Source of the DNA: Escherichia phage SP27 | Sequence record: LC494302.1 | Length of the DNA: 64,000 nt | Reading direction: 5' to 3' (one strand) | In this document: positions 1-64,000 of the stretch, piece after piece | How positions within the stretch are numbered: the first letter of the stretch is position 1 | How the letters are laid out: every line of letters starts with the position of its first letter | Position numbers and translations under genes: made by a program | The notes under the pieces: generated by a model | The model's input: only the letters and a program-made list of their open reading frames with translations | Database searches by the model: none | Told to the model about the DNA's origin: nothing

Positions 1-66
1 CTCTATAGTATTAAATACTTCTGTACATATATATAGTACAGAAGTATTTCTCGTTAGAGGTTTGTT

Positions 67-426
67 ATGAAGAGTTATATAAAATTAATAGCACTTGTGT
101 GTGCATTATTTTCATGTTTTAGTTATGGTGCAGCAGCAGAAACATATTGTCGTAGTACTAAGGGAACGTGGCATGTATTGACTAACGACCCTAGAAATGG
201 TAAAAATATAGTTGTTGATGGTGTGATTTATCGTTTTAAAGTAGAAAGTATTATCGGTAATAAAAAAATCTCGACTTATAGAGATGATTCTGGTACATTA
301 GCAAACGTAATATTAATTGTAGACCCAAGAACTGGTAATGGTGATATCTATATAGTAATTTACTTGGACTCATCGGTACGCCGTGACCTAGATATAGATA
401 AATTGAACTTACACTGTGAAATATAG
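67..426 (+). CDS. hypothetical secreted/periplasmic protein
   Basis: ATG with GAGG about 8 nt upstream; signal-peptide-like N-terminus MKSYIKLIALVCALFSCFSYGAAA; 119 aa. Confidence 0.6.
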   Translation: MKSYIKLIALVCALFSCFSYGAAAETYCRSTKGTWHVLTNDPRNGKNIVVDGVIYRFKVESIIGNKKISTYRDDSGTLANVILIVDPRTGNGDIYIVIYLDSSVRRDLDIDKLNLHCEI

Positions 427-437
427 GACTTAAAAAA

Positions 438-815
438 ATGGTAAACACTATTTTACTTTTGTTGTTGAATATTCCAATTATTCTGTCTTTTTTAATTTCT
501 ATTTTTATGGCAGGATATTGTTTAGTTGCAGTAATTCATTTCATTTTAACAAACAAATATGTCCTAATTTCTAAGCTTGATTCTATTTTTGCTTGCGATT
601 CGATTGCTTATAACTTGTGGTTAATTTGTTCTTGCATTATGGGAGTAACTTTCCTTCTGTATGTATTTGATGTCCTTGACCAAAAGTTCGTATACATCAG
701 TACTGGATTGGCTCTTTATCCTGCTACGTGGTACTTGATTTACGTTGGTGATATATGGTATAGTACTTATAAAGAATATCAGTACAAGAAATCACTTAAC
801 GTTGGAGGAAAATAA
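438..815 (+). CDS. hypothetical membrane protein
   Basis: 125 aa ORF packed between neighbours; several hydrophobic segments; weak RBS. Confidence 0.5.
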   Translation: MVNTILLLLLNIPIILSFLISIFMAGYCLVAVIHFILTNKYVLISKLDSIFACDSIAYNLWLICSCIMGVTFLLYVFDVLDQKFVYISTGLALYPATWYLIYVGDIWYSTYKEYQYKKSLNVGGK

Positions 816-817
816 TC

Positions 818-1192
818 ATGAAAATTATTTTATTTTTTGTATGTATGTTAATGTGTGGATTGTCATATGCTGAACCATTGGAAGGTTTAGTTTGTACAGA
901 TGGTAATATTAAACATATCTATCAAGGTGATAGTGACGATCGAGATATTGTATATATTGATGGACAATCATATACGTTTGTTAAAGAGCATACAGTAGGC
1001 GACATTAGCTTCACTGAGTTTTCTAACGACACAGACCCTAACTTCTTAGCGTTTATTGAAGTAGATGTATATGAAGATAGTAATGGCACACAATATGCTA
1101 AATTAGTTATGATGCGTCGTGGTGCTAAAGAAACTAGTTTTGGTGGCTTGTGTAAATATAAGGATTGGTATTATGTTGATTTATCAAAGTGA
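818..1192 (+). CDS. hypothetical secreted protein
   Basis: GGAGG RBS before ATG; signal-peptide-like N-terminus MKIILFFVCMLMCGLSYA. Confidence 0.6.
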   Translation: MKIILFFVCMLMCGLSYAEPLEGLVCTDGNIKHIYQGDSDDRDIVYIDGQSYTFVKEHTVGDISFTEFSNDTDPNFLAFIEVDVYEDSNGTQYAKLVMMRRGAKETSFGGLCKYKDWYYVDLSK

Positions 1193-1205
1193 TAATATTC
1201 GTGTT

Positions 1206-1364
1206 ATGCAGCATCCCTACTTACAAATCTTTGATGTGCAGCAGTATATGGAAGGTGATGACCCAAGAACCTATGGTCGTAAGTATGATTACTTCACTGT
1301 AAAGCAGTGTAAAAATATTAACGAAGTACGACAATTAGTTCAAGAACTTCAAAACAAAGGTTGA
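1206..1364 (+). CDS. hypothetical small protein (start uncertain)
   Basis: internal ATG of track ORF 1119..1364 that avoids overlap with the upstream gene; stop codon sits inside the terminator stem; weak RBS. Confidence 0.3.
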   Translation: MQHPYLQIFDVQQYMEGDDPRTYGRKYDYFTVKQCKNINEVRQLVQELQNKG

Positions 1365-1384
1365 CTTCGGTCAGCCTTTTTTGT
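1356..1384 (+). terminator. rho-independent terminator doubling as promoter (TTGACT in stem, TATAAT downstream)
   Basis: AAAGGTTGACTTCGGTCAGCCTTTTTT hairpin + T-run; approx coordinates. Confidence 0.65.
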
Positions 1385-1418
1385 TATAATTCTCTTAATA
1401 AATTAGAGGATTTTAATT

Positions 1419-1859
1419 ATGTATGTATATCGTTTTGAACTTAAATTTAGTTACATTGAACCTAACTTAGATCCTGCACGAACTGTAGGTCCGTTTGCAC
1501 GGTATTCAACCAGATACAGTACTAAAAATGGATTTGACCGTTTGCTTATGACTACACCTTCTCAATTCCAACCTGAACCAACTGAGGATGGGATCTATTC
1601 AATCAAAAGTGGATGGGTATTTGGCTGTCAAAGTTTGAAAGATTTGTTCAGATTCTTCACTATGGACTTGGGTAAATTGCATCGTGCTGGGTTTGCTATA
1701 TCTGTATATGAAGTTCCAGACCACCATGTAGACATTGGTCGTAATCAGGTTCAGTACTATTGCGGTAGTGCTAAATTAGTTCGTATCATGTCAGTTAAGG
1801 AAGCAAAGGATGAGTTCCGACAAAGTAAAAGAGAAACACATGAGGTAATATATGGATAA
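1419..1859 (+). CDS. hypothetical protein
   Basis: AGAGGA RBS; 146 aa ORF downstream of a terminator/promoter module. Confidence 0.55.
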   Translation: MYVYRFELKFSYIEPNLDPARTVGPFARYSTRYSTKNGFDRLLMTTPSQFQPEPTEDGIYSIKSGWVFGCQSLKDLFRFFTMDLGKLHRAGFAISVYEVPDHHVDIGRNQVQYYCGSAKLVRIMSVKEAKDEFRQSKRETHEVIYG

Positions 1860-2196
1860 AACTCAAATAGAATTAAAGAAATTTGTTTCATTCTATCTTC
1901 CTGATGACCCACGTAATTCACAAAAAGATATTGAATATTATAATATCCTATCTAAACAGTTAATGAGAAAGTTTCAACAGTGTTTAACTATATTCAATAC
2001 AGATGGAAGACGTAGATACCGAATCGTTTCAATGAATGATGAAAACGCAAATTTCTTTGATTACGATGTAGTTTTTAGAGCATATAATGATGATCGTATA
2101 AAATTAAATTATGATCAAATTATACTTGACCTGAATGTTATATGTGTTATAATCACTCACGTAGCCGAACTTAATGGTTTTAAAGAATGGTATTGA
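1852..2196 (+). CDS. hypothetical protein
   Basis: 114 aa ORF, start overlaps upstream stop (operon-style). Confidence 0.5.
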   Translation: MDKTQIELKKFVSFYLPDDPRNSQKDIEYYNILSKQLMRKFQQCLTIFNTDGRRRYRIVSMNDENANFFDYDVVFRAYNDDRIKLNYDQIILDLNVICVIITHVAELNGFKEWY

Positions 2197-2210
2197 ATAG
2201 AGGATAACAT

Positions 2211-2477
2211 ATGAAGCTTAAATTACAATATAATGGATTTACTTTACGTAATGATACTGAATTTATTAATCGTTCTCCTGGTGCTGAACTGTTTTTACGA
2301 GAGATGAACATTCCTTTCATCATTACTACAGTGGGCGACCGTGAAGTTCTACAATATGCAGAGCATCCGATTATTGATGTTCCTTGGTACTCTGAGCATA
2401 TGTACATGGATATGGCACGTCGCTACAACTGTAAGTTCGTAGTTGAAGGTGATAAAATTACAGTCGAATTTAAATAA
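2211..2477 (+). CDS. hypothetical protein
   Basis: AGAGGA RBS; 88 aa. Confidence 0.55.
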   Translation: MKLKLQYNGFTLRNDTEFINRSPGAELFLREMNIPFIITTVGDREVLQYAEHPIIDVPWYSEHMYMDMARRYNCKFVVEGDKITVEFK

Positions 2478-2489
2478 GGTAAATTAAAA

Positions 2490-2783
2490 ATGATCAGTAC
2501 TTCAGTTAATGAAAGCATCGTCGCTGACGTAGAAATGGTTAAAGAATGTGCAGATGAAACTCTTCGTGATATGTACATTAATGATTTAATTACTGAATAC
2601 GGTAGTCGTGGTGTACACGAATTTATTCGTTTAAGTGGAGAGTTGATGAAAAATCGAATTCGTATGAAGCTTAACGTACATCCAAAAGCATGGGCATTTA
2701 CATTAAAATACGCAGAAGATATTGTTAATTTGCGTCGAACTGAAGTATATGAACGTTTGCACAATGGTATGTTAGATAAATGA
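2490..2783 (+). CDS. hypothetical protein
   Basis: AAGG RBS; 97 aa; followed by hairpin terminator. Confidence 0.55.
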   Translation: MISTSVNESIVADVEMVKECADETLRDMYINDLITEYGSRGVHEFIRLSGELMKNRIRMKLNVHPKAWAFTLKYAEDIVNLRRTEVYERLHNGMLDK

Positions 2784-2792
2784 TTGTAAAAT

Positions 2793-2822
2793 AGGAATTC
2801 TTAAATGAATTCCTTTTTGTTT
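2793..2822 (+). terminator. rho-independent terminator
   Basis: AGGAATTC..GAATTCCT hairpin followed by TTTTTGTTT. Confidence 0.6.
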
Positions 2823-2835
2823 ATAAGGTATAGTA

Positions 2836-3057
2836 ATGAAATATATAGTACTTGTACTGATATTATTCAGTACTGTTGTAAGTGCTAAACAAAAAGAATA
2901 TGTTAAATGTATAAATTATGAAGAGAAATATGTTGAAACATATAAAAAAAGTATAATTAAAAACGTTTCGATTACTAACAGAGCAACAATCATTGTACTT
3001 AAAAATGGGTTAATTATGCTATATAAACCACACGTTAAATGTGAAATTATTAATTGA
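2836..3057 (+). CDS. hypothetical small secreted protein
   Basis: signal-peptide-like N-terminus MKYIVLVLILFSTVVSA; 73 aa. Confidence 0.5.
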   Translation: MKYIVLVLILFSTVVSAKQKEYVKCINYEEKYVETYKKSIIKNVSITNRATIIVLKNGLIMLYKPHVKCEIIN

Positions 3058-3064
3058 GGAAATT

Positions 3065-3637
3065 ATGAATCGTAAAGGTCGTTTTAAAGTATCAAAAAAG
3101 AACAAAAGTTCTAGGTTTAAACCTATTGTTTTAACAGTTAAATCTAACAAAGATTTAACTGCACTTAGTAAAAAGATAATTTCATCTAAGATTGAAGTAT
3201 CATACGTAAATTCATTAAAATATATGAATGTCAAACCACTGGACCAACTCATTTCACTTATATTTGAACGTAATGATTTTGAGATATCAGTAGATGATTA
3301 TAGAGCCTATAATGCTGGTTTCATTAATGTTACTTGTAATAAAAAACTAACTGAGTTGGAAAATTTGTCATGTATAATAAATCTAGATAAAGGTGTTGTG
3401 AAGTACCATTTTGTACATTTCACTAATATCAATAATGGAATGGGTGTACAATCCAGACCTATAGTGCCTACGTGTGATGTTACTAAATTAGCAAAGCTCA
3501 ATGATGAAGAATATTTTCAAGAAAGCATTGTAACTGAGCATTTAGATGATATAATAGCTACTTACAAAGAATGCATATGGGTGTTGAATGCTATAAAACC
3601 TAAATTGTGTTTAATGAATATTGTTCGTGATTTATGA
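3065..3637 (+). CDS. hypothetical protein (C-terminal EEYFQES motif shared with 63607..63951)
   Basis: GAGGA RBS 6 nt before ATG 3065 (track ORF starts 3041); 190 aa. Confidence 0.5.
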   Translation: MNRKGRFKVSKKNKSSRFKPIVLTVKSNKDLTALSKKIISSKIEVSYVNSLKYMNVKPLDQLISLIFERNDFEISVDDYRAYNAGFINVTCNKKLTELENLSCIINLDKGVVKYHFVHFTNINNGMGVQSRPIVPTCDVTKLAKLNDEEYFQESIVTEHLDDIIATYKECIWVLNAIKPKLCLMNIVRDL

Positions 3638-3650
3638 ATGGGGAATCGTA

Positions 3651-4094
3651 ATGAGTTGGGTAAATGTTAATAGTATTGAACTTAACGAACAAGATATTTT
3701 TGCATTTGTAAATTTAACTAATAACACAGTACTAAAAGGGCGTTTGTTCAGTGCTAGTGATGGGTACAAATGGATCTCTTTGATGGATGATAGTGGTGTG
3801 ATTTATAATGTAATGCAATTACCCCAATGGGTATATAGTAACACTGCTGACGATGTTCTTACCGCAGTTATGCGTGAGTTTGAAAAACTCCCAGGTGGTG
3901 ATATCAAAAACAAAGTTTTTAATGCAGAACGTAAAAATTATACAGCACAGCAGTTGGAATCCGTTGCCATTGCTGCTTATCAAGCTGCTATTAAGAAGCC
4001 AGAGTGCGTTATTCTTAAGTATGTACCAGACTTAAAACTTACGTTGGAAGACATGGATGCATTCATTTTTACATCTGAACTTGATCAGTACTAA
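3651..4094 (+). CDS. hypothetical protein
   Basis: GGGGA before internal ATG 3651 of track ORF 3621..4094. Confidence 0.5.
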   Translation: MSWVNVNSIELNEQDIFAFVNLTNNTVLKGRLFSASDGYKWISLMDDSGVIYNVMQLPQWVYSNTADDVLTAVMREFEKLPGGDIKNKVFNAERKNYTAQQLESVAIAAYQAAIKKPECVILKYVPDLKLTLEDMDAFIFTSELDQY

Positions 4095-4166
4095 TTTAAC
4101 TTTGGGACAACCATTCTTATTATGATATAATGTTTTATGTCATTCGATATAAATGACAAACGGAAC

Positions 4167-4174
4167 TATAAATA
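4167..4174 (+). promoter_or_regulatory. T4-type late promoter core TATAAATA
   Basis: exact TATAAATA about 35 nt upstream of ATG 4211. Confidence 0.5.
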
Positions 4175-4210
4175 TTATAGTAAAATTTATCTCTTATAGG
4201 AGTTATAAAA

Positions 4211-4594
4211 ATGGTTGATAAATGGAATAAGAAAGATCCATCACATGATGTTGATATTTCTGGTCTAGACAATGCACATAAGCACAAGTATCTAGATTCA
4301 CTAGGTCTTCTAAAACCAGACCAAAGTCTTGCACATGATCGTCCATCCCGTGAAAAAGCATTTAGCCTAGAATCACTAGGTCATGAGCTTAATCGTGTGT
4401 TTGAGGATCACCCAATCTATGTACGTGATATTATCGAGAAACTTAAAGTAACTCCTAAAGAGCACTTTAAAGCAACTGTACACTCTGCATTCCGTGCATT
4501 ACATGAATCTCTAAAGAAAACTCACAATCTTCGTAAAATTCATGATGAAATCGTGAATGCAATCGAAAGTGAAAAACATAAGTTCAAGAAGTAA
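4211..4594 (+). CDS. hypothetical charged protein, late-promoter driven; paralog of 4840..6117
   Basis: TATAAATA about 40 nt upstream; AGGAG RBS; shares SLGLL and PKE motifs with next gene. Confidence 0.6.
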   Translation: MVDKWNKKDPSHDVDISGLDNAHKHKYLDSLGLLKPDQSLAHDRPSREKAFSLESLGHELNRVFEDHPIYVRDIIEKLKVTPKEHFKATVHSAFRALHESLKKTHNLRKIHDEIVNAIESEKHKFKK

Positions 4595-4596
4595 TA

Positions 4597-4626
4597 AAAA
4601 GGGTTGACTAAGGTCAGCCCTTTGTT
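4597..4626 (+). terminator. terminator/promoter module
   Basis: AAAAAGGGTTGACTAAGGTCAGCCCTTTGTT. Confidence 0.65.
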
Positions 4627-4662
4627 GTATCATAACTTCTCAATATAACTGAGGTATCATAT

Positions 4663-4776
4663 ATGCAAGGTTTAAAATTTGTAGTTGCTGCACTCATCGC
4701 CGCAGTACTGGTTGGTGGTGTATTCTATGTAGTGGATCAAAAAGTAAATCCACCTGCACAAGAACAATCTAAGTAA
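4663..4776 (+). CDS. hypothetical small membrane-anchored peptide (37 aa)
   Basis: GAGGT RBS; ORF MQGLKFVVAALIAAVLVGGVFYVV... lies between two terminators; below track size cutoff. Confidence 0.4.
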   Translation: MQGLKFVVAALIAAVLVGGVFYVVDQKVNPPAQEQSK

Positions 4777-4782
4777 CAAAAT

Positions 4783-4810
4783 AAGGTTGACTTCGGTCAG
4801 CCTTTTCTTT
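4783..4810 (+). terminator. terminator/promoter module
   Basis: AAGGTTGACTTCGGTCAGCCTTTTCTTT; late TATAAATA box just downstream. Confidence 0.65.
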
Positions 4811-4815
4811 ATACT

Positions 4816-4823
4816 ATAAATAT
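4816..4823 (+). promoter_or_regulatory. T4-type late promoter core TATAAATA
   Basis: exact TATAAATA about 17 nt upstream of ATG 4840. Confidence 0.5.
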
Positions 4824-4839
4824 AGACATAGAGAAAAAA

Positions 4840-6117
4840 ATGAAATCTATGGAGAGAAATCAAATGCCAAGTAATTTTACTGATAAAAATGGTGGTAACA
4901 TGGCTGGTCACTCTGATAAATGGAGTGAACGCAACCGCCGTCCAAATAGTTATCAAGCAGGTCAAGGTTCACGTGGATCACGTAACCAAGGAACTGGTCT
5001 AGCTGGTAAAGCAAACGCAGAAGCAGGTGAAGTTAAGAGTACTGAGAACATGACTGAGCTAGAAAAGCTACGTTATGTTAATTCATTGGGACTTCTTAAT
5101 GCTACACAAAAACAACGCCTAGCTGATATGGAACGTGAAGAAAAAGAAAAGTCTGCTCCTGCGAAAGAAGAACCAAAACAAGAAGCACCAAAGGCGGTTA
5201 ACCCTGTCAAAGAACTGTCTGATAAGTTAGGTAAGATTTTTGCTAATAAACCACAACTTATCCAAGGTATTGTGAAAGAATTGCAATCTGTACCTAAAGA
5301 AGAATTAAAAGTCAAAGCACAAGCTGTGCTTGATGCAATGAGTGGAAATACCAGTACTGAACCAACTGAAGTATTCAGTACTATAATGCGTGCACTTGAA
5401 GGTACGCAACAAGGTGATGTGCCTGCACAAGAGGAAGTAAGTCTTGAAAGCGTACTTAAAACATTTGATAGTATTGGTAAAGAAGACCGTGCTAATGCTC
5501 AACAAGTTAAGAATGTACTAGCTAAGTTAGAAAACCGTCTGGAAGGTAAAGACGATAAGATTAAATTAGTATCTGATGCAGTTAACGATGCACTTAAATC
5601 TTATGTACAAGGTGAAAAGAGTCGTTTTGTAACTGCAATGGATGCTGCATTCAATACTATGAAAAAGTATGAAGCTGATCATGGTGAGAAGGTTACACGA
5701 GATGGTTATCTGATGCGTGATGATGAAGAAGGTGCAGTAGAACAGAACGATGTTCATTCAGACGAAGAAATTGATGACATGGAAGCTGAACTGTCACAAG
5801 ACCGCCAAATGACTGAAAAATCCCATAACGAACTACAGAAATTAATGCAATGGGTTGCAGATGTTGGTGAAAAAGCTGGTGCTGATAAGAAGAGTATAAA
5901 TCGAAATCTTAGTTGGATTAAAGATAAAGTTGGTAACAACGCTCGTAAACTACAAAAAGCGTGGACTGATGTAGTGAATGGTGCTGTTGATATTGATGTT
6001 GAATCCGGTGAGGCATATGATTATGCATTGACTACACTTGATGACTCTTTCCGTGATTACGAAAATGGAAATGTAACTCCTTGGGAAAAGGACATCATGA
6101 GCAAATACGGTAAATGA
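4840..6117 (+). CDS. hypothetical acidic 425 aa protein, late-promoter driven
   Basis: TATAAATA about 20 nt upstream; long ORF, Lys/Glu rich; motifs shared with 4211..4594. Confidence 0.6.
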   Translation: MKSMERNQMPSNFTDKNGGNMAGHSDKWSERNRRPNSYQAGQGSRGSRNQGTGLAGKANAEAGEVKSTENMTELEKLRYVNSLGLLNATQKQRLADMEREEKEKSAPAKEEPKQEAPKAVNPVKELSDKLGKIFANKPQLIQGIVKELQSVPKEELKVKAQAVLDAMSGNTSTEPTEVFSTIMRALEGTQQGDVPAQEEVSLESVLKTFDSIGKEDRANAQQVKNVLAKLENRLEGKDDKIKLVSDAVNDALKSYVQGEKSRFVTAMDAAFNTMKKYEADHGEKVTRDGYLMRDDEEGAVEQNDVHSDEEIDDMEAELSQDRQMTEKSHNELQKLMQWVADVGEKAGADKKSINRNLSWIKDKVGNNARKLQKAWTDVVNGAVDIDVESGEAYDYALTTLDDSFRDYENGNVTPWEKDIMSKYGK

Positions 6118-6125
6118 TAAAACAA

Positions 6126-6152
6126 AAGGTTGACTTCGGTCAGCCTTTTTTT
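6126..6152 (+). terminator. terminator/promoter module
   Basis: AAGGTTGACTTCGGTCAGCCTTTTTTTG. Confidence 0.65.
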
Positions 6153-6188
6153 GTAAATACAAAAGAGGAATTAAGAAGAGGGATTACA

Positions 6189-6440
6189 ATGAAAAAATAT
6201 ATTATATTTGGAATTGTATTATTTTCCAGTACTGCTTATGGTGCAGATTATCATTGCTCCGTAGCAAGGCAGGATTTCAGAAATGGGGAGTTCTATACTA
6301 CCTCATACACAAAAGGAATAATACACGACACCGACAGAACTATTGGATTTAATGCGTTTGACAACAAAGATTCATATACTTCAGGTATACTATCTGAGCG
6401 TAAGACTGATGTAATGGGAATAGAAAAAGAGTTTCGGTGA
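6189..6440 (+). CDS. hypothetical secreted protein
   Basis: AGAGG RBS before internal ATG 6189; signal-peptide-like MKKYIIFGIVLFSSTAYG. Confidence 0.5.
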   Translation: MKKYIIFGIVLFSSTAYGADYHCSVARQDFRNGEFYTTSYTKGIIHDTDRTIGFNAFDNKDSYTSGILSERKTDVMGIEKEFR

Positions 6441-6444
6441 TTCC

Positions 6445-6774
6445 GTGGCAATGTGTAATGACATTGAAAGTACTAAAACAATTTATTATAATAATGAACG
6501 TAACTATCGTTTTCATAATTTAACCACAAATAAAAGTTTACTATTTTACAATTGTAAAGAAGTAATACTCCCATCAGACAATAGCTGTACTCCAACTAAT
6601 CAACCCCCAGCACAATGTAATACTCCCTCTGAACCTGATAAAAATAAAAAAGACAAAGATAAAGATAAAAAAGAAGACAAAAAACCTTTAAAAGATAAAA
6701 AGAAAGATAAAAAACCTAATCCGTTTAAAAATAATAAACCAGCACAACCCGATATGACGTGTAAAATAAAATAA
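6445..6774 (+). CDS. hypothetical Lys/Asp-rich low-complexity protein
   Basis: track ORF (probable GTG start, or ATG 6451); KDKDKDKKEDKK repeats; no clear RBS. Confidence 0.35.
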   Translation: MAMCNDIESTKTIYYNNERNYRFHNLTTNKSLLFYNCKEVILPSDNSCTPTNQPPAQCNTPSEPDKNKKDKDKDKKEDKKPLKDKKKDKKPNPFKNNKPAQPDMTCKIK

Positions 6775-6783
6775 GGATATATA

Positions 6784-7203
6784 ATGAAAAAGATTTTTTT
6801 AAGTATTATTTTAGTACTTTTTAGTTTTAATGTATATGCAGCAGATGCTAAACAGGTTGCTAATACAGTAAAAGATGTTATAGTAGACAATGCTCCTACC
6901 TTAGAGGAAATTGGGGTAAAAACTTGTGATATAGTAATATATAATTTAGTTAATGATGAACGAGTTATGTTGAATACGTATGAACAAGTAGTCCCATTGG
7001 TTGAATCTGGTGATGCTTTTAGCTTTACATATAAAGTTAAATTAACAGGAGGGGTTGAAGTTAATCTTGACATTGATACCGCTTCAGTACTAAAAGATAA
7101 ACTAGGATATGTGTTCAATCGTATTCGTGAAGAAGGTCATCTTAAGTATGTTTATGAAAGTAAAATACTAAAACGTGCAATAGTTATAGAAAACTGTAAA
7201 TGA
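6784..7203 (+). CDS. hypothetical secreted protein
   Basis: AAGGA RBS; signal peptide MKKIFLSIILVLFSFNVYA; 139 aa. Confidence 0.6.
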   Translation: MKKIFLSIILVLFSFNVYAADAKQVANTVKDVIVDNAPTLEEIGVKTCDIVIYNLVNDERVMLNTYEQVVPLVESGDAFSFTYKVKLTGGVEVNLDIDTASVLKDKLGYVFNRIREEGHLKYVYESKILKRAIVIENCK

Positions 7204-7209
7204 TAATAA

Positions 7210-7236
7210 AAGGGTTGACTTCGGTCAGCCTTTTTT
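7210..7236 (+). terminator. terminator/promoter module
   Basis: AAGGGTTGACTTCGGTCAGCCTTTTTTG. Confidence 0.65.
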
Positions 7237-7272
7237 GTTATGATGTTGATATTAACTACAGAGGATAAAGTA

Positions 7273-7914
7273 ATGACTAAGCAAGAAATATTCAAAACTT
7301 TAATTGACATTTTGCGTCCATCAAAAACTCGTTGTGCGATGGAGTTTGATATTCCTTATGCTGAACGCGTAATCTTTCCACAAGTTAAAGCTGCTGGACT
7401 TACTTTGCTTGGAATGGGGATGTACTCTGTAGTAGTTGAACATAAAAACTATCCTGGACGAGCATTTAAAGTAACCACTTCACGCTGGGATGGTTTTCGT
7501 GCTTATGCAAAGTACTGCATTGAAAACGCAGGAACCAAGTTTCTTCCAGTGATCTACAGTGCCAACGAACAAGGAAACTTTGGATGGTATGAGATGGACA
7601 AGTACTATCCTATAATTAAACAAAAAAATAATTATGATGACTTTGTTAGTACTAAAATTGGAGATTTATATTCTTATGCACATGCTGGTCAGTACGCTAC
7701 TTCAGTGAATGATATGCGTGGAAATTCTGAAGAGATTGCTATTGCGACGGTCGCTGCTAACATCATGAAAGAGTTTCACGGGCGTTTTGTACCAGACATT
7801 CATTCAAGTAATGTAATGATGGATAAAGATGGGAATGTATTCATTACTGATCCTCTTTCGTGTGATGTGCGTAGAGAAATACCAATTACTGAAGAAGATC
7901 CAGTTTTTTATTGA
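7273..7914 (+). CDS. putative protein-kinase-like protein
   Basis: GAGGA RBS before ATG 7273; glycine-loop-like GMGMYSVVV, AFKV lysine, catalytic-loop-like DIHSSNVMMDKDGNVFITD. Confidence 0.45.
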   Translation: MTKQEIFKTLIDILRPSKTRCAMEFDIPYAERVIFPQVKAAGLTLLGMGMYSVVVEHKNYPGRAFKVTTSRWDGFRAYAKYCIENAGTKFLPVIYSANEQGNFGWYEMDKYYPIIKQKNNYDDFVSTKIGDLYSYAHAGQYATSVNDMRGNSEEIAIATVAANIMKEFHGRFVPDIHSSNVMMDKDGNVFITDPLSCDVRREIPITEEDPVFY

Positions 7915-7975
7915 CAGAACTGATGTTCTGATGTATTCTTAATAAACCATAAAAATTGCGGTAAAGGATAAAATC

Positions 7976-8257
7976 ATGCGTTCATTTGAAAACTTAATAG
8001 GTAAGCATCTTTTATCTGAAATTGATGCAGACGTTAAAGAATTATCCAAATCAAAAAGTTACATTCATTTGGATGAACTATTTGTTAAGTACGGTGAGAT
8101 TGGTTTTAAGTCATTATTTGTTTTTACTATGAAAGTACATAGTTTAAAGTACTTCGATTTGAGTGCTAAAGATGGTGAACCGAATCTATATTACATGTAT
8201 TACCTTAAGAACAAAGATGAAGCTAATACATTACTCTCTGAATATATATTGGGGTAA
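7976..8257 (+). CDS. hypothetical protein
   Basis: AAGGA RBS; 93 aa. Confidence 0.55.
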   Translation: MRSFENLIGKHLLSEIDADVKELSKSKSYIHLDELFVKYGEIGFKSLFVFTMKVHSLKYFDLSAKDGEPNLYYMYYLKNKDEANTLLSEYILG

Positions 8258-8259
8258 AA

Positions 8260-8598
8260 ATGGAACAATATTTTGAATTAATAAACAAAGTATCATTTTA
8301 TGTAGTATCTTTGGTTTGGGTGTATTATATGTTTTGCTACATTATTGCATTCTTCCGATACACTACTTTATATGAACGTATCTACTATGATGCCCCAATT
8401 TCATTCTTGATGTTTTGTGCATGTACGTGGGGAATATTAGAAGTACTGATATGTGGGTATAGTACTGATGAATTAAATCTGGTATCGGTCTTGACTGGGT
8501 TTTCATTTGTTGTTATGATAGCTGCCGTTCCAGTATGGTTGTTCTTTGGACTAGTTCATCGCATTGATATATGGCGTTCTAATATCCCTGAAAAGTAA
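8260..8598 (+). CDS. small multi-TM membrane protein (family M)
   Basis: hydrophobic segments; C-terminal RSNIPEK motif shared with neighbours. Confidence 0.6.
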   Translation: MEQYFELINKVSFYVVSLVWVYYMFCYIIAFFRYTTLYERIYYDAPISFLMFCACTWGILEVLICGYSTDELNLVSVLTGFSFVVMIAAVPVWLFFGLVHRIDIWRSNIPEK

Positions 8599-8607
8599 GG
8601 ATTGGTA

Positions 8608-8949
8608 ATGATTTATTACACTAACATGTTTGCCTATGCTGTTGCTTGCATTTACATTGTTTACTTCTTATTTGGTGGAGTACTGTGCTTCTTTAAGTAC
8701 AAAACGTTGTTCAACCGAATGTACCCAAATCATCCAATTGTAGTTGTACTTTTGATTCTTTCAGTTTCTCAAATAATCGTTGAAACTACAATGGGTATCA
8801 GTAGTGTACATTATAGTTTTGGTACTATAGTAATTATTACTATGCTTATTGCATACATTTTAGTACTTGGATATGGTATCTTTGGTAATATTGGTATGAA
8901 AATGTATCATCGAATTAAAACATTACGTGATAATCTACCGGAGCGTTGA
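8608..8949 (+). CDS. small multi-TM membrane protein (family M)
   Basis: TAAGGA RBS before ATG 8608; C-terminal RDNLPER. Confidence 0.6.
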   Translation: MIYYTNMFAYAVACIYIVYFLFGGVLCFFKYKTLFNRMYPNHPIVVVLLILSVSQIIVETTMGISSVHYSFGTIVIITMLIAYILVLGYGIFGNIGMKMYHRIKTLRDNLPER

Positions 8950-8950
8950 T

Positions 8951-9295
8951 ATGTATAATTTGAACCTAATCTCATATATTATAACAACACTGTTTACATT
9001 CTATGCCTTTGTTGGTATAATCCTACTGTACTTTAAATTTTATAAAGTGTTTAACCGTTTCTATCCTTCAATGGAGAATGAGTTTTTCTTTGTGTTGTAC
9101 GTATGTTACACATTCATGGCTACATGTTTCACTGTAGTCGATGGTGTCATCGGCATTAAAACTGCTGCACCAAATGGTAGTACGCTGGTTGCATTTATTC
9201 TTACCGGATTCCTTGCAACTTATATTGCCTTCATTGCAACATGGTCAGTGGTTGAATTTCTCTTGCGACTACGAAAGAATATGCCGAATCGATAG
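8951..9295 (+). CDS. small multi-TM membrane protein (family M)
   Basis: GGAG before ATG 8951; C-terminal RKNMPNR. Confidence 0.6.
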   Translation: MYNLNLISYIITTLFTFYAFVGIILLYFKFYKVFNRFYPSMENEFFFVLYVCYTFMATCFTVVDGVIGIKTAAPNGSTLVAFILTGFLATYIAFIATWSVVEFLLRLRKNMPNR

Positions 9296-9304
9296 GAGAC
9301 ATAT

Positions 9305-9559
9305 ATGTTTGCATTGCGTAACAAAAACACTAAAGAAATATTATGTTTAGATACCGTATGGGATTGTGCGGGATCAACTACAGTTCTTGAAGAAGGAACT
9401 GGATATTGCGTGTTTGTTGTACATGATAGGAATGAACTCGAATTATTACTTGCTGAGTTCAATGCTGGTGGTAATCCTAACAGTACTGAATACCCTGAGA
9501 TTATCAATCCAGCACCACCAGGCTCTTATGAAATTCTACAACTGTGGGAGTTGAAGTAA
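9305..9559 (+). CDS. hypothetical protein
   Basis: AGGAG RBS; 84 aa. Confidence 0.55.
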   Translation: MFALRNKNTKEILCLDTVWDCAGSTTVLEEGTGYCVFVVHDRNELELLLAEFNAGGNPNSTEYPEIINPAPPGSYEILQLWELK

Positions 9560-9939
9560 TGCGTCAAATGCACAAAGTAACCGAGCTAAACAAGCGTCTG
9601 GTTAAACAATCAATGTTCGAGGATAAAGAGTCTTATTATAACTTTAAACGTGCAGTAGAGGCTGCTATCCACATTCAGAAGCTTAAAGAACGTGGTTGTA
9701 TTATTCTGGAAAATGGTTCGGAAGTTGTAACGGATGACTTTAGTGTAGCGTTTGATGTTTCACCTGACGGGACGCTATCAATGCCCCGCTTAGGAACTGG
9801 AAACATGACTGTTTGGGTTGGCTTCACTATGGGGAATGTACCTGGTACTGTGTACGTAGATGATGCGGAATTGAAAGACAGTTTCAAAAACTTATCGTAC
9901 CTTGAACCACAATACGCACATGAAATGAATTTATTTTGA
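9559..9939 (+). CDS. hypothetical protein
   Basis: GGGAG before ATG 9559, start overlaps upstream stop. Confidence 0.5.
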   Translation: MRQMHKVTELNKRLVKQSMFEDKESYYNFKRAVEAAIHIQKLKERGCIILENGSEVVTDDFSVAFDVSPDGTLSMPRLGTGNMTVWVGFTMGNVPGTVYVDDAELKDSFKNLSYLEPQYAHEMNLF

Positions 9940-9940
9940 G

Positions 9941-9998
9941 TTGACAAACACATTCAGTACTGTATAATGTTTATCAAGGGGATGAACTTCTCATCCCC
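9941..9998 (+). promoter_or_regulatory. PeSL-type cassette (sigma70-like promoter + leader stem-loop)
   Basis: TTGACA-17-TATAAT then hairpin AGGGGATGAACTTCTCATCCCC before gene 10016. Confidence 0.6.
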
Positions 9999-10015
9999 AC
10001 AATCGAGGAATTGTC

Positions 10016-10570
10016 ATGATTACTTTTAAGAAAACTGCTAACCACATCCATGAAATCTACATTAACGGTCACAAAGCTGGCCTTCTTCGTTTACTCGCCC
10101 ATCACCCTGATGCTACCGTATCTGATAATGAACCTAAAGATTGGCGTGTCTTTTTCTTTGGAAAGTACAGTGATTTTCAAGTATCAAACCTGAAGAACAT
10201 TCGTTCAGTATGCACGTTAACTGAAATTAAAGAAAAGTTAGCACAAGCATTGAAAACTAATCCAGATGGTGTTCTTCCACCTGATAACTTTGTAGAGAAA
10301 GGTTATGCCTTAGCTCATTTCAAAGATGGTACTATTCAATCTATCAGTACTGAATATGAATATCATTGGACTGAGTACTTCACTTATGGTTCGAGTAATA
10401 CATTGATGGATTCACGTAGTAAATTGGAAGAAGTACTGACTCGTATGAATGAACGCGAGCGTCAGTTATATGACAAACCAGAAATGTGGAGTTCAACTTA
10501 CATTGACCGTATTGACTATGTTATTATGACTCCAATCTTTGACACTGCTTACTATGATTCTTTGAAATAA
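10016..10570 (+). CDS. hypothetical protein
   Basis: preceded by PeSL-like promoter+hairpin and GAGGA RBS; 184 aa. Confidence 0.6.
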   Translation: MITFKKTANHIHEIYINGHKAGLLRLLAHHPDATVSDNEPKDWRVFFFGKYSDFQVSNLKNIRSVCTLTEIKEKLAQALKTNPDGVLPPDNFVEKGYALAHFKDGTIQSISTEYEYHWTEYFTYGSSNTLMDSRSKLEEVLTRMNERERQLYDKPEMWSSTYIDRIDYVIMTPIFDTAYYDSLK

Positions 10571-10581
10571 GGATAACTTAT

Positions 10582-10758
10582 ATGAAACTACGTACTCGTA
10601 ATCGACTGATGGATGCACTGTACCATGAACAGCTTTCACTGAATGAAGTGAAGCGTCAGTTAATGTACACATATCAGTTTCCCGCTCGCATTGCAAAACA
10701 ACGTGCTAAAGAATTGCTGAAAGAAGCAATAGAGTACTGGGAATCTGATTCGTACTAA
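10582..10758 (+). CDS. hypothetical small protein (59 aa)
   Basis: AAGGA RBS; ORF MKLRTRNRLMDALYHEQ... fills an otherwise empty gap; below track cutoff. Confidence 0.4.
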   Translation: MKLRTRNRLMDALYHEQLSLNEVKRQLMYTYQFPARIAKQRAKELLKEAIEYWESDSY

Positions 10759-10797
10759 TATTACGTGATATGTCACGTTAATTAAGTGAGGCGATAA

Positions 10798-11049
10798 ATG
10801 AAAATATTATTAGTTCTAATACTACTAATAGTTTTACCATTTACTTTAGTATCCCCTGGACTTGCATGGAATGTATTTGTGTACTTAGTATGTACTATTG
10901 TAGTAAATGGTATCTTGTTCTTAGTTCTATTCATAAATGGAATAGGACACGGTGGAGGATGGACCAGTACTGCTGATATCGTACATAAAACCACTATGTC
11001 TTTATTTGTAATGTGGAATTTGTTCTGGACTTGGTTTGTGTTCTTCTAA
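10798..11049 (+). CDS. hypothetical membrane protein
   Basis: GAGG RBS; strongly hydrophobic 83 aa. Confidence 0.55.
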   Translation: MKILLVLILLIVLPFTLVSPGLAWNVFVYLVCTIVVNGILFLVLFINGIGHGGGWTSTADIVHKTTMSLFVMWNLFWTWFVFF

Positions 11050-11057
11050 TTAAAAAT

Positions 11058-11429
11058 ATGAATATAGATTTGAAAGGTGCAACCCGAACTGTTATCCTCA
11101 TTGGGGAATACGCTATCAAGATTCCAACCTTCAAAAGCTGGAAGTTATTCCTAACTGGAATGATAGCTAACCTCAATGAACGTTCATGGATGCAGTACTC
11201 CAATCGTAGTGATAGTGGTATCTGCCCTACTTTGTGGTCATCATGTACAGGACTAGTAACTGTACAGAAACGTTGTAAGCCAGTTCAACATAGGGGTTTA
11301 TTTTGGGTGGAGTTGTGTGCTTTAGCATTGAATTCAGAGTTAAGTACTGACTTCTTTTATTCAGATGCGAAGCCAGAAAACTTTGGTTATCTGAATGGTA
11401 AGTTAGTTAAACTTGATTATGGAGATTAA
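11058..11429 (+). CDS. minimal protein-kinase-like protein
   Basis: internal ATG 11058 of track ORF; YAIKIP lysine motif, catalytic-loop-like DAKPENFGY, KLVKLDYG (DFG-like). Confidence 0.4.
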   Translation: MNIDLKGATRTVILIGEYAIKIPTFKSWKLFLTGMIANLNERSWMQYSNRSDSGICPTLWSSCTGLVTVQKRCKPVQHRGLFWVELCALALNSELSTDFFYSDAKPENFGYLNGKLVKLDYGD

Positions 11430-11430
11430 G

Positions 11431-11700
11431 ATGTACGCACTGTATAATAAAGAAAAGAAACGATTTGCTAAGGTTGAAATTTCGATTGATACCTTTGATA
11501 TGTTGGAGTACTGTATTGTGACGGACCTATATGCTAACTTGTATTACGTTCTTGATGACGTATCAGTACTGCAACGATTGCTTGAGAATTCCAAAAGTCA
11601 ATGCCAGGGCATCCATGATGGTTCATCTTATGAAACACCTGAGTGTTCCTACGGCTATCTGGACGGGTATGAGATTGTGAAGTTGGGGATTGTTGAATAA
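11431..11700 (+). CDS. hypothetical protein
   Basis: GGAG RBS before ATG 11431. Confidence 0.5.
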   Translation: MYALYNKEKKRFAKVEISIDTFDMLEYCIVTDLYANLYYVLDDVSVLQRLLENSKSQCQGIHDGSSYETPECSYGYLDGYEIVKLGIVE

Positions 11701-11702
11701 AG

Positions 11703-11731
11703 AAAAGGGTTGACTACGGTCAGCCCTTTTT
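11703..11731 (+). terminator. terminator/promoter module upstream of denV
   Basis: AAAGGGTTGACTACGGTCAGCCCTTTTTGCTATAAT. Confidence 0.65.
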
Positions 11732-11767
11732 GCTATAATCATTTCATCGAAACGAGAGGATGAATAC

Positions 11768-12283
11768 ATGACACGCATTAACTTAGTACACGTTAAAGAA
11801 CTTGCTGACCAACATCTGATGGCTGAATATCGTGAACTCCCACGTGTATTTGGTGCTGTACAAAAACACGTTCAAGCACGTAAGCGTGTACGTGATTTCA
11901 AAATTAACAGTACTTATCTGTTAGGTTCAGGTCATGTGACATTCTTTTACGACAAGTTGCTGTACTTACAGAAGCGTCATATCGATATTGTTAACGAATG
12001 TTTGCGTCGTGGTATGAAGATTCAAAACACTGAAGTAAACGACATTAGCGGCTTCCCTGCTGAGTTTTGTAATGACTACGTACCAACGGAGTCAGAGATT
12101 AAAATGTCTCGTGATCGTTTGATTGAGAAGCTCCAGATGAAGCCTACGTGGTATAAGTTTACTGATGTTGAATGTCCACAGTACGTTAAAGATATGCAGA
12201 ACGTAAGTAGTAAGAACGAATCTAGTACTGATATGTTCGACGAAATTGAAGAACAAATCAAAGATGAAATGAATAATTATTAA
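11768..12283 (+). CDS. denV: pyrimidine dimer DNA glycosylase / endonuclease V
   Basis: N-terminal 130 aa closely match T4 DenV as recalled ([45 protein letters not shown]); GAGG RBS; about 40 aa C-terminal extension. Confidence 0.9.
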
Positions 12284-12321
12284 AGGAAAGGGTTGACTTC
12301 GGTTACACAAAGGAACATAAC

Positions 12322-12516
12322 ATGTTATTAGTATATTCAACGCGTTTCTGGATTTCTTTTATTGTACTATCGCTAATCGGCTTCGGTTTGAGTATACTCT
12401 TTTCGTGGGATGAATTGGGTACATGGTATTATGAAGTCCCGTGGTACATGAAGATAGCTCCTTGTTATGCGGCATTGTTCGTGTCATTCCTTATTGTTGT
12501 CTTCAGCGAGGATTAG
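12322..12516 (+). CDS. hypothetical small membrane protein
   Basis: AAGGAA RBS; two hydrophobic segments. Confidence 0.5.
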   Translation: MLLVYSTRFWISFIVLSLIGFGLSILFSWDELGTWYYEVPWYMKIAPCYAALFVSFLIVVFSED

Positions 12517-12567
12517 TTGATGTAGTATGTGCTACACCAAAGTATTTGGATATTTTAGATATAAACA

Positions 12568-12596
12568 TTGACACCTGTTATATCTTTCTGTATTAT
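12568..12596 (+). promoter_or_regulatory. sigma70-like promoter
   Basis: TTGACA-17-TATTAT upstream of 12623. Confidence 0.5.
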
Positions 12597-12622
12597 GTAC
12601 ATCACCAAATGAGGAATACAAC

Positions 12623-12982
12623 ATGGCATCTTTAAGTGAAATCGCAGAATACAACCCACTAACAATCTCAACAATTCAACGTACAAAAACTTTTTATTTC
12701 CGTCCTGCTGATGGATGGAAACGTGGAATGAATGGTGACTATCGAGTACTGGAAGATTCACTAATCGAGCGTATCAACTCTGAACTACAGAAGTATGAAG
12801 GTGTTAAAGTTGTGCGTTCAACTTCTCGTTATTTTGAGTACTACATTGAGTCTTCAACTGTAAATGAAAACTCATCATTATCGGTGGACAACACTGATAT
12901 TCTTCGTAATGCAGTTGGTATGTTATGCAACATTGCAGAAGAAATGGGATTAACTATTAGTACTATGAGTGAGTTGGAATAA
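12623..12982 (+). CDS. hypothetical protein
   Basis: TTGACA/TATTAT promoter upstream; GAGGA RBS; 119 aa. Confidence 0.55.
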   Translation: MASLSEIAEYNPLTISTIQRTKTFYFRPADGWKRGMNGDYRVLEDSLIERINSELQKYEGVKVVRSTSRYFEYYIESSTVNENSSLSVDNTDILRNAVGMLCNIAEEMGLTISTMSELE

Positions 12983-12985
12983 CAT

Positions 12986-13013
12986 AAAGGGTTGACTTCG
13001 GTCAGCCCTTTTT
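12986..13013 (+). terminator. terminator/promoter module
   Basis: AAGGGTTGACTTCGGTCAGCCCTTTTTGCTATAAT. Confidence 0.65.
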
Positions 13014-13049
13014 GCTATAATTATTTCATCAACTGAAGAGGGTAAAGAA

Positions 13050-13820
13050 ATGACCAGAGAAGCACGCAGCATTCAAATTCAGAAAAACTTCAACTCCATG
13101 ATGGTTGCTCTTGAGTGTTTGCTCGATGATAGCAGTACTGTAAAAAGTATGGTTGTCAGTGGTGCTCCTGGTGTTGGTAAGACTTACACCTTGTCCCAAC
13201 GTCTCCAGAAGGCTCATGACGCAGCAGAATGGAACGTAGCTACTATCAGTGGTAAGATGACTACACTGGCTCTGTACGAAGTTCTGTACAAGAATCGTCA
13301 CAGCACCAACGTGTTAGTACTGGATGATATGGACAGCATCTTTGATTCTGAAGACGGTATGAACCTGCTCAAAGCTGTTTTGGATAGTGGTAAGCGTACT
13401 GTATCTTATATGACTAGCTCTAAGTACTTGAGCACTAACGGCATTCCTAATAGCTTTGATTTTAATGGTCGCATCGTATTCATTACTAACAAAGATTTAG
13501 CGTTAGATGCTAAAGCTAAAACTAAAATGTCTGCTCATTATGCTGCTCTTATGTCTCGTTCTGTGTACGTGGATTTACAGATTCAGACTAAAAGTGATAT
13601 CATGATTCATATTGAAAATGTAATGACTAAGACTAATATCCTTGCATCTAAAGGTGTTAACAGTAACGGTAGTAAAGCAATTCTGAACTGGATGTTAAAA
13701 CATGAAGATAATCTTCGTGCACCATCCCTGCGTATGCCTTTGTTGATTTCAGCAGTATATAACAACAATCCGTATGATTGGGAAGAACAATGTGAAAACT
13801 TGTTCCTTGAGAAAATCTAA
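13050..13820 (+). CDS. P-loop NTPase (AAA-like ATPase)
   Basis: Walker A GAPGVGKT and Walker B-like VLVLDDMD; AGAGGG RBS. Confidence 0.6.
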   Translation: MTREARSIQIQKNFNSMMVALECLLDDSSTVKSMVVSGAPGVGKTYTLSQRLQKAHDAAEWNVATISGKMTTLALYEVLYKNRHSTNVLVLDDMDSIFDSEDGMNLLKAVLDSGKRTVSYMTSSKYLSTNGIPNSFDFNGRIVFITNKDLALDAKAKTKMSAHYAALMSRSVYVDLQIQTKSDIMIHIENVMTKTNILASKGVNSNGSKAILNWMLKHEDNLRAPSLRMPLLISAVYNNNPYDWEEQCENLFLEKI

Positions 13821-13829
13821 TTACATATG

Positions 13830-13858
13830 TTGACAGTACTACCATAGTGTAGTACTAT
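13830..13858 (+). promoter_or_regulatory. sigma70-like promoter with AGTACT palindrome in spacer
   Basis: TTGACA-17-TACTAT; AGTACTACCATAGTGTAGTACT inverted repeat; upstream of membrane array. Confidence 0.5.
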
Positions 13859-13887
13859 AACTTAATATTCACCACCGGAGATACGAT

Positions 13888-14229
13888 ATGCTTGAGTTTT
13901 TTAATTCAGATACAATGCTTGGTATCACGCTAATTTACATGTTTGTATTCTTGTTTTATCATTCAATTGTAATTAGTCTTTGGTATTTTAAAAGGAAAGT
14001 TGTTTTTAAATTGTATTCGTATGATAATGTACTCTTAGTAGTATATAGCATTATACAAGGTGGGTTTATTTTATTTGGTGTGATGACATATGTGATTTAC
14101 ATGTTACAAATTGATAATACACCACACATTACACAATATGTTGTGTTTTCAGGACTAATCGTCTGGTTATTGGTGTGTACTCTGTATTTTATTATTAAAG
14201 CTCGTGATAACTTTAAATGGGGATTCTAA
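13888..14229 (+). CDS. small multi-TM membrane protein (family M array)
   Basis: GGAG RBS; WYFKRK motif; first of 8 tandem small membrane genes. Confidence 0.6.
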   Translation: MLEFFNSDTMLGITLIYMFVFLFYHSIVISLWYFKRKVVFKLYSYDNVLLVVYSIIQGGFILFGVMTYVIYMLQIDNTPHITQYVVFSGLIVWLLVCTLYFIIKARDNFKWGF

Positions 14230-14567
14230 TGTTAGAATTTTTTAAATCAGATACAATGATTAGTATTACTTTGATTTATCTGTTTGGTTTTTTCTTTTAT
14301 CATGCACTAGTTGTAGTACTATGGTATTTTAAAAAGAAAATTGTTTTTAAACTGTATCCAGTGAGGAATTCATCACTAGTTCTTTACACACTTGTTCAAG
14401 GTTTGTTTGCAATTGTTGGTCTTATGGCACACTTAATTTATTGTGCCAATCCTCACTTGAACTCAATCTCACAATATATTGTATTCTTTGGGTTGTTCAT
14501 TTGGTTAGTTGTATACTTAATCCATCTCATTATTCATGGTAGAGATAAAATTCGCGGAGACTTCTAA
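14229..14567 (+). CDS. small multi-TM membrane protein (family M)
   Basis: ATG overlaps upstream TAA; near-duplicate N-terminus MLEFFKSDTM. Confidence 0.6.
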   Translation: MLEFFKSDTMISITLIYLFGFFFYHALVVVLWYFKKKIVFKLYPVRNSSLVLYTLVQGLFAIVGLMAHLIYCANPHLNSISQYIVFFGLFIWLVVYLIHLIIHGRDKIRGDF

Positions 14568-14914
14568 TGTTTGAAGCTTATCTTGAGTTTTTAAGGAGTA
14601 GTCCAGTTGCACATTCACTTGCAGGGATTATTCTAACAACTTATGTATCATTTTGGGTAGTTATGTTTCTAGGATGGTATTTTAAACGACAATTCTATAA
14701 ACGTAATGGTGAAGATTTTATGAATTCTGTCATTAATCAATCGTTGTTTGCATCAACATTGATTGCATGTATTGTAGCAACACTCACAGGAAAGGTACTA
14801 CCAGCTTTTTCCGCAGTTTACGGCACACTTGGGATGATATGTTTAACTTTTATATTGACCATTAAAATTTGTTGTGTTATGATTGAACTTCGAAATAAGA
14901 TACCGGAGGAATGA
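14567..14914 (+). CDS. small multi-TM membrane protein (family M)
   Basis: ATG overlaps upstream stop; WYFKRQ motif; C-terminal RNKIPEE. Confidence 0.6.
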   Translation: MFEAYLEFLRSSPVAHSLAGIILTTYVSFWVVMFLGWYFKRQFYKRNGEDFMNSVINQSLFASTLIACIVATLTGKVLPAFSAVYGTLGMICLTFILTIKICCVMIELRNKIPEE

Positions 14915-15249
14915 TGGAGTACTTTATTGATTTACTGCCGTGGTATATGAAAGTTAGTACCATGTACTATATTATTAGTGCTGGATTCTACTTTCTGATG
15001 TGGTTCTTTAAACGACCAATTTCAGTATTCATCGCTGATAACATGTTGCAATTAAAATTACACGCATGGTTTGGTATGGCGATGATTATGCCTATTATTC
15101 ACTACTCAATGATTAGTAGAGGTTTCCGTTCTAATGGTGAACCAATTGTATTAGTATTCTATTGGGGTTCAACTATTGCATATGTAAGTTTGTTGTTGTT
15201 CCCAGTCGTTCATAAGTTACGTGCTAAAGTTCCTGATGCGAGGTACTAA
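14911..15249 (+). CDS. small multi-TM membrane protein (family M)
   Basis: GGAGG RBS; ATGA overlap; C-terminal RAKVPDARY. Confidence 0.6.
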   Translation: MMEYFIDLLPWYMKVSTMYYIISAGFYFLMWFFKRPISVFIADNMLQLKLHAWFGMAMIMPIIHYSMISRGFRSNGEPIVLVFYWGSTIAYVSLLLFPVVHKLRAKVPDARY

Positions 15250-15563
15250 TGGATATAGTAACATTGATTTACACGTTGTATTCATTCTATTTCATTATGT
15301 GTTGGGTTGGATTTTTATTTGTACTCAAGATGTTTGATTATGTTGAAAAACAGATAAAAGAATTTTGTATTCCTTTTATCGGTTCAACCATTATTAGTGT
15401 TTCTTGTGTGTATTTTTTGGTTTTTGATCCACCAGATAACACTGCAATGATTGACTTGATGTTACTACCAACAACTGTTACTTTTTTATGTAGTCTGATG
15501 CCGCCGATTAGCCGTGGACTAACAGAATTTAGACGCAATCAAAAGCGTAAACGAGGGATGTAA
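15249..15563 (+). CDS. small membrane protein
   Basis: overlapping start/stop; hydrophobic; basic C-terminus. Confidence 0.55.
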   Translation: MDIVTLIYTLYSFYFIMCWVGFLFVLKMFDYVEKQIKEFCIPFIGSTIISVSCVYFLVFDPPDNTAMIDLMLLPTTVTFLCSLMPPISRGLTEFRRNQKRKRGM

Positions 15564-15931
15564 TGGAAATTGCTCTTATTATCTTAACTGCTATGCTGTT
15601 TATTAGTACTGTGGTTATAATTGGTAAATTCTTTTGTGTATCATTTTTAGAAACGGTATACGATGAAATTGCTGATGATTATGAATTACAAGCCGGATTT
15701 TTCATTACGTATTGGCTTAGTTTATTTTGTCTAGTCATTGCTTGGATTTTACATATCTTTAAATGGGGTATGGTAGACGGTGATCCTATTATGGCAATTA
15801 TTGTTCTAGTGTTTGGTATCCTTGGTGGTGCAGTGCATAATCTAATGGTTATCTGGCAAACTGTTCAATATGTTTTGGTTCCCTATTTCGAAAAGATGCA
15901 CAGTACAATTAAAAAACGTAAACGAGGTTAG
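15563..15931 (+). CDS. small membrane protein
   Basis: overlapping start/stop; hydrophobic; basic C-terminus KKRKRG. Confidence 0.55.
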   Translation: MEIALIILTAMLFISTVVIIGKFFCVSFLETVYDEIADDYELQAGFFITYWLSLFCLVIAWILHIFKWGMVDGDPIMAIIVLVFGILGGAVHNLMVIWQTVQYVLVPYFEKMHSTIKKRKRG

Positions 15932-15932
15932 T

Positions 15933-16295
15933 ATGAACGGGATAGAATTATCTTTCGTTGGTCAATTACTAGTAATGGCGTATACATTTATCTTCTCACT
16001 GAATGCATTCGTGTGCATTGGGAAGTACTTCCATAAGCGACCATTATCAAATATATATGATGTAATCCAAAAGAGATATAGTCCAGCATATACTGTGTTG
16101 GGTACAGTATTCAATTTTGGTTTTATTGTATTAATAATTGGACTGTTCACATCCTCTTTGAATACAATAACCTTCGGTCTTATGATATGTTCATTGGTAT
16201 TAGCCGTAATTATATGTTGTTTAGTACTGCACCTTGTGGTACTATTGTATATAAAGATCTCTGAAATCCACCAACGTTTGGGTATGAGGAAATAA
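15933..16295 (+). CDS. small membrane protein
   Basis: GAGG RBS before internal ATG 15933 of track ORF. Confidence 0.55.
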   Translation: MNGIELSFVGQLLVMAYTFIFSLNAFVCIGKYFHKRPLSNIYDVIQKRYSPAYTVLGTVFNFGFIVLIIGLFTSSLNTITFGLMICSLVLAVIICCLVLHLVVLLYIKISEIHQRLGMRK

Positions 16296-16296
16296 T

Positions 16297-16668
16297 ATGA
16301 GTTACCGTGAGATATTTTCCATTATTTCAATTATTATGTTCAGTACTGGAACACTGGTATGGTTATTATACTTCTTCTGTATTAATCCAGTGTATAATAT
16401 GTTATGTAATATTAAATCAAGTGCCGGATATATCACTTTTATGGTCTTTATGGGATATTATTGTCTAAGCATTTTAGGTGTTGTTTTGGTTGTTATATTT
16501 GATGTGGGACCAAATAGTGATGGTATGGAAATACATGAATTAATAACCATGTTTGGATGTATGATACCAACAGCACTACTGTTTGTAGCTACTGGTAGTG
16601 GATTGATAAAATTATATAATTATTTAAAATCCATTCATAATTCCATTCATAATAAGCGTATGTCATAA
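16297..16668 (+). CDS. small membrane protein
   Basis: AGGA RBS; hydrophobic 123 aa. Confidence 0.55.
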   Translation: MSYREIFSIISIIMFSTGTLVWLLYFFCINPVYNMLCNIKSSAGYITFMVFMGYYCLSILGVVLVVIFDVGPNSDGMEIHELITMFGCMIPTALLFVATGSGLIKLYNYLKSIHNSIHNKRMS

Positions 16669-16676
16669 TAAAAAAT

Positions 16677-16700
16677 CCAGTACTATTAAGTACTGGATGT
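16677..16700 (+). terminator. rho-independent terminator
   Basis: CCAGTACTATTAAGTACTGG hairpin. Confidence 0.5.
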
Positions 16701-16713
16701 ATAAGGAGTTATG

Positions 16714-17373
16714 ATGAAATCAAAATTAGGTTTGTTTTATAAAAACTATTTTGTTAAACAACGTAAATTTATAAAAAAATATTTCTCTGGCGAGAAGTCT
16801 AGTCCTATAATCTTTAAAAGACCAAGTTATAATACTTACTTAGCTGGTGCTAAACAGTCTAAGAAATTTATTACTCTTTTACATAAAAACAAAATTAAAG
16901 CTTCTTATGTTGAAACGAGAAGAAACTCATCAATAACTCCTGGTGATTTTATTGAGTACGGATGTTTCAATATTAAGTACAATGATAATACATACTTTAT
17001 GGATATTGATTGTAATACATCCAATCTTTTTAACATTGTAGTAAATCCATTAAAACAATATAATGTTTATGGTGATTCTATTATCAAATTAATCAAAAAC
17101 AAAGATAGCTTTGATTTTGAAATAAATGTTTTAGATGATAATTTTGACGAAGTACCAGTAAACCCTGAAATCTGTGATATTTTAAACAGTTTAAAAGGTA
17201 GTACCTACACTATATCATCTGATTTAATGTTTCAGTACTCATTAATCCATAAAGATATTGAAAAGTATATTGAATGCTCCAGAATTTTGAATTTTCTCTA
17301 TGATGAATTTAAAAAGAGTTCTAAAATAACTGCATACACTTTGTACAATATTCCTAAAATGGTGAATCTTTAA
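16714..17373 (+). CDS. hypothetical protein
   Basis: AAGGAG RBS; last + strand gene, 3' end overlaps the convergent - strand gene by about 20 nt. Confidence 0.55.
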   Translation: MKSKLGLFYKNYFVKQRKFIKKYFSGEKSSPIIFKRPSYNTYLAGAKQSKKFITLLHKNKIKASYVETRRNSSITPGDFIEYGCFNIKYNDNTYFMDIDCNTSNLFNIVVNPLKQYNVYGDSIIKLIKNKDSFDFEINVLDDNFDEVPVNPEICDILNSLKGSTYTISSDLMFQYSLIHKDIEKYIECSRILNFLYDEFKKSSKITAYTLYNIPKMVNL

Positions 17374-17777
17374 CAAATACAGTACTGGCAACTCCACCGT
17401 CTGTAATATATTGTCCAGTACTGTAAATTTGTATACCATCGGTTAAGTAAGTTCTGTATAAAGTTGCTGTAACATATACGTTATTCATATTCATCTCTAT
17501 TGGTAGTACACATTTGGTATAGGCCGACACATCTGTTTGTGTACCTATACCCAATTGACCTGCGTTATCGCCTGTGTTATTACCAGTTGCGTAAACACCC
17601 AATGAAGTTATAATATGATTAGAAAAATATGAATAACCCAAACTCTTGAGATTCTCTACTGTACAACGTACCATCTGACATAAGGGCAAAAACTGTTGTA
17701 TCAGATGAAGCTATTTTTGTTACAGAAGGTTGTATGTTCTGTTTTGATGATGTGATAATTCTTCGAAAGGGTAGCAT
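17354..17777 (-). pseudogene. truncated, frameshifted RCC1-family paralog
   Basis: MLPFRR start with GGAGG RBS at 17777 runs about 50 codons to a stop; RCC1-like C-terminal part (GQLGIGT) continues in another frame as track ORF 17354..17689. Confidence 0.35.
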
Positions 17778-17823
17778 TGTATCCTCCAAATGTAAATCGT
17801 TATTATATTTAGGACAAAAAAAT
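17778..17823 (-). promoter_or_regulatory. degenerate copy of array leader cassette
   Basis: partial match to conserved cassette upstream of truncated paralog. Confidence 0.35.
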
Positions 17824-17842
17824 GCCAGTACAAGGCACTGGC
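17824..17842 (-). terminator. array hairpin terminator (GCCAGTAC..GCACTGGC)
   Basis: hairpin followed on - strand by U-rich tract; approx coordinates. Confidence 0.55.
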
Positions 17843-17849
17843 ATAAAAT

Positions 17850-19019
17850 CTAAGCAGAAGGCATATCCTTCATCTTAATAAATGAAAATTGTGTACCAGT
17901 ATTTGTGGTTTGATCAGTAAAATATGAATTACTACCAGCCCAGTACAATTCATTATTAACTATACAATATATAACAGAACTCGAACTCTGTGAATACACA
18001 CGACTTATATTTGATGGTTCTACTCCAGTACTGAACTGAACCGAACCCAACTGTGAACTTGGTATCACATCAGTTGGTCTACCTAAACCATTAACACCAG
18101 CCCCACCACCACATGTATATACCCCAGTACTATCAGTTGATATATTAACATAACCATTTCCAGCATTTTCAAATAGTATTTCACTGGGAACAACACCAAA
18201 TCCTGTAAGATCTATTTTCCTGAATGTAGTATAAACCGTAGAACCGCCAACACCTCTTCCACCATAATCATTAGAACCAGCCATATAGATACTATATCCA
18301 GAACTTCCTAAACATAATAACTGTACGTTGTCATATAATATTTGCATAGATATAACGTTATCAGGAATACTCAATACCGTAAAAGTAGTTAAAGAAGAAC
18401 TTCCAATATTACTACCAACCGATGTTCCACATCTGTAGTACTTACCGCCCTTTATATAATGGAATGATGAACCACCTAATTTATGTGCTCCTATTGCACT
18501 TACCTCAGTATCTATGAGAATGGGAGATACAACTTTGTTATTAACACCTAACTCAGATCTACTGTTCATACCGAACCCATATAAACGACCATCTAACATC
18601 AATATTAGTGTACTACCTGATGTACCCGCTGATGTAAATTCTATATTCTTTATCTGTGACACGTCAATACCTACAAATAATGAAGTTACTTCAGTCCAGT
18701 TAACATATGAACCACTAGCCCCAAAATATCCACCCATGTATAGTCCGGCACAATATAACTTATTATCAACCGTCTTTATTAATGTACCGGATACACACGC
18801 CCAAAAATCATCAACTTCATAGGGTACATGTACCCAACCACCTAATACATCACTATCATTCCCTGTTCCTAATTTGTAGTTCGATCCAGAACCACGCATA
18901 TACATATTCCCTGTACTATAAAGTAATCCGACATGTAATTGACTACCATCCAATTTCTTTATTTCGGGAAGAGTTGGTTTAATATTTCCGTACTTTAACA
19001 TTCTTCCAAAAGGTAACAT
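17850..19019 (-). CDS. RCC1-repeat (beta-propeller-like) protein, family R
   Basis: true start MLPFGRM at 19019 with GGAGG RBS (track ORF extends into leader); RCC1-like motifs e.g. GSNDYGGRGVGG. Confidence 0.8.
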   Translation of the reverse strand: MLPFGRMLKYGNIKPTLPEIKKLDGSQLHVGLLYSTGNMYMRGSGSNYKLGTGNDSDVLGGWVHVPYEVDDFWACVSGTLIKTVDNKLYCAGLYMGGYFGASGSYVNWTEVTSLFVGIDVSQIKNIEFTSAGTSGSTLILMLDGRLYGFGMNSRSELGVNNKVVSPILIDTEVSAIGAHKLGGSSFHYIKGGKYYRCGTSVGSNIGSSSLTTFTVLSIPDNVISMQILYDNVQLLCLGSSGYSIYMAGSNDYGGRGVGGSTVYTTFRKIDLTGFGVVPSEILFENAGNGYVNISTDSTGVYTCGGGAGVNGLGRPTDVIPSSQLGSVQFSTGVEPSNISRVYSQSSSSVIYCIVNNELYWAGSNSYFTDQTTNTGTQFSFIKMKDMPSA

Positions 19020-28475: not shown

Positions 28476-29585
28476 TTATTTTGGTAAATCAATTTTAGTA
28501 AAGACTGCAACATCCTCGATTGCACCTGGAATGGCGTAATACGATCCAGTACTATACACATCTCCATTTTTGGTTAATATCGATGTCAAACCATCACTAA
28601 AAAGAACATCCCTAATCTCACTAACTTCAACGGGTAATTGTAAATTGGTAGCACTATATATAGCACCAGTTTGAGAATTGTTTAATCCCAAACCACGGTT
28701 CGCCCCAACACCCTTCTGATATGTACTAGTAATTACCATTTGTGTAGCAGTATTTAAGGCAGGTGAATTCGTCATAAACAACGGAGAACTATTAGGCAAA
28801 GTACTTAAAGGAACTGCACGGAATGTAGTCGTACCTGAACTAAGAAAGTTTGGAGTTTGACCACATACGAAATATGATGTACCATTATAGTAATTTAATG
28901 CATTACCACCAATGGCTGCATCGATTACACCAGAACTACGCAATCCCCAAGTGTTAATTTGTGTTTGGTTCCCCGTACCATGCTGCCCACTACTATTCCA
29001 TCCAGAACTATATAGCTTATTATCTAATGTAAGATACATACTATCATTCGCATTGGTCATTACTTTACGAACGTTCGTAGCACATTGAGTTAATGTGTAA
29101 ATTGATGATGAACCAATACCCAAAGAACCACGATATCCATTATCTCCTGCACCATAGAGTACTGAATTAGTGCTAAGTACAAATATTAAACCATTTGTAC
29201 ATACAATATTAGCAATTTCACTTACTGGTATAGCATTGGTAAACCAATTAGTTCTTTCAACTAATACAGTACTGTAAGAAGTAGTTGTAGAAGATGAGAA
29301 CCAGTACGTTTGACCTGATGTCCATATCGTATTATCATTTTTAATAATAACAAGTGTACGATCACCCACGAAAAAATTAGAAACATCTGCACTTACTAAT
29401 GTCCACGAAGACACCGTGTTGGTATTACCATTTCCAGATTCACCACCTTGATTTCTACCTATGTAATATAAATCATGTGAATCAGTCAATAAGAATTGGC
29501 CTTGGGTAGAAGCACCAACTTTAATTATTTTTTTAGGACCAGGGACAATATTTCCATACATAATCATTCTTCCAAAAGGTAACAT
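28476..29585 (-). CDS. RCC1-repeat protein, family R
   Basis: true start MLPFGRM at 29585; RBS overlaps stop of upstream paralog (no cassette between them). Confidence 0.8.
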   Translation of the reverse strand: MLPFGRMIMYGNIVPGPKKIIKVGASTQGQFLLTDSHDLYYIGRNQGGESGNGNTNTVSSWTLVSADVSNFFVGDRTLVIIKNDNTIWTSGQTYWFSSSTTTSYSTVLVERTNWFTNAIPVSEIANIVCTNGLIFVLSTNSVLYGAGDNGYRGSLGIGSSSIYTLTQCATNVRKVMTNANDSMYLTLDNKLYSSGWNSSGQHGTGNQTQINTWGLRSSGVIDAAIGGNALNYYNGTSYFVCGQTPNFLSSGTTTFRAVPLSTLPNSSPLFMTNSPALNTATQMVITSTYQKGVGANRGLGLNNSQTGAIYSATNLQLPVEVSEIRDVLFSDGLTSILTKNGDVYSTGSYYAIPGAIEDVAVFTKIDLPK

Positions 29586-29593
29586 ATTCCCTC

Positions 29594-30796
29594 CTATTGT
29601 TGCCATAACTGCGATGGCATTAATGTTAGTGTAGTAATACTATAAGTGCCATCTGGCAATCTACCACCATTTCCATTCCAGCCACCACATGCATATAATT
29701 TATAATCTTTAGTAATTATTATGGTTCTGCTCCAATCTTTAGATGCCATAAGAACATTGTCATAACCACTACTTATTGCACTAAGATTAAAAATATTCCA
29801 AGTTCTAACTAATGTATTAGTTCCATTACCTTCTTGACCATATGAGTTAGCACCACTACTTCTAACATATGGTGCGTATTGTGCCATAGGTGCACCAATT
29901 GATGCATTTCCCATATTACTTGGACAAATAAAAGTACTGTACTTACTTACATCAACCGTGACCGATGTGTTCCTAATTGGTGTTAGCTGATTTACCGATG
30001 TAGTCGTACCATTACCAGCTTGTCCAGAACTGTTAGCCCCGCTATAATATACAGACCCACCAGTAGTAAACCACCAAGTAACATCGTATGTAGTACTAAT
30101 ATGTTCTACATTACTAATCACGAATTTGTTCAAATATACAACAGAACTACCACCACATCCACTTTCACCAAAGTTATCCTTACCACAAAACCATGCATCT
30201 TTATTTGATTTGATATAGTGCGTTCCTTGTAATGAACATGCCATATGTGTAACTTCACCCATATTAGTCATAACTGTGAGTGTAGGGATGGAATTTTTAT
30301 TCCCAGAGCCACATTCACCATTAGTATTTCTTCCACACGCAATTACTCTACCATCGGTTAATAATATTCTAGTACTTTCACCTATATATACACTCTTGAT
30401 CATATTAGCCATAACACCTATTTTATTAAATGCAACAGTAACATCAGTCCATGTTGTCAAATAACCATTAACAGGTGTTGCATCTCCATAATCAGAAAAT
30501 GCACCAACCGACCCAGTGTAGTATATTTTATTATCCAAATCAATCATCAATGAACCTTGAACACCAAGCCAAAAGGCTGCACAGTTCCTTGCAAGTACTG
30601 TAAATGACGAAACTGCTGCTGAATTCCCAAGACCAAATTGATAAAAGTTATTACTACCATAACCATATAAAGTATTAGTTGGGTTATGGAGATACATACA
30701 GTTTGTATAATGTTGTTGTAAAACATCTGAGAACTCTACAGGTTCTGGACCTGGTGCAATATTTGCGTACTTAACCATTCTTCCAAAAGGTAACAT
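29594..30796 (-). CDS. RCC1-repeat protein, family R
   Basis: MLPFGRMVKYANIAP start; motifs GSNNFYQFGLGN, GRNTNGECGSGN, GANSSGQAGNG. Confidence 0.8.
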   Translation of the reverse strand: MLPFGRMVKYANIAPGPEPVEFSDVLQQHYTNCMYLHNPTNTLYGYGSNNFYQFGLGNSAAVSSFTVLARNCAAFWLGVQGSLMIDLDNKIYYTGSVGAFSDYGDATPVNGYLTTWTDVTVAFNKIGVMANMIKSVYIGESTRILLTDGRVIACGRNTNGECGSGNKNSIPTLTVMTNMGEVTHMACSLQGTHYIKSNKDAWFCGKDNFGESGCGGSSVVYLNKFVISNVEHISTTYDVTWWFTTGGSVYYSGANSSGQAGNGTTTSVNQLTPIRNTSVTVDVSKYSTFICPSNMGNASIGAPMAQYAPYVRSSGANSYGQEGNGTNTLVRTWNIFNLSAISSGYDNVLMASKDWSRTIIITKDYKLYACGGWNGNGGRLPDGTYSITTLTLMPSQLWQQ

Positions 30797-30842
30797 ATTT
30801 CCCTCCTTTATTCATTATACTATATTTAATACAAAAAGAAAT
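30797..30842 (-). promoter_or_regulatory. conserved array promoter/leader cassette
   Basis: near-identical copy. Confidence 0.5.
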
Positions 30843-30861
30843 GCCAGTATCAAGTACTGGC
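30843..30861 (-). terminator. array hairpin terminator
   Basis: GCCAGTACTTGATACTGGC + U-tract. Confidence 0.6.
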
Positions 30862-30867
30862 ATAATA

Positions 30868-32046
30868 TTATCGGTTAAATTTAAAATCTGTTATGTGTGT
30901 CCATGTATGATTTAATGGGGTACTCATTGGTGTAAAGCCAGCAGGGTCTGACAAAGCTGTACCACGTGCGTACATAAATTGATTGCCAGTACAATCCATT
31001 ATAGCATAAGAACGTGTTGCTGTGCCACATTTGAACCCAACTGCACTACTTGGGGTCGGTAATACTTCAAATGTAGGTGCATTTGAACTACCACCCCCAT
31101 CTTTTGTTCCAGCTATGTACAGAACTCCATTAGTATCAATGATTAAGTTAGTCCAATATGCTTGTTCTCGACCAGCATAAAAATATGTTAAATCACCGGG
31201 TACAAATGGTAACGTTCCTTTATATATTGTGGTATTAACATTCACTGGTGCACCAGCTACACCCCATGAACTCATATAGTTTCTCCCACTTGCGTAGAAT
31301 GTAGTTCCTTTACCGTAAAGTATTAATGTTGCTTGACTTGTTCGCATTGCATTATATTCAAACTCAGGATCATCAGTAGCGTCCTTAAAAATCTGTGTCC
31401 ATGTTGTTATATTGCCAGTAGTTGTAACACCCATTTGATAATAATAATTATCACCAGTAGCATAGAATTCTTTAGGGCCAGTTTGTACAATTGCATTCCC
31501 ATTAGTTAACCAAAAATCTAATGTATTAGTCTTGATCTTGGTTGGTGTGTAATTCGCCACGGTATTTCCTTTTCCGAAATAACCATTAGCGTTATTTCCA
31601 TGACCCCATAAATCACCATTAGTTGTGCGTAGGAATAATGTACCAGTATTGAATCCAACTTTTTCTATAGTACTTATGTCAATACCAACAGTCGTGTACT
31701 TCGTTGTAAAATCTTGAAAAGTACTCCAATAATTAGATGAACCATTAAACATGGTTTGTCTACCAGTGTACTTCACTTTATTATCGTTAGTGATAAGTAA
31801 TGTCCCCCACACTGACGCGAACATTAACTTAACATTTTCCATAACAAAGTATGGCTTACCGTATGCTGACGCGGTAGTGTTTAAACCTAATAGTTGTCCA
31901 TCATTACTACAACCCCATACTTCGCCGTTATCCAAAAGCATCAACATAGTAGGTTTGCCGGATGATACATCCAAAAAGAAATCTTTTGGTGTTGGTACAC
32001 CAGGTACAATATTTCCGTACTTAACCATTCTTGTAAAAGGTAACAT
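30868..32046 (-). CDS. RCC1-repeat protein, family R (first gene of the array)
   Basis: true start MLPFTRM at 32046 with GGAGGG RBS; motifs GHGNNANGYFGKGN. Confidence 0.8.
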   Translation of the reverse strand: MLPFTRMVKYGNIVPGVPTPKDFFLDVSSGKPTMLMLLDNGEVWGCSNDGQLLGLNTTASAYGKPYFVMENVKLMFASVWGTLLITNDNKVKYTGRQTMFNGSSNYWSTFQDFTTKYTTVGIDISTIEKVGFNTGTLFLRTTNGDLWGHGNNANGYFGKGNTVANYTPTKIKTNTLDFWLTNGNAIVQTGPKEFYATGDNYYYQMGVTTTGNITTWTQIFKDATDDPEFEYNAMRTSQATLILYGKGTTFYASGRNYMSSWGVAGAPVNVNTTIYKGTLPFVPGDLTYFYAGREQAYWTNLIIDTNGVLYIAGTKDGGGSSNAPTFEVLPTPSSAVGFKCGTATRSYAIMDCTGNQFMYARGTALSDPAGFTPMSTPLNHTWTHITDFKFNR

Positions 32047-32094
32047 AAATCCCTCCTTATTCATTATATCATATTTACCCCATAAAGAAAACCC

Positions 32095-32123
32095 TTGACA
32101 TCCTTTCAGTACTGGTGTACTAT
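32095..32123 (+). promoter_or_regulatory. sigma70-like promoter for S1 array (divergent junction)
   Basis: TTGACA-17-TACTAT about 25 nt upstream of ATG 32149. Confidence 0.5.
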
Positions 32124-32148
32124 AGAAGGAATATAAGGAGAACTACAC

Positions 32149-32376
32149 ATGACAAATACTCTTAAGTACTACCTCAATACTCTAAATGAACTAGAGTACG
32201 GGGAATTTCTCGCGGATAGTTCGTGGCTAATTGAGCTAAAAAATTATAATAGTCCAGGATGCACCCTTATGATGAACAATGCAATTGATACCCTCATTGT
32301 GAGTATTTTACACAGCAACATCTGCGGGGATAGCAATAAACAATTATCAAAAATCTTAGTACTGCTATCTATATGA
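32149..32376 (+). CDS. small protein, S1 tandem family
   Basis: AAGGAG RBS, TTGACA-17-TACTAT promoter upstream; 75 aa. Confidence 0.55.
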   Translation: MTNTLKYYLNTLNELEYGEFLADSSWLIELKNYNSPGCTLMMNNAIDTLIVSILHSNICGDSNKQLSKILVLLSI

Positions 32377-32576
32377 ATATCGAACAGTACTACATCGATG
32401 CACTACCAACAAAAGGTCTACGTGAAAGCCTACTGCATACACAAACTAATTTCAAACACCTCAAACGTAGCCCTAAACTCCTGAACTCGTACAGGAATAA
32501 TAACATAAGAAATGCTTTACAAGGGGTAGAATGTATGCAATACTATTACATCCTTACCCTATTAATTGAGTACTAA
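32373..32576 (+). CDS. small protein, S1 tandem family
   Basis: ATGA overlap with upstream stop; ends ..YYILTLLIEY. Confidence 0.55.
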   Translation: MNIEQYYIDALPTKGLRESLLHTQTNFKHLKRSPKLLNSYRNNNIRNALQGVECMQYYYILTLLIEY

Positions 32577-32577
32577 T

Positions 32578-32787
32578 ATGAATACTGAACATAAAGAATT
32601 CTACACCAAATACCTTAGCAACGAAGAACAATTGTTTCTAAGGAGTGTATCACCTGTAAGTACCAATACTCAATTCGGTAGAGATTGCTTTAATAATTGT
32701 ATACGTAGTACTCTAGAAGCAATCGAATGCAATAACAAAAATATTATGTACTCAGGTTTAATAGGACTAATATATTTCTATGAATAA
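32578..32787 (+). CDS. small protein, S1 tandem family
   Basis: MNTEHKEFY start right after upstream TAA; ends ..LIYFYE. Confidence 0.55.
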   Translation: MNTEHKEFYTKYLSNEEQLFLRSVSPVSTNTQFGRDCFNNCIRSTLEAIECNNKNIMYSGLIGLIYFYE

Positions 32788-32974
32788 TCATAAAGATTTC
32801 TATTGTAGTAAACTACCCAAACAAGAACAGCTATCATTCTCTTTAGCACCACCTATGAGAAAGGATAATCTGTATTATAATTACGATTTCAGGATGGTGA
32901 CACGTTATGCAATAGAACATCAGTTCCCTGAAACTAAGTACCGCTCTATCCTGAACCTCATCTTTAAGTTCTAA
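32780..32974 (+). CDS. small protein, S1 tandem family
   Basis: MNNHKDFY start; ends ..LNLIFKF. Confidence 0.55.
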   Translation: MNNHKDFYCSKLPKQEQLSFSLAPPMRKDNLYYNYDFRMVTRYAIEHQFPETKYRSILNLIFKF

Positions 32975-33026
32975 AAGGTACACCAGGGACCGAGTACTTT
33001 AATATAGTAAGGCTAATTACATTATA

Positions 33027-33212
33027 ATGAATCATATAAGCTACTACTACCAACAACTATCCGACAGAGACAAGTACAGTCACAACTCCCATGTGTGGTA
33101 CTACAAACGCGGCAGTATAAGAGACAAACAACATTACTTCTGTATTTCTATTAAAGAAGCACTGACAACTAAGTACACGTACCGAGCAGTACTTAAACTT
33201 ATTGAAATGTAA
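33027..33212 (+). CDS. small protein, S1 family (LKLI subfamily)
   Basis: 61 aa; ends ..YTYRAVLKLIEM. Confidence 0.55.
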   Translation: MNHISYYYQQLSDRDKYSHNSHVWYYKRGSIRDKQHYFCISIKEALTTKYTYRAVLKLIEM

Positions 33213-33222
33213 AGAGAATACT

Positions 33223-33405
33223 ATGAACATTGAATTGTACTTAAGTAAATTACAGCCTGGCGATAGATTCATCTACAATAAGTTCGAATTCAACTACAAG
33301 AACGGGAGCAACAAATATCGTCGAGGATACCTATATACAAGCACAAGAGATGCACAAAACGAAAAGTACACATACAGAGAAGTACTTAAACTAATCTCTA
33401 TTTGA
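33223..33405 (+). CDS. small protein, S1 family (LKLI subfamily)
   Basis: internal ATG 33223 (MNIELYL); ends ..YTYREVLKLISI. Confidence 0.55.
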   Translation: MNIELYLSKLQPGDRFIYNKFEFNYKNGSNKYRRGYLYTSTRDAQNEKYTYREVLKLISI

Positions 33406-33413
33406 GGTAATAT

Positions 33414-33599
33414 ATGAATACATTTGAGTACTATACCAATAAACTATCTATGCCTGAAAGATCTCATCTCTATGTGTGGAGAAATGCGTATAAAAGCGGC
33501 AATAAACTTATACAAAGAAATTCCCTTACAGTGTGTACAAATTTAATTAAAGCAGAGTACCGCACATATATTGAAGTACTCAAACTGATAGCAATATAA
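33414..33599 (+). CDS. small protein, S1 family (LKLI subfamily)
   Basis: MNTFEYY start; ends ..YIEVLKLIAI. Confidence 0.55.
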   Translation: MNTFEYYTNKLSMPERSHLYVWRNAYKSGNKLIQRNSLTVCTNLIKAEYRTYIEVLKLIAI

Positions 33600-33607
33600 G
33601 GTACTCT

Positions 33608-33787
33608 ATGCAAGAATTCTATATCTATAACCTCCAGCACAAAGATAGATACAACTATAATAAATTCCAAAGGTACTACACAGTCGGGAACAAAAGAGAT
33701 AAAAAACGTTATCTACTCTCGTGTACAGTAGAAGCACAAAACGAAAAGTACACGTACAGAGAAGTACTTAAACTAATCTCAATCTAA
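33608..33787 (+). CDS. small protein, S1 family (LKLI subfamily), 59 aa
   Basis: ORF MQEFYIYNL...YTYREVLKLISI fills the gap; below track cutoff. Confidence 0.5.
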   Translation: MQEFYIYNLQHKDRYNYNKFQRYYTVGNKRDKKRYLLSCTVEAQNEKYTYREVLKLISI

Positions 33788-33794
33788 GGTAGAC

Positions 33795-33983
33795 ATGAAC
33801 ACTTTTGAGTACTACTTCAATAAACTAAACCACATAGAACAAAGTATGCACAACTCATTTATTCAGCACCATCAATCATCTGCACATGGAATTAAAAATA
33901 TATCGATTGAGATTATCACTACCCGTGTACAGTCATCTGAACGTTATATGTATATTGATGTACTGAAACTCATCTCTATGTAA
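33795..33983 (+). CDS. small protein, S1 family (LKLI subfamily)
   Basis: MNTFEYYFNKL start; ends ..YIDVLKLISM. Confidence 0.55.
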   Translation: MNTFEYYFNKLNHIEQSMHNSFIQHHQSSAHGIKNISIEIITTRVQSSERYMYIDVLKLISM

Positions 33984-33991
33984 GGAATAAT

Positions 33992-34171
33992 ATGCAAGAA
34001 TACTATATAGAACACATAAGCATTAAAGACCGTTTCATGTACGACACCTTCGTGAAGTACTACAACCTGGCAACTAACAGTACTAAAAATATTAATCTCA
34101 ATAGCTGCATTCATCACGCACTAACAAAAGATAATCCCTTCAGGGAAATCCTCGCACTAGCATCTGTATAA
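33992..34171 (+). CDS. small protein, S1 family, 59 aa
   Basis: ORF MQEYYIEHISIKDRF... fills the gap; below track cutoff. Confidence 0.45.
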   Translation: MQEYYIEHISIKDRFMYDTFVKYYNLATNSTKNINLNSCIHHALTKDNPFREILALASV

Positions 34172-34181
34172 AGGAAACCAA

Positions 34182-34841
34182 ATGAAACTTAATGCACACA
34201 GCAAACAATACCTTAAGCACTTTAAGTACCTCAACAGTATTCAAGCAGAATCTATTACATCTGCATATACGTATCACCCAAATGTACTAAAGAAACGAAA
34301 TAAAAAGAAAAAATCCAGAAATGTTCTCGTATCTAAGAACCTCAAATCGTACTTGAAGAAAAATAATATAGCTCTTGCTTTTATTAATATCTATAATACT
34401 GATTTAAAAGTATTGAGTACTAATACCAGCACAAAAGCACTAAAGAATGCATCTATCTATATACACATGGATAATATCCCGTGCACTATAATTCTATCTT
34501 TCGGGAATGTATACTTCTTCGGGAATTGTAATAGCACCCATGATATCAGTACTGCACAATTCCAAATCGGCGATATGTACTGCATGGGTTCAGAAAAAAT
34601 ACACGATAACATGCACTTCTTCCAAAAGCAACGTACTAACGAAACTGATACAGTACTGCAATTCCTCAAAGAATTACAAGGCAAAGAATTATCAGAAGAA
34701 GATCTATTCATGTACAGTACTGTAATCGATAATCCAGAACTCTATAAAAACGCGTACAATCTAACAAAACATGTACAGGAACTTATCAGTACTGATAAGA
34801 AATTTCATCACCTCATTACGTATATTTCAAACTATGTATAA
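34182..34841 (+). CDS. hypothetical protein (219 aa) embedded in S1 array
   Basis: AAGGAAA RBS; Lys-rich N-terminal region. Confidence 0.55.
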   Translation: MKLNAHSKQYLKHFKYLNSIQAESITSAYTYHPNVLKKRNKKKKSRNVLVSKNLKSYLKKNNIALAFINIYNTDLKVLSTNTSTKALKNASIYIHMDNIPCTIILSFGNVYFFGNCNSTHDISTAQFQIGDMYCMGSEKIHDNMHFFQKQRTNETDTVLQFLKELQGKELSEEDLFMYSTVIDNPELYKNAYNLTKHVQELISTDKKFHHLITYISNYV

Positions 34842-35016
34842 AGAATACTACAAAGATAAAATCCCAATGCATCTACAACACCATATACCAAACGTTGCAT
34901 TGGGTATCAAAGATCACGCAAAGATAATGTTCCAACAATGTACTAAGTACACGCTCATATACGATGATAATCCATATATGCTGTACTACGTAGTAATGCT
35001 AACATTCAGGTACTAA
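34834..35016 (+). CDS. small protein, S1 tandem family
   Basis: internal ATG 34834 (MYKEYYKDKIPMHL); ends ..MLTFRY. Confidence 0.55.
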   Translation: MYKEYYKDKIPMHLQHHIPNVALGIKDHAKIMFQQCTKYTLIYDDNPYMLYYVVMLTFRY

Positions 35017-35017
35017 T

Positions 35018-35197
35018 ATGAATACTTATAAAGAATTCTACCTCTCGTACCTTAATTCCGATATAGTAACATCCAATACATTCAGTACTAAAATTATCTA
35101 TAATGAATTAATGAAAGAATGTATTAAAGGTGCTATTAACCCTAAAGATACGTATGACTTGTACTATGCAGTACTAACCCTTGTTTTCACGAAATAA
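35018..35197 (+). CDS. small protein, S1 tandem family, 59 aa
   Basis: ORF MNTYKEFYLSYL...LTLVFTK; below track cutoff. Confidence 0.5.
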   Translation: MNTYKEFYLSYLNSDIVTSNTFSTKIIYNELMKECIKGAINPKDTYDLYYAVLTLVFTK

Positions 35198-35205
35198 CAC
35201 ATAAT

Positions 35206-35397
35206 ATGAATAACCACAAAGAATACTACATAGAGAAACTCCCAATGTATCTCCAACACCTTGTACCAACAGAACCATTGGGTATAGAAAAAAACTACGA
35301 AAAAGACTACTTCATTCAGTGCACTAAATCCTCGATATATATTGAAGACTATAATCGAGTACTGTATCACATCCTTTTACTAATATATAGGTACTAA
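35206..35397 (+). CDS. small protein, S1 tandem family
   Basis: MNNHKEYYIEKLPMYLQH; ends ..LLLIYRY. Confidence 0.55.
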   Translation: MNNHKEYYIEKLPMYLQHLVPTEPLGIEKNYEKDYFIQCTKSSIYIEDYNRVLYHILLLIYRY

Positions 35398-35398
35398 T

Positions 35399-35581
35399 AT
35401 GCACAAAGAATACTACACACAATTTCTCCCCAGCATTTTTGAACACTACGCCAGATACAAAGTCCCTATGGATAACGATTTGGCAGTACTGGGATTCAAT
35501 AACTGCATAGAACGAAGTATAGAAAATAGTAGTAGTTATGACCAGCTATATAACACTATCCTACTTATATTCAGGTACTAA
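35399..35581 (+). CDS. small protein, S1 tandem family
   Basis: MHKEYYTQFLP; ends ..ILLIFRY; TAATATG junction. Confidence 0.55.
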   Translation: MHKEYYTQFLPSIFEHYARYKVPMDNDLAVLGFNNCIERSIENSSSYDQLYNTILLIFRY

Positions 35582-35582
35582 C

Positions 35583-35771
35583 ATGCATAAAGAATACTAC
35601 ACAAAATATTTCCCAATGTACCTCAGAACTAATCTATTAGATAAACCTCGCGGTATCAATGCACAAAATGATAAAGTGTATTTTACTATGTGCACTAAAG
35701 CATGTATACTAGATTTTGACAGCTACCATCGAGTACTGTATCATACCCTGTACCTAGCTTTCGTATTCTAA
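35583..35771 (+). CDS. small protein, S1 tandem family
   Basis: internal ATG 35583 (MHKEYYTKYFP); ends ..LYLAFVF. Confidence 0.55.
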   Translation: MHKEYYTKYFPMYLRTNLLDKPRGINAQNDKVYFTMCTKACILDFDSYHRVLYHTLYLAFVF

Positions 35772-35780
35772 GAGAACAAT

Positions 35781-35966
35781 ATGCATAAAGAATTCTACTT
35801 AAGCCATCTGGATCTAAACTCCCAAATGCTTATACCACTAATCCCAATAGATATCAAGGATAAGAAAAATACCGAACAATTCATTTACCATACACAGTGT
35901 GCGATCACCCCAAATTACATTCCATATGAATTGTACTACATTATCGCCCTAATATATAGGTACTAA
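35781..35966 (+). CDS. small protein, S1 tandem family
   Basis: MHKEFYLSHL; ends ..IALIYRY. Confidence 0.55.
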   Translation: MHKEFYLSHLDLNSQMLIPLIPIDIKDKKNTEQFIYHTQCAITPNYIPYELYYIIALIYRY

Positions 35967-35967
35967 T

Positions 35968-36153
35968 ATGCATAGAGAATACTACACACAATTTGTTAAA
36001 GGGAACTACAAACATGCCGTACCCAGAACCCCTTTAAATTCTCATGACCCAAGTACTATATTCTTGTTTAATGACGCAATACGTACAGTACTCAATACTA
36101 AAGATGAAGATGTGCAGTACGTATTCTTACTATTACTTATATACAGACACTAA
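35968..36153 (+). CDS. small protein, S1 tandem family
   Basis: MHREYYTQFV; ends ..LLLIYRH. Confidence 0.55.
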   Translation: MHREYYTQFVKGNYKHAVPRTPLNSHDPSTIFLFNDAIRTVLNTKDEDVQYVFLLLLIYRH

Positions 36154-36158
36154 CTAAT

Positions 36159-36341
36159 ATGAATAAAGAACATAAAGAATTCTATATACGAAAACTAACA
36201 TTCGTCCCCGTAAGAATATATAAAGAATGCGACCCAAGATTATACCTATGGCACTTCAATGAGTGCATAAAAGATTCTATATACCATAAGAACTATAAAG
36301 AACAATTGTGCTCAGTACTAACACTAGTACTATCATATTAA
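36159..36341 (+). CDS. small protein, S1 tandem family
   Basis: MNKEHKEFYIRKL; ends ..LTLVLSY. Confidence 0.55.
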   Translation: MNKEHKEFYIRKLTFVPVRIYKECDPRLYLWHFNECIKDSIYHKNYKEQLCSVLTLVLSY

Positions 36342-36356
36342 TTAATAGAGAATACT

Positions 36357-36548
36357 ATGTATAAAAACTTCTATATAAGTAAACTAAAAGAAAATGAACA
36401 AGTATGGATTAGATCTATAATTCCACTGGCATTTAATAGATATGCATTTAACAGATGTACCGAGATTGCTATAGACCCTTATAATATTAAAGAGAATGTA
36501 CAGTATAATCAGTACTACTATATCTTAATGCTTATATATAGAAAGTAA
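36357..36548 (+). CDS. small protein, S1 tandem family (last member)
   Basis: MYKNFYISKL; ends ..LMLIYRK. Confidence 0.55.
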   Translation: MYKNFYISKLKENEQVWIRSIIPLAFNRYAFNRCTEIAIDPYNIKENVQYNQYYYILMLIYRK

Positions 36549-37184
36549 TTAAACACATAGAGACAGGGGAAGCTCCTAGTGAACAACCTTTATGTACAGG
36601 CGAATTGTTAAAATTCAGCCTGGACAAATGCGATCACTAGGATTCTCCCCAGGCTAAACCCCGTAATCATAGGTAGTCATAAGTAATCATATATAAACAT
36701 TTATATGAGCACCGTAGAATCACAGAATGATTATATATGATTCAGTACTGATTAGTATAGACAAGAATGCTCAAGAATGCACGGGAAGGATTCAGAATGA
36801 TTCAGTACTGATATGCCACTAAGTAGGCAGAGGAAGTCTGCCGTACTTTGTAGTTTCCAAGCTCCTTTTCCATTTTGCAAATTACATCAAATGTAATCAA
36901 AAGTAATCACGCAATGATTAGTACTGAATTATTACTTTCACCTTAATTTCAATTACCCCTTTACCCTTCGGGGTAAAATTCAATTACCCCTTGAGGCTCC
37001 AGCAAAAAGTTGGTTAGTACTCCATCCTAAATCTGGATCGTAAAAAATTTGGAGTACCTATGAAATAAAAGTTGGATCTTCGAAAGTTGAAATTTACGTT
37101 GGGACATATAGGATTTGTGGGATATAATGAGTTTTGTAGCGATACAGATTATACGATTTCAGTACTGAATAATGAAAGAAAGCT

Positions 37185-37212
37185 ATTGACATTATGATTC
37201 AGTACTGTATAA
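37185..37212 (+). promoter_or_regulatory. orphan sigma70-like promoter in ORF-free region
   Basis: TTGACA-16-TATAAT with no ORF downstream. Confidence 0.4.
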
Positions 37213-37599
37213 TGTTCTACATAGGGTGATGAGTTGCTGCGAACAATTCATTTACTCTACCTCCTGTCGTGAGACAGTACAGAAAAGATAGTTCCTCCTG
37301 TGGTGGTACATCTTTTTGAACCTCATATGAAAATCGTAATAACAGTACTGATATTAACAGAATGGTGTCAGTACTGATTTTAATCTAAAGCATTATGCCA
37401 CCAGCACAAGTTGGTGGATTCCCTCTAACAGTATTCAGTACTACATGATAGTCTTCATCCTCCTAGGGTAACATAGTGAGGGCTATGATGGCAGTACTGA
37501 ATACTCCCTTTCAAAAGATAGATCTATGGTATAGTACTGACGGATTTTGGGTGTAGTTACCCTGGATGGATTTTGGACGTAGATATGTCTAGCCCTCCA

Positions 37600-37735
37600 G
37601 AAGTCTGGAAGTAAAGATGGCTATCCATCTAGACGGCTAAACGGATAGATTTCTGGATGGCTGGATGGCTAGACGTTTGGACGGCTAAACGGCTAGATGG
37701 TTACACGTCTGGAAGTATAGACGGCTAAATCAAAA
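37600..37735. repeat. cluster of short direct repeats (GACGGCTAAACGG / GGATGGCT / CTAGACG)
   Basis: GACGGCTAAACGG x3-4 and GGATGGCT x3 within about 130 bp. Confidence 0.55.
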
Positions 37736-38074
37736 TTTTATTTTGTTTTTTCCAATAGTTCCCCTACCGCGTGGGGATAGTTTCCCCGCAGTATCTGGAG
37801 TTAGATTTTTCTGAATCTGGAATCATTATCTTATAAACTGGGGGCAATGTCAACGGCCTGGACGGATATTTTTAAAAATTTTTTCAGTACTGAATTTTGG
37901 GCGTAACTATGCACCCGGTGGGCTTGAGTCTTTCTCGACTTGATGGAACTATTATACAGTACTGAAAAAATAAAGCAATACCCTGGAAGCAAAAAAGTTT
38001 TAATTAATTTGCTTGCTATCCTGGGCCGGACTATGGTACTATATTTCAGTACTGAGAAAGTGCGTTTACCTGCT

Positions 38075-38145
38075 AGGGTGCGGGAGTGTATCCTTTTTTT
38101 ATATCTTGAATTTTGGGCGTAATTCCGCACCCTCTGGGGTTTCCG
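38075..38145 (+). repeat. leader-box-like element with long-range stem
   Basis: AGGGTGCGGGAGTGTATC ... CCGCACCCT: 9-bp inverted repeat enclosing about 40 nt. Confidence 0.35.
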
Positions 38146-38233
38146 CTTTCTCGCGTCTATGTAGTAATTATACGCTTTTTCAGGATCAAGTCAATACCTA
38201 AAAACAAAATAATTGAAAATAATTTAACGCGTT

Positions 38234-38322
38234 TAAACGGCCCGTAACGCCCTGGAATGATTAGAATGGTGCAAATGTATAGCTTAGGTGTATTAATGCG
38301 TTAGAATGCGTCTGAGGCCGTT
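38234..38322. repeat. inverted-repeat-bounded element containing GTTAGAATGCG motif
   Basis: AAACGGCC ... GGCCGTTT arms; GTTAGAATGCG also recurs near 44328 (rc), 44397, 48431. Confidence 0.35.
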
Positions 38323-38469
38323 TTATGGGGTGTAGTAGTGATTTGGTTGATTCAGTACTGAATAATAGTACTCCTATATAGAAAGATAGTTCCCCTGGAT
38401 GGTTGCAGTACTGAATAATAGTACTCCTATATAGAAAGAAAACTATTTTAAAAGTATTTGTAGAAAGTA

Positions 38470-38530
38470 CTTGCACCGTACTGATAAAAGCGTATAATGT
38501 TTTACATCGAGAGCGGGAACACTTCCCGCT
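38470..38530 (+). promoter_or_regulatory. PeSL cassette
   Basis: ACTTGCAC..GCGTATAATGTTTTACATC + hairpin AGCGGGAACACTTCCCGCT. Confidence 0.65.
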
Positions 38531-38553
38531 ACACATTAAGAGAGATTAAAACG

Positions 38554-38916
38554 ATGGCGACTCAAATCAATAAAATCATGCTTAACCTGGTAAACTTCCG
38601 CGATGAGATGAAAGGTCTTCCGGCTGAAACTGTAAAAATTCACATTGCAGCTTATCGGGAACTTATTGCAATGTTGCCGCTTAAGCGTGAACAATACGCC
38701 GCTACTTTGATGCTGGATTCAATGATCCATATAATGATCTCAAATGATTTAACGATGGTTTATCAGTACATGGGCGAAAATTTCGCGGTGTGTAGTAAGC
38801 CAGTACCAGGGATGGCAACAACTGAGGAATTGCACGGCTTAAACTTAAAACAAGATGCATGGGATAATATGCCTCGTTTCCTGGTATGGGCTGACAGTGG
38901 CAAAATTTACAAATAA
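38554..38916 (+). CDS. hypothetical protein
   Basis: PeSL cassette then AAGAGAG RBS before ATG 38554 (track ORF start lies in promoter). Confidence 0.6.
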   Translation: MATQINKIMLNLVNFRDEMKGLPAETVKIHIAAYRELIAMLPLKREQYAATLMLDSMIHIMISNDLTMVYQYMGENFAVCSKPVPGMATTEELHGLNLKQDAWDNMPRFLVWADSGKIYK

Positions 38917-38930
38917 GTTTAATAAAGTAC

Positions 38931-38990
38931 TTGCAAACTATGTTTAATGGCGTATAATGTTTTACATCAGGTGGGGAATAGTTCCCCACT
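38931..38990 (+). promoter_or_regulatory. PeSL cassette
   Basis: TTGCAA-16-TATAAT + hairpin GTGGGGAATAGTTCCCCAC. Confidence 0.65.
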
Positions 38991-39008
38991 ATATAAGAGG
39001 ATTAAAAA

Positions 39009-39248
39009 ATGGCTAAATCAAAAATGTTCTTAGGTCACAAAAACAAAACTCATTGGAATGTAAGCCTGTGGATTAATAACGATGAGGGATTGTATCGGTT
39101 GGCCCTGGACTTTATTGCCGCCAATACTAATCGCAATGATGCGGCCCGTCATATGATGTTATTTTTAGAACAGACTGGACAAGATAAAACACCGGACGGA
39201 TTCAAATATAGCACTACTGCGATCCGTGCGGCGATGGTTGGAATGTAA
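39009..39248 (+). CDS. hypothetical protein, family C (paralog of 41050..41289)
   Basis: PeSL + AAGAGG RBS; shared GHKNKTHWNVSLWINN and PDGFKYSTTAIRAAMVGM. Confidence 0.65.
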   Translation: MAKSKMFLGHKNKTHWNVSLWINNDEGLYRLALDFIAANTNRNDAARHMMLFLEQTGQDKTPDGFKYSTTAIRAAMVGM

Positions 39249-39261
39249 TAGAATTTATTTA

Positions 39262-39297
39262 AAGTACTATCATTTTTTTGCGATAGTACTTTATAAT
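39262..39297 (+). promoter_or_regulatory. promoter with AGTACTAT..ATAGTACT palindrome (operator-like)
   Basis: AGTACTATC..GATAGTACT inverted repeat + TATAAT; weak -35. Confidence 0.4.
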
Positions 39298-39334
39298 AGT
39301 GTTTTATTCATACACCAACGATAAGGGCAACAGC

Positions 39335-39601
39335 ATGAATATTAAGTATTTTGCGACGCGTGAACAAGCTCGGATCGCCGCACGCCAGGACGGGGCAACG
39401 TTTAAAGATATGGGAGCGGGATCGGCAAGTGGTGAACGTTGGGCCATTGTAAAGCGTAGTACGGCCAGATCTTTACAGTACTGGTTAGCGGCCTTAAAAA
39501 GTCCCGATAGTGTATCGCGTCGAGTGGTAGAAATAAAGCTCGACCGAAAGGGCAACCGCGTGACCGTGTACCGTACTAAAAAGATTGCAGTACTTGAATA
39601 A
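39335..39601 (+). CDS. hypothetical protein, family A (paralog of 52376..52771)
   Basis: AAGGG before ATG 39335; shared FYATREQARI..TFKDMG and DRKGNRVTVY. Confidence 0.6.
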   Translation: MNIKYFATREQARIAARQDGATFKDMGAGSASGERWAIVKRSTARSLQYWLAALKSPDSVSRRVVEIKLDRKGNRVTVYRTKKIAVLE

Positions 39602-39608
39602 AAAGTAC

Positions 39609-39668
39609 TTGCAAACTATGTTTAATGGCGTATAATGTTTTACATCGAGAGCGGGAACACTTCCCGCC
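39609..39668 (+). promoter_or_regulatory. PeSL cassette
   Basis: near-identical to 38931 copy; hairpin AGCGGGAACACTTCCCGC. Confidence 0.65.
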
Positions 39669-39688
39669 TATAACCTGGAGTAATAAAA

Positions 39689-39919
39689 ATGACTAATATG
39701 TATATGACTGAAGTTAAAACCGTAAAAGATACTACCACGAATAAAACTACTTACTTACAGCGGATCTGTGGTGTATGGCAACGTATCAGCAAATCAAAGT
39801 ACTTTAAATTAACATCATATGCAAATCGTTCGGATTCATTCAGTACTGAAATAAAAGGTAATAAAGTACACCAATACGGCACTTATTATTATTATAGCCT
39901 GGACGCGATTGCAGTATAA
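39689..39919 (+). CDS. hypothetical protein
   Basis: PeSL + GGAG RBS; 76 aa. Confidence 0.55.
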   Translation: MTNMYMTEVKTVKDTTTNKTTYLQRICGVWQRISKSKYFKLTSYANRSDSFSTEIKGNKVHQYGTYYYYSLDAIAV

Positions 39920-39949
39920 GCAGTTTACAAATCTTTACAATTGCCGGTA

Positions 39950-39978
39950 TTGACTTATTTTGTCAGTACTGGCATAAT
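39950..39978 (+). promoter_or_regulatory. sigma70-like promoter
   Basis: TTGACT-17-CATAAT, leader box follows about 25 nt downstream. Confidence 0.45.
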
Positions 39979-40002
39979 GTATTCATTGGCAGATAAGCCG
40001 TA

Positions 40003-40030
40003 GCCCATAGGGTGCGGGAGTGTATCTATA
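40003..40030 (+). promoter_or_regulatory. conserved leader box AGCCCAYAGGGTGC..GTGTATCTA
   Basis: one of 7 copies, each about 20-25 nt after a promoter -10. Confidence 0.4.
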
Positions 40031-40169
40031 GAAAAAGTAGTTTAGTATAGTTACAATTGTGCACCCGGTGGGTTAGCTGTTGTCATGGGGTATATTATGC
40101 CAGTACTTGATAATGCTGTCAATACTTTTTTTTTAATATTCAGTACTGAAAACTATTTTTAAAAAGTAC

Positions 40170-40320
40170 TTGCAAACTATGTTTAAAGGCGTATAATGTT
40201 TTACATCAGGACGGGGAACGAAATAAGTAACTTCCCGTTAAGTAGCCCAGGAGTAAGGCACACGAAAAACTCCCCTGATAAAATAGTTTGACAATTGTTT
40301 TTAAAAGCGTATAATACTTA
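40170..40320 (+). promoter_or_regulatory. dual-promoter cassette with structured leader (copy 1)
   Basis: TTGCAA/TATAAT, then about 70-nt element ATCAGGACGGGGAACG..ACTCCCCTGAT, then TTGACA-16-TATAAT; about 90% identical to 51146..51292. Confidence 0.55.
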
Positions 40321-40347
40321 CATCAACTACTGAATGAGGGTTACAAA

Positions 40348-40959
40348 ATGAAAACTATCACTACTACTACTTATGTTATGGCTTTTTCTGAATTGAACGC
40401 AGAACAACAAACGTCAGCTATCGAACTGGTTCGGGAACGTGAAAAAAACTTAAACGATGATTATTTTTCTGAAAGTGAAATTGAATACTATAAAGAAACA
40501 GTACTACCGGAATATGGCATTAATGACGCTGAAATACAATTCAGTGGCTTTTGGTCCCAGGGTGACGGTGCATCAATCAGTACTGACCACGTTGACGCAG
40601 TGAAGTTTTTACGCAAGGTAAGAGCATTAACTAAGTATCGCTCAATCCGTCACTTGCTGAATGAAGATGATTTGGCGATGAGTGTAAAGCGTTCGCACTC
40701 CCACTACTCGCATGAGAATACTGTAAGCGGGTACATTGAATCGGCTTACACTGATTTAACCGCAAAACAAGAAACGTTAGTTAATGAGCTTGAGGAACTA
40801 CTCACTGAAACTATTCGTGAATTATCCCGCAAGTTGTACCGTGATTTAGAGAATGCATATGAGGATCAATTCACTACTGAAAACATTACGGCACTGATTG
40901 AGGGTAACGAATATCAATTCAATGTTATTGATGGAGTAGTAGAATCAATCGAATATTAA
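40348..40959 (+). CDS. hypothetical acidic protein (203 aa)
   Basis: TTGACA/TATAAT promoter and GAGGG RBS upstream. Confidence 0.6.
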   Translation: MKTITTTTYVMAFSELNAEQQTSAIELVREREKNLNDDYFSESEIEYYKETVLPEYGINDAEIQFSGFWSQGDGASISTDHVDAVKFLRKVRALTKYRSIRHLLNEDDLAMSVKRSHSHYSHENTVSGYIESAYTDLTAKQETLVNELEELLTETIRELSRKLYRDLENAYEDQFTTENITALIEGNEYQFNVIDGVVESIEY

Positions 40960-40971
40960 TTTAAAAAGTAC

Positions 40972-41034
40972 TTGCAAACTAAGTTTAAAAGCGTATAATA
41001 CTTTATATCGAGGCGGGGAGTGGTTCCCCGCTCA
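40972..41034 (+). promoter_or_regulatory. PeSL cassette
   Basis: TTGCAA-16-TATAAT + hairpin GGCGGGGAGTGGTTCCCCGCTC. Confidence 0.65.
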
Positions 41035-41049
41035 AACGAGGATTTAAAA

Positions 41050-41289
41050 ATGGCTAGTACTAAAACTTACAACGGACACAAAAACAAAACTCATTGGAAT
41101 GTAAGCCTTTGGATTAATAACGGTGAGTCATTGTATCGGCTTGCTCAAAGTTGCATCGCACAAAGTAGAACTAAAGATATTGCTGCGGAATGTATGTACC
41201 GCAGATTAAAAGCCAACGGTACTACTACAACGCCGGACGGCTTTAAGTATAGCACTACTGCGATCCGTGCTGCAATGGTTGGAATGTAA
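41050..41289 (+). CDS. hypothetical protein, family C (paralog of 39009..39248)
   Basis: PeSL + GAGGA RBS before ATG 41050. Confidence 0.65.
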   Translation: MASTKTYNGHKNKTHWNVSLWINNGESLYRLAQSCIAQSRTKDIAAECMYRRLKANGTTTTPDGFKYSTTAIRAAMVGM

Positions 41290-41346
41290 TATTCAGTACT
41301 GAGATAATGGCGGGAACTATTACCCGCCTTTACTGAGGGTTATCTA

Positions 41347-41634
41347 ATGAGTAAAGTAATAAAGTACAATGTGTTAAGCAAATCATTGTCTATCAGTGAA
41401 TGCACCGATGGTTTTTGGATGTACGATGAAACGCGTGGCATGAATTTAGCTATGCGTGCAAAAACTGCTGAGGCGGCGTATATTCAAGCACTGGAATACT
41501 ACCAGGAACGTTTGAAGGAAGTAGAAGAAGATTATAAAAGCCTCAAAGCGAAAGTAGATCATTTCGTCGGTCAATTCGTGGAAGACAACGACGAGGACGG
41601 GCACTACTGCGACCGTTGCGGATCTTACAGTTAA
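41347..41634 (+). CDS. hypothetical protein
   Basis: hairpin then GAGGG RBS; 95 aa, C-terminal CDRC. Confidence 0.55.
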   Translation: MSKVIKYNVLSKSLSISECTDGFWMYDETRGMNLAMRAKTAEAAYIQALEYYQERLKEVEEDYKSLKAKVDHFVGQFVEDNDEDGHYCDRCGSYS

Positions 41635-41651
41635 GTACTAAGGATTATATA

Positions 41652-41864
41652 ATGAGTGATTTAATTGAACGTATCAAAGAGCTTGAAGAAAAAGAATTGC
41701 AGTTGATCGGGTTACGGAATAAAGTATTCCATGATTTAGGTGGCTTTATTAATGCCTGGGATAGTGGCGATCCTGATGCGTTACCTGCTAACCGCCAGGC
41801 GATGATCAATGATGTGCGTGGTGTCTTTGATTATGTTTTAAAAGTACTAGACACTAAGCAATAA
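41652..41864 (+). CDS. hypothetical protein
   Basis: AAGGA RBS before ATG 41652. Confidence 0.5.
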   Translation: MSDLIERIKELEEKELQLIGLRNKVFHDLGGFINAWDSGDPDALPANRQAMINDVRGVFDYVLKVLDTKQ

Positions 41865-41925
41865 AGGCGTATAATACTTTATATTGGTACTGACAAACAT
41901 TATAAGCGATGCAGGAGCTTTAATC

Positions 41926-42111
41926 ATGACAACATTATCTGAGGTTATCCGCGATCAAGCTGCAAAGGCTGGAATGACTGTTATCAATGTAGGGATCAAG
42001 ATTGAGATCTCCCCTAACGAGTTGCAAGGGATTCCCGATCCTACTAGCTGGGATCGTGCTGGGCGAATGATGAGTAATGCTTCATTACTGGACGGTACAA
42101 AATTTAATTAA
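41926..42111 (+). CDS. hypothetical protein
   Basis: AGGAG RBS before ATG 41926. Confidence 0.5.
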   Translation: MTTLSEVIRDQAAKAGMTVINVGIKIEISPNELQGIPDPTSWDRAGRMMSNASLLDGTKFN

Positions 42112-42118
42112 AAAGTAC

Positions 42119-42180
42119 TTGCAATTAGTTTTCAGTACTGTATAATGGTTTACATCAAAGGGAGAAATGGTTCTCCCTGG
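42119..42180 (+). promoter_or_regulatory. PeSL cassette
   Basis: TTGCAA-16-TATAAT + hairpin GGGAGAAATGGTTCTCCC. Confidence 0.65.
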
Positions 42181-42196
42181 TAATGAGGAAAATACA

Positions 42197-42418
42197 ATGG
42201 CTAATATCACTACTCTTTCCCAACTGGAAGCACTGGTTAAATCTATGCGGGAACATGCCGACAAAATCGGCGTACAAGATCCAGCCGTTTGCTTCTGCGA
42301 CGAATTGAATGATGATACACTGGTAATAGCAGAAGTCCAGGACGTTTCTAACTATTCCTCGCGTTACACTGGCGGCGTAGCAAATAAAGGTGACTTCTGT
42401 TTATACCTTACAAAATAA
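42197..42418 (+). CDS. hypothetical protein
   Basis: PeSL + GAGGA RBS before ATG 42197; followed by hairpin terminator. Confidence 0.6.
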   Translation: MANITTLSQLEALVKSMREHADKIGVQDPAVCFCDELNDDTLVIAEVQDVSNYSSRYTGGVANKGDFCLYLTK

Positions 42419-42421
42419 CAA

Positions 42422-42452
42422 CGCGGGGAGATAATAACTCCCCGTTACTTTT
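42422..42452 (+). terminator. rho-independent terminator
   Basis: CGGGGAGATAATAACTCCCCG + TTACTTTTT. Confidence 0.6.
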
Positions 42453-42586
42453 TCAGTACTGAATCATTTAATAGACGGATCTCGGCACCCGGTGGGTTAG
42501 TGACTGTTTCGTCTTGATGTAGTAATTATGCCAGTACTGGATGCACTTGTCAACAACTATTTTTCAAATACTTTTTATTAAAATAC

Positions 42587-42645
42587 TTGCAATTAGTTTT
42601 TAAACGCGTATAATGTTTTGCATAGGGGGAGCGGTTCCCCTGGTA
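42587..42645 (+). promoter_or_regulatory. PeSL cassette
   Basis: TTGCAA-16-TATAAT + hairpin GGGGGAGCGGTTCCCC. Confidence 0.65.
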
Positions 42646-42661
42646 ACTAAGGAATAATAAA

Positions 42662-42898
42662 ATGCTTGAACAAATCAAATCAACGTCTGCGAATGTAACG
42701 GGAACGGTTGTACACTTTACTAGTGATGAATCGCGGGGCGTTCCCTATTGTGCTGTACATGTAAACACTGATGGCAACTACTGGTTTACGGTTTACGGAT
42801 CATATTCATTTGGACGGCCAGGGCATCAAAAAATTCTGGATAAAGTACAACCAACGGGTAAAAATATCACTGCCGAAATGTTTTATAAAAAATCATAA
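42662..42898 (+). CDS. hypothetical protein
   Basis: PeSL + AAGGA RBS; 78 aa. Confidence 0.6.
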   Translation: MLEQIKSTSANVTGTVVHFTSDESRGVPYCAVHVNTDGNYWFTVYGSYSFGRPGHQKILDKVQPTGKNITAEMFYKKS

Positions 42899-42903
42899 AG
42901 TAC

Positions 42904-42965
42904 TTGCAATTAGTTTTTAGTACTGTATAATATTTTACATCGCAAGGGGAAACGGTTTCCCCTGG
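42904..42965 (+). promoter_or_regulatory. PeSL cassette
   Basis: TTGCAA-16-TATAAT + hairpin GGGGAAACGGTTTCCCC. Confidence 0.65.
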
Positions 42966-42982
42966 TAACTAAGGATAATCAA

Positions 42983-43282
42983 ATGAAAATTGCAATCATC
43001 GCCCTGGCTTTATCTGTTTCCTCTTTCGCTGTTAATGCGTCGTTAGATGTAAGTAGTGAAAAATTCATTCAGTGCACTGTTGCAATGACCGATGAAAGAA
43101 CTGGCGAGATTGTATTAAAGGATTTAGAGATCCAGCCGGAAGCATTTAAAAACGGCCCGTTCCATGAAGAAGACGAAAACGGTAGCACGACAATTTATTA
43201 TGATGCCAGTTCCAAGCGTGGATCGGTCACTGTAATGGATACTGAGAAAGTAACACACACAGGCGTTATTAATTGCCGTTGA
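42983..43282 (+). CDS. hypothetical secreted protein
   Basis: PeSL + AAGGA RBS; signal peptide MKIAIIALALSVSSFAVNA. Confidence 0.6.
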   Translation: MKIAIIALALSVSSFAVNASLDVSSEKFIQCTVAMTDERTGEIVLKDLEIQPEAFKNGPFHEEDENGSTTIYYDASSKRGSVTVMDTEKVTHTGVINCR

Positions 43283-43303
43283 TAGATACTACGGGGTAAC
43301 ATC

Positions 43304-43534
43304 ATGACTAAGCGAATTGTTTTACTTAACGAAAGCAGTACTACACAACTACTTAACGCCGTGCATTATGATATTGAAACGAGCGTTAATCTTATCAGTA
43401 CTGTAGTACTGTTGGACACTGGAAAGGTCGCCAATGATAAAGCGATTGCAGGTATATTAACGGATCTTGAGCCTGGTAGCAGTGCACCCATAACGTTAAA
43501 TGGTAAAGTGTTTAATATTTTACTCACTGATTAA
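43304..43534 (+). CDS. hypothetical protein
   Basis: GGGG RBS; 76 aa; followed by hairpin terminator. Confidence 0.55.
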   Translation: MTKRIVLLNESSTTQLLNAVHYDIETSVNLISTVVLLDTGKVANDKAIAGILTDLEPGSSAPITLNGKVFNILLTD

Positions 43535-43540
43535 GTACAT

Positions 43541-43568
43541 AGCCCACCAGGTGGGCTTTTTTGTTTTT
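43541..43568 (+). terminator. rho-independent terminator
   Basis: AGCCCACCAGGTGGGCT + TTTTTGTTTTT. Confidence 0.7.
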
Positions 43569-43616
43569 ATAGTATCGTAGTACTGAGATACTTTGAAAAT
43601 AGTTTTAAGAAAGTAG

Positions 43617-43700
43617 TTGACATTACCACAGAAAAGCGTAGAATGTATTACATCAAGACGGGGAGCACTAAGTAGACCGCCAGTAAGTCGAACGAAAAAC
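43617..43700 (+). promoter_or_regulatory. promoter + divergent structured leader
   Basis: TTGACA-16-TAGAAT then ACATCAAGACGGGGAGC.. element partly similar to the 40200/51180 leader. Confidence 0.4.
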
Positions 43701-43767
43701 TGGACACGTCGAGAAAACTTTGATACACTAATAAACGTAAACTAAACTTTAATTGAGGATTTATAAA

Positions 43768-44250
43768 ATGGCTAATGTAAAATCATTCATCAAAGCACTG
43801 GTAGCAAATGAAACTAACGTCGCGGCTGAGATCCTGGCTGAACTGGATAACGATACCATGAAAGCGGTACGCAATAATTTTAACATCGCGTACAGTACTG
43901 CGAAAGAACTACAAGCAAATAAAGCGGCAGAAATTGAAGCGGCAAAGGCGGCCCGTGAAGCAGAACTACAAGCAACAATCGAAAGTATCCAGGCGGCGGT
44001 GTCTGGATTGGATCTGGAAGTGGTTGTGGAAATGGCACATAAAGCCCTGGCGGTTAAGTATGGTGAAGATAAGCCAGAATCTAAACCTAAAAAATGGATT
44101 CAAGAACGTGTTACTGTAGTACTTGATAACGGGGAAGAACATATGATTCCTGTACGCGGTAACTGCATTGCGGTAGTACTGGACGCTATCAAAGAAAGCG
44201 GTATGACTCGCGAGGAATGGATCGAAGCTCATCGCAAAGTTGAAGCATAA
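43768..44250 (+). CDS. hypothetical protein with Ala/Glu-rich helical segment
   Basis: GAGGA RBS before ATG 43768; followed by hairpin terminator. Confidence 0.6.
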   Translation: MANVKSFIKALVANETNVAAEILAELDNDTMKAVRNNFNIAYSTAKELQANKAAEIEAAKAAREAELQATIESIQAAVSGLDLEVVVEMAHKALAVKYGEDKPESKPKKWIQERVTVVLDNGEEHMIPVRGNCIAVVLDAIKESGMTREEWIEAHRKVEA

Positions 44251-44271
44251 CAATTAAAGTACTGAATCACT

Positions 44272-44300
44272 AGCCCACCTTAAACAGTGGGCTTTTTTGT
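44272..44300 (+). terminator. rho-independent terminator
   Basis: AGCCCACC..AGTGGGCT + TTTTTGTG. Confidence 0.65.
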
Positions 44301-44309
44301 GTCTGTAGT

Positions 44310-44410
44310 ATTCCAGTCCACCAGCACCGCCTAGAATCGATTCTAACGCATTAAACTGATTATCTGATGCATTGCCCTAGCTGGTGGCGTGAAGGTCGTT
44401 AGAATGCGAT
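44310..44410. repeat. nested imperfect inverted repeats
   Basis: CCACCAGC..GCTGGTGG and AGAATCGATTCTAACGC / CGTTAGAATGCGATT arms. Confidence 0.4.
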
Positions 44411-44452
44411 TGAGAGCGTTTAAAGTATTTTGCAAAAAGTAATAAAAAGTAC

Positions 44453-44515
44453 TTGCACGATTAAGAGATTAGCGTATAATGTTTTACATCGAGAGGGGGA
44501 AACGGTTCTCCTTCC
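44453..44515 (+). promoter_or_regulatory. PeSL cassette
   Basis: TTGCAC..TATAAT + hairpin GAGGGGGAAACGGTTCTCCTTC. Confidence 0.6.
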
Positions 44516-44535
44516 AAATCAAAGGAATCAAAACA

Positions 44536-44763
44536 ATGGCTATTATCATTACTCGCGTATCTGGTACTACTGGCAACGAACAAGTAGTTGCAGTCATTAC
44601 CAACAAGGAAGGTGCGGAATTGCAAAATGCAATGAATACCTGGGCCGTTAATGAGTTCGGTCAGTGGGCAAGTGTAGCATACATTGAAACCTATCAAGTG
44701 CCGTCGATTAGTTTAACTGATTTGGGCGTTGAGCGTATCCTTTGCCTGGATGAATTAAATTAA
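44536..44763 (+). CDS. hypothetical protein
   Basis: PeSL + AAGGAA RBS before ATG 44536. Confidence 0.6.
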   Translation: MAIIITRVSGTTGNEQVVAVITNKEGAELQNAMNTWAVNEFGQWASVAYIETYQVPSISLTDLGVERILCLDELN

Positions 44764-44771
44764 AAAAGTAC

Positions 44772-44831
44772 TTGCAAAGTAAATCGAATAAAGTATAATA
44801 CATTACATCAAGGGGAGAAATGGTTCTCCCC
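44772..44831 (+). promoter_or_regulatory. PeSL cassette
   Basis: TTGCAA-16-TATAAT + hairpin GGGGAGAAATGGTTCTCCCC. Confidence 0.65.
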
Positions 44832-44848
44832 ACTACAAGGAAACTAAA

Positions 44849-44992
44849 ATGAAAACTTGTCAATGTGGTCAGAAATCTATTACGGGTTTAAAGCGGGGCG
44901 TTGCTCTTTGCCAGTACCATTATAATTTACAAGTATGGGGTAAAGAATGGGCCGACCAGGTGGAAGCAGCAAAGAAAGCAAAAAGTAAGTAA
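44849..44992 (+). CDS. hypothetical small Cys-containing protein (47 aa)
   Basis: PeSL + AAGGAAA RBS; ORF MKTCQCGQKSITGLKRGVALCQYHYN...; below track cutoff. Confidence 0.45.
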   Translation: MKTCQCGQKSITGLKRGVALCQYHYNLQVWGKEWADQVEAAKKAKSK

Positions 44993-45002
44993 AAATATTA
45001 TC

Positions 45003-45040
45003 ACAGTACTATTGACATAGTTTGATAGTACTGGCATAAT
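45003..45040 (+). promoter_or_regulatory. palindromic-operator promoter
   Basis: AGTACTATTGACATAGTTTGATAGTACT: TTGACA-17-CATAAT flanked by AGTACTAT/ATAGTACT inverted repeat. Confidence 0.55.
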
Positions 45041-45073
45041 AGATTTTATCAAGACAACTAAGAGGAAATTAAA

Positions 45074-45418
45074 ATGGCTAACATCAATACTATAGCAGCA
45101 CAAAATATCAACCTGTCTTCTGTTGAAGTTGTACACATTGCCGCCCGGCGTTGGTTCCAGGCGTCTTATGGTAATACTTATTTCTCTTTAACGGTAGATG
45201 TTGAAATCAATGGCGAATTTATTGAAGTAGTAAACGTGCCGTTCCAATATGGCTACGGGGATCATTTTGACACTGTAGCAATGGAAGAATTTAGCAAGGT
45301 TATTAATATGGAAGGTAAAGAGTTTTTACGCGGTTCTTATCTTTCCCGTTTTTGCCGTGATAATAATATCACTGTTTATAGTTCGGTAACTGATGTTAAA
45401 CGCAAAAAAGATCTTTAA
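45074..45418 (+). CDS. hypothetical protein, family B (paralog of 51957..52280)
   Basis: palindromic promoter + AGAGGAA RBS; shared GNTY..YGYG..DVKRKKD. Confidence 0.6.
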   Translation: MANINTIAAQNINLSSVEVVHIAARRWFQASYGNTYFSLTVDVEINGEFIEVVNVPFQYGYGDHFDTVAMEEFSKVINMEGKEFLRGSYLSRFCRDNNITVYSSVTDVKRKKDL

Positions 45419-45498
45419 TTAGCTTTACTTTATGCAGATACTTTGATATAGTGTCTGCATAGGGGAAAGAAATTAAATTAACTTAAGAGGATAGTATA

Positions 45499-45768
45499 AT
45501 GAAAAATATCAGTACTTTAATCGATGCAGGTACACATGTTCGGCGGTCTATGGTTGCAACCAGTACTACAAAACAAGTAGCGAGCGGTTATCTTGTATTT
45601 GTGCACGATGGAAAACTCCTGGAACGTTCAATCAATTTTGATGTTAAAAACAATTGCCGTTTTATTATCTTTAAGCGTGAGCAATATAAAATTGATTTAC
45701 CAGCAAAGCCCATTAGTGGGGCGTACAACGTGCAATCAATGTTTGAACGTCAACCATACACCTATTAA
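45499..45768 (+). CDS. hypothetical protein
   Basis: AGAGGA RBS; 89 aa. Confidence 0.55.
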   Translation: MKNISTLIDAGTHVRRSMVATSTTKQVASGYLVFVHDGKLLERSINFDVKNNCRFIIFKREQYKIDLPAKPISGAYNVQSMFERQPYTY

Positions 45769-45819
45769 TCAAAACATCGTTAGCGGTCGATTCAGGCCGC
45801 TTATATTGGGGATTATACC

Positions 45820-46092
45820 ATGAACGTTAATCAAGTACTGAATGAGATCGAAAGCATCATTAAACCGATGAAGCGTACTGATGCTATGTTAACACCGGAA
45901 GAATGCCGCCTTTATGAGCGTTACAGCGTCGAACAAGTCCAGGCAATGGCTATGGCTACCCCAGCCGTTAAACCGCCTGAGAATGCGTTACAGGACGTTA
46001 CAGGGGATTATATCATCAATCCAGTACTAGGGAAGATGGCTGCAATCACCGAAGATCAACAAGACTACTTAAGCCAGTACTTAAAAGGTTAA
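45820..46092 (+). CDS. hypothetical protein
   Basis: GGGGA RBS; 90 aa; contains 20-nt stretch also found in intergenic DNA near 48430. Confidence 0.55.
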   Translation: MNVNQVLNEIESIIKPMKRTDAMLTPEECRLYERYSVEQVQAMAMATPAVKPPENALQDVTGDYIINPVLGKMAAITEDQQDYLSQYLKG

Positions 46093-46097
46093 TTAAT

Positions 46098-46307
46098 ATG
46101 CTTACTGTACAGGATAAGATCGACATCTTAAAGGTTAATATGTATGTGATTGATGCAGTACCTGGTAAAGTATTTGCATACGATGATAGTACTGTAAGCG
46201 ATTTCTACTATAGCCAGGCCGTGGGGGATCTTTCTGTACAGTCGGTTATTGAAAACGTAGTTAATGCAGCGTATGAGCATTTACTTTCAAATAGTACTTG
46301 CAATTAG
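46098..46307 (+). CDS. hypothetical protein
   Basis: AAAGG RBS; 3' end overlaps next PeSL promoter. Confidence 0.5.
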   Translation: MLTVQDKIDILKVNMYVIDAVPGKVFAYDDSTVSDFYYSQAVGDLSVQSVIENVVNAAYEHLLSNSTCN

Positions 46308-46357
46308 TTTTTAAACGCGTATAATGTTTTACATGAAGGGGAGAAATGATTCTCCCC
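46298..46357 (+). promoter_or_regulatory. PeSL cassette
   Basis: TTGCAA-16-TATAAT + hairpin GGGGAGAAATGATTCTCCCC. Confidence 0.65.
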
Positions 46358-46376
46358 ACTAATTAAGGAATATGAA

Positions 46377-46523
46377 ATGAAAGCATCAAAAAAGAGTACT
46401 AACAAGAAAGCACGTTCAACCTTAGATGGGGTATTCCCTTTACGTTTCGTTGATGAAGTGGTTTCCTACCCGCCTGGCCTTACTCCTGAGATGGTAGAAA
46501 GTTTGCGTAAATCTAAAAAATAG
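46377..46523 (+). CDS. hypothetical small basic protein (48 aa)
   Basis: PeSL + AAGGAA RBS 6 nt before ATG 46377; below track cutoff. Confidence 0.45.
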   Translation: MKASKKSTNKKARSTLDGVFPLRFVDEVVSYPPGLTPEMVESLRKSKK

Positions 46524-46526
46524 TAC

Positions 46527-46587
46527 TTGCAATTAGTTTTTAGTACTGTATAATGTTTTACATAGAGGGGGGAAATGGTTCTCCCCA
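46527..46587 (+). promoter_or_regulatory. PeSL cassette
   Basis: TTGCAA-16-TATAAT + hairpin GGGGGGAAATGGTTCTCCCC. Confidence 0.65.
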
Positions 46588-46604
46588 ATAACAGGAGAAA
46601 CAAA

Positions 46605-46757
46605 ATGAAACAATACAACGCTCGGTTTGATGTTACTATCGGCAACGGTAAAGGTCAATTCTCTTTCAGTACTCGACGCAGTTATACAGAAAACTTCCTG
46701 CGTAATTGTGCACTGACCGCCGCACAAATTAAACATTACTTTCAGGCTAAAAAATGA
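46605..46757 (+). CDS. hypothetical small protein (50 aa)
   Basis: PeSL + AGGAGAAA RBS before ATG 46605. Confidence 0.5.
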   Translation: MKQYNARFDVTIGNGKGQFSFSTRRSYTENFLRNCALTAAQIKHYFQAKK

Positions 46758-46843
46758 GATCATTAGCTTATTACAGTTCGGCCCTGGTCGGTGCATTGAT
46801 CGCGGCGTTGTTAGTAACCTATCTATTCTTTATGGTGATTTAA
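46754..46843 (+). CDS. possible tiny hydrophobic peptide (29 aa)
   Basis: ATGA overlap with upstream stop; MRSLAYYSSALVGALIAALLVTYLFFMVI. Confidence 0.3.
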   Translation: MRSLAYYSSALVGALIAALLVTYLFFMVI

Positions 46844-46981
46844 ATGAATCCTAACGGTATAATTTACAGTACTCCTAAAACGAAAGCAGACAAGGTAAAC
46901 GCTAAAAAAGCGAAAGTAAAGGAGTACATCAAGCAAGGCATGACGCGAAAGGCGGCGATTCTAAAAGCTAAAAATAAATGA
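46844..46981 (+). CDS. possible small basic protein (45 aa)
   Basis: TAAATG junction; Lys-rich; followed by terminator. Confidence 0.35.
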   Translation: MNPNGIIYSTPKTKADKVNAKKAKVKEYIKQGMTRKAAILKAKNK

Positions 46982-46984
46982 AAA

Positions 46985-47012
46985 AAGTGGTTGACTTCGG
47001 TCAGCCATTTTG
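46985..47012 (+). terminator. terminator/promoter module
   Basis: GTGGTTGACTTCGGTCAGCCATTTTGCTATTATAT. Confidence 0.6.
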
Positions 47013-47045
47013 CTATTATATATTCATTGAGAGATAGCTCACTAG

Positions 47046-47076
47046 CCCACAGGGTGCAGGAGTGTATCTATTGTAT
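47046..47076 (+). promoter_or_regulatory. conserved leader box
   Basis: AGCCCACAGGGTGCAGGAGTGTATCTATTG followed by TATAAT. Confidence 0.4.
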
Positions 47077-47113
47077 AATGTTTGAGTACTTAAAACTATT
47101 TTTAAAAAAGTAC

Positions 47114-47172
47114 TTGCAAACTATCTCAATAAGCGTATAATGTTTTACATCGCAAGGGGAAACGGTTTCCCC
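47114..47172 (+). promoter_or_regulatory. PeSL cassette
   Basis: TTGCAA-16-TATAAT + hairpin GGGGAAACGGTTTCCCC. Confidence 0.65.
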
Positions 47173-47192
47173 TAGTAATAAGGAAACAAATC

Positions 47193-47534
47193 ATGACTAT
47201 CTCAATTGCTCAATCTAACTTTGAAAACGAAATCATCGCCCAGGCACTGCGTTTAAATGATGGTCGGGCCGAAATCAATTACGGTTTCAATTCAGGCGGT
47301 TGTGAAAAATATCAGTACTTTATAACTGCTGATGGCTGTGTCCTGGGCATCAATACAGTTATTGTAAACATCCAAAAAATTAATTTCAATGATCCAGACG
47401 ATAGCCAGTTTTACATCACTGGCGTAGACGTGAACTATGAGGATGACTCACTAACTGATGATCACACTGGCGAGCGGTTAGAAAGTGCATACGGTGAAGA
47501 TGATTATCAGTCCGGTCCAGAAGATTTCGAATAA
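47193..47534 (+). CDS. hypothetical acidic protein
   Basis: terminator/promoter, leader box and PeSL upstream; AAGGAAA RBS. Confidence 0.6.
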   Translation: MTISIAQSNFENEIIAQALRLNDGRAEINYGFNSGGCEKYQYFITADGCVLGINTVIVNIQKINFNDPDDSQFYITGVDVNYEDDSLTDDHTGERLESAYGEDDYQSGPEDFE

Positions 47535-47548
47535 TATAAAAAAATAGT

Positions 47549-47608
47549 TTGACAATAGATTATAGTACTGTATAATGTTTTACATGAAGGGGAGAATAGT
47601 TCTCCCCA
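47549..47608 (+). promoter_or_regulatory. PeSL cassette
   Basis: TTGACA-16-TATAAT + hairpin GGGGAGAATAGTTCTCCCC. Confidence 0.65.
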
Positions 47609-47627
47609 CTAACAGAGAGAAAACAAA

Positions 47628-47840
47628 ATGGCTAATATCCGGTCGAAATTAAAAAATGCAAAACAAGTTTTATTTTCAGATCATGAATACTTTAATAAAG
47701 ATATTACAGGAGTTACAAGTATCAAGGAAGTAAAAGAAAAAACCGGCGTTTTGTGTGATGTGCGATTAGTTGGAACATTTGGGAATAACGTGCTATATCG
47801 CTGCGGTGATTACAATTTTACACTGACTATCATTAACTAA
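47628..47840 (+). CDS. hypothetical protein
   Basis: PeSL + GAGAGAAA RBS; 70 aa. Confidence 0.6.
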   Translation: MANIRSKLKNAKQVLFSDHEYFNKDITGVTSIKEVKEKTGVLCDVRLVGTFGNNVLYRCGDYNFTLTIIN

Positions 47841-47861
47841 AAATATTATCACAGTACTATC

Positions 47862-47897
47862 AAAGCTATTGACAATGATTGATAGTACTGGCATAAT
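47862..47897 (+). promoter_or_regulatory. palindromic-operator promoter
   Basis: AGTACTATCAAAGCTATTGACAATGATTGATAGTACT + CATAAT. Confidence 0.55.
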
Positions 47898-47932
47898 AAC
47901 TTTTATCAACTACACTACTAAGGAATTAAAAA

Positions 47933-48112
47933 ATGGCTATCATCGCAAAAACTGAAATCGTTGGTCTGGATTCTATCATCATGACGTTTGAAGATCAAAA
48001 AGGTATGTATGTAGTTTCCTATGGTGATTATGTTCGGGAGTATGAAACGGTAGACGAAGCCTTTGAAAGTTATATTCGCCAGGTGAATAAAGCATACGAC
48101 GACTACCGCTAA
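47933..48112 (+). CDS. hypothetical small protein (59 aa)
   Basis: palindromic promoter + AAGGAA RBS; below track cutoff. Confidence 0.45.
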   Translation: MAIIAKTEIVGLDSIIMTFEDQKGMYVVSYGDYVREYETVDEAFESYIRQVNKAYDDYR

Positions 48113-48130
48113 AATATATTACCAGTACTA

Positions 48131-48167
48131 TTAAATCTATTGACAATGTTTGATAGTACTGTATAAT
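48131..48167 (+). promoter_or_regulatory. palindromic-operator promoter
   Basis: AGTACTATTAAATCTATTGACAATGTTTGATAGTACT + TATAAT. Confidence 0.55.
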
Positions 48168-48211
48168 AAGTTTTATAAACAGTAGTTAACTTAACCTAAG
48201 AGAGAAATAAA

Positions 48212-48355
48212 ATGATCGCACTGGATTCATTCATCGACGCAGTACTGGCAAAAACTGGCGAGGATCTGACCGCAGAACAATACGCGATGATCGAACAATG
48301 TCAACAGGACGGTAAATCGGTGAAAGATACTGTTAAGATTATCCGCAAGATGTAA
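48212..48355 (+). CDS. hypothetical small protein (47 aa)
   Basis: palindromic promoter + AGAGAGAAA RBS; followed by hairpin terminator. Confidence 0.45.
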   Translation: MIALDSFIDAVLAKTGEDLTAEQYAMIEQCQQDGKSVKDTVKIIRKM

Positions 48356-48360
48356 GATTA

Positions 48361-48392
48361 TAGCCCACTGGTTAACGCTGGTGGGCTTTAAT
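48361..48392 (+). terminator. rho-independent terminator
   Basis: AGCCCACTGG..GCTGGTGGGCT + TTT. Confidence 0.55.
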
Positions 48393-48460
48393 TCATCACC
48401 CTATACAATGCCAGTACTCAACCGTTTATCTCGTTAGAATGCGTTACAGGACGTTTAACA

Positions 48461-48658
48461 ATGATTAGCATGAAATCAGTACAAAAACAAATAGAAACAT
48501 TATCAAAAATTAAACGTAAACAGTACTCCTTAGAATATACAATCAATGGTAACTATCATCTAATGAAAGAGAATAATTTTATAGTCATTGATGAATCATT
48601 GCAAATCATTAGTATAGTACTGAAAGCATTAATCAATGACAGAAAAAAATTAAAATAA
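48461..48658 (+). CDS. hypothetical protein
   Basis: track ORF 65 aa; no convincing RBS. Confidence 0.35.
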   Translation: MISMKSVQKQIETLSKIKRKQYSLEYTINGNYHLMKENNFIVIDESLQIISIVLKALINDRKKLK

Positions 48659-48662
48659 TCTA

Positions 48663-48691
48663 TTGACAATATCATCCAGTACTGGCATAAT
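48663..48691 (+). promoter_or_regulatory. sigma70-like promoter
   Basis: TTGACA-17-CATAAT, leader box downstream. Confidence 0.45.
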
Positions 48692-48717
48692 ACTTACACC
48701 AAGACGAGAACGTCACT

Positions 48718-48746
48718 AACCCATAGGGTGCACAAATGTAACTGTA
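48718..48746 (+). promoter_or_regulatory. conserved leader box
   Basis: AACCCATAGGGTGCACAAATGTAACTG + TATAAT. Confidence 0.4.
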
Positions 48747-48749
48747 TAA

Positions 48750-48800
48750 TATTGATCAAAAAATGATCTGATCAATACTTGATCAATTTGCGTAAAGTAG
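48750..48800. other. GATC/TGATCA cluster in 330-bp ORF-free spacer
   Basis: TTGATCAAAAAATGATCTGATCAATACTTGATCAA: 4 GATC within about 40 bp. Confidence 0.4.
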
Positions 48801-48989
48801 TATAATTCTATGCAGTTGGTTAGACGAAAGGTTATGATTAGTAGTGCAAGTGTATAAAAATTTTCATGGTGTATCGTTCCGCACATATGGGGATGAATAT
48901 GTGGTATCATGTGGATTGGAAAAAGTAAGAACAAGTAATATTATTGTCGCATTACAGTACTATAGTATTTTTATAATGAGGTTAAAATA

Positions 48990-49247
48990 ATGGCTGTAGG
49001 ATTCGCGAAAGATGGGGCCGAACAAGACGAGATTAACGCAGTGATTCAGGCTGCCGTTAACCACGCTAGAAAGCAAATTAACGCACAAATAGAATCACTG
49101 ATACATTGCCTCGACTGCGGCGATATAATCCCTGAGAAACGACGCCAGGCCGTTAAGGGATGTAAGTACTGCATAACTTGCCAGGAGGATCATGATAGTA
49201 CTTTTAAACGTCCCCCGCGTAATTGTTGGCATAGATCTATGAGATAA
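48990..49247 (+). CDS. TraR/DksA-family C4 zinc-finger protein
   Basis: CLDCGDIIPEKRRQAV..CKYCITCQ matches the C4 finger pattern of TraR/DksA; GAGG RBS. Confidence 0.65.
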   Translation: MAVGFAKDGAEQDEINAVIQAAVNHARKQINAQIESLIHCLDCGDIIPEKRRQAVKGCKYCITCQEDHDSTFKRPPRNCWHRSMR

Positions 49248-49252
49248 AAAGT

Positions 49253-49281
49253 ATTGACAGTACTGAAAGATAGTTTATAAT
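49253..49281 (+). promoter_or_regulatory. sigma70-like promoter
   Basis: TTGACA-17-TATAAT upstream of GNAT-like gene. Confidence 0.55.
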
Positions 49282-49310
49282 ATTTTATATCTTAACTGAG
49301 GATTGAAATC

Positions 49311-49667
49311 ATGGGAATACAACATATCACGCGTACTACTGACAATGGCGAGATCACTGGCTATCAAGTACAGGGCAAAGTAGCACAATTGCAGTACTGG
49401 TTTGTTAAACGTGGAATCATTGCACCGGATCTTGATTATGACCGTGTAGCGTTTATTGATTCTCTTTATGTTGATCCTGATAGTCGGGGCAATGGTGAAG
49501 GTAACGAATTAATGAATGCCTTTATTGATGCCGCCGATGATTCAGATTGTATCATCTTAGAATGCGATACGGGAGAAGATAACGCCTTTAATCTTAAAGA
49601 ATGGTACGAAGGTTTCGGATTCGAGGTATTGATAGATAGTGAATATCCTATCATGATTTTATCATAG
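49311..49667 (+). CDS. GNAT-family acetyltransferase-like protein
   Basis: TTGACA/TATAAT promoter, GAGGA RBS; motif A-like RGNGEGNELM and motif B-like WYEGFGF. Confidence 0.55.
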   Translation: MGIQHITRTTDNGEITGYQVQGKVAQLQYWFVKRGIIAPDLDYDRVAFIDSLYVDPDSRGNGEGNELMNAFIDAADDSDCIILECDTGEDNAFNLKEWYEGFGFEVLIDSEYPIMILS

Positions 49668-49668
49668 T

Positions 49669-49728
49669 ACTTGCATTTAGTTTTCAGTACTGTTATAGTA
49701 CTTACATCAAGGGGAAACATCTTCCCCT
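49669..49728 (+). promoter_or_regulatory. PeSL-like cassette (degenerate -10)
   Basis: TTGCAT.. + hairpin AGGGGAAACATCTTCCCCT. Confidence 0.45.
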
Positions 49729-49745
49729 ACTAAGAGGAAATGAAA

Positions 49746-49934
49746 ATGGAAAACTTATCAAGTATTTTAGTACAAGATGATTTCGGTAATCCTGGAAGTG
49801 CTATCATTGTTCGGGGCAATAAAGCAACGTTTGTTATTGCTGGTGGACCCGTACAGCGTAGCATTAAAAATAATGCTGTTACCATTAATAATGTACGCTA
49901 TCGCTTAGATAAAGAATTAATTCATAAACTGTAA
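49746..49934 (+). CDS. hypothetical protein
   Basis: PeSL-like hairpin + GAGGA RBS 7 nt before ATG 49746. Confidence 0.5.
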   Translation: MENLSSILVQDDFGNPGSAIIVRGNKATFVIAGGPVQRSIKNNAVTINNVRYRLDKELIHKL

Positions 49935-49961
49935 TATTAATTTAATAGAGGATAACAATAA

Positions 49962-50285
49962 ATGTACATTCATACTACTATCACAAAGGAAGTCCGTTGC
50001 CAGTTCGAAAGTATTCCGGGCGTATGTTTCATCACTGGTACGTTTTCCCCTGGTGATCGTGATAATCCAGTACTGTTACAATTACGCCATCCATCATGGG
50101 ATAAAGCATTTGATCTACCGTTGAATGAATTCGCAACTACTGCTGAAAAGTACATTAAAAATATTCGCGAGAATGATCGACTATTCATTAATGCTTTTAG
50201 TGATTCCGCGTTAAGCGAGATCCACGGCGTATTGGTTGCAATCATGGAATCAATGCAGAAAACTAAATTCAAACAAGGTGAATAA
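49962..50285 (+). CDS. hypothetical protein
   Basis: AGAGGA RBS; 107 aa. Confidence 0.55.
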   Translation: MYIHTTITKEVRCQFESIPGVCFITGTFSPGDRDNPVLLQLRHPSWDKAFDLPLNEFATTAEKYIKNIRENDRLFINAFSDSALSEIHGVLVAIMESMQKTKFKQGE

Positions 50286-50291
50286 AAACTA

Positions 50292-50352
50292 TTGACAATA
50301 GATTATAGTACTGTATAATAAGTTACATGAAGGGGAGAAATGATTCTCCCCA
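50292..50352 (+). promoter_or_regulatory. PeSL cassette
   Basis: TTGACA-17-TATAAT + hairpin GGGGAGAAATGATTCTCCCC. Confidence 0.65.
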
Positions 50353-50368
50353 CTGAGAGGAAAGAAAA

Positions 50369-50581
50369 ATGCAAGGTCAACTAATCGTTCGTAAATGGTC
50401 TGATACTAACGAAAAACCGTGGGATGTACAATACATCGGACCGGATGGGGTATCACGTTATCAGCCTGGCGTAACGCATAGTACTGAGCAATATGCCGCC
50501 GCTCACCGCGAACGCCTGTTAGAATCCATGAAACAGGGATTCTGTGAAAAATTCATTCAAGATCATTGGCTGAAAGATTAA
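50369..50581 (+). CDS. hypothetical protein
   Basis: PeSL + GAGAGGAAA RBS; 70 aa. Confidence 0.6.
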   Translation: MQGQLIVRKWSDTNEKPWDVQYIGPDGVSRYQPGVTHSTEQYAAAHRERLLESMKQGFCEKFIQDHWLKD

Positions 50582-50598
50582 TAGAAGGAGTACAGCTT

Positions 50599-50691
50599 AT
50601 GCAAATGAATCCGATGATTATTGTTTTAGCTGTACTTATGATCATTCATGCAATTGTAGAAGTATTAACGCAATCAGGAGTAATAAAATGA
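50599..50691 (+). CDS. possible tiny hydrophobic peptide (30 aa)
   Basis: AAGGAG RBS; MQMNPMIIVLAVLMIIHAIVEVL... Confidence 0.35.
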   Translation: MQMNPMIIVLAVLMIIHAIVEVLTQSGVIK

Positions 50692-50861
50692 TTCAAGTAG
50701 AATTATCAGTACTGAAAGATCTGTTTTATCGGTTAGGTACTACTGGAGAGTATCCTAAAAGTGATACCGCAAAACTTTTTGTATCACTCGATTTATGGCA
50801 ACGCGAACAATTAGTAATGTCCTGGCGTAAAGGTAAAGCAGATAGCGAGGTGAAAGCATGA
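50688..50861 (+). CDS. hypothetical small protein (57 aa)
   Basis: ATGA overlap with upstream stop; GGAG nearby. Confidence 0.4.
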   Translation: MIQVELSVLKDLFYRLGTTGEYPKSDTAKLFVSLDLWQREQLVMSWRKGKADSEVKA

Positions 50862-51007
50862 AAGAATTCTTATTCGAAGTAGTGTTTCAAGGTGTCGGTA
50901 GTAATCAATTGATTCGCTCAAGTGGTTACAATGTTAACCAGGCATGGAATAACATTAAACAAATGTACCCGAACGCTATCACATATCGCAACCCAAAAGA
51001 AGTTTAA
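50858..51007 (+). CDS. hypothetical small protein (49 aa)
   Basis: ATGA overlap; followed by terminator. Confidence 0.4.
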   Translation: MKEFLFEVVFQGVGSNQLIRSSGYNVNQAWNNIKQMYPNAITYRNPKEV

Positions 51008-51016
51008 AAATAATTG

Positions 51017-51048
51017 AAAAAGGGATTGACTCCGGTCAGTCCCTTTGC
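51017..51048 (+). terminator. terminator/promoter module (GGGATTGACTCCGGTCAGTCCC type)
   Basis: AAAAAGGGATTGACTCCGGTCAGTCCCTTTGCTATTATAT. Confidence 0.65.
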
Positions 51049-51061
51049 TATTATATACGCA

Positions 51062-51092
51062 TAGAAACAAATCAGCCCACCGGGTGCATAAA
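51062..51092 (+). promoter_or_regulatory. conserved leader box
   Basis: AGCCCACCGGGTGCATAAATGTATCTATTG. Confidence 0.4.
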
Positions 51093-51145
51093 TGTATCTA
51101 TTGTTTGCTGGTGGCTAGTACTGAAAACTATTTTTAAAAAAGTAC

Positions 51146-51292
51146 TTGCATTGTACTTAGAATCAAGTATAATGTTTTACATCAGGACGGGGAACGAAAC
51201 AAGTAACCCCGTTAAGTAGTCCAGGAGTAAGACATACGAAAAACTCCCCTGATAAAATAGTTTGACAATAGAAAGTAAACGAGTATAATACT
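51146..51292 (+). promoter_or_regulatory. dual-promoter cassette with structured leader (copy 2)
   Basis: about 90% identical to 40170..40320 with compensatory changes in the hairpin (CGGGG..CCCCG). Confidence 0.55.
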
Positions 51293-51322
51293 TACATCAA
51301 CCACTGATAAGGAAACATAAAA

Positions 51323-51598
51323 ATGCGGATTCTACTGACAGCTAACGAAATCGAACAAGTACTGACTACTAACCTGGAAGACTGGAAACGTGAAGCAGAT
51401 ATCCAGGCGGTTCAATGGTTAAATGATAAGTTAACGCCGGATGACTTAAGCAAGATTGTAGATCCTCAATTCTACGAAGATATCCACGACACCGCGTTAA
51501 GCGTCGAGGATGTACTAGATAAGCACTTTATTGATACTGATTTGCAGGTTTACGGTCGTAAAAACTTTATCACTATTCACGACATTTACAATAATTAA
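51323..51598 (+). CDS. hypothetical acidic protein
   Basis: duplicated dual-promoter cassette upstream; AAGGAAA RBS. Confidence 0.6.
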   Translation: MRILLTANEIEQVLTTNLEDWKREADIQAVQWLNDKLTPDDLSKIVDPQFYEDIHDTALSVEDVLDKHFIDTDLQVYGRKNFITIHDIYNN

Positions 51599-51601
51599 GT
51601 A

Positions 51602-51665
51602 TTGACAAAGTATCTTAGTACTGTATAATAGTTTACATCGAGTGAGGGGAAACGGTTCCCCTCCT
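51602..51665 (+). promoter_or_regulatory. PeSL cassette
   Basis: TTGACA-16-TATAAT + hairpin GAGGGGAAACGGTTCCCCTC. Confidence 0.65.
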
Positions 51666-51686
51666 AACAAAGAGAGAGAAATAAAA

Positions 51687-51869
51687 ATGGCTAAGTGCAC
51701 TATCTGCAAGAAAGAAATAGTATTAGTTCCAAGTGCCCGTGAACGTGCCGCTCGGTTCGGTGGCAAAGCGTCAGACTATACAAAAATGTTTACTGCCCAT
51801 ACAGCTTGCCAGGTAGCAAAACGTTCACAAGAAAGCGTAGAATTAATGCGTAAACTTTCCAAAAAATAA
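51687..51869 (+). CDS. hypothetical small Cys-containing protein
   Basis: PeSL + AGAGAGA RBS before ATG 51687; CTICKK...HTAC. Confidence 0.55.
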   Translation: MAKCTICKKEIVLVPSARERAARFGGKASDYTKMFTAHTACQVAKRSQESVELMRKLSKK

Positions 51870-51872
51870 GTA

Positions 51873-51937
51873 TTGACAAAGTATCTTAGTACTGTATAAT
51901 AGTTTACATCAAGTGAGGGGAATGGTTCCCCTCCTAA
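51873..51937 (+). promoter_or_regulatory. PeSL cassette (near-duplicate of 51602)
   Basis: same promoter, hairpin GAGGGGAATGGTTCCCCTC. Confidence 0.65.
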
Positions 51938-51956
51938 CTAAAAGAGAGAAATAAAA

Positions 51957-52280
51957 ATGGCTATGATCCTTGCCCAGAAAGTAGAATTGAAAATTGTAAC
52001 CTCCTTTGACATTAACGTTAATCGGTGGACTGATTCACACGGCAATACTTACCACTCTTGCTACGTGTCTGCGTTAATTGGCGACCGCTGGGAAGACCTG
52101 GGACACGAAACCTTTACATACGGTTACGGTACACAAGGCGAATACACGGGCTTGGAGATCATTAAAGAAACCGTTATAGGTTTCAACCCGAAAGAAAAAG
52201 TTATTCACCGCATCGAGGAAGAGATCAACAAAGAAATAACAGTTCGCTACCACGATGTAAAACGTAAGAAAGACATGTAA
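51957..52280 (+). CDS. hypothetical protein, family B (paralog of 45074..45418)
   Basis: PeSL + AGAGAGA RBS. Confidence 0.6.
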   Translation: MAMILAQKVELKIVTSFDINVNRWTDSHGNTYHSCYVSALIGDRWEDLGHETFTYGYGTQGEYTGLEIIKETVIGFNPKEKVIHRIEEEINKEITVRYHDVKRKKDM

Positions 52281-52292
52281 TAGAATCCATTT

Positions 52293-52331
52293 AAAGTACT
52301 ATTTGACATTGCCCAGATAGTACTTTATAAT
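52293..52331 (+). promoter_or_regulatory. palindromic-operator promoter
   Basis: AGTACTATTTGACATTGCCCAGATAGTACT + TATAAT. Confidence 0.55.
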
Positions 52332-52375
52332 AGACTCTAACTTGTAGTACTAACTCAACTAATAGGATGTATACC

Positions 52376-52771
52376 ATGATTACTAAATTCTACGCTACCC
52401 GTGAAGCTGCCCGTATTGTTGCACGCGAGGAAGGCGAAACATTTAAAGACATGGGCAAAGATGCACCGAAAGGTCAACGCTGGGCCGTACAGTTCAAAGA
52501 GATCTCTGATATTGTGAATTCACCGGAGCCAGTACTAACAGCAGCAGAACTAAAACGAGCGGATTTACTGGCGTCAATACTTGATGCACAAGATGAGTTT
52601 ATCGCTGATTCTGATATCAAAGTACAGACAAACCACACCGCTTGGACTCACGCGGATCACCTGGCAAACCTTAAGCGTCCAAGTGAACTGATTCGCAACC
52701 AGAAAGAGATCCGACACGACCGTAAGGGTAATCGTGTAACAGTATACAGTAAACGCCGCCAGGTTATCTAA
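52376..52771 (+). CDS. hypothetical protein, family A (paralog of 39335..39601)
   Basis: palindromic promoter; AGGA 8 nt before ATG 52376. Confidence 0.6.
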   Translation: MITKFYATREAARIVAREEGETFKDMGKDAPKGQRWAVQFKEISDIVNSPEPVLTAAELKRADLLASILDAQDEFIADSDIKVQTNHTAWTHADHLANLKRPSELIRNQKEIRHDRKGNRVTVYSKRRQVI

Positions 52772-52792
52772 TAACTTGCAGTACTAACAACA

Positions 52793-52820
52793 CGGCGGGA
52801 TCAGTTCCCGCCTTTTTTAT
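52793..52820 (+). terminator. rho-independent terminator
   Basis: GGCGGGATCAGTTCCCGCC + TTTTTTAT. Confidence 0.65.
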
Positions 52821-52832
52821 AGGACAAACAAA

Positions 52833-53087
52833 ATGATTAAGGTTCAACTATATAAAGATAACATCTTACGGGTACACTATAAAGCACCTCAGAGAATCAT
52901 CACAAAGGCCGTACAGCTTGCAAATGAGTTTATTAATGGTAACCTATTACCTAGGAAGTTAAGCAACGGGAAACTGCGTGTAATCGACGTGGACACTAAC
53001 AACAGGATAGTAATCGAGAACACAGGAAAGATAAACCTTTATGAGCATCAACAATACAATAAGAAAATAAAACTAATATCACGTTGA
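52833..53087 (+). CDS. hypothetical protein
   Basis: terminator hairpin then AGGA RBS; 84 aa. Confidence 0.55.
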   Translation: MIKVQLYKDNILRVHYKAPQRIITKAVQLANEFINGNLLPRKLSNGKLRVIDVDTNNRIVIENTGKINLYEHQQYNKKIKLISR

Positions 53088-53140
53088 CAGTACTCAAATG
53101 TTTTAGTACTATATGTACATACCAACACGGGGGAAACAAA

Positions 53141-53383
53141 ATGATTACTTTAGAAAAACGTATCAAAGAAACTACATCGCTGGTGGAACTGTTAACAGTA
53201 CTCAAATGTAAAACAACACCATTCAGCACGCCGGACTTTATTAATATGGTTGATGTTAATGGTCGCTATCGTATCACGGTCGAACAAGGAGCGGCGAAAG
53301 TATTCAGTACTAAAAACACGAAGGAAGTGATCCACGCCGTTAATGTTAAAAAAGTAGTTGCCATTGATAGTAAAGTACTGTAA
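53141..53383 (+). CDS. hypothetical protein
   Basis: GGGGGA RBS before ATG 53141. Confidence 0.5.
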   Translation: MITLEKRIKETTSLVELLTVLKCKTTPFSTPDFINMVDVNGRYRITVEQGAAKVFSTKNTKEVIHAVNVKKVVAIDSKVL

Positions 53384-53414
53384 GATAGTTACATTAACTC
53401 AAGGAGAACATGCA

Positions 53415-53999
53415 ATGCGTAATTATACTAAATTCATCCGTACACTGTCAGAAATGGAAACCAACAAAGAGATCCTTTCAGCTTGTCGGTTAGCTGGCCT
53501 GGAGATCATCGGTGCTGGTTCTTCCCGTATAGTTTTCGCTTTAAATGATCGGTTAGTGATTAAGGTCGCGAATTGTGATGCGGGTGTAGAACAAAATGAA
53601 ACTGAATGTAAGGTATGGAATTTTTTAGACTATGACCGCCCTCAGTTGAAACAGTACTTTGCAAAGGTGCATATGCATTTATGCGATCCTGATAATATGT
53701 TTATCGTTATGGATCGGTTGAGTACTGCAAGTAAAGGCAGTGTGAAGCACGTAAACGCGTGCAATGAATTAAAGTACAATATTAAACGTAATGCAATCGA
53801 CCGCCAGCACCGCTTTGCTGATGCACTACAACACGTTGATGATACATTATCAACACTAACGATAAGAGATATCAGAAAACAGAATATCGGCCAGGATCGT
53901 AATGGACTTATTAAAGTACTTGATTACGGTTTAACCAGCAATATCTGGAATCAGTACTATAAAAAGCGTGATGTGGCAGCAAGTAAGGTAACACGATAA
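53415..53999 (+). CDS. putative protein-kinase-like protein
   Basis: AAGGAG RBS before ATG 53415; glycine-loop IGAGSSRIVF, VIKVA lysine, catalytic-loop-like IRDIRKQNIG, VLDYG (DFG-like). Confidence 0.5.
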   Translation: MRNYTKFIRTLSEMETNKEILSACRLAGLEIIGAGSSRIVFALNDRLVIKVANCDAGVEQNETECKVWNFLDYDRPQLKQYFAKVHMHLCDPDNMFIVMDRLSTASKGSVKHVNACNELKYNIKRNAIDRQHRFADALQHVDDTLSTLTIRDIRKQNIGQDRNGLIKVLDYGLTSNIWNQYYKKRDVAASKVTR

Positions 54000-54009
54000 A
54001 AAAGATTAA

Positions 54010-54040
54010 AAAAGGGATTGACTCCGGTCAGTCCCTTTGC
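54010..54040 (+). terminator. terminator/promoter module
   Basis: AAAAAAGGGATTGACTCCGGTCAGTCCCTTTGCTATTATAT. Confidence 0.65.
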
Positions 54041-54069
54041 TATTATATATCCATTGAGAGATAACTCAC

Positions 54070-54100
54070 TGACCCATAGGGTGCGGAAGTGTATCTATTA
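54070..54100 (+). promoter_or_regulatory. conserved leader box
   Basis: GACCCATAGGGTGCGGAAGTGTATCTATTATATA. Confidence 0.4.
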
Positions 54101-54140
54101 TATAAGTATTCAGTACTGAAAACTATTTTTAAAAAAGTAC

Positions 54141-54200
54141 TTGCATTGTACTTAGAATCAAGTATAATGTTTTATATCGAGAGGGGAAATGGTTCTCCCT
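54141..54200 (+). promoter_or_regulatory. PeSL cassette
   Basis: TTGCAT..TATAAT + hairpin GGGGAAATGGTTCTCCC. Confidence 0.6.
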
Positions 54201-54219
54201 GGCAATAAGGAATAAAATC

Positions 54220-54441
54220 ATGACTACAATGACTTGCATTTACGCTTCCAATCTACTGAATGATGCGGCCTTTAATGTTGATTCAGAATATCAATGTTAT
54301 CGGGATGAAAATAAAAAAGTTTTTGTAGTTGATAATAATGGTTTCCATATTGAATTACAATCCGGCTTCACTGGTGTTGATGGTAAATCAGTATGGGGCG
54401 TACAGGATGATAAAGGCACATATCATTTTAAACGTAATTAA
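54220..54441 (+). CDS. hypothetical protein
   Basis: terminator, leader box and PeSL upstream; AAGGAA RBS. Confidence 0.6.
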   Translation: MTTMTCIYASNLLNDAAFNVDSEYQCYRDENKKVFVVDNNGFHIELQSGFTGVDGKSVWGVQDDKGTYHFKRN

Positions 54442-54444
54442 GTA

Positions 54445-54505
54445 TTGACAAAGTATACCAGTACTGTATAATAGTTTACATCAAGGGGAGAATAGTTCTC
54501 CCCGA
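54445..54505 (+). promoter_or_regulatory. PeSL cassette
   Basis: TTGACA-16-TATAAT + hairpin GGGGAGAATAGTTCTCCCC. Confidence 0.65.
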
Positions 54506-54525
54506 TACTAAAAGGAAACAAAATT

Positions 54526-54798
54526 ATGTCCAGCTACTCCGCTACTATGATCATTAAAGATATGAACGGTAATCCTACTTCTGCTGGTGGATCATTTGGA
54601 AACATTAATTTAGATGGTCGGTTATCCATGCAATCAGCAATCGATGCAGCGAAAGAAGTTTTTAAGAATGAATGTACTGTTAGTAAGCTGGATTATATGG
54701 GATTTGCTATCGAAAAAACTAATCGTTTTGTGGACTACAAAAAACCACTGATGATTGATACTAACCTGAAAGCAAACGAAGTGGAGTACTTATTATGA
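54526..54798 (+). CDS. hypothetical protein
   Basis: PeSL + AAGGAAA RBS; 90 aa. Confidence 0.6.
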   Translation: MSSYSATMIIKDMNGNPTSAGGSFGNINLDGRLSMQSAIDAAKEVFKNECTVSKLDYMGFAIEKTNRFVDYKKPLMIDTNLKANEVEYLL

Positions 54799-54986
54799 CA
54801 GTTGAAGAAGTTAAAAAAGTACTGGCAGTACTACGCTATCATAATCATTGTAAGGTGAAGAATGATCCTGATTATCTTGATTCATCCCTGGAAGAGGATA
54901 CACTACAAGCAATAAGCCATATGCAAACATTAGCAAAGCGTATGACCGAAAAGAATAGACCGGACTATATCGGAAATAAAATTTAA
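54795..54986 (+). CDS. hypothetical protein
   Basis: ATGA overlap with upstream stop; 63 aa. Confidence 0.5.
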   Translation: MTVEEVKKVLAVLRYHNHCKVKNDPDYLDSSLEEDTLQAISHMQTLAKRMTEKNRPDYIGNKI

Positions 54987-54994
54987 AAAGTACT

Positions 54995-55055
54995 TGCATT
55001 GTAGTTAGATTAACGTATAATGTTTTACATAGAGCGGGGGAATAGTTCTCCCGCC
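54995..55055 (+). promoter_or_regulatory. PeSL cassette
   Basis: TTGCAT..TATAAT + hairpin GCGGGGGAATAGTTCTCCCGC. Confidence 0.65.
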
Positions 55056-55072
55056 AGTCCAGGAGATACACC

Positions 55073-55336
55073 ATGAACACTATCGAAATCACTATCAATG
55101 CACACGTATACGACAACGTAATCATGCAAACTACTATGACCGCTAATGATACCAGTACTTTGCGGAATACTGTTATTAGTGCCGTATGTGCCGCTATCGG
55201 TGATGTCGCCCTGGAAAATGCAGAACATATCAACAACGGTTTCACTATGTGCAAGCGTGATAACGCAAAACATATCATCGTAGAAGGTTACGGCGGTGTA
55301 GAATTTAATGTTTATATGAAAAAAGTACTTGCATAA
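55073..55336 (+). CDS. hypothetical protein
   Basis: PeSL + AGGAGA RBS; 3' end overlaps next PeSL. Confidence 0.6.
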   Translation: MNTIEITINAHVYDNVIMQTTMTANDTSTLRNTVISAVCAAIGDVALENAEHINNGFTMCKRDNAKHIIVEGYGGVEFNVYMKKVLA

Positions 55337-55387
55337 TAACTAAAACAAAGTATAATGTTTTGCATAGGGGGAGATATCCTCCCCCAC
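55329..55387 (+). promoter_or_regulatory. PeSL cassette
   Basis: TTGCAT..TATAAT + hairpin GGGGGAGATATCCTCCCCC. Confidence 0.65.
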
Positions 55388-55403
55388 TAAAAGGAGTAAT
55401 AAA

Positions 55404-55628
55404 ATGGCTAACTTTGATGAACTGATGCGGGAAGTAGCTAACCTGGCAGAAGAGAAGAAATCATTCGATTCTATCTATAACACCGCTCATCGTGATTCAG
55501 TACTGGCATGTACTCAGGATCAAAAAGATGAACTAATCGCCACCTATCATGAAGCATGGAAGTACTACCGACAATGGGAGAAAGAAGAAAGAGAGTCTAC
55601 CATTGACGGCCTCAACAATCTAATCTAA
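55404..55628 (+). CDS. hypothetical protein
   Basis: PeSL + AAGGAG RBS; 74 aa. Confidence 0.6.
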   Translation: MANFDELMREVANLAEEKKSFDSIYNTAHRDSVLACTQDQKDELIATYHEAWKYYRQWEKEERESTIDGLNNLI

Positions 55629-55639
55629 AAGTTTTATTT

Positions 55640-55676
55640 CAGTACTATTGACATAGCTTGATAGTACTGATGTAAT
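55640..55676 (+). promoter_or_regulatory. palindromic-operator promoter
   Basis: AGTACTATTGACATAGCTTGATAGTACT + TGTAAT. Confidence 0.5.
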
Positions 55677-55704
55677 AACTTTACTAACTACAAGGGGAAA
55701 CATA

Positions 55705-55962
55705 ATGGAACAGTTCACACAATATCGGGTAAATCCTCAAGCTATGGCCTACGTAGAAGACCATAAAACATTACCAGTACTAACACCAATTAAAGGCCAT
55801 ATCTATCGTGCAATGTCATGGAATACCGCCCAGGATGGATATACTACCGCTGGCGTGGGTATGTATTGCGGGAATGGTGAATGGTTTGATCCAAATAATC
55901 CGGTAGCCATTGACAGTACTGAAAAAATGAAATGGGCCGACTACATCGAAGATATTTCATAA
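55705..55962 (+). CDS. hypothetical protein
   Basis: palindromic promoter + GGGGAAA RBS; 85 aa. Confidence 0.55.
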   Translation: MEQFTQYRVNPQAMAYVEDHKTLPVLTPIKGHIYRAMSWNTAQDGYTTAGVGMYCGNGEWFDPNNPVAIDSTEKMKWADYIEDIS

Positions 55963-55968
55963 AACTAT

Positions 55969-56031
55969 TTGACAGTACTAACCAGTAATGTATAATGTTT
56001 TACATAGAGCGGGGGAATAGTTCTCCCGCCA
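55969..56031 (+). promoter_or_regulatory. PeSL cassette
   Basis: TTGACA-16-TATAAT + hairpin GCGGGGGAATAGTTCTCCCGC. Confidence 0.65.
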
Positions 56032-56051
56032 ATAGTTTGGAGTAAAACATT

Positions 56052-56252
56052 ATGTCTATCGCTATCGCCCTGGTTGAAGTACTGAAAGAAGCTAAAGCCA
56101 ACCAGATCGACGTAAAGATCCAGGAACTACAAAACGGCGTAATCGGCTGTACTTGTACCGCTGGTGGAGCGGCAGACTATCGAGAACACGAATCACTCGA
56201 ATCACTGGTTCGGTATCTTACCATGATCGTTGATGATTGGAGAATCATCTAA
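56052..56252 (+). CDS. hypothetical protein
   Basis: PeSL + GGAG RBS; followed by terminator. Confidence 0.6.
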   Translation: MSIAIALVEVLKEAKANQIDVKIQELQNGVIGCTCTAGGAADYREHESLESLVRYLTMIVDDWRII

Positions 56253-56267
56253 CAAAAAAGAATAAAA

Positions 56268-56298
56268 AAGGGATTGACTCCGGTCAGTCCCTTTGCTA
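56268..56298 (+). terminator. terminator/promoter module
   Basis: AAAAAAGGGATTGACTCCGGTCAGTCCCTTTGCTATTATAT. Confidence 0.65.
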
Positions 56299-56324
56299 TT
56301 ATATACGCATAGACAAAAACTAGC

Positions 56325-56352
56325 CCACAGGGTGCATAGGTGTATCTAAAAT
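56325..56352 (+). promoter_or_regulatory. conserved leader box
   Basis: AGCCCACAGGGTGCATAGGTGTATCTAAAATATA. Confidence 0.4.
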
Positions 56353-56413
56353 ATATGGTTAATAACGGTGAGTAACTATCTGCTGGTGGAGTGAAAACTA
56401 TTAATAAAAAAGT

Positions 56414-56442
56414 ATTGACAAAGTATATCAGTACTGCGATAA
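56414..56442 (+). promoter_or_regulatory. sigma70-like promoter
   Basis: TTGACA-17-GATAAT upstream of 56497. Confidence 0.5.
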
Positions 56443-56496
56443 TGTATCTCGTAGGGCGGCAATGGTGCGACGGCCCACAAAGTTAGGAGATTCAAA

Positions 56497-56829
56497 ATGA
56501 GTACTTCAATCGCTATCGTTAAAGCTTTCATCCGTACCAATGTTTCATCTGTATTCATCGACGGTATGGATCGGGAAGTAGAATACTCAATCATTATCGC
56601 ACAGACTGCAAACGGTGCTCGGTATATCCTCAATGATAGTGAAGCAAATCACTACTACTTCACTAAAGCTACTGGCTTTAAACGCATCGATGCCGATGTA
56701 GTATACGCTAAGATGAATAAGCTGGTAGACAAGATTAACGCTAAAGGCACTATTGATTTACAGTACTGGACCGAAACCGATCCAGAATATGGATCTCACC
56801 GCTACCTGAATCCAGGTATTAAAATGTAA
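56497..56829 (+). CDS. hypothetical protein
   Basis: TTGACA promoter, AGGAGA RBS; 110 aa. Confidence 0.6.
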   Translation: MSTSIAIVKAFIRTNVSSVFIDGMDREVEYSIIIAQTANGARYILNDSEANHYYFTKATGFKRIDADVVYAKMNKLVDKINAKGTIDLQYWTETDPEYGSHRYLNPGIKM

Positions 56830-56836
56830 AAAGTAC

Positions 56837-56900
56837 TTGCATAGTACTTAGATTCATGTATAATGTTTTACATAGAGAGGGGGAAATGGTTCTCCCTCCT
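56837..56900 (+). promoter_or_regulatory. PeSL cassette
   Basis: TTGCAT..TATAAT + hairpin GAGGGGGAAATGGTTCTCCCTC. Confidence 0.65.
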
Positions 56901-56918
56901 AAATTAAGGAGTTTTATC

Positions 56919-57320
56919 ATGACCTTCTCAATCACTTCCTTCGCTGACGTTTTAGTACTGGCTCGGACTTTTGGTAAAGATGCACTGGAGTACGCTGTAA
57001 GTAATGGCACTATCCAACCGGAACAGTGCCGCATCATTGGAAACTGCAAACGTTGGGCGGTATCCAATACTATTGCACTGGAAAACTTCCACGATGGCAA
57101 CAATGAATATTCTGTTGATGTAGTATTCGAAGCCGTTGATCTCGGCGGTATCTATAATACTAACCTGAATGATGTGCGTATCGTTCGCACGGGGTTCGGT
57201 GCTTATGATGTATCTATCCGTGAAGCTATGAACACCGGATACATTAGCAAGGACTTACTTGCTCACATCATGCAGCTGTGTACGGAACGTAACGAAGCAC
57301 GTACTATCTTAGGGCTGTAA
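56919..57320 (+). CDS. hypothetical protein
   Basis: PeSL + AAGGAG RBS before ATG 56919. Confidence 0.6.
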   Translation: MTFSITSFADVLVLARTFGKDALEYAVSNGTIQPEQCRIIGNCKRWAVSNTIALENFHDGNNEYSVDVVFEAVDLGGIYNTNLNDVRIVRTGFGAYDVSIREAMNTGYISKDLLAHIMQLCTERNEARTILGL

Positions 57321-57388
57321 GCAATACACATCACCAAACATCATAGGCCGCTCTCTAGCGGCCTTAACTATATCAGGAGTACATACAC

Positions 57389-57598
57389 ATGATCTATACA
57401 GTATACAGCGTCCTAGGCACTATTGCAGGCGTACATGATAACGTCGATAGTGCTATGCGTACAGTACTGCAACAGGTTCCACTAAAGCCTAAGACCATTA
57501 AGCAGATGACAGCACGACTAACCAGGGCGACCGATGGCGTGGAAGTATGGCAGGACTACGGGGATACACAGATAATCGTTAGCGTAACGAAGGATTAA
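57389..57598 (+). CDS. hypothetical protein
   Basis: hairpin then AGGAG RBS; 69 aa. Confidence 0.55.
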   Translation: MIYTVYSVLGTIAGVHDNVDSAMRTVLQQVPLKPKTIKQMTARLTRATDGVEVWQDYGDTQIIVSVTKD

Positions 57599-57629
57599 TG
57601 CGTAAAGGGATCTAGTACTGATTCAGAAA

Positions 57630-57692
57630 AAAGTCAAGGCGTTTTTAAAATTATGCGTTAAAAAAATGCATAGGTAATCCCTTGACTTTTTT
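57630..57692. repeat. long inverted repeat (11-bp arms, about 40-nt loop)
   Basis: AAAAGTCAAGG ... CCTTGACTTTT at boundary before S2 array. Confidence 0.5.
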
Positions 57693-57847
57693 GAAATAAA
57701 AGGGATTGGACTATGGCAAAATGCGTAGGGGGCTAAAGGGCGGGTAACCTTAGCGACTTCGATAAAGGGGTATTACGAATAAAATGTTATTGATTTTTTA
57801 TACGAATCGTATATTATAGGATTGATATTATTTTTAATGGAGTCCCT

Positions 57848-58045
57848 ATGCGTATTTTAACTAAAGAACAGCACCACGAAAGACTTATCAATAACATGGC
57901 TATGATAATGTATAAGTCCCATGACCGTGGTATTGCCTATAAGCGTGAATTAATTATGGCACTATTCATTGGAACTAACTTTCAGGAAAGGTATGTCAAC
58001 GATTGGATTTGGTATTTAATTGAAGATATAACGAGTAAACTATGA
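57848..58045 (+). CDS. small protein, S2 tandem family (first member)
   Basis: GGAG RBS; motif IGTNFQERYV. Confidence 0.6.
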   Translation: MRILTKEQHHERLINNMAMIMYKSHDRGIAYKRELIMALFIGTNFQERYVNDWIWYLIEDITSKL

Positions 58046-58242
58046 AAATGCGTATTTTAAATAAAGAAGAATATCAATCACTGTTACGTAAAAACTTCAC
58101 AAAGATTTATAATACAGACACACACGTAGAACGAATGGAGTTATACCTTTTGATTACTTTGGGAACTAACTATCAGGAAAGATGGGTGATTCAATATATG
58201 GATACATTGAAAAATAAAATATTGTCCACGAGGAAACAATGA
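58042..58242 (+). CDS. small protein, S2 tandem family
   Basis: ATGA overlap; motif LGTNYQERWV. Confidence 0.6.
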   Translation: MKMRILNKEEYQSLLRKNFTKIYNTDTHVERMELYLLITLGTNYQERWVIQYMDTLKNKILSTRKQ

Positions 58243-58448
58243 AAACTATAACACGAACCCAATCATACGGTCTTATCTTGAAATACATGGACTTAATGGT
58301 GGATATCAGCAAAGACCTTCCTAAAACTGAAATTGAAGTTGCAAGAGCAGAGATCCGCATGTTGGCTGTACTGAACACAAACCATCAGGAAGATTATGTT
58401 GAAGAATGGATTCGATTTTTAATTCAAGATATAAAGAGTAAATTATGA
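58239..58448 (+). CDS. small protein, S2 tandem family
   Basis: ATGA overlap; motif LNTNHQEDYV. Confidence 0.6.
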   Translation: MKTITRTQSYGLILKYMDLMVDISKDLPKTEIEVARAEIRMLAVLNTNHQEDYVEEWIRFLIQDIKSKL

Positions 58449-58657
58449 TTTTTTTAACACCAGAAGAATATAAGAAACGTTTCAATTCCGCACAGGGTGA
58501 AATCTTACTTATATACCTTTCAAATGCAGACCTTAACTTATCAAGGGTATTAGAAAAAGATTTACTTATGGGTGCATTCCTTGATACAGACTTTCAGGTG
58601 TATTATGTAGGGGAATACTTAATTGCACTCCAGAATTACATTAAGAGTAAACTATGA
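58445..58657 (+). CDS. small protein, S2 tandem family
   Basis: ATGA overlap; motif LDTDFQVYYV. Confidence 0.6.
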   Translation: MIFLTPEEYKKRFNSAQGEILLIYLSNADLNLSRVLEKDLLMGAFLDTDFQVYYVGEYLIALQNYIKSKL

Positions 58658-58866
58658 ATAGCATTAACTCAAATCTATATACCGAACGCGTCGCGGCCAG
58701 ACAACTTGAAATTCTCATAGTATATGAAGAGACTGATGATTTAAACTTAGCATTAGTATTGGAAAATGATATACTATTGGGTGCATTCCTCGGCACAGAC
58801 TATCAGGAGCACTTCTTGAATGAGTATATAATTGCACTCCAGAAATACATTAAGAGCAAACTATGA
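58654..58866 (+). CDS. small protein, S2 tandem family
   Basis: ATGA overlap; motif LGTDYQEHFL; C-terminus near-identical to previous member. Confidence 0.6.
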   Translation: MNSINSNLYTERVAARQLEILIVYEETDDLNLALVLENDILLGAFLGTDYQEHFLNEYIIALQKYIKSKL

Positions 58867-59081
58867 AACATTTAAGTAATTACGAGAAGAATAAAATTAT
58901 CGTTGCTGCAATAAACAAATATTTTACACTTCCTCACACAGAAGGTTTATGTGTAAGGGAACACAGGATAAACACCACCGATATACGCATGATGGCTGTA
59001 CTGGGGACGAACTTTCAGGAAGAGTATGTTGTTGCACACATAGTTGCCCTCACTGATCTAATAAGGGACAAATGTAAATGA
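58863..59081 (+). CDS. small protein, S2 tandem family
   Basis: ATGA overlap; motif LGTNFQEEYV. Confidence 0.6.
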   Translation: MKHLSNYEKNKIIVAAINKYFTLPHTEGLCVREHRINTTDIRMMAVLGTNFQEEYVVAHIVALTDLIRDKCK

Positions 59082-59335
59082 AACACTTAACTGATGATGA
59101 ATTTGAAACTATAATTCGTAAACTAACCCCCATCACAAGGATAGTCTACGGTGACCCCAGCCTTACATGGAACCAAATGCGAGCTAAAGTTAATGAGCTA
59201 TGGTTGCTGTACTTTATGGGGACTCAATATCAAGATAAGTTTTGCACAGAATATATCGAACAATTAACGAATGTTATACAGGATAAACTAGATGATTATT
59301 TGCTCACAAAACATGAAGACTTTATCAGGAGTTGA
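59078..59335 (+). CDS. small protein, S2 tandem family (C-terminal read-through)
   Basis: ATGA overlap; motif MGTQYQDKF; usual stop at junction missing, ORF runs 20 codons further. Confidence 0.55.
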   Translation: MKHLTDDEFETIIRKLTPITRIVYGDPSLTWNQMRAKVNELWLLYFMGTQYQDKFCTEYIEQLTNVIQDKLDDYLLTKHEDFIRS

Positions 59336-59564
59336 GTATCAAACTGCCCTATTCTCTTTAATCCATGCCCTTAGAAAAAACAATGCCTTATATGGTGCAC
59401 CTGAAGTGGATGTTATCAACGGTGAACTTTATCTTATGAAATTCATTGGAACAAACTATCAAGATCTGTTCATTCAACGATACTTATCAGCATTAAGAAA
59501 CCAAATCCAATATAAAACCATCAAGGCCAAAAAAGAATGGAATAAACAATGCGACACAGACTAA
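59313..59564 (+). CDS. small protein, S2 tandem family (start uncertain, 59292 or 59313)
   Basis: motif IGTNYQDLFI; overlaps extended upstream ORF. Confidence 0.5.
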   Translation: MKTLSGVEYQTALFSLIHALRKNNALYGAPEVDVINGELYLMKFIGTNYQDLFIQRYLSALRNQIQYKTIKAKKEWNKQCDTD

Positions 59565-59797
59565 ATCACAAAATGTATTGTAAACTATTGCAGACATTGG
59601 CACAGAAACACTATGACACGGTATCTGGAATATTACCCTATGATATCATGCGTTTACTTCACTGTGAGGCCGAGATGCTTGTACTGATGACAGGCACTGA
59701 TAAAAACGCAATTGCCAAATCAATAGATATGTTCATCGAAGCACACTGCCAACACATGAGAACCGAAATCTGGAGGAAAGAGAATGATAATCCTTAA
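59549..59797 (+). CDS. small protein, S2 tandem family (divergent)
   Basis: motif MTGTDKNAIA; overlaps neighbours. Confidence 0.5.
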   Translation: MRHRLNHKMYCKLLQTLAQKHYDTVSGILPYDIMRLLHCEAEMLVLMTGTDKNAIAKSIDMFIEAHCQHMRTEIWRKENDNP

Positions 59798-59999
59798 TGA
59801 GTATCAGTATCATTGGAGGTTACAAACTATCAAATCAAAAGTGTATAGTATTGTGTTAAACAAATCTATTGCACAAGAGGACAAATGTGTTATAATAGCT
59901 GAAATGAAGTTGGGTGTATTCGTAGGGACAAACTATCAAAACATCTACACTGACGTATTGTTAAGTGCCTTACGTAACAAGGTGGTATCCAAAATATGA
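59784..59999 (+). CDS. small protein, S2 tandem family
   Basis: motif VGTNYQNIY. Confidence 0.6.
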   Translation: MIILNEYQYHWRLQTIKSKVYSIVLNKSIAQEDKCVIIAEMKLGVFVGTNYQNIYTDVLLSALRNKVVSKI

Positions 60000-60214
60000 G
60001 AAATTTACAAGGCTTTGAATACATCAGACTCCTGAAAACATGTGGAAGCAGAAGGAGAATGATATCAAGCGATAAGAGCATCCAAGCTAACCTTAAGCAC
60101 GCACTAGTAACTGAACTCTATGTAGGTGCACTCTTAGGCACAAACTATCAACAAATGTATGTAGATCTATGGATTGACGCTCTACAGAAAGAGGTTAAAA
60201 GTAAATGCAAATGA
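59996..60214 (+). CDS. small protein, S2 tandem family
   Basis: ATGA overlap; motif LGTNYQQMYV. Confidence 0.6.
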   Translation: MRNLQGFEYIRLLKTCGSRRRMISSDKSIQANLKHALVTELYVGALLGTNYQQMYVDLWIDALQKEVKSKCK

Positions 60215-60423
60215 TTAATTTAAGTAAAGACGAATTTTATGTTATACTGGCGAAAACTTATCCAGCACGTAAGGCCGTTTATGATAGTCACATTATTGAA
60301 CCCTCAAAGAAGTTGATTTTAGTAAATGAGATAAAGATGCTTTCAGTCTTAGGAACAAACTATCAAGAGAATGCTGTACTGATGTTAATTGATGCCCTCC
60401 AGAGAGAGGTTAAACGTAAATGA
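60205..60423 (+). CDS. small protein, S2 tandem family
   Basis: motif LGTNYQENAV. Confidence 0.6.
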   Translation: MQMINLSKDEFYVILAKTYPARKAVYDSHIIEPSKKLILVNEIKMLSVLGTNYQENAVLMLIDALQREVKRK

Positions 60424-60650
60424 AAATGATTAATTTAACTTACCATGAATATCAAAAACGTTTAAATGCATCCAGAGATATAAGGATTCAAATATTCAAT
60501 AACAAAAAATTGAAACCTGATACCAGAAGAATCAAAATCATAGAAGCCGTGTTGTGTAACTTCCTAGGGACTAACTATCAGGAAGGTAAGGTAGAAAACT
60601 ATCTTATAGAACTCATGAATAGTATTGAAAATAAATGTAAGGGTAATTAA
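60420..60650 (+). CDS. small protein, S2 tandem family
   Basis: ATGA overlap; motif LGTNYQEGKV. Confidence 0.6.
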   Translation: MKMINLTYHEYQKRLNASRDIRIQIFNNKKLKPDTRRIKIIEAVLCNFLGTNYQEGKVENYLIELMNSIENKCKGN

Positions 60651-60654
60651 CATG
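60611..60654 (+). repeat. direct repeat copy 1 (junction of S2 genes)
   Basis: AGTATTGAAAATAAATGTAAGGGTAATTAACATG, repeated at 60885..60920. Confidence 0.55.
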
Positions 60655-60891
60655 AAAATGATTAAATTATCTCAAGCAAAATATAAAGAACGCCTGGTAA
60701 AAATTGCACCTGGACTTAATGAAATCCATCACGGAGAAGTCATTAAACACGGAAATAAGATGATTATGAAACTTGAGTTAAAGGTGGGTGCATTCATAGG
60801 AACAAACTATCAGGAGTATTATGTAGATGAATACATAATCGCACTTAAGAGATACATTGGAAGAAAACTATATCTACAAACTAAAGAATAG
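60652..60891 (+). CDS. small protein, S2 tandem family
   Basis: internal ATG 60652 (MKMIKLS); motif IGTNYQEYYV. Confidence 0.6.
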   Translation: MKMIKLSQAKYKERLVKIAPGLNEIHHGEVIKHGNKMIMKLELKVGAFIGTNYQEYYVDEYIIALKRYIGRKLYLQTKE

Positions 60892-60920
60892 TATTGAAAA
60901 TAAATGTAAGGGTAATTAAC
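60885..60920 (+). repeat. direct repeat copy 2
   Basis: identical about 35-nt junction sequence. Confidence 0.55.
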
Positions 60921-61184
60921 ATGCAAATGATCAATTTAAGTAAAGATGAATATACCGAGCGTATGACAAAAATTACGCACAAACGTAATACAATCTATCA
61001 CAACCCAGAAATTCAACACAGTAAGAAAATGATTATGATGCGTGAGTTAAAGATGGGTGTATTCTTAGGAACAAACTATCAAGATACAGAAGTAAATCGC
61101 TTAATCGCGGAGTTACTACTGGAAATCAGAGGTAAGCTGTACTTTCATCAAATGACCCAACCACTGAGGTGTACTGATCGATGA
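60921..61184 (+). CDS. small protein, S2 tandem family
   Basis: internal ATG 60921 (MQMINLSK); 35-bp junction repeat upstream; motif LGTNYQDTEV. Confidence 0.6.
   Translation: MQMINLSKDEYTERMTKITHKRNTIYHNPEIQHSKKMIMMRELKMGVFLGTNYQDTEVNRLIAELLLEIRGKLYFHQMTQPLRCTDR

Positions 61185-64000: not shown

Follow-up and report, generated by a model that had tools for sequence, protein, structure and literature searches.

We analysed a 64,000-nucleotide stretch of Escherichia phage SP27 (LC494302.1; hereafter the window), which shows 98% identity to the Asteriusvirus jumbo phages 121Q/PBECO4/G17. An initial annotation had singled out three small proteins, here K1, K2 and K3, in which it recognized a Gly-rich loop, a conserved Lys, a D-x-x-x-x-N loop and a DFG-like element. 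All of these motifs are present, and the three coordinate pairs delimit complete plus-strand ORFs that coincide exactly with annotated CDSs of near-identical phages (G17_00108, G17_00098 and a 585-nt CDS of ph0011, Turkey3 and Sharanji). The genes, their motifs and the flanking elements are as follows:

7212..7244, plus strand: hairpin-plus-promoter element directly upstream of K1, with GGGTTGACTTCGGTCAGCC, a T-run and then TATGAT; annotated as a terminator in G17
7273..7914, plus strand: K1, 213 aa, protein kinase domain of the T7 gp0.7 (T7K) family; no C-terminal shut-off domain
7411..7428, plus strand: K1 glycine-rich loop GMGMYS (aa 47-52), aligned with LGNGHFS of T7K
7795..7860, plus strand: K1 catalytic loop DIHSSN (aa 175-180) and DFG-equivalent TDPLS (aa 192-196); T7K counterparts DMHSGN and TDPVS
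11058..11429, plus strand: K2, 123 aa, minimal kinase-like core, PHROG 4301 member
11073..11126, plus strand: K2 Gly-loop G7-A-T9-R10 (within KGATR, aa 6-10) and beta-3 Lys K21 (AIKIP, aa 19-23), from the family alignment
11166..11180, plus strand: K2 helix-C motif A-N38-L-N-E41 (ANLNE, aa 37-41), from the family alignment
11364..11423, plus strand: K2 catalytic loop D103-A-K105-P-E-N108 (DAKPEN, aa 103-108) and D120-Y-G122 (DYG, aa 120-122), from the family alignment
11707..11739, plus strand: next copy of the hairpin-promoter element, closing the predicted K1...K2 transcription unit
53415..53999, plus strand: K3, 194 aa, kinase-like, PHROG 4301 (E 2.4e-41)
53511..53606, plus strand: K3 Gly-loop GAGSSR (aa 33-38), beta-3 Lys K50 (VIKVA, aa 48-52) and helix-C QNETE (aa 60-64) with E64, from conservation in 34 homologs
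53868..53930, plus strand: K3 catalytic loop DIRKQN (aa 152-157) and DYG (aa 170-172), from the homolog alignment
54015..54046, plus strand: copy of the hairpin-promoter element immediately past K3, repeating the one upstream of K1

The ordered motif set was also searched for as a regular expression (Lys motif, D-x4-N and D-[YFP]-[GL], in this order). It matched exactly K1, K2 and K3 out of 271 six-frame ORFs (minimum length 50 aa) and gave zero matches in 200 shuffles; it is a weak test only, because it was composed after the three sequences had been seen. The strong test comes from homolog alignments, in which the motif residues turn out to be the invariant or near-invariant ones. Searching all window ORFs with the family-profile HMMs did not reveal a fourth paralog.

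K1 matched PHROG 15752 'protein kinase' over its full length (profile match, E 4.7e-92), and BLASTP aligned it with T7 gp0.7 (E 6e-9, 27% identity over 164 aa); the alignment takes in the catalytic loop and DFG-equivalent and pairs DIHSSN...ITDPLS with DMHSGN...ITDPVS. Profile and kinase-domain alignment both place it in the T7K/gp0.7 family, and the 773 phage records that match it are mostly T7-like gp0.7 kinase genes. K1 shares with T7K (PHROG 15752/PHA00451) the Gly-loop, the VxK Lys (AFKV, aa 64-67), the DxHSxN loop and the TDP[VL]S motif with the Ser that is autophosphorylated in T7K; its catalytic residues are K66, D175, N180 and D193. It differs in the Leu of DPL, where T7K has Val, and in the absence of the C-terminal DNA-binding shut-off domain, since the chain ends at residue 213, 18 residues past DPL. 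The shut-off domain belongs to the Autographiviridae architecture and not to the kinase domain; it directs T7K to nucleic-acid-binding proteins, and T7K homologues of G17 jumbophages have been described as having lost it (PMC13645617). [quoted passage not shown] In K1 the DPV-type motif followed by the conserved Ser reads T-D-P-L-S, and this Ser corresponds to the inhibitory autophosphorylation site S216 of T7K. K1 is already annotated as a kinase ('putative protein kinase, PHA00451' in G17) and published as one, and it is likely an active phosphotransferase.

K3 is extended by helical sequence at its N-terminus, has a longer inter-lobe linker and continues for 22 residues past D-Y-G. Its family profile found protein kinases in the PDB, the best matches shown being MKK4 (best E 8.2e-6), MKK6, PAK5 and STK24, with alignments that span the Gly-loop to the DFG motif; a 12-sequence profile behaved likewise on MKK7. 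S36, R38, K50, Q60 and E64 are invariant in the 34 homologs, as are D170 and G172 in the family, where D152 is near-invariant; N157, the remaining member of the catalytic set (K50, E64, D152, N157, D170), varies. In ph0011, Turkey3 and Turkey5 the orthologs carry a protein kinase annotation, and the Sharanji paper names one 'another protein kinase', which makes K3 a kinase already in a few GenBank records and one paper. Against Pfam Pkinase it scored 16.9 bits (E 0.0044), and 10 of the 34 family members gave Pkinase matches, all sub-threshold. Profile searches returned kinase matches for K1 (PHROG) and K3 (PDB), but none of the three reached the gathering threshold of Pfam Pkinase (PF00069; 31.7 bits), and K1 and K2 had no match to it. 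K3 is more likely than not an active phosphotransferase.

The core of K2 comprises an N-lobe, one long helix, the catalytic loop and the DFG motif, and ends one residue past D-Y-G (catalytic set K21, E41, D103, N108, D120). It matched PHROG 4301 at E 7.2e-44; comparison of its family with that of K3 by hhalign (97.7%, E 2e-12) brought all motifs into register, and the K2-family HMM recovered K3 in the window at E 5.9e-7. From these profile comparisons K2 and K3 are distantly related paralogs within PHROG 4301, a phage-specific family. Searched by itself against PDB sequences, the K2 family profile gave nothing significant (best E 0.11), so that the kinase assignment of K2 comes from the predicted structure and the transitive profile link. 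The AlphaFold model is compact (pLDDT 96, pTM 0.86). It superposes on JAK, BRAF and PknB; the top Foldseek matches in the PDB were kinases, and OspG and HopBF1 were among the structural matches. Matches in BFVD include a 'protein kinase domain-containing protein' of phage RP12 (E 7e-10) and H6X4G3 of RaK2, and the catalytic loop aligns with 'sDLKPaNF...iDFG' of TTK. Structure prediction, proposed as a check in the initial annotation, returned a kinase-like fold for K2 but a poor model for K3 (pLDDT 47), which does not confirm the fold of K3. The protein-kinase-like reading is nonetheless supported by independent evidence for each protein, namely the PHROG 15752/T7 gp0.7 relationship of K1, the PDB profile matches of K3, and the paralogy and structure model of K2.

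All three proteins keep the parts needed for ATP-Mg binding and phosphotransfer: the Gly-rich loop, the beta-3 Lys, the catalytic loop (D-x-x-x-x-N in K1 and K3, D-x-K-x-x-N in K2) and the DFG-type Asp. The helix-C Glu could be located in K2 (E41) and K3 (E64). We find the catalytic constellation of protein-kinase-like (PKL) proteins and, in the K2 model, their fold, a bilobal ATP-binding core with a five-stranded N-lobe sheet plus helix C, a catalytic loop and a DFG strand-turn. As in Hanks-type Ser/Thr/Tyr kinases (PF00069/PF07714), the Gly-loop, VAIK Lys, helix-C Glu, D-x-K-x-x-N and DFG follow each other in the same order and with matching identity, whereas the Gly-loop of K2 and K3 conserves G-x-[TS]-R (R10 in K2, R38 in K3) instead of GxGxxG, and K1, K2 and K3 fall below the Pfam thresholds. 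Unlike Hanks-type kinases, none of the three has the C-lobe past DFG, that is, the activation segment, the APE motif and helices F-I; only 18 (K1), 22 (K3) and 1 (K2) residues follow the DFG-type motif. T7K residues 1-242, with the DFG-equivalent DPV at 213-215, are active in vitro (PMC13645617). As this kinase domain ends shortly past its DFG-equivalent and is active all the same, it provides a functional model for K1, K2 and K3. K2 and K3 are not detectable members of the T7K family (no PHROG 15752 match; K1 against K3, BLASTP E 0.028), and we found no activity data in the literature for K1, K2, K3 or any PHROG 4301 protein. K2 has no helix F, the element to which both hydrophobic spines are anchored in every characterised active kinase, and no active kinase that ends at the DFG motif is known. 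HopBF1, OspG/NleH, Rio1/2, Bud32 and Ark1/ArkI all keep helical C-lobe elements past the DFG-equivalent, of which K2 has none; the matched chains have 169-269 residues, and K2 is 50-150 residues shorter. No sequence-level relationship of K2 with these minimal effector and small atypical kinases was detected, and neither sequence nor effector context (secretion signal, host-client mimicry) places it with HopBF1/OspG.

The initial annotation had worried that 123 aa is too short for a kinase. K2 might be the truncated remnant of a longer kinase gene, with the motif likeness of the three ORFs partly a coincidence: it stops right past DYG, longer relatives exist (e.g. Kc263 gp027, 267 aa) and no Shine-Dalgarno sequence is obvious upstream of it. 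The family argues otherwise. At E <= 1e-3 it comprises 1,206 clusters (50% identity), nearly all of 110-135 aa; 135 of the 150 best are 105-140 aa long, and the last residue lies 0-1 past the DFG-type motif in 107 of 136 aligned members. K21, E41 and D120 are invariant (136/136 diverse sequences) and make up the ATP/Mg triad; G7, R10 and N38 are each kept in 134, position 103 is acidic in 135, and K105 is kept in 118 and replaced in 18. This conservation stays strong down to 30% identity. The shared architecture effectively refutes a pseudogene, a reading further opposed by the compact, high-confidence model and by the absence of the ordered motif set from shuffled ORFs, and we give it next to no weight. 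From the alignments the short length of K2 is not an accident, and the worry is resolved because the whole family shares this length and stops at the DFG motif. Some relatives, among them Salmonella phage SD-2_S15 and CMSTMSU, carry a broken or truncated K2, which is therefore dispensable there. PHROG 4301, which K2, K3 and all 136 sampled K2 relatives match, carries no functional label; no Pfam or NCBIfam model covers the K2 family, and none of the 136 relatives gave a Pkinase match. The K2 family of phage proteins is large and unstudied, and its members end right at the last catalytic motif. To PHROG 4301 we add the kinase-fold assignment, the DFG-terminated architecture and two active-site variants. 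The catalytic loop occurs in co-varying versions, D-x-K-x-x-N (72 members) and E-x-K-x-x-S (39), with few mixed forms, as expected of a working active site and not of a decayed one.

K2, and possibly K3, may be ATP binders that do not act as protein kinases by themselves but as ATPases, nucleotide-binding regulators or pseudokinase-like scaffolds, or they may be half-enzymes, inactive until a second copy or a host protein shields the face on which helix F normally packs. Only K21, E41 and D120 are strictly invariant while catalytic-loop residues vary, and the frequent stop 0-1 residue past the DFG-type G (107/136) suggests selection for an unobstructed C-terminal face. Two of the structural matches of K2 fit as well: OspG is reportedly activated by E2~ubiquitin, and HopBF1 is said to engage HSP90. 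UbiB/COQ8-type kinase-like proteins, for their part, act as ATPases. However, the almost universally acidic position 103, the frequent K105 and the D-K-N/E-K-S co-variation fit phosphotransfer better than binding alone, and the eight different genomic contexts examined show no conserved neighbour gene that might encode a partner, which leaves room for a host partner; we consider these alternatives unlikely, if worth keeping in mind. Another substrate class is very improbable, although the lobe that binds protein substrates is missing and one homolog has a Tad2-like anti-Thoeris gene 1.5 kb away, within an accessory region: K2 and K3 might phosphorylate RNA, as the small archaeal tRNA kinase Ark1/ArkI does, or small molecules or antibiotics in the manner of APH enzymes, or an immune signal of the nucleotide type. 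Small-molecule kinases of the superfamily bind their substrate with a helical C-terminal subdomain, and K2 and K3 lack this too. The D-x-K-P-E-N loop and the sequence matches (TTK for K2; MAP2K/PAK/STK24 for K3) are those of Ser/Thr protein kinases, the window contains no tRNA genes, and no conserved metabolic neighbourhood surrounds K2-family members in the contexts examined.

We favour, with good though not full confidence in the explanation as a whole, an Asteriusvirus-type E. coli jumbo phage carrying three stand-alone protein-kinase-fold proteins of two families, related by homology to known kinases, that would pass phosphate to proteins. Finding three in one window had been called notable; three there are, but this is less unusual than implied, because this phage group already had K1 and K3 on record as kinases, and several PHROG 4301 paralogs occur together in related jumbo phages. 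Catalytic activity is a prediction for all three, most tentatively for K2, whose chance of being an active phosphotransferase is a little below even. That the K2 family as a whole (~120 aa) is catalytically active is a more tentative proposition, either as a very open, promiscuous kinase with which many unrelated phages target host functions or host defences, or as a half-enzyme that a host protein or another copy of itself makes whole in trans. If true, no functional member of the protein-kinase superfamily would be smaller, and the family would work without a C-lobe past DFG.

The analysis establishes homology, residue conservation, family architecture and, through its model, the fold of K2; for catalysis, substrates, timing and biological role we infer the following. 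K1, K2 and K3 would be made early in infection by host RNA polymerase from sigma-70-type promoters and would bind ATP-Mg. Their open active sites would then pass phosphate to host proteins, and perhaps to phage proteins, with as little regard for sequence as has been shown for T7K; this may help in host take-over or disarm defence systems. Early, low-specificity phosphorylation of host proteins is the most likely function. The promoter scan as a whole did not exceed chance, in contrast to the repeated hairpin-promoter element, copies of which flank the kinase-gene units as sigma-70-like modules. In the copy upstream of K1, a -35 box (TTGACT) lies inside the hairpin and the -10 box follows 18 nt later. 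K3 orthologs sit in the terminal-repeat region of related genomes, a location that, together with the flanking modules, would count for early expression.

The window holds two families of kinase-fold proteins. The initial annotation had proposed three small protein-kinase-like proteins here. The three coordinate pairs proved to be intact ORFs that coincide with CDSs annotated in related genomes, and every motif quoted for them was found where it had been placed:

7273-7914, + strand: K1, 213 aa, the counterpart of G17_00108
11058-11429, + strand: K2, 123 aa, the counterpart of G17_00098
53415-53999, + strand: K3, 194 aa, a 585-nt CDS in related genomes

The genes of the window (G+C 36%) are short ORFs, for the most part without a known function, and nearly all of them lie on the + strand. 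Both 7000-12000 and 52500-55000 are 98-99% identical to Asteriusvirus Escherichia jumbo phages (e.g. vB_EcoM_CRJP21, G17, 121Q, PBECO4 and Sharanji). A regular expression for the ordered motifs matched K1, K2 and K3 alone among 271 six-frame ORFs and nothing in 200 shuffles; it was composed after the three sequences were known and thus carries little weight. What does carry weight is that the motif residues are those conserved within each family. When all window ORFs were searched with the family profiles, no fourth paralog came up. In Pfam, the kinase assignment was borne out weakly for K3 (Pkinase, E 0.0044, below threshold) and not for K1 or K2, which matched no family there or in an NCBIfam scan. 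A PADLOC scan likewise gave a weak, sub-threshold match of K3 to the PD-T4-6 models (E 9e-4) and none for K1 or K2. As far as sequence and fold tell, all three behave like protein kinases; they are not filed as canonical Pkinase members, since the C-lobe is missing and the Pfam threshold is not reached.

K1 is a member of the family of T7K, the phage T7 protein kinase gp0.7, minus the C-terminal DNA-binding shut-off domain, and is already known as such. Over its full length it matched PHROG 15752 ('protein kinase; inhibitor of host transcription...') with E 4.7e-92, and it aligned with T7 gp0.7 over 164 residues (27% identity, E 6e-9), pairing LGMGMYS with LGNGHFS, AFKV with VIKV, DIHSSN with DMHSGN and ITDPLS with ITDPVS. 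Its ortholog in phage G17 carries the label 'putative protein kinase, PHA00451', and tblastn retrieved 773 phage records, mainly gp0.7 genes of T7-like phages. Depletion of Ser, Thr and Tyr in early proteins is reportedly a signature of T7-like phages. A 2026 Nature paper describes T7K as a hyper-promiscuous Ser/Thr/Tyr kinase that phosphorylates most of the proteome, thereby disarming many bacterial defence systems; jumbophage homologues are listed there explicitly and their role is left open (PMC13645617). The DFG-equivalent of T7K is DPV (residues 213-215), followed by a conserved inhibitory autophosphorylation site, S216 (PMC13645617), where K1 has D-P-L-S. Since T7K residues 1-242 on their own are active in vitro (PMC13645617), a phage kinase domain ending about 27 residues past its DFG-equivalent is a proven enzyme; K1 stops 18 residues past its own.

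K3, so far uncharacterized, falls in PHROG 4301 (E 2.4e-41), a group of unknown function, and is kinase-like, of a divergent Hanks type. Searches returned 13 and then 38 homologs from jumbo-phage-like contigs, and the relatives are confined to RaK2-like jumbo phages. In an alignment of 34 sequences, S36, R38, K50, Q60, E64, G159, D170 and G172 were invariant and D152 nearly so, and 10 of the 34 members gave sub-threshold Pkinase matches. The family profile matched MKK4 in the PDB (E 8.2e-6), then MKK6, PAK5/7 and STK24, the best matches listed being protein kinases; a smaller profile aligned MKK7 from the Gly-loop through the DFG motif. Against MKK4, the tail of K3 pairs with the start of the activation segment (DFGISGQLVDSIAKTR) and then ends. 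An AlphaFold model built from 12 sequences (pLDDT 47 overall) was good for the N-lobe only and failed beyond it; K3 is kinase-like by its sequence, and the fold of its second half is putative. Its kinase character has been noticed before, in a few records and one paper: the ortholog in ph0011 is labelled 'protein kinase domain-containing protein', those in Turkey3, Turkey5 and others 'serine/threonine-protein kinase' or 'putative protein kinase', and the Sharanji paper speaks of 'another protein kinase', WNN14351.1 being the K3 ortholog.

K2, which the initial annotation had called tentatively for its shortness, belongs to a very large sub-family of PHROG 4301 (E 7e-44) whose defining trait is to end at the DFG motif, after about 120 residues. 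The first 15 homologs are 118-127 aa long, except P0019, a 102-aa fragment, and end in LDYG plus one residue. An exhaustive profile search of 1.84 billion representative proteins, with clusters at 50% identity, gave 1,206 clusters at E <= 1e-3 and 639 at E <= 1e-10, and 135 of the best 150 members measure 105-140 aa. In an alignment of 136 sequences, the C-terminus lies 0 or 1 residue past the DFG-type Gly in 107. K21, E41 and D120 are invariant there; G7, R10, P23, G34, N38 and G110 are each retained by 134 of the 136, and G65 by 131. The catalytic loop varies in a concerted manner: position 103 holds Asp (90 sequences) or Glu (45), position 108 holds Asn (94) or Ser (41), and K105 is kept by 118, with D-K-N combined in 72 sequences, E-K-S in 39 and mixed forms in a handful. 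In the E-K-S form a longer acid goes with a shorter residue on the metal side, a pairing that resembles a compensated change of the active site. All 136 members match PHROG 4301 and none matches any Pfam family; searches of Pfam, NCBIfam, the PHROG labels and the accessible literature, whose coverage is incomplete, turned up no description of the family.

Longer relatives (P0138, P0167, P0172, P0144 and others) carry no recognizable added domains. Hit P0049 (1,073 aa) was rejected as a false positive despite E 2.5e-26; it consists of about 16 near-identical repeats of about 66 residues and seems to be the translation of tandemly repeated DNA. The 267-aa gp027 of Kosakonia phage Kc263 (L012, 1441-2244; annotated PknA) combines a K2-like core (35% identity, E 6e-20) with a catalytic loop altered to E-H-V-P-K-N and 128 extra C-terminal residues without a Pfam match. 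With its divergent loop and no Pfam match, it gives no bridge to canonical kinases and was rejected as one; perhaps it is a relative that was fused or has degenerated.

Detection of the kinship between K2 and K3 depends on alignment depth. With shallow alignments, hhalign gave an unconvincing probability of 12%; with deeper ones it gave 97.7% (E 2e-12) and placed all motifs (Gly-loop, Lys, Glu, catalytic loop and DYG) in register, and the K2-family HMM picked up K3 among the window ORFs (E 5.9e-7). With deep alignments, the homology is solid. In the AlphaFold model of K2 (pLDDT 96, pTM 0.86), three strands, the third bearing K21, are followed by a long helix with E41, a pair of strands, a second long helix, a short one, another pair of strands and DYG; this is the kinase order b1-b3, aC, b4-b5, aE-like, b7-b8, DFG. 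Foldseek against the PDB returned kinases as best matches (e.g. Lpg2603, TTK, WbdD, CK2 and Rio2), and against viral models it returned phage proteins of 117-210 aa, among them a Ralstonia phage RP12 'Protein kinase domain-containing protein' (E 7e-10), two CBB proteins and RaK2 H6X4G3, a protein as long as K3. Against PDB sequences, the single sequence and a 14-sequence profile found no matches; the 136-sequence profile reached a best E of 0.11, with TTK as all 22 best matches, pairing 'vdakpenFGylngrlvkiDYg' with 'sDLKPaNFlivdGmLkliDFG'.

Relatives of K2 occur in 119 isolated phages of very diverse kinds: Asteriusvirus, jumbo phages of Aeromonas, Erwinia and Klebsiella, the T4-like JS10, IME341 and G4507, phi G17, Skure and PaMx11-like siphoviruses. 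Nearly all are labelled hypothetical, as is K2 in all Asteriusvirus records; four records (pEa_SNUABM_5, Kc263, AH04 and PAKlein3) carry a Ser/Thr kinase label. The gene is truncated or split in relatives SD-2_S15 and CMSTMSU. In metagenomic and prophage contigs, its homologs lie in unrelated settings:

L005/L006, 6001-6372: Salmonella lambdoid prophages, between Rz and terminase Nu1
L015, 5001-5357: directly after a lysozyme gene, upstream of terminase
Within a siphovirus head-tail module; in another case, upstream of terminase
In an accessory region with a Tad2-like gene
Among nrd genes; in a syntenic denV region

No neighbour is shared across eight genomic contexts, and the genes flanking four distant homologs are mutually unrelated; K2 is thus an accessory ('moron'-like) gene that stands alone, and no partner encoded by the phage is conserved with it. 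For the same reason we rejected a C-lobe supplied in trans by the ORF at the end of K2 (11431-11700) or by its neighbours. The homologs of L005/L006 and L015 occupy the classic 'moron' slot of lambdoid/P22-like prophages, from the lysis cassette (lysozyme/Rz) to terminase. In temperate phages, a late- or lysogen-expressed role is therefore possible, in contrast to the seemingly early setting of the jumbo phage gene. Directly upstream of K2, an 83-aa ORF (10798-11049, +) is nearly all hydrophobic (MKILLVLILLIVLPF...WTWFVFF) and thus probably encodes a small membrane protein. Small hydrophobic ORFs also lie beside homologs in L009 (upstream) and L011 (downstream), and are not homologous to one another.

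The early setting is suggested by a conserved intergenic element with 11 copies in the window, where 0 were expected:

1358, 4601, 4784, 6127, 7212, 11707, 12989, 46988, 51023, 54015 and 56271, all + strand: hairpin-promoter element

It consists of a hairpin (GGGTTGACTtCGGTCAGCC), a T-run and GCTATAAT with TATAAT; the 5' arm of the hairpin holds a -35 TTGACT, 17-18 nt ahead of the -10 box. Because the hairpin, which looks like a terminator, contains the -35, a single stretch of 35 bases could both terminate a transcript and initiate the following one. The G17 annotation covers the terminator part only, and a generic promoter scan of the window was not above chance. K1 is the first gene past the copy at 7212, K2 and the next ORF are the last genes ahead of that at 11707, and K3 is the last ahead of that at 54015. 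These positions suggest early transcription by host RNA polymerase, with K1 and K2 in one predicted unit. In the related genomes vB_Ec-M-J and fENko-Kae01, annotated direct terminal repeats cover the K3 region and K3 occurs twice per record, so that K3 probably enters the cell with the earliest DNA.

The residues predicted to bind ATP and Mg and to catalyse transfer are preserved in K1-K3, and the absence of all structure past the DFG position is a conserved architecture, not damage, so that a gene remnant is effectively excluded for K2. The three proteins would bind ATP-Mg and transfer phosphate. T7K has no sequence-motif preference, and its hyperactivity is ascribed to the DPV motif (PMC13645617); we infer that its promiscuity is tied to the missing C-lobe, although that paper itself credits DPV for the hyperactivity. 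As T7K is highly active and motif-less with almost nothing past its DFG-equivalent, low-specificity protein phosphorylation early in infection would, by analogy, be the most likely function, with confidence decreasing from K1 to K3 to K2.

The co-varying D-K-N and E-K-S loops argue for a working active site in K2. Its strict stop past the DFG motif suggests that the exposed face, usually under helix F, matters, and this face could serve substrate access, self-association or host-protein docking.

Alternatively, K2, and possibly K3, could bind ATP without protein-kinase activity or act as partner-dependent half-enzymes. Non-protein substrates are a further rival, consistent with structural neighbours that include APH enzymes and Ark1; support for an RNA kinase was sought in tRNA genes, and the window has none.

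This jumbo phage carries two more stripped-down kinase-like genes besides its T7K homologue. Members of the K2 family, as a rule lone accessory genes, occur in jumbo and T4-like phages, in siphoviruses and in lambdoid prophages. If active, the family would set the minimal sequence for a kinase-fold active site at about 120 residues with nothing past DFG, which would bear on kinase evolution, enzyme design and the contribution of helix F and the C-lobe. Phosphorylation-based host manipulation by phages may then be far commoner than annotation shows, because PHROGs list the family under 'unknown function' and neither Pfam nor NCBIfam contains it. If inactive, it would still be a large family of conserved ATP-binding mini-domains needing a function.

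K1 and K3 are preceded by clear Shine-Dalgarno sequences (AGAGGA and AAGGAGA, respectively). None was found for K2, which starts 8 nt past the stop of the upstream ORF after an A/T-only stretch; an in-frame GTG at 11013 would lengthen it by 15 residues, and the N-termini of its homologs favour the ATG at 11058. Finally, about 195 bp at ~54792-54986 share 86-87% identity with genes for hypothetical proteins in unrelated E. coli myoviruses, ~131-140 kb in size (EduardKellenberger, ECP26, S127 BCL3 and SophiaRose), which suggests a small gene exchanged between phage families.

Follow-up and report, generated by a model that had tools for sequence, protein, structure and literature searches.

Two ordered operons of three-helix membrane proteins in an Asteriusvirus jumbo phage: one divergent family and a tentative role in envelope protection

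Eleven genes of Escherichia phage SP27 (LC494302.1), three in an A run and eight in a B run, almost certainly constitute one old and highly divergent superfamily. Its members have three transmembrane (TM) helices in a predicted N-out/C-in topology, are restricted to RaK2/121Q-type phages, and are encoded in two coupled, promoter-led operons with ordered B subtypes. The window analyzed here is the whole stretch of 64,000 nucleotides. We tentatively read the arrays as an Imm-like envelope protection system (superinfection exclusion) that would act early at the host inner membrane, and we place the probability of this reading at roughly 0.3.

The window phage is an Asteriusvirus jumbo coliphage of the 121Q/G17/JP4 group. 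A preliminary description called it T4-like. The window does have some genes in common with T4, together with local synteny (denV ... nrdC.10), but the phage is strictly a RaK2-like jumbo myovirus and the label is loose. The genes correspond to 121Q gp207-209 and gp224-232. All eleven open reading frames (ORFs) listed previously, three in 8260-9295 and eight in 13888-16668, are present at their listed coordinates on the + strand. Several starts are better set according to the G17 annotation (A2, 8608 ATG or 8602 TTG; A3, 8951; B2, 14229; B4, 14914 or 14911; B7, 15933), and with these starts the eleven proteins are 104-123 aa long. The features are as follows.

7212..7244, + strand: hairpin-embedded sigma70-type promoter cassette (GGGTTGACTTCGGTCAGCC-T6-GTTATGAT), heading the A-run unit
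A1, 8260..8598, + strand: 112 aa, three TM, tail RSNIPEK; phrog_19285, E = 4e-59
A2, 8608..8949, + strand: 113 aa (115 aa from the TTG at 8602), three TM, tail RDNLPER
A3, 8951..9295, + strand: 114 aa, three TM, tail RKNMPNR; phrog_19285, E = 4e-4
12989..13021, + strand: hairpin-embedded consensus sigma70 promoter cassette (GGGTTGACTTCGGTCAGCCCTTTTTGCTATAAT), heading the unit of the ATPase and B1-B8
13050..13820, + strand: AAA-type P-loop ATPase, T4 NrdC.10 homolog; a context gene outside the membrane family, co-transcribed with the B array
13830..13858, + strand: second promoter-like site (TTGACA-17-TACTAT) within the 67 intergenic bases preceding B1, a consensus match only
B1, 13888..14229, + strand: 113 aa, three TM, WYFKRK, tail RDNFKWGF
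B2, 14229..14567, + strand: 112 aa, three TM, WYFKKK, tail RDKIRGDF
B3, 14567..14914, + strand: 115 aa, three TM, WYFKRQ, tail RNKIPEE
B4, 14914..15249, + strand: 111 aa (112 aa from the ATG at 14911), three TM, WFFKRP, tail RAKVPDARY
B5, 15249..15563, + strand: 104 aa, three TM, tail RRNQKRKRGM; the most divergent subtype
B6, 15563..15931, + strand: 122 aa, three TM, KFFC, tail HSTIKKRKRG
B7, 15933..16295, + strand: 120 aa, three TM, KYFHKR, tail HQRLGMRK
B8, 16297..16668, + strand: 123 aa, three TM, YFFC, tail HNSIHNKRMS; last gene of the B unit
16675..16698, strand not assigned: palindromic hairpin with flanking A and T runs (AAAAAATCCAGTACTATTAAGTACTGGAT), the terminator closing the B operon

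The earlier count of 3-4 hydrophobic segments can be narrowed, as hydropathy gives three strong ones in every protein and never four. Across phages, all three 17-residue hydropathy windows reach at least 1.3 on the Kyte-Doolittle scale in 53 of 57 family members. B3 has three long helices in its AlphaFold2 model (pLDDT 75), and the GAP32 genes at the equivalent position carry the note '3 transmembrane domains, TMHMM and Phobius'. Lysine and arginine residues number 7.5 per protein in loop 1 plus the tail versus 1.0 in the N-terminus plus loop 2, and the positive-inside rule is satisfied for N-out/C-in in 56 of the 57 members. In this predicted topology, the N-terminus is periplasmic and the basic C-terminal tail is cytoplasmic.

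A WYFK(R/K)K-type motif had been noted in several members, and it is found after TM1 in B1-B4 as WYFKRK, WYFKKK, WYFKRQ, and WFFKRP. Related forms follow TM1 in A2 and A3 (FFK/YFK), A1 (FFR), and B6-B8 (FFC/YFH). The tail is less uniform than first described: R-x-N-x-P-E is exact in A1 and A2 and in no other member. Five proteins (A1, A2, A3, B3, and B4) have the relaxed form R-x-[NK]-hydrophobic-P-[EDN], and the remaining six tails read [R/H]-x-x-hydrophobic followed by basic residues. Neighboring RaK2 paralogs that end in EFRNKLPD and EFHNKLPD bridge the R-type and H-type tails. In alignments, the family has aromatic-F-[K/C/H] after TM1 and an [R/H]-x-[N/K]-hydrophobic tail after TM3. Conserved regions are the N-terminal helix, TM1, and the juxtamembrane motif, and it is in TM2 and TM3 that substitutions cluster. 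The substitutions were also checked for an excess on the periplasmic side, and none was found (p = 0.43).

Paralogy was tested using hhalign on ortholog alignments, and the links are full-length and colinear. A is linked to B1/2 (E = 4.7e-9) and B3 (4.7e-8), B3 to B4 (7.7e-7), and B6 to B8 (7.5e-6, 114 columns) and B7 (4.5e-5). With profiles merged into G1 {A, B1/2, B3, B4} and G2 {B6, B7, B8}, G1 matches G2 at E = 1.5e-6 and B7 at E = 7.9e-6. The weakest link to the family is that of B5, which G2 matches at E = 2.3e-5 over 96 columns. F39 and R109 of B3 are invariant across the G1 alignment. Among the controls, reversed profiles gave 0.013 or worse, and an unrelated membrane protein (X1) gave 0.05 at best with any profile, including reversed ones. 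By blastp, A1 is similar to A2 (E = 1.7e-9) and A2 to A3 (E = 1.3e-5), and B1 is a paralog of B2 with 51% identity. Since the paralogy beats the controls, every subtype is under purifying selection (dN/dS 0.10-0.38), and orthologs occur in other genera, the arrays are not due to chance. TM prediction and alignment, two of the checks suggested in the preliminary description, yield predicted helices and related members and not the absence of either.

Pfam returned no match at E <= 1 for ten members and none at E <= 0.01 for B8. PHROGs, scanned with A1-A3 and B1-B7, returned only unannotated families plus phrog_16874 'membrane protein', and the PADLOC defense-system models gave no match at E <= 0.1 for ten members. 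No characterized family or solved fold matches, and no sequence or fold link connects the proteins with Imm (Pfam Imm_superinfect), Sp, Sie, colicin immunity proteins, or holins. The literature searched contains no functional data on any member.

Only RaK2/121Q-type jumbo phages of Enterobacterales carry the family, which has 20 representatives among 1.84 billion proteins and whose PHROGs are 19285, 19454, 19046, 27396, 33258, and 26405. Diverged members of Asteriusvirus and an uncultured relative keep the order B1/2, B3, B4, B5, B6, B7, B8, and RaK2 keeps most of it; this is therefore an old set of long-lived, non-redundant paralogs. The same layout is seen in RaK2, GAP32, EJP2, Munch, and one metagenomic contig. 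RaK2 ORF309-316 are clear orthologs (E = 7e-10 to 2e-34; 3e-19 for B5 and its ortholog), with the terminal ORF316 at only 3e-3. GAP32_522-527 match weakly, three at E = 1e-4 to 3e-4, one at 9e-3, and two not at all. Both sets share with the window arrays the position directly after the NrdC.10-type ATPase, the size, and the three-TM architecture. They are members of the window family, not an explanation of it; their annotations go no further than hypothetical or membrane protein, and in the literature searched they are nowhere treated as a family.

Copy number and subtype content vary. RaK2 is without B7 and the metagenomic relative without B1/2, and Munch and GAP32 carry about 4 and about 6 poorly matching members, respectively. 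B1 is optional, being carried by some genomes of the genus and missing from others; JNE01 has a duplication of B5, and the A run ranges from 1 to 4 copies. In comparison with JNE01 and A4, family members are 24-67% identical, whereas adjacent genes are 93-97% identical. The non-membrane ORFs at 9305 and 16714 are equally diverged between sublineages, and so the divergence is not array-specific.

The paralogs could be membrane partners of the NrdC.10-type AAA ATPase, serving as anchors or substrates that recruit it to the membrane. In every RaK2-like phage examined and in the metagenomic relative, the array directly follows the ATPase in one transcription unit, and the conserved cytoplasmic motifs could bind a common partner. 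However, the ATPase is present in more than 1,300 phage records, and T4-like RB3, Vibrio SD25, and PA5oct carry it without such adjacent membrane genes. Its alleles assort independently of the array: the ATPase of A4 is 96.5% identical versus 25-67% for the array, and that of ph0011 is 58% identical versus 73-88%. Since the A run also adjoins no ATPase, we consider this partnership very unlikely.

The A-run unit consists, in order, of a kinase-like gene, the 7976 ORF, A1-A3, and the 9305 and 9559 ORFs. A terminator is annotated in the G17 record at the hairpin of the promoter cassette at 7212..7244. The cassette type at 12989..13021 also lies 5' of the ATPase in JNE01, A4, ph0011, fEgEco12, RaK2, Munch, and EJP2, so that it is conserved across genera, and the 16675..16698 hairpin is an annotated terminator in G17 too. 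The consensus sigma70 promoters have an extended -10 and are placed exactly in intergenic gaps. Both operons are predicted to be early, a timing that we infer from the promoter consensus only. The overlap of start and stop codons reported earlier holds for B1 through B6, where each junction shares one base (TAATG or TGATG), but a one-base gap separates B6 from B7, B7 from B8, and A2 from A3. The tail codons CCG GAG of A2 form the Shine-Dalgarno sequence of A3, and the tail codons GGAGGA of B3 form that of B4. Part of the "conserved tail" is therefore dual coding, as it carries the ribosome-binding site of the downstream gene. Neighboring genes within both operons are translationally coupled.

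Such coupling would also suit a heteromeric membrane complex, in which the paralogs are subunits of one inner-membrane channel, ring, or docking platform, made in matched amounts and each holding its own position. One-base overlaps with the Shine-Dalgarno sequence inside the upstream gene are typical of fixed-ratio subunits. The subtype order conserved in Asteriusvirus and the uncultured relative, and largely in RaK2, points in the same direction, as does purifying selection on every subtype, and the paralogs could all pack through their conserved N-terminal helix, TM1, and juxtamembrane motif. The complex, a serious rival of envelope protection, is nevertheless a rather unlikely explanation, given the variable copy number and subtype content (optional B1, and the losses in RaK2 and the metagenomic relative), the poorly matching members of Munch and GAP32, and the separate operon of the A run. 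That the ordered, coupled set of at least seven paralogs assembles early into a single such channel, ring, or platform is distinctly doubtful. If it did, the structure, built by RaK2-like jumbo phages, would be without counterpart in model phages, and the A-run paralogs and optional duplicates would be exchangeable tuning subunits.

Lysis timing is highly improbable. Here, the proteins would be holins, antiholins, or pinholin-like proteins that control when the membrane is permeabilized for the signal-anchored endolysin of these phages. Class I holins such as lambda S105 are about 105 aa long, span the membrane with three TM helices in N-out/C-in topology, and end in a charged cytoplasmic tail, and the window proteins, whose predicted cytoplasmic tail is highly basic, match them in these respects. 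RaK2-like endolysins carry an N-terminal TM domain and the holin is unassigned; the endolysin homolog is 121Q gp532 (PMC5259590). This gene, however, is far from gp207-209 and gp224-232, and the family has no holin-family match in Pfam or PHROGs. The promoters look early (inferred timing), and a holin made early would be lethal. Eleven copies are also far above any known lysis cassette.

The paralogs may instead be effectors of host takeover or counter-defense, each binding a different host inner-membrane protein. Possible targets are transporters, components of respiration, division, or secretion, or abortive-infection effectors that act at the membrane, and binding would reprogram the cell or neutralize membrane-level defenses. 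The predicted early operons lie beside a kinase-like gene and other small early genes, stable orthologous subtypes over related Enterobacterales hosts fit conserved host targets, and the variation lies inside membrane helices. In addition, B3 and B5 weakly match phrog_16874, which is placed in the category 'moron, auxiliary metabolic gene and host takeover', although this label reflects a 'membrane protein' annotation only. We judge this reading, the other serious rival, rather unlikely as well, as ten members showed no similarity to known anti-defense or defense proteins (PADLOC), no eleven-member array of this type is known, and 24-67% identity between sublineages that infect the same species is a high divergence for conserved host targets.

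In the envelope-protection reading that we prefer, host RNA polymerase would transcribe both operons soon after infection, and the proteins would insert into the host inner membrane as a module of the T4 Imm, HK97 gp15, or colicin-immunity type. Each paralog may bind and block a separate class of incoming pore-former, mainly via the variable TM2-TM3 hairpin, with the N-terminal helix, TM1, and juxtamembrane motif as a common scaffold. Possible targets are tape-measure or ejection proteins of superinfecting phages, or pore-forming bacteriocins. The infected cell would be closed to competitors throughout the long latent period of a jumbo phage.

The proteins are legitimate candidates for the exclusion or immunity function proposed in the preliminary description, because they are related, membrane-embedded, predicted to be early, and, like Imm, predicted to have a periplasmic N-terminus; a sequence or fold relationship to Imm, Sp, or Sie is not part of that case. 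The 24-67% divergence of the arrays, the copy-number polymorphism, and the TM2/TM3 substitutions resemble features of conflict and may favor envelope protection. The absence of a periplasmic-side excess of variation and the equally diverged non-membrane ORFs count against it. To our knowledge, known exclusion proteins are single genes, never ordered sets of seven or more paralogs, which also counts against it. A fixed module of genes that function together accounts for the conserved order and the purifying selection no less well than an arms-race exclusion battery does. Together with coupling, the order and the long retention of all subtypes suggest parts of a single machine, or host targets that stay constant, and not a shifting battery.

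T4 Imm, a small protein of the inner membrane whose N-terminus is periplasmic, binds the tape-measure protein and blocks pore formation, and HK97 gp15 and colicin immunity proteins have been named as its parallels (bioRxiv 10.64898/2026.03.06.709160). Like Imm and gp15, the window proteins are small phage-encoded helical proteins of the inner membrane with an N-terminus in the periplasm (predicted in the window), but neither has detectable sequence or fold homology to the family. Imm is, as are the window proteins, the product of a lytic myovirus, and the denV ... nrdC.10 synteny is common to both phages. Whereas T4 carries Imm (83 aa) as one gene at another site, between genes 42 and 43, the window has eleven 104-123-aa paralogs in ordered arrays. 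Immunity proteins against pore-forming colicins (about 110-180 aa, 3-4 TM helices, inner membrane) are also similar to the window proteins. Unlike the arrays, they are plasmid-borne single genes paired with a toxin; the window contains no toxin-like neighbor or colicin gene partner, and Pfam gives no match to colicin immunity. Colicin immunity proteins recognize their targets within the membrane, through membrane helices, and variation in the window proteins likewise concentrates in TM2 and TM3. Binding of an incoming pore-former within the membrane, as by Imm, is a plausible mode of action for the window proteins.

The eleven genes form an ancient, ordered and lineage-restricted set of paralogs; they encode three-pass inner-membrane proteins and belong to operons that are predicted to be early. 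They lie in two runs, A and B, within a region (8000-17000) that is 98% identical to the Escherichia phages vB_EcoM_G17 (G17) and Sharanji. The region also matches the whole 121Q/PBECO4/JP4 group, the ~350 kb jumbo myoviruses of the genus Asteriusvirus. The source is therefore a RaK2-like jumbo phage, for which the label "T4-like" of the preliminary description does not hold strictly. All eleven ORFs listed in that description are present on the + strand, and with better-supported starts the proteins are 104-123 aa long.

8260-8598, +, A1
8608-8949, +, A2
8951-9295, +, A3
13888-14229, +, B1
14229-14567, +, B2
14567-14914, +, B3
14914-15249, +, B4
15249-15563, +, B5
15563-15931, +, B6
15933-16295, +, B7
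16297-16668, +, B8

The array genes are annotated only as "hypothetical protein" in every record inspected. No further family members were found elsewhere in the 64-kb window, where all other six-frame ORFs gave E > 0.08. Two small membrane ORFs between the arrays were considered as members and are unrelated (X1 profile E at least 0.05). Both are strongly conserved, with 94-98% identity even to the diverged relatives JNE01 and A4.

10798-11049, +, X1, 83 aa, two to three hydrophobic segments
12322-12516, +, X2, 64 aa, two hydrophobic segments

Pairwise BLAST was clear for three pairs only: A1-A2 (1.7e-9), A2-A3 (1.3e-5) and B1-B2 (1.6e-37, 51% identity). PHROGs placed the ten scanned members (A1-A3, B1-B7) in six main unannotated families with weak cross-hits. 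Profiles were therefore compared by hhalign, using ortholog alignments built from the window and the diverged relatives JNE01, A4, Turkey5, ph0011 and fEgEco12; B1 and B2 were treated as one joint subtype, B1/2.

Profile-profile comparisons of the array subtypes (hhalign)
A versus B1/2: E = 4.7e-9, 95 aligned columns
A versus B3: E = 4.7e-8, 99 aligned columns
B3 versus B4: E = 7.7e-7, 85 aligned columns
B6 versus B8: E = 7.5e-6, 114 aligned columns
B6 versus B7: E = 4.5e-5, 38 aligned columns
Merged {A, B1/2, B3, B4} versus {B6, B7, B8}: E = 1.5e-6, 105 columns, colinear
{B6, B7, B8} versus B5: E = 2.3e-5, 96 aligned columns

Reversed profiles, which preserve composition and helix spacing, reached a best E of 0.013, and the unrelated membrane protein X1 had a best E of 0.05 over all profiles, both forward and reversed. 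The profile matches thus join all eleven members and outperform both controls, bearing out the paralogy first proposed. On these alignments, the proteins are best viewed as a single, highly divergent superfamily, with B5 as its weakest link.

Each protein contains three strong hydrophobic segments; the earlier count of three to four holds for three and not for four. Family-wide alignments are anchored by two motifs. The first is an aromatic-F-[K/C/H/N] motif that closes TM1, such as WYFKRK in B1. The second, hydrophobic-[R/H]-x-[N/K]-hydrophobic, follows directly after TM3 and leads into either P-[E/D] or consecutive K/R residues. Neighbouring paralogs in RaK2 end in EFRNKLPD and EFHNKLPD, bridging the R-type tails of A and B1-B4 and the H-type tails of B6-B8. 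Lysine and arginine average 7.5 per protein in loop1 (after TM1) plus the tail, versus 1.0 in the N-terminus plus loop2 (after TM2), among 57 members from seven phages, and the excess is seen in 56 of them. The N-terminus is therefore predicted to be periplasmic and the C-terminus cytoplasmic, so that the topology and alignment analysis proposed earlier yields an N-out/C-in arrangement with both motifs aligned across the family. An AlphaFold2 model of B3 (pLDDT 75) has a short N-terminal helix followed by TM1 (residues 13-38), a short cytoplasmic helix (42-53), TM2 (55-74) and a long helix comprising TM3 and the tail (82-110).

Genes within the runs are tightly joined. The start/stop overlaps of the preliminary description are found from B1 through B6, where each junction overlaps by one base (TAATG or TGATG); B6/B7, B7/B8 and A2/A3 are instead spaced by one base. 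At eight of the nine internal junctions, the upstream gene carries the Shine-Dalgarno sequence of its successor in its final three to five codons, as in I-P-E-E (ATA CCG GAG GAA), K-R-G-M (CGA GGG ATG) and G-M-R-K (ATG AGG AAA). Dual-coding junctions include, among others:

14900-14916, array junction
15550-15565, array junction
16280-16299, array junction

Tail conservation in the window is therefore partly a nucleotide-level constraint, which qualifies the conserved tail as originally described. The motif is also real at the protein level, since A1 retains I-P-E-K with CCT GAA and no Shine-Dalgarno sequence, and the NKLPD ending persists in RaK2 paralogs that stand 15 bases apart.

Consensus sigma70 promoters coincide exactly with the intergenic gaps, and their -35 hexamer forms part of the stem of the terminator hairpin before them (AAAGGGTTGACTTCGGTCAGCCCTTTTTGCTATAAT). 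The repeated cassette consists of a terminator hairpin, GGGTTGAC-loop-GTCAGCCC-T5, whose stem holds the -35 hexamer of a consensus sigma70 promoter that has an extended -10 (TGCTATAAT). Terminator and promoter of successive units are thus fused.

1359-1390, +, regulatory cassette
7212-7244, +, regulatory cassette; heads the unit kinase-like gene > 7976 ORF > A1-A3
11707-11739, +, regulatory cassette
12989-13021, +, regulatory cassette; heads the unit ATPase > B1-B8
16675-16698, hairpin that ends the ATPase > B1-B8 unit

The cassette before the ATPase, an NrdC.10-type AAA gene directly preceding the B run, is conserved in JNE01, A4, ph0011, fEgEco12, RaK2, Munch, EJP2 and all Asteriusvirus loci examined. 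These signals suggest that host RNA polymerase transcribes the array units early. The head gene of the A1-A3 operon (7273-7914, +) is annotated in G17 as "putative protein kinase" (NCBI conserved domain PHA00451); no Pfam match was found for its product. The promoters bear on the reading of the array proteins as class I holins, with which they share the predicted N-out/C-in topology. Holins are disfavoured because the promoters are early-type, the genes are far from the endolysin gene (121Q gp532; PMC5259590), no holin family was matched and there are eleven copies.

Behind the ATPase, RaK2-like jumbo phages invariably carry a series of genes for proteins of ~105-125 aa.

Arrays after the ATPase, with matches to HMMs of the window family
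RaK2: 8 family members, behind one soluble ORF; E down to 2e-34
EJP2: about 7; best 8e-16, most members just 2e-3 to 9e-3
Munch: about 4; one member matched (2e-10)
GAP32: 6, with "3 transmembrane domains" in their annotation; weak (1e-4 to 3e-4 for three, 9e-3 for one, no match for two)
Metagenomic contig L015: 6

The order B1/2>B3>B4>B5>B6>B7>B8 is found in the Asteriusvirus members tabulated (window, fEgEco12, JNE01, A4). RaK2 has B3>B3>B1/2>B4>B5>B6>B8, and a metagenomic relative has B3>B4>B5>B6>B7>B8. Among 5.8 billion proteins, an 11-sequence profile found 32 clusters, all of the same lineage. The 57-sequence family-wide alignment found only 14 clusters in the same set; this profile is too diluted, so that subfamily profiles did better. 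Exhaustive hmmsearch of 1.84 billion proteins with the profile of A, B1/2, B3 and B4 returned 20 representatives of this one type, with no bacterial or characterised relatives; apart from two short fragments (56 and 89 aa) they are 101-119 aa long, and all 16 inspected carry the same tail type. Permissive tblastn of B2 (E <= 5) gave only 45 records, all from RaK2-like jumbo phages of Escherichia, Klebsiella, Salmonella and Erwinia. A lead to "Phi92_gp233/231/234" in the ph0011 annotation notes was dropped, as this search reached RaK2-like jumbo phages only. Some deposited genomes (Salmonella phages SD-6_S16 and SD-15_S21, and an E. coli-labelled record) contain truncated or frameshifted orthologs of B7, B3 and B5 (P0028, P0031, P0026), which may represent either pseudogenes or errors of assembly.

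In close comparisons (ph0011, fEgEco12), dN/dS is 0.10-0.38 for array genes and 0.02-0.31 for their neighbours. The array genes are thus real, and purifying selection acts on them in a somewhat relaxed form. Against the JNE01/A4 sublineage, identity is 24-36% for A1-A3 and 25-67% for B1-B8, with saturated dS, and 86-97% for the genes between the runs (10016-12516), all but one of which reach at least 93%. Two non-membrane neighbours are equally diverged (9305 ORF, 35%; 16714 ORF, 32%). Gene content also varies: only some genomes have B1, B5 is duplicated in JNE01, and the A run ranges from one to four copies. Among orthologs 60-99.9% identical, the fraction of differing residues is 0.12 in the N-terminus, 0.13 in TM1, 0.11 in loop1, 0.24 in TM2, 0.18 in loop2, 0.27 in TM3 and 0.18 in the tail. 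A variable periplasmic face had been predicted and was rejected, as inside and outside regions did not differ significantly in these orthologs (p = 0.43). Conserved order, translational coupling and variation in the membrane helices keep two readings serious, each of which we consider rather unlikely: that the array proteins assemble into a heteromeric membrane complex, and that they modulate host membrane proteins or defences.

The ATPase (13050-13820, +, 256 aa) is an AAA-type P-loop ATPase homologous to T4 NrdC.10, a type present in >1,300 phage records and frequently mis-annotated as "thioredoxin". Together with denV (11768-12283), it marks a part of the window that is syntenic with T4. 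Two allelic types occur within the genus, one with ~97% identity (121Q, PBECO4, A4) and one with ~58% (ph0011, JNE01, WPEC3, CRJP21, UE-S1). A deep functional link between array and ATPase was set aside as the main idea on two counts. Outside RaK2-like phages the ATPase lacks such neighbours, no comparable run being found after it in T4-like RB3, Vibrio phage SD25 or PA5oct, and ATPase and array types assort independently. G17 and JP4 carry an extra ~1.4 kb insertion just upstream of the ATPase, annotated in JP4 as a homing endonuclease and absent from the window, which hints at homing-associated gene conversion. Within this region, GAP32 has a second pairing of a small membrane protein with an AAA ATPase, a 105-aa 3-TM protein immediately upstream of a second, phiKZ ORF208-like AAA ATPase (GAP32_509-510, L012 404-1932). 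Convergent on the B operon are twelve consecutive ORFs of 251-433 aa (17850-32064, -), an arrangement also seen in JNE01, A4, Munch, EJP2 and contig L015. The only one scanned (17850-19085) contains RCC1-like repeats, with Pfam matches to the models for the RCC1-like domain and the RCC1 repeat; genes at these positions are labelled "DNA condensation protein" or "regulator of chromosome condensation" in related records.

No array protein exceeded any Pfam family's cut-off. Among the ten scanned members, none matched PADLOC defence models or an annotated PHROG, save a generic "membrane protein" family. A fold search with the B3 model found no PDB neighbour and only weak matches among predicted viral structures (BFVD, best E = 0.14), one being a CBB "putative membrane protein". 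Publications dealing with RaK2, CBB, Sharanji, JP4 and the comparative genomics of jumbo phages make no mention of the family.

RaK2/121Q giant phages are in development for therapy, and no function is known for >80% of their genes. Here, eleven scattered "hypothetical proteins" become one defined family with a predicted topology, conserved motifs, a conserved operon structure and a sharply limited distribution. Exclusion or immunity, as suggested in the preliminary description, would still be the single most likely mechanism, tentatively put at a probability of about 0.3. Such a battery would show how a long-latency jumbo phage guards its cell from many competitors, and it would bear on the design of phage cocktails, as co-applied phages could be excluded. 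A heteromeric complex, if that is what the arrays encode, would be a new membrane machine built by a phage.

For exclusion or immunity, the closest functional analogue of the array proteins would be T4 Imm, a protein of 83 aa. Imm is an inner-membrane protein with a periplasmic N-terminus and was recently shown to bind the tape-measure protein of the incoming phage and block pore formation; parallels are drawn there with HK97 gp15 and with colicin immunity proteins (bioRxiv 10.64898/2026.03.06.709160). If the arrays are an exclusion or immunity battery, this newly described mechanism would reach to multi-paralog arrays.

Follow-up and report, generated by a model that had tools for sequence, protein, structure and literature searches.

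A conserved non-coding leader with a tandem array of MetJ-box-like repeats at the putative left chromosome end of an Asteriusvirus jumbo phage

Background

The left end of the phage T7 chromosome consists of a 160-bp terminal repeat, the short-repeat array SRL, and the host promoters A1-A3 that precede gene 0.3, and short repeat arrays adjoin the terminal repeat of that phage. Phages of the T4 type carry cassettes named PeSL, for promoter-early stem-loop. Among bacterial regulatory elements, natural operators of the repressor MetJ comprise 2-5 boxes. The left terminal repeat of T5 contains conserved Untranslated Repeat Regions, among them the injection-stop-signal region (Davison, bioRxiv 10.1101/866236), and terminally clustered Chi sites are known in phages P1, LLS and MD8 (Genome Res 2025, PMC12315714). 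For MetJ, which is found in five bacterial orders, a matrix and a site rule have been published (PMC3228920); by this rule (Augustus and Spicer 2011), a site is a run of at least two adjacent 8-bp boxes that together reach the consensus score, none of them falling below a quarter of it.

The window considered here is a stretch of 64,000 nucleotides from Escherichia phage SP27 (record LC494302.1). A preliminary description, made from the letters of the window, singled out a 1.9-kb, repeat-dense segment at 36549-38460 and offered for it a replication origin or packaging region, a cluster of non-coding RNAs, or a graveyard of decayed regulatory cassettes. That description was silent on two points, the physical chromosome end and the match of the short repeats to MetJ operator boxes. 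As argued below, the segment is probably the junction between unique DNA and a terminal repeat. Between this junction and the first early gene lies a conserved leader of 1,732 bp, non-coding and probably made up of stacked cis-acting signals, a MetJ-box array included.

Phage identity and coding content of the segment

Relatives of the window comprise 41 phage records at 80-99% identity, all but one of them (40/41) from Escherichia or Salmonella phages, and every matching record whose taxonomy was checked is an Asteriusvirus. To OR844650.1 the window is 99.9% identical. By these matches the window is DNA of an Asteriusvirus jumbo coliphage of the PBECO4/121Q/G17 group.

The segment had been described as free of credible reading frames, and this is borne out by the relatives. 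Its longest frames, of 99 amino acids (37831-38130, minus strand) and 91 amino acids (38261-38536, minus strand), carry frameshifts or stop codons in between 4 and 9 of the 9 aligned relatives, and across 36549-38553 the aligned relatives share no conserved frame except one of 44 amino acids that starts with TTG and is devoid of a ribosome-binding site. Reading frames annotated in some records (g614 of fEgEco12, six in SD-15_S21, and others) were rejected, their frames being broken in relatives, and the careful annotations of G17, 121Q, PBECO4 and A4 draw no gene in the segment. The gap is in fact slightly longer than noted: the ATG at 38497 sits within a -10 box, the next gene really begins at 38554, and the non-coding stretch thus extends from 36549 to 38553. 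The tRNA and non-coding RNA scans that had been suggested were run, with 0 tRNAs in the window (ARAGORN) and 0 Rfam matches at E<=1 within 35500-39500.

The chromosome end and terminal repeat

Base 36822 of the window is the exact start or end of four relatives' records that include both terminal repeats; its homologues are position 1 of fEgEco12, position 1 of vB_Ec-M-J, and the reverse-complemented record ends of G17 and WPEC3. The fEgEco12 terminus was determined by PhageTerm and restriction digests, giving a terminal repeat of 20,993 bp (PMC13070987), and bases 1-20993 of that genome are identical to 353741-374733. Terminal repeats of 20,668 bp in Sharanji, by PhageTerm (PMC11895373), and of about 20 kb in G17, from coverage (PMC6563267), have also been published, and the vB_Ec-M-J record annotates its repeat at 1-21525. 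The window itself carries the terminal repeat in its single-copy, concatemer form, and the position of the terminus in it is transferred from the mapped relatives. With the record ends of relatives mapping to 36822, the segment divides into the final 273 bp of unique DNA, a left cut site of the terminal repeat, and the 1,732-bp leader; by homology, it is the junction, the beginning of the terminal repeat, and its leader. The whole direct terminal repeat would here span 20,929 bp (36822-57750), with the right cut between GGGTAACCT and TAGCGACTTCG, and holds about 52 small early genes in addition to 10 Chi sites.

Repeat searches in the 273 bp of unique DNA before the repeat (36549-36821) turned up an imperfect 22-nt inverted repeat (36561-36582 and 36634-36655) and, at 36663-36692, an outer set of GTAATCA-type repeats phased at 10 bp. 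At 36720-36800 the sequence is hypervariable and rich in indels, with conservation down to 0.58-0.65, and has two AGTACT palindromes. The left physical end of virion DNA (36822-36842), placed from the record ends of relatives, begins with AGTAGGCAGAG and continues into a conserved hexamer, GAAGTC, at +12 to +17 from the end (36833-36838); a 6-bp hairpin occupies 36826-36842. In the form RAAGTC, this motif keeps its +12 to +17 position in four genera, and is shared by phages Muenster, Serratia BF, pEa_SNUABM_12 and XbC2, while CT|TAGC at the right cut is common to two genera. The cut-site context is conserved, and the DNA immediately outside it is hypervariable. An inner set of 10-bp-phased GTAATCA repeats (36893 and 36903, with an inverted TGATTAG, within 36886-36925) lies 65-100 bp inside the end, and vB_Ec-M-J has one additional copy of the repeat in this set. 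The outer and inner sets flank the cut, and are candidate binding sites for terminase or an accessory protein. Assignment of GAAGTC, the phased GTAATCA repeats, and a conserved block at +176 to +242 as terminase recognition elements is a set of guesses from position and conservation.

Of the functions initially proposed for the segment, a packaging region is essentially right, as the segment includes a sequence-specific left cut site and conserved DNA beside the cut. The fixed terminus, the presence of the same sequence at both ends, and the conserved cut-site sequence in relatives all indicate packaging of a direct terminal repeat with exact ends. A headful pac site of the P1, P22 or SPP1 type, which would give an imprecise series of cuts and DNA that is circularly permuted and terminally redundant, was rejected: four records and the published PhageTerm analysis all show exact ends.

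About 19 AGTACT sites had been counted in the segment, many of them as a 12-bp palindrome. The 19 sites do exist, 18 of them within 36549-38460 and the 19th at 38466, and "many" was a generous word for the 12-bp palindrome TTCAGTACTGAA, which has 3 exact copies in the segment and 6 others one base off. AGTACT is not special to the segment: the whole window has 280 sites versus 21 expected, and the density falls from 9.4/kb in the segment to 6.5/kb over the terminal repeat and to 3.2/kb in DNA further upstream. At 38353-38439 the 34-nt sequence CAGTACTGAATAATAGTACTCCTATATAGAAAGA, itself with two AGTACT sites, is present twice in direct orientation, the copies being exact and at a spacing of 53 nt.

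An array of MetJ-like boxes

Tandem short repeats had been reported at 37600-37735. They are real, and the two strings described, GACGGCTAAACGG (2 copies, at 37632 and 37680) and GGATGGCT (2 copies, at 37655 and 37663), turn out not to be separate repeats; both are fragments of one array with an 8-bp period that occupies about 37583-37726. The array consists of 14 consecutive strong boxes at 37615-37726, with weaker in-register boxes reaching back to 37583. It has no counterpart elsewhere in the 64 kb, its in-phase score standing about 10 standard deviations over the mean. The consensus of its boxes, AGACGGCT, resembles the MetJ met box AGACGTCT as given by the published matrix. A scan of the 64 kb with the MetJ site rule returned one site only, of 14 boxes and 100.2 bits, and shuffled versions of the window gave at most 3 boxes. 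As a control, the same scan of E. coli metJ-metB-metL-metF DNA found exactly two sites, one between metJ and metB and the other upstream of metF. Each has 4 boxes, the scores being 31.2 and 24.9 bits, and we take them to be the known MetJ operators. Per box, the array scores 7.2 bits, as compared to 6.2-7.8 in the E. coli operators. Consensus scans for Fur, LexA, CRP and ArgR found no site in the region; IHF has one match there, at 37728.

Similar arrays, heterogeneous and 9-28 boxes long, recur in Eneladus- and Mimasvirus jumbo phages, equally far from the end, and in T5-like phages of Vibrio, Aeromonas and Providencia, beside DnaA boxes and T5-type DRD repeats. In the T7-like phage PGT2, an array fills 72 bp of the 260-bp terminal repeat. 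The lineages with arrays are three, namely Rak2-like jumbo myoviruses, T5-like siphoviruses (Vibrio, Aeromonas, Providencia), and T7-like Ermolevavirus podoviruses; in two phage families unrelated to the jumbo phages, too, the array is near the DNA ends, in terminal repeats or terminal non-coding regions. It is absent from Klebsiella phage Muenster and from T5, though their hosts have MetJ, which counts against MetJ as its ligand. The DRD repeats of T5 were considered as the same element and rejected, the DRD sequence TGTGCAAATCCGACA being unrelated and T5 Repeat Region 3 being without an array. Among 121 units from 8 phages, base frequencies follow the MetJ matrix at all 8 positions, minor bases included.

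A matrix score alone is not proof, because perfect 8-bp microsatellites in unrelated viruses also pass the rule: scanning IMG/VR for five degenerate boxes produced 23 matches, which were mostly perfect microsatellites in unrelated or giant viruses, and heterogeneous arrays there were confined to T5-like contigs. The array sequence had no match in 5,426 E. coli genomes and 72,556 plasmids. Literature searches for MetJ with phage, or for the repeat strings, found nothing relevant, and a MetJ-box array in these phages is previously unreported.

The array matches MetJ operator sequence, and from this match we infer both binding by MetJ and a purpose for the array. No promoter-like site overlaps it, the nearest gene being an early phage gene 830 bp off; with no methionine or S-adenosylmethionine (SAM) promoter overlapped, the array, if bound by MetJ, would not be a conventional operator. 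Arrays of 9-28 boxes could instead be an unrecognised terminal-repeat module of three unrelated virulent phage lineages, recruiting MetJ in a SAM-dependent manner and acting as a repressor sponge, and might also form a SAM-sensing end cap with a role in entry, protection, recombination or packaging; this reading is tentative, and we hold it to be possible and somewhat short of probable.

The alternative is that the array is bound by a phage protein, for instance terminase through its small subunit, a protein of the ribbon-helix-helix (RHH) type or one that binds DNA ends, as a signal for packaging of the direct terminal repeat or for end recognition, its likeness to met boxes being convergence or coincidence. 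Consistent with such a role, the array is always found in terminal repeats or terminal non-coding DNA, takes up 72 of the 260 bp of the repeat in PGT2, and keeps a constant distance from the end in three jumbo-phage genera; T7 likewise has short repeat arrays by its terminal repeat. Box position 6 also departs from natural met boxes, with G in 43% of phage units versus about 10% for the equivalent base in natural boxes. Against a phage protein stands the occurrence of the same 8-mer consensus in three families with unrelated packaging proteins, as does its fit to the MetJ matrix down to the minor bases; the calculated chance that an arbitrary 8-mer would match AGACGTCT at 7 or more of 8 positions, in any register, is ~0.003. 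Nor did a search of 50,697 phage records with E. coli MetJ reveal an encoded homologue, its matches being bacterial contigs and an unannotated 1.4-kb fragment that was taken as host DNA, and Pfam identified no RHH family among 57 ORFs in or beside the repeat. The hosts point both ways: those of array-bearing phages lie within the five MetJ-bearing orders, with the exception of that of XbC2, which is recorded on Xanthomonas, a host that should lack MetJ. Taken together, recognition by a phage protein seems rather doubtful, and host MetJ is the preferred candidate.

Promoters, hairpins and possible RNAs

The orphan promoter of the preliminary description is present at 37186-37213 on the plus strand, where TTGACA-16-TATAAT matches the sigma-70 consensus at 12/12 positions and is directed inward, 365 bp from the DNA end. 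Both hexamers are retained in 10/10 relatives, including EJP2 with its 72% overall identity, and a counterpart in Muenster, TTGACA-17-TATAAT, can be read from the sequence about 270-300 bp from its end. Downstream on the plus strand, the promoter and structure prediction suggest a non-coding transcript of ~165 nt with three or four hairpins (37220-37385), of which 6/33 pairs have compensatory changes in 7 sequences, and whose predicted 3' end is a hairpin of 14 pairs (37343-37376) with ATTTTAATCT behind it. Immediately beyond the array, on the plus strand (37728-37795), come the IHF-consensus match (37728-37740), a T-rich tract, and conserved hairpins (TAGTTCCCCTACCGCGTGGGGATAGTTTCCCCGC); equivalent sequence also follows the array in Serratia, Erwinia and Yersinia phages and in XbC2. 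A nearly invariant plus-strand hairpin with a terminator-like run of seven Ts (38075-38094) lies at 38045-38101, is recognisable in Klebsiella phage Muenster too, and may be a small RNA or a terminator.

Leftward elements are present as well. The minus-strand cassette at 38095-38194, a TTGACT-16-TATAAT promoter (38194-38167) and then a hairpin, has a paralogous copy at 37894-37960. No other element is as well conserved between genera, its identity to XbC2, Serratia BF and Yen9-04 being 88-91%. Two other promoters are recognised by sequence: a near-consensus one directed toward the DNA end, TTGACA-17-GATAAT (37825-37853, minus strand), and the first early promoter cassette (38471-38556, plus strand), composed of AAAGTACTTGCAC, a 16-nt spacer, TATAAT (38493-38498), and a stem-loop (38512-38528). 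The first gene of the repeat starts at 38554, and its homologues in 121Q, A4 and EJP2 are 363 nt long.

These features raise the possibility that the segment serves mainly to encode a group of small non-coding RNAs, with messages of the host or the phage as their targets in trans. In favour are a conserved promoter ahead of hairpins that show some compensatory changes, the hairpin-terminator at 38045-38101, which is near-invariant and also present in Muenster, and several promoter and hairpin cassettes that have no ORFs. Set against this, tRNAs and Rfam families are absent as described above, covariation is modest, and the array, the cut site and a Chi site are features of DNA. The RNA cluster originally suggested thus finds limited backing in one conserved promoter and about 165 hairpin-rich nucleotides, and none in a known RNA family; as an account of the segment as a whole it is unlikely, and a terminal leader that includes such a transcript is preferred.

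A possible replication origin

An origin of replication, whether the whole segment or a part of it, would have leftward or inward promoter transcripts forming R-loops that prime T4-type replication, with the array as iterons. In the skew analysis that had been proposed, GC skew does change sign at ~36 kb, the minimum of the cumulative skew, and the conserved non-coding DNA is repeat-dense with promoters on both strands. This shift in skew, however, falls where one gene module gives way to another and where the DNA physically ends. Of the window's 10 DnaA-box matches none is in the region, the contiguous 8-bp boxes are unlike iterons, which are spaced and 17-22 bp long, and GC content is average at 0.36, with no AT-rich unwinding element; on these grounds a DnaA- or iteron-type origin was rejected. 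T5 origins, moreover, are central and outside the repeat (Davison, bioRxiv 10.1101/866236). An origin is accordingly judged quite improbable as compared with the terminal leader.

Conservation of the leader

Non-coding DNA at 37000-38320 has a conservation of 0.9-1.0 across 10 phages, versus 0.79-0.93 in the flanking genes. The block best conserved within the genus (36997-37063; 0.94-0.96) contains AAATCTGGAT and the inverted repeat GTACTCCA/TGGAGTAC, and is collinear with XbC2 54-120 and Serratia BF 117-134. The first coding sequence begins at position 1689 in fEgEco12, 1786 in Serratia BF, 1793 in pEa_SNUABM_12, 1726 in XbC2, and 1304 in Muenster. The suggestion of a functionless graveyard of decayed regulatory cassettes, for which promoter and hairpin units without genes, in both orientations and with paralogous copies, could be cited, is very improbable indeed, given non-coding DNA conserved at least as well as neighbouring genes, blocks that remain collinear in at least three genera at only 70-90% identity, and indels within the 8-bp array that are multiples of 8 and preserve its register.

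Chi sites

A Chi octamer, GCTGGTGG, lies on the minus strand at 37398-37405, 577 bp from the left end and correctly oriented, and forms the 5' arm of a hairpin (CCACCA..TGGTGG; 37398-37419) that is annotated as a terminator in G17. It is retained in 7/10 aligned sequences (the window, G17, SD-15, fEgEco12, 121Q, JNE01 and UE-S1) and lost in A4, CMSTMSU and EJP2; because three relatives are without the site, its standing as a universal protective feature is weakened. The 20.9-kb repeat has 10 Chi sites against 5 in 150 kb elsewhere in the genome, and 8/10 are oriented toward the right end, the two leftmost being oriented toward the left end.

Proposed role of the leader

In the replicating concatemer, a single repeat would lie between successive genomes, and terminase would cut at 36821/36822 and 57750/57751, which would make base 36822 the left end of every packaged chromosome. 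Candidate recognition elements flanking the cut are GAAGTC, the GTAATCA repeats on both sides, and the cross-genus block at +176 to +242. The leader would then be a set of cis-acting signals for DNA at a free end. Its strong host-type promoter at +365 would fire inward to produce a structured non-coding RNA, and the array, with 14 or more boxes between about +775 and +905, would be a giant operator for host MetJ with its cofactor SAM, by which a long MetJ filament could be loaded on terminal DNA. The likely effect would be sequestration of MetJ and de-repression of methionine and SAM synthesis as genome copies build up. A further role of the array, dependent on SAM, might be to mark the chromosome end or to shield it. 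The Chi-rich repeat, including the site at +577, could convert RecBCD attack into RecA-mediated recombination between both repeats.

A defined cut site and a candidate map of packaging, entry and early transcription would be of use for the poorly understood 350-kb phages, for phage engineering, and for correct assembly order, as many deposited records omit the repeat or start arbitrarily. If host MetJ does coat phage ends, it would represent a new viral route for sensing or rewiring host methionine and SAM metabolism, make MetJ a shared host factor linking three phage families, and provide a handle on an old question, the role of conserved repeat regions in T5-type terminal repeats. The Chi-rich terminal repeat, for its part, extends the idea of a Chi-rich phage end to virulent jumbo phages.

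Comparison with known systems

Similar to T7, the jumbo phages have an exact terminal repeat made by sequence-specific cutting, a left end that is non-coding over several hundred bases, a short-repeat array, and strong inward sigma-70 promoters toward early genes. They differ from T7 in that the repeat is 21 kb long with about 52 early genes, the leader is 1.7 kb, and leftward promoters are found too; the T7 unit, CCTAAAG, is dispersed, whereas in the jumbo phages 8-mers matching the operator of a host repressor directly adjoin one another.

With T5, the jumbo phages share long terminal repeats with host-takeover genes and conserved untranslated DNA with repeats, palindromes and host sites by the repeat boundary, and the T5-like Vibrio phage Pontus has the same 8-mer array between DnaA boxes and T5-type DRD repeats. 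T5 itself is without a met-box array, in contrast, and the jumbo leader is without DnaA boxes and forms the outer left edge of the repeat; Repeat Region 3 of T5 is at the inner boundary. An injection-stop-signal region of the T5 type is defined by paired DnaA boxes in the inverted repeats IRD'/IRC' and DRD repeats at the inner end of the left repeat; it was considered for the leader and rejected, the leader having neither DnaA boxes nor DRD repeats and lying at the outer left end. We know of no two-step injection in these jumbo phages.

The cassettes found here, such as that of the first gene of the repeat at 38471-38528, resemble PeSLs in that a sigma-70 promoter is directly followed by a stem-loop in repeated, mobile-looking units; they differ from them inside the leader, where they are without a downstream gene and two are directed at the DNA end. 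The Chi cluster is like those of P1, LLS and MD8 in its strong enrichment near an end open to RecBCD and in its mostly active orientation; unlike those, it extends throughout the 21-kb direct terminal repeat, here in a virulent jumbo phage, and has Chi toward both ends, and only one of its ten sites, not universally conserved, falls within the segment.

Finally, the array is like E. coli MetJ operators in its 8-bp unit, its head-to-tail tandem arrangement with no spacers, and its matching per-position preferences. It differs from them in size, with 14-28 boxes as compared to 4 in each of the two operators scanned, in its excess of G at position 6, and in its place on the DNA of a virulent phage by the chromosome end.

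A gene-free segment in Asteriusvirus genomes

Matches to the 1.9-kb segment at 36549-38460 occur in 41 phage records (80-99% identity). A single one of these does not come from an Escherichia or Salmonella phage, and every matching record whose taxonomy was checked (PBECO4, 121Q, G17, phAPEC6, fEgEco12 and others) belongs to Asteriusvirus, a genus of jumbo phages. The unannotated record OR844650.1 shares 99.9% identity with the window itself. The preliminary description considered the segment free of ORFs, and this is borne out: the longest frames (99, 91, 62 and 60 aa) contain stops or frameshifts in many of the nine relatives aligned, and carefully curated records of relatives place no gene in the segment. 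The tRNA and non-coding RNA scans suggested at that stage returned no tRNAs and zero Rfam matches. The next gene, with a product of 120 aa, truly starts at 38554, in agreement with the annotations of 121Q, A4 and EJP2, and the non-coding stretch therefore extends from 36549 to 38553. A mechanically called start, ATG 38497, falls within the -10 hexamer of the first early promoter, and the fEgEco12 and G17 records annotate the first early gene in an over-long 139-aa form.

The chromosome end

Among the functions first offered for the segment, that of a packaging region is upheld, in that homology to mapped relatives places a terminal repeat boundary, and with it the predicted physical end of the chromosome, within the segment, with exact cutting predicted at 36822 and 57750. 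Wherever a relative's record contains the terminal repeat at both ends, the match to the segment always lies ~20 kb from one end. Phage fEgEco12 possesses direct terminal repeats of 20,993 bp, determined by PhageTerm and confirmed by restriction digests (PMC13070987), and its position 1 aligns to window 36822. The vB_Ec-M-J record (annotated repeat 1-21525) also starts at 36822, as do the record ends of G17 and WPEC3 when reverse-complemented, and all left ends mapped there open with AGTAGGCAGAGGAAGTCTGCC. Published repeat sizes provide independent support (Sharanji, 20,668 bp by PhageTerm; G17, ~20 kb from coverage). The right repeat boundary maps between 57750 and 57751 (...GGGCGGGTAACCT/TAGCGACTTCG), inside a 250-bp intergenic gap, and its context CT/TAGC (slash, cut) is common to Asteriusvirus and Klebsiella phage Muenster. 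Since both boundaries can be placed in this way, the window shows a concatemer arrangement of unique end, one repeat and unique start.

An alignment of ten genomes reveals that the cut-site context is conserved and that the greatest variability of the region falls in the 80 bp immediately beyond it. The motif RAAGTC is found at +12 to +17 of the left end (counted from 36822) in Asteriusvirus, Alcyoneusvirus (represented by Muenster, whose terminal repeat is a PhageTerm prediction), Eneladusvirus (Serratia BF and Erwinia pEa_SNUABM_12) and Mimasvirus (XbC2). At the right cut, 4 bases to the outside, stands GACTTC, the inverse counterpart of GAAGTC at the left end. The vB_Ec-M-J record contains, at 70-100, one additional GTAATCAAAA unit adjoining the terminus, the copy number of which varies among isolates. 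Terminase may recognize elements flanking the cut, namely GAAGTC, a block at +176 to +242 and, on either side, phased GTAATCA repeats. The left end would lead on entry into the cell, given that the early genes are directed away from it. The identity of the segment as a terminal repeat boundary is an ordinary one, and published work on relatives already implies it.

A MetJ-operator-like array

Both the short tandem repeats and the promoter reported in the preliminary description are real, the promoter being placed at 37186, and the repeats, judged by their sequence, constitute a met-box array like the operators of MetJ, the host methionine repressor that uses S-adenosylmethionine (SAM) as cofactor. 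The array occupies 37583-37726 in 8-base words (AGACGGCT AAACGGAT AGATTTCT GGATGGCT ...) and is found nowhere else in the window. Under the published MetJ scoring scheme of a half-metbox matrix with a site rule (PMC3228920), the 64 kb contain a sole passing site, 37615-37726, consisting of 14 consecutive in-phase boxes with 100.2 bits. The same script, applied to 6.2 kb of E. coli DNA as a control, returned exactly two sites, in the metJ-metB intergenic region and upstream of metF, of four boxes each (31.2 and 24.9 bits), and shuffled windows never rose above three boxes. The two control sites are presumably the known MetJ operators. Per-box quality is equal in phage and host (7.2 bits versus 6.2-7.8), and the base frequencies of 121 units from eight phages track the MetJ matrix at 8/8 positions, including the minor alternatives, the sole departure being a G excess at position 6. 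Indels come in multiples of eight, thus preserving the register. Exactly 8 bp are inserted in A4 and in EJP2 (window 37640-37680), and EJP2 has a longer insertion of additional box-like units at the 3' end of the array. The length of this putative operator array is unprecedented.

Arrays in other phages

Array-bearing relatives were found by a distant BLAST search, and heterogeneous arrays lie near DNA ends in three phage families (jumbo, T5-like and T7-like). In Eneladus- and Mimasvirus jumbo phages, the array is 650-800 bp from the record start, as compared to ~760-905 bp in the window. Arrays are also present in T5-like Demerecviridae of Vibrio, Aeromonas and Providencia. In Vibrio phage Pontus, 15 consecutive met-box-like units (484-603) lie between DnaA boxes (three TGTGGATAA) and T5-type DRD repeats (GTGCAAATCCGACA), in the counterpart of T5 Repeat Region 3, a placement that links the array with the proposed injection-stop-signal region of T5. 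Aeromonas phage AhSzq-1 has 28 consecutive units in a non-coding gap (3969-4192), a few kb from genes annotated A2 protein and DNA transfer protein, and the T7-like Ermolevavirus PGT2 has an exact terminal repeat of 260 bp in which nine boxes take up positions 38-109.

The array is absent from T5 itself and from Muenster when these are scored, and nothing resembling it was found in complete E. coli genomes and plasmids. Four or five GAGAATGATAATGATTCTCATT-like palindromes occupy the array's slot in Muenster (780-900 and ~1305-1325) and resemble the Fur box GATAATGATAATCATTATC at up to 16/19 positions, judged by eye, hinting that the same leader slot may hold different host-repressor sites. A literature search found no description of such arrays; a MetJ-box array common to several phage families is new and testable.

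Proposed role of the array

MetJ, together with SAM, would polymerize on the array. MetJ is restricted to Enterobacterales, Pasteurellales, Vibrionales, Aeromonadales and Alteromonadales (PMC3228920), and the hosts of array-bearing phages all fall in MetJ-carrying orders, save that of XbC2 (listed on Xanthomonas). It is rather improbable that a phage-encoded protein binds the array in place of host MetJ: the phage records searched encode no MetJ homologue, and no ribbon-helix-helix family (Pfam) was detected among 57 ORFs in and beside the terminal repeat. The favored role for host MetJ binding is sequestration of the repressor as genome copies rise, with each genome supplying two arrays of at least 14 boxes. 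Given the rough abundance of MetJ, some tens of phage genomes would amount to more sites than there are MetJ dimers per cell. That the array is invariably placed inside terminal repeats, even one of 260 bp, argues for an additional role tied to the DNA end.

An origin of replication, also suggested initially, is hinted at solely by GC skew, which does change sign at the segment, but the change coincides with a change of gene module. The skew is positive over 0-18 kb, turns negative for 18-36 kb and returns to positive values at 36 kb. It does not simply track gene orientation, because the ~60-aa genes arrayed on the plus strand at 32-36 kb combine a negative GC skew with a high AT skew.

The conserved leader

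The consensus promoter at 37186-37213 is directed inward, with both hexamers retained in 10/10 genomes, and host RNA polymerase would initiate from it at +365. Its predicted 165-nt transcript has hairpins with compensatory change in 6/33 pairs and terminates at strong hairpins, one of which is annotated as a terminator in G17. Within this terminator hairpin lies a minus-strand octamer of Chi, the RecBCD recombination site (37398-37405), in the active orientation for RecBCD entry at the left end, 577 bp off; it is missing in 3/10 aligned sequences. Two near-consensus leftward promoters are directed at the DNA end. As an account of the whole segment, a cluster purely of small RNAs, another early suggestion, fits the data poorly.

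From DNA end to first start codon the leader measures 1,732 bp, and the first CDS starts at 1689, 1786, 1793, 1726 and 1304 in five relatives spanning four genera. Within the genus, conservation of the non-coding stretch 37000-38320 is 0.9-1.0, versus 0.79-0.93 for flanking genes. Three blocks are collinear across genera: +176 to +242, the array together with the hairpin that follows it, and +1274 to +1350. This last block is a cassette of a leftward promoter plus a hairpin, with 88-91% identity across genera. By homology this leader is conserved rather than decayed, and the proposed graveyard of decayed cassettes is a poor fit. This leader architecture is new and testable.

The segment had also been described as rich in AGTACT, many copies forming a 12-bp palindrome. 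It does contain 18 sites, but the exact 12-mer TTCAGTACTGAA occurs only three times, with six others one base off. AGTACT abundance is a genome-wide peculiarity rather than a segment-specific one, with 280 sites in the window versus 21 expected; the density of 9.4/kb in the segment exceeds only moderately the 6.5/kb found in the early region around it and in the terminal repeat, and most of the genome has 1.7-3.2/kb. Fifteen copies are part of AAAGTACTTGCA, the -35 region of early promoters. The site is absent from 57751-62000, the 4.25 kb directly beyond the right repeat boundary. The Klebsiella, Serratia, Erwinia and XbC2 relatives show the same enrichment in their leaders or terminal repeats.

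Chi sites and gene content of the terminal repeat

The terminal repeat is a Chi island. Its 20.9 kb contain 10 copies of GCTGGTGG, versus ~0.2 expected from composition, as compared to 14 in the window (0.66 expected) and five in 150 kb sampled elsewhere in the genome. About half are intergenic. The two leftmost (37398-, 44318-) face the left end and the other 8/10 (44380+, 48377+, 49839+, 51107+, 53179+, 54583+, 56160+, 56382+) face the right end. The orientation switches at 44318-44387, where two opposed octamers (CCACCAGC ... GCTGGTGG) lie 54 bp apart in an intergenic spacer just past a terminator. Three minus-orientation Chi at 24036, 24294 and 24549, ~255 bp apart in a CCACCA-repeat-rich stretch, look like copies belonging to a repetitive sequence, possibly a minus-strand gene, and not like independent sites. 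The Muenster terminal repeat has seven Chi in one orientation and one in the other. Terminal Chi clusters like the one described here are known from P1 and LLS-type lambdoid phages (PMC12315714).

Between 38554 and 57600 the repeat encodes 52 small ORFs, with Pfam matches to a ParE-like toxin domain, a DksA/TraR zinc finger, a GNAT acetyltransferase and DUF7249 (two members), and a weak protein-kinase match. This content fits a putative host-takeover module, as found in the terminal repeats of SPO1 and T5.
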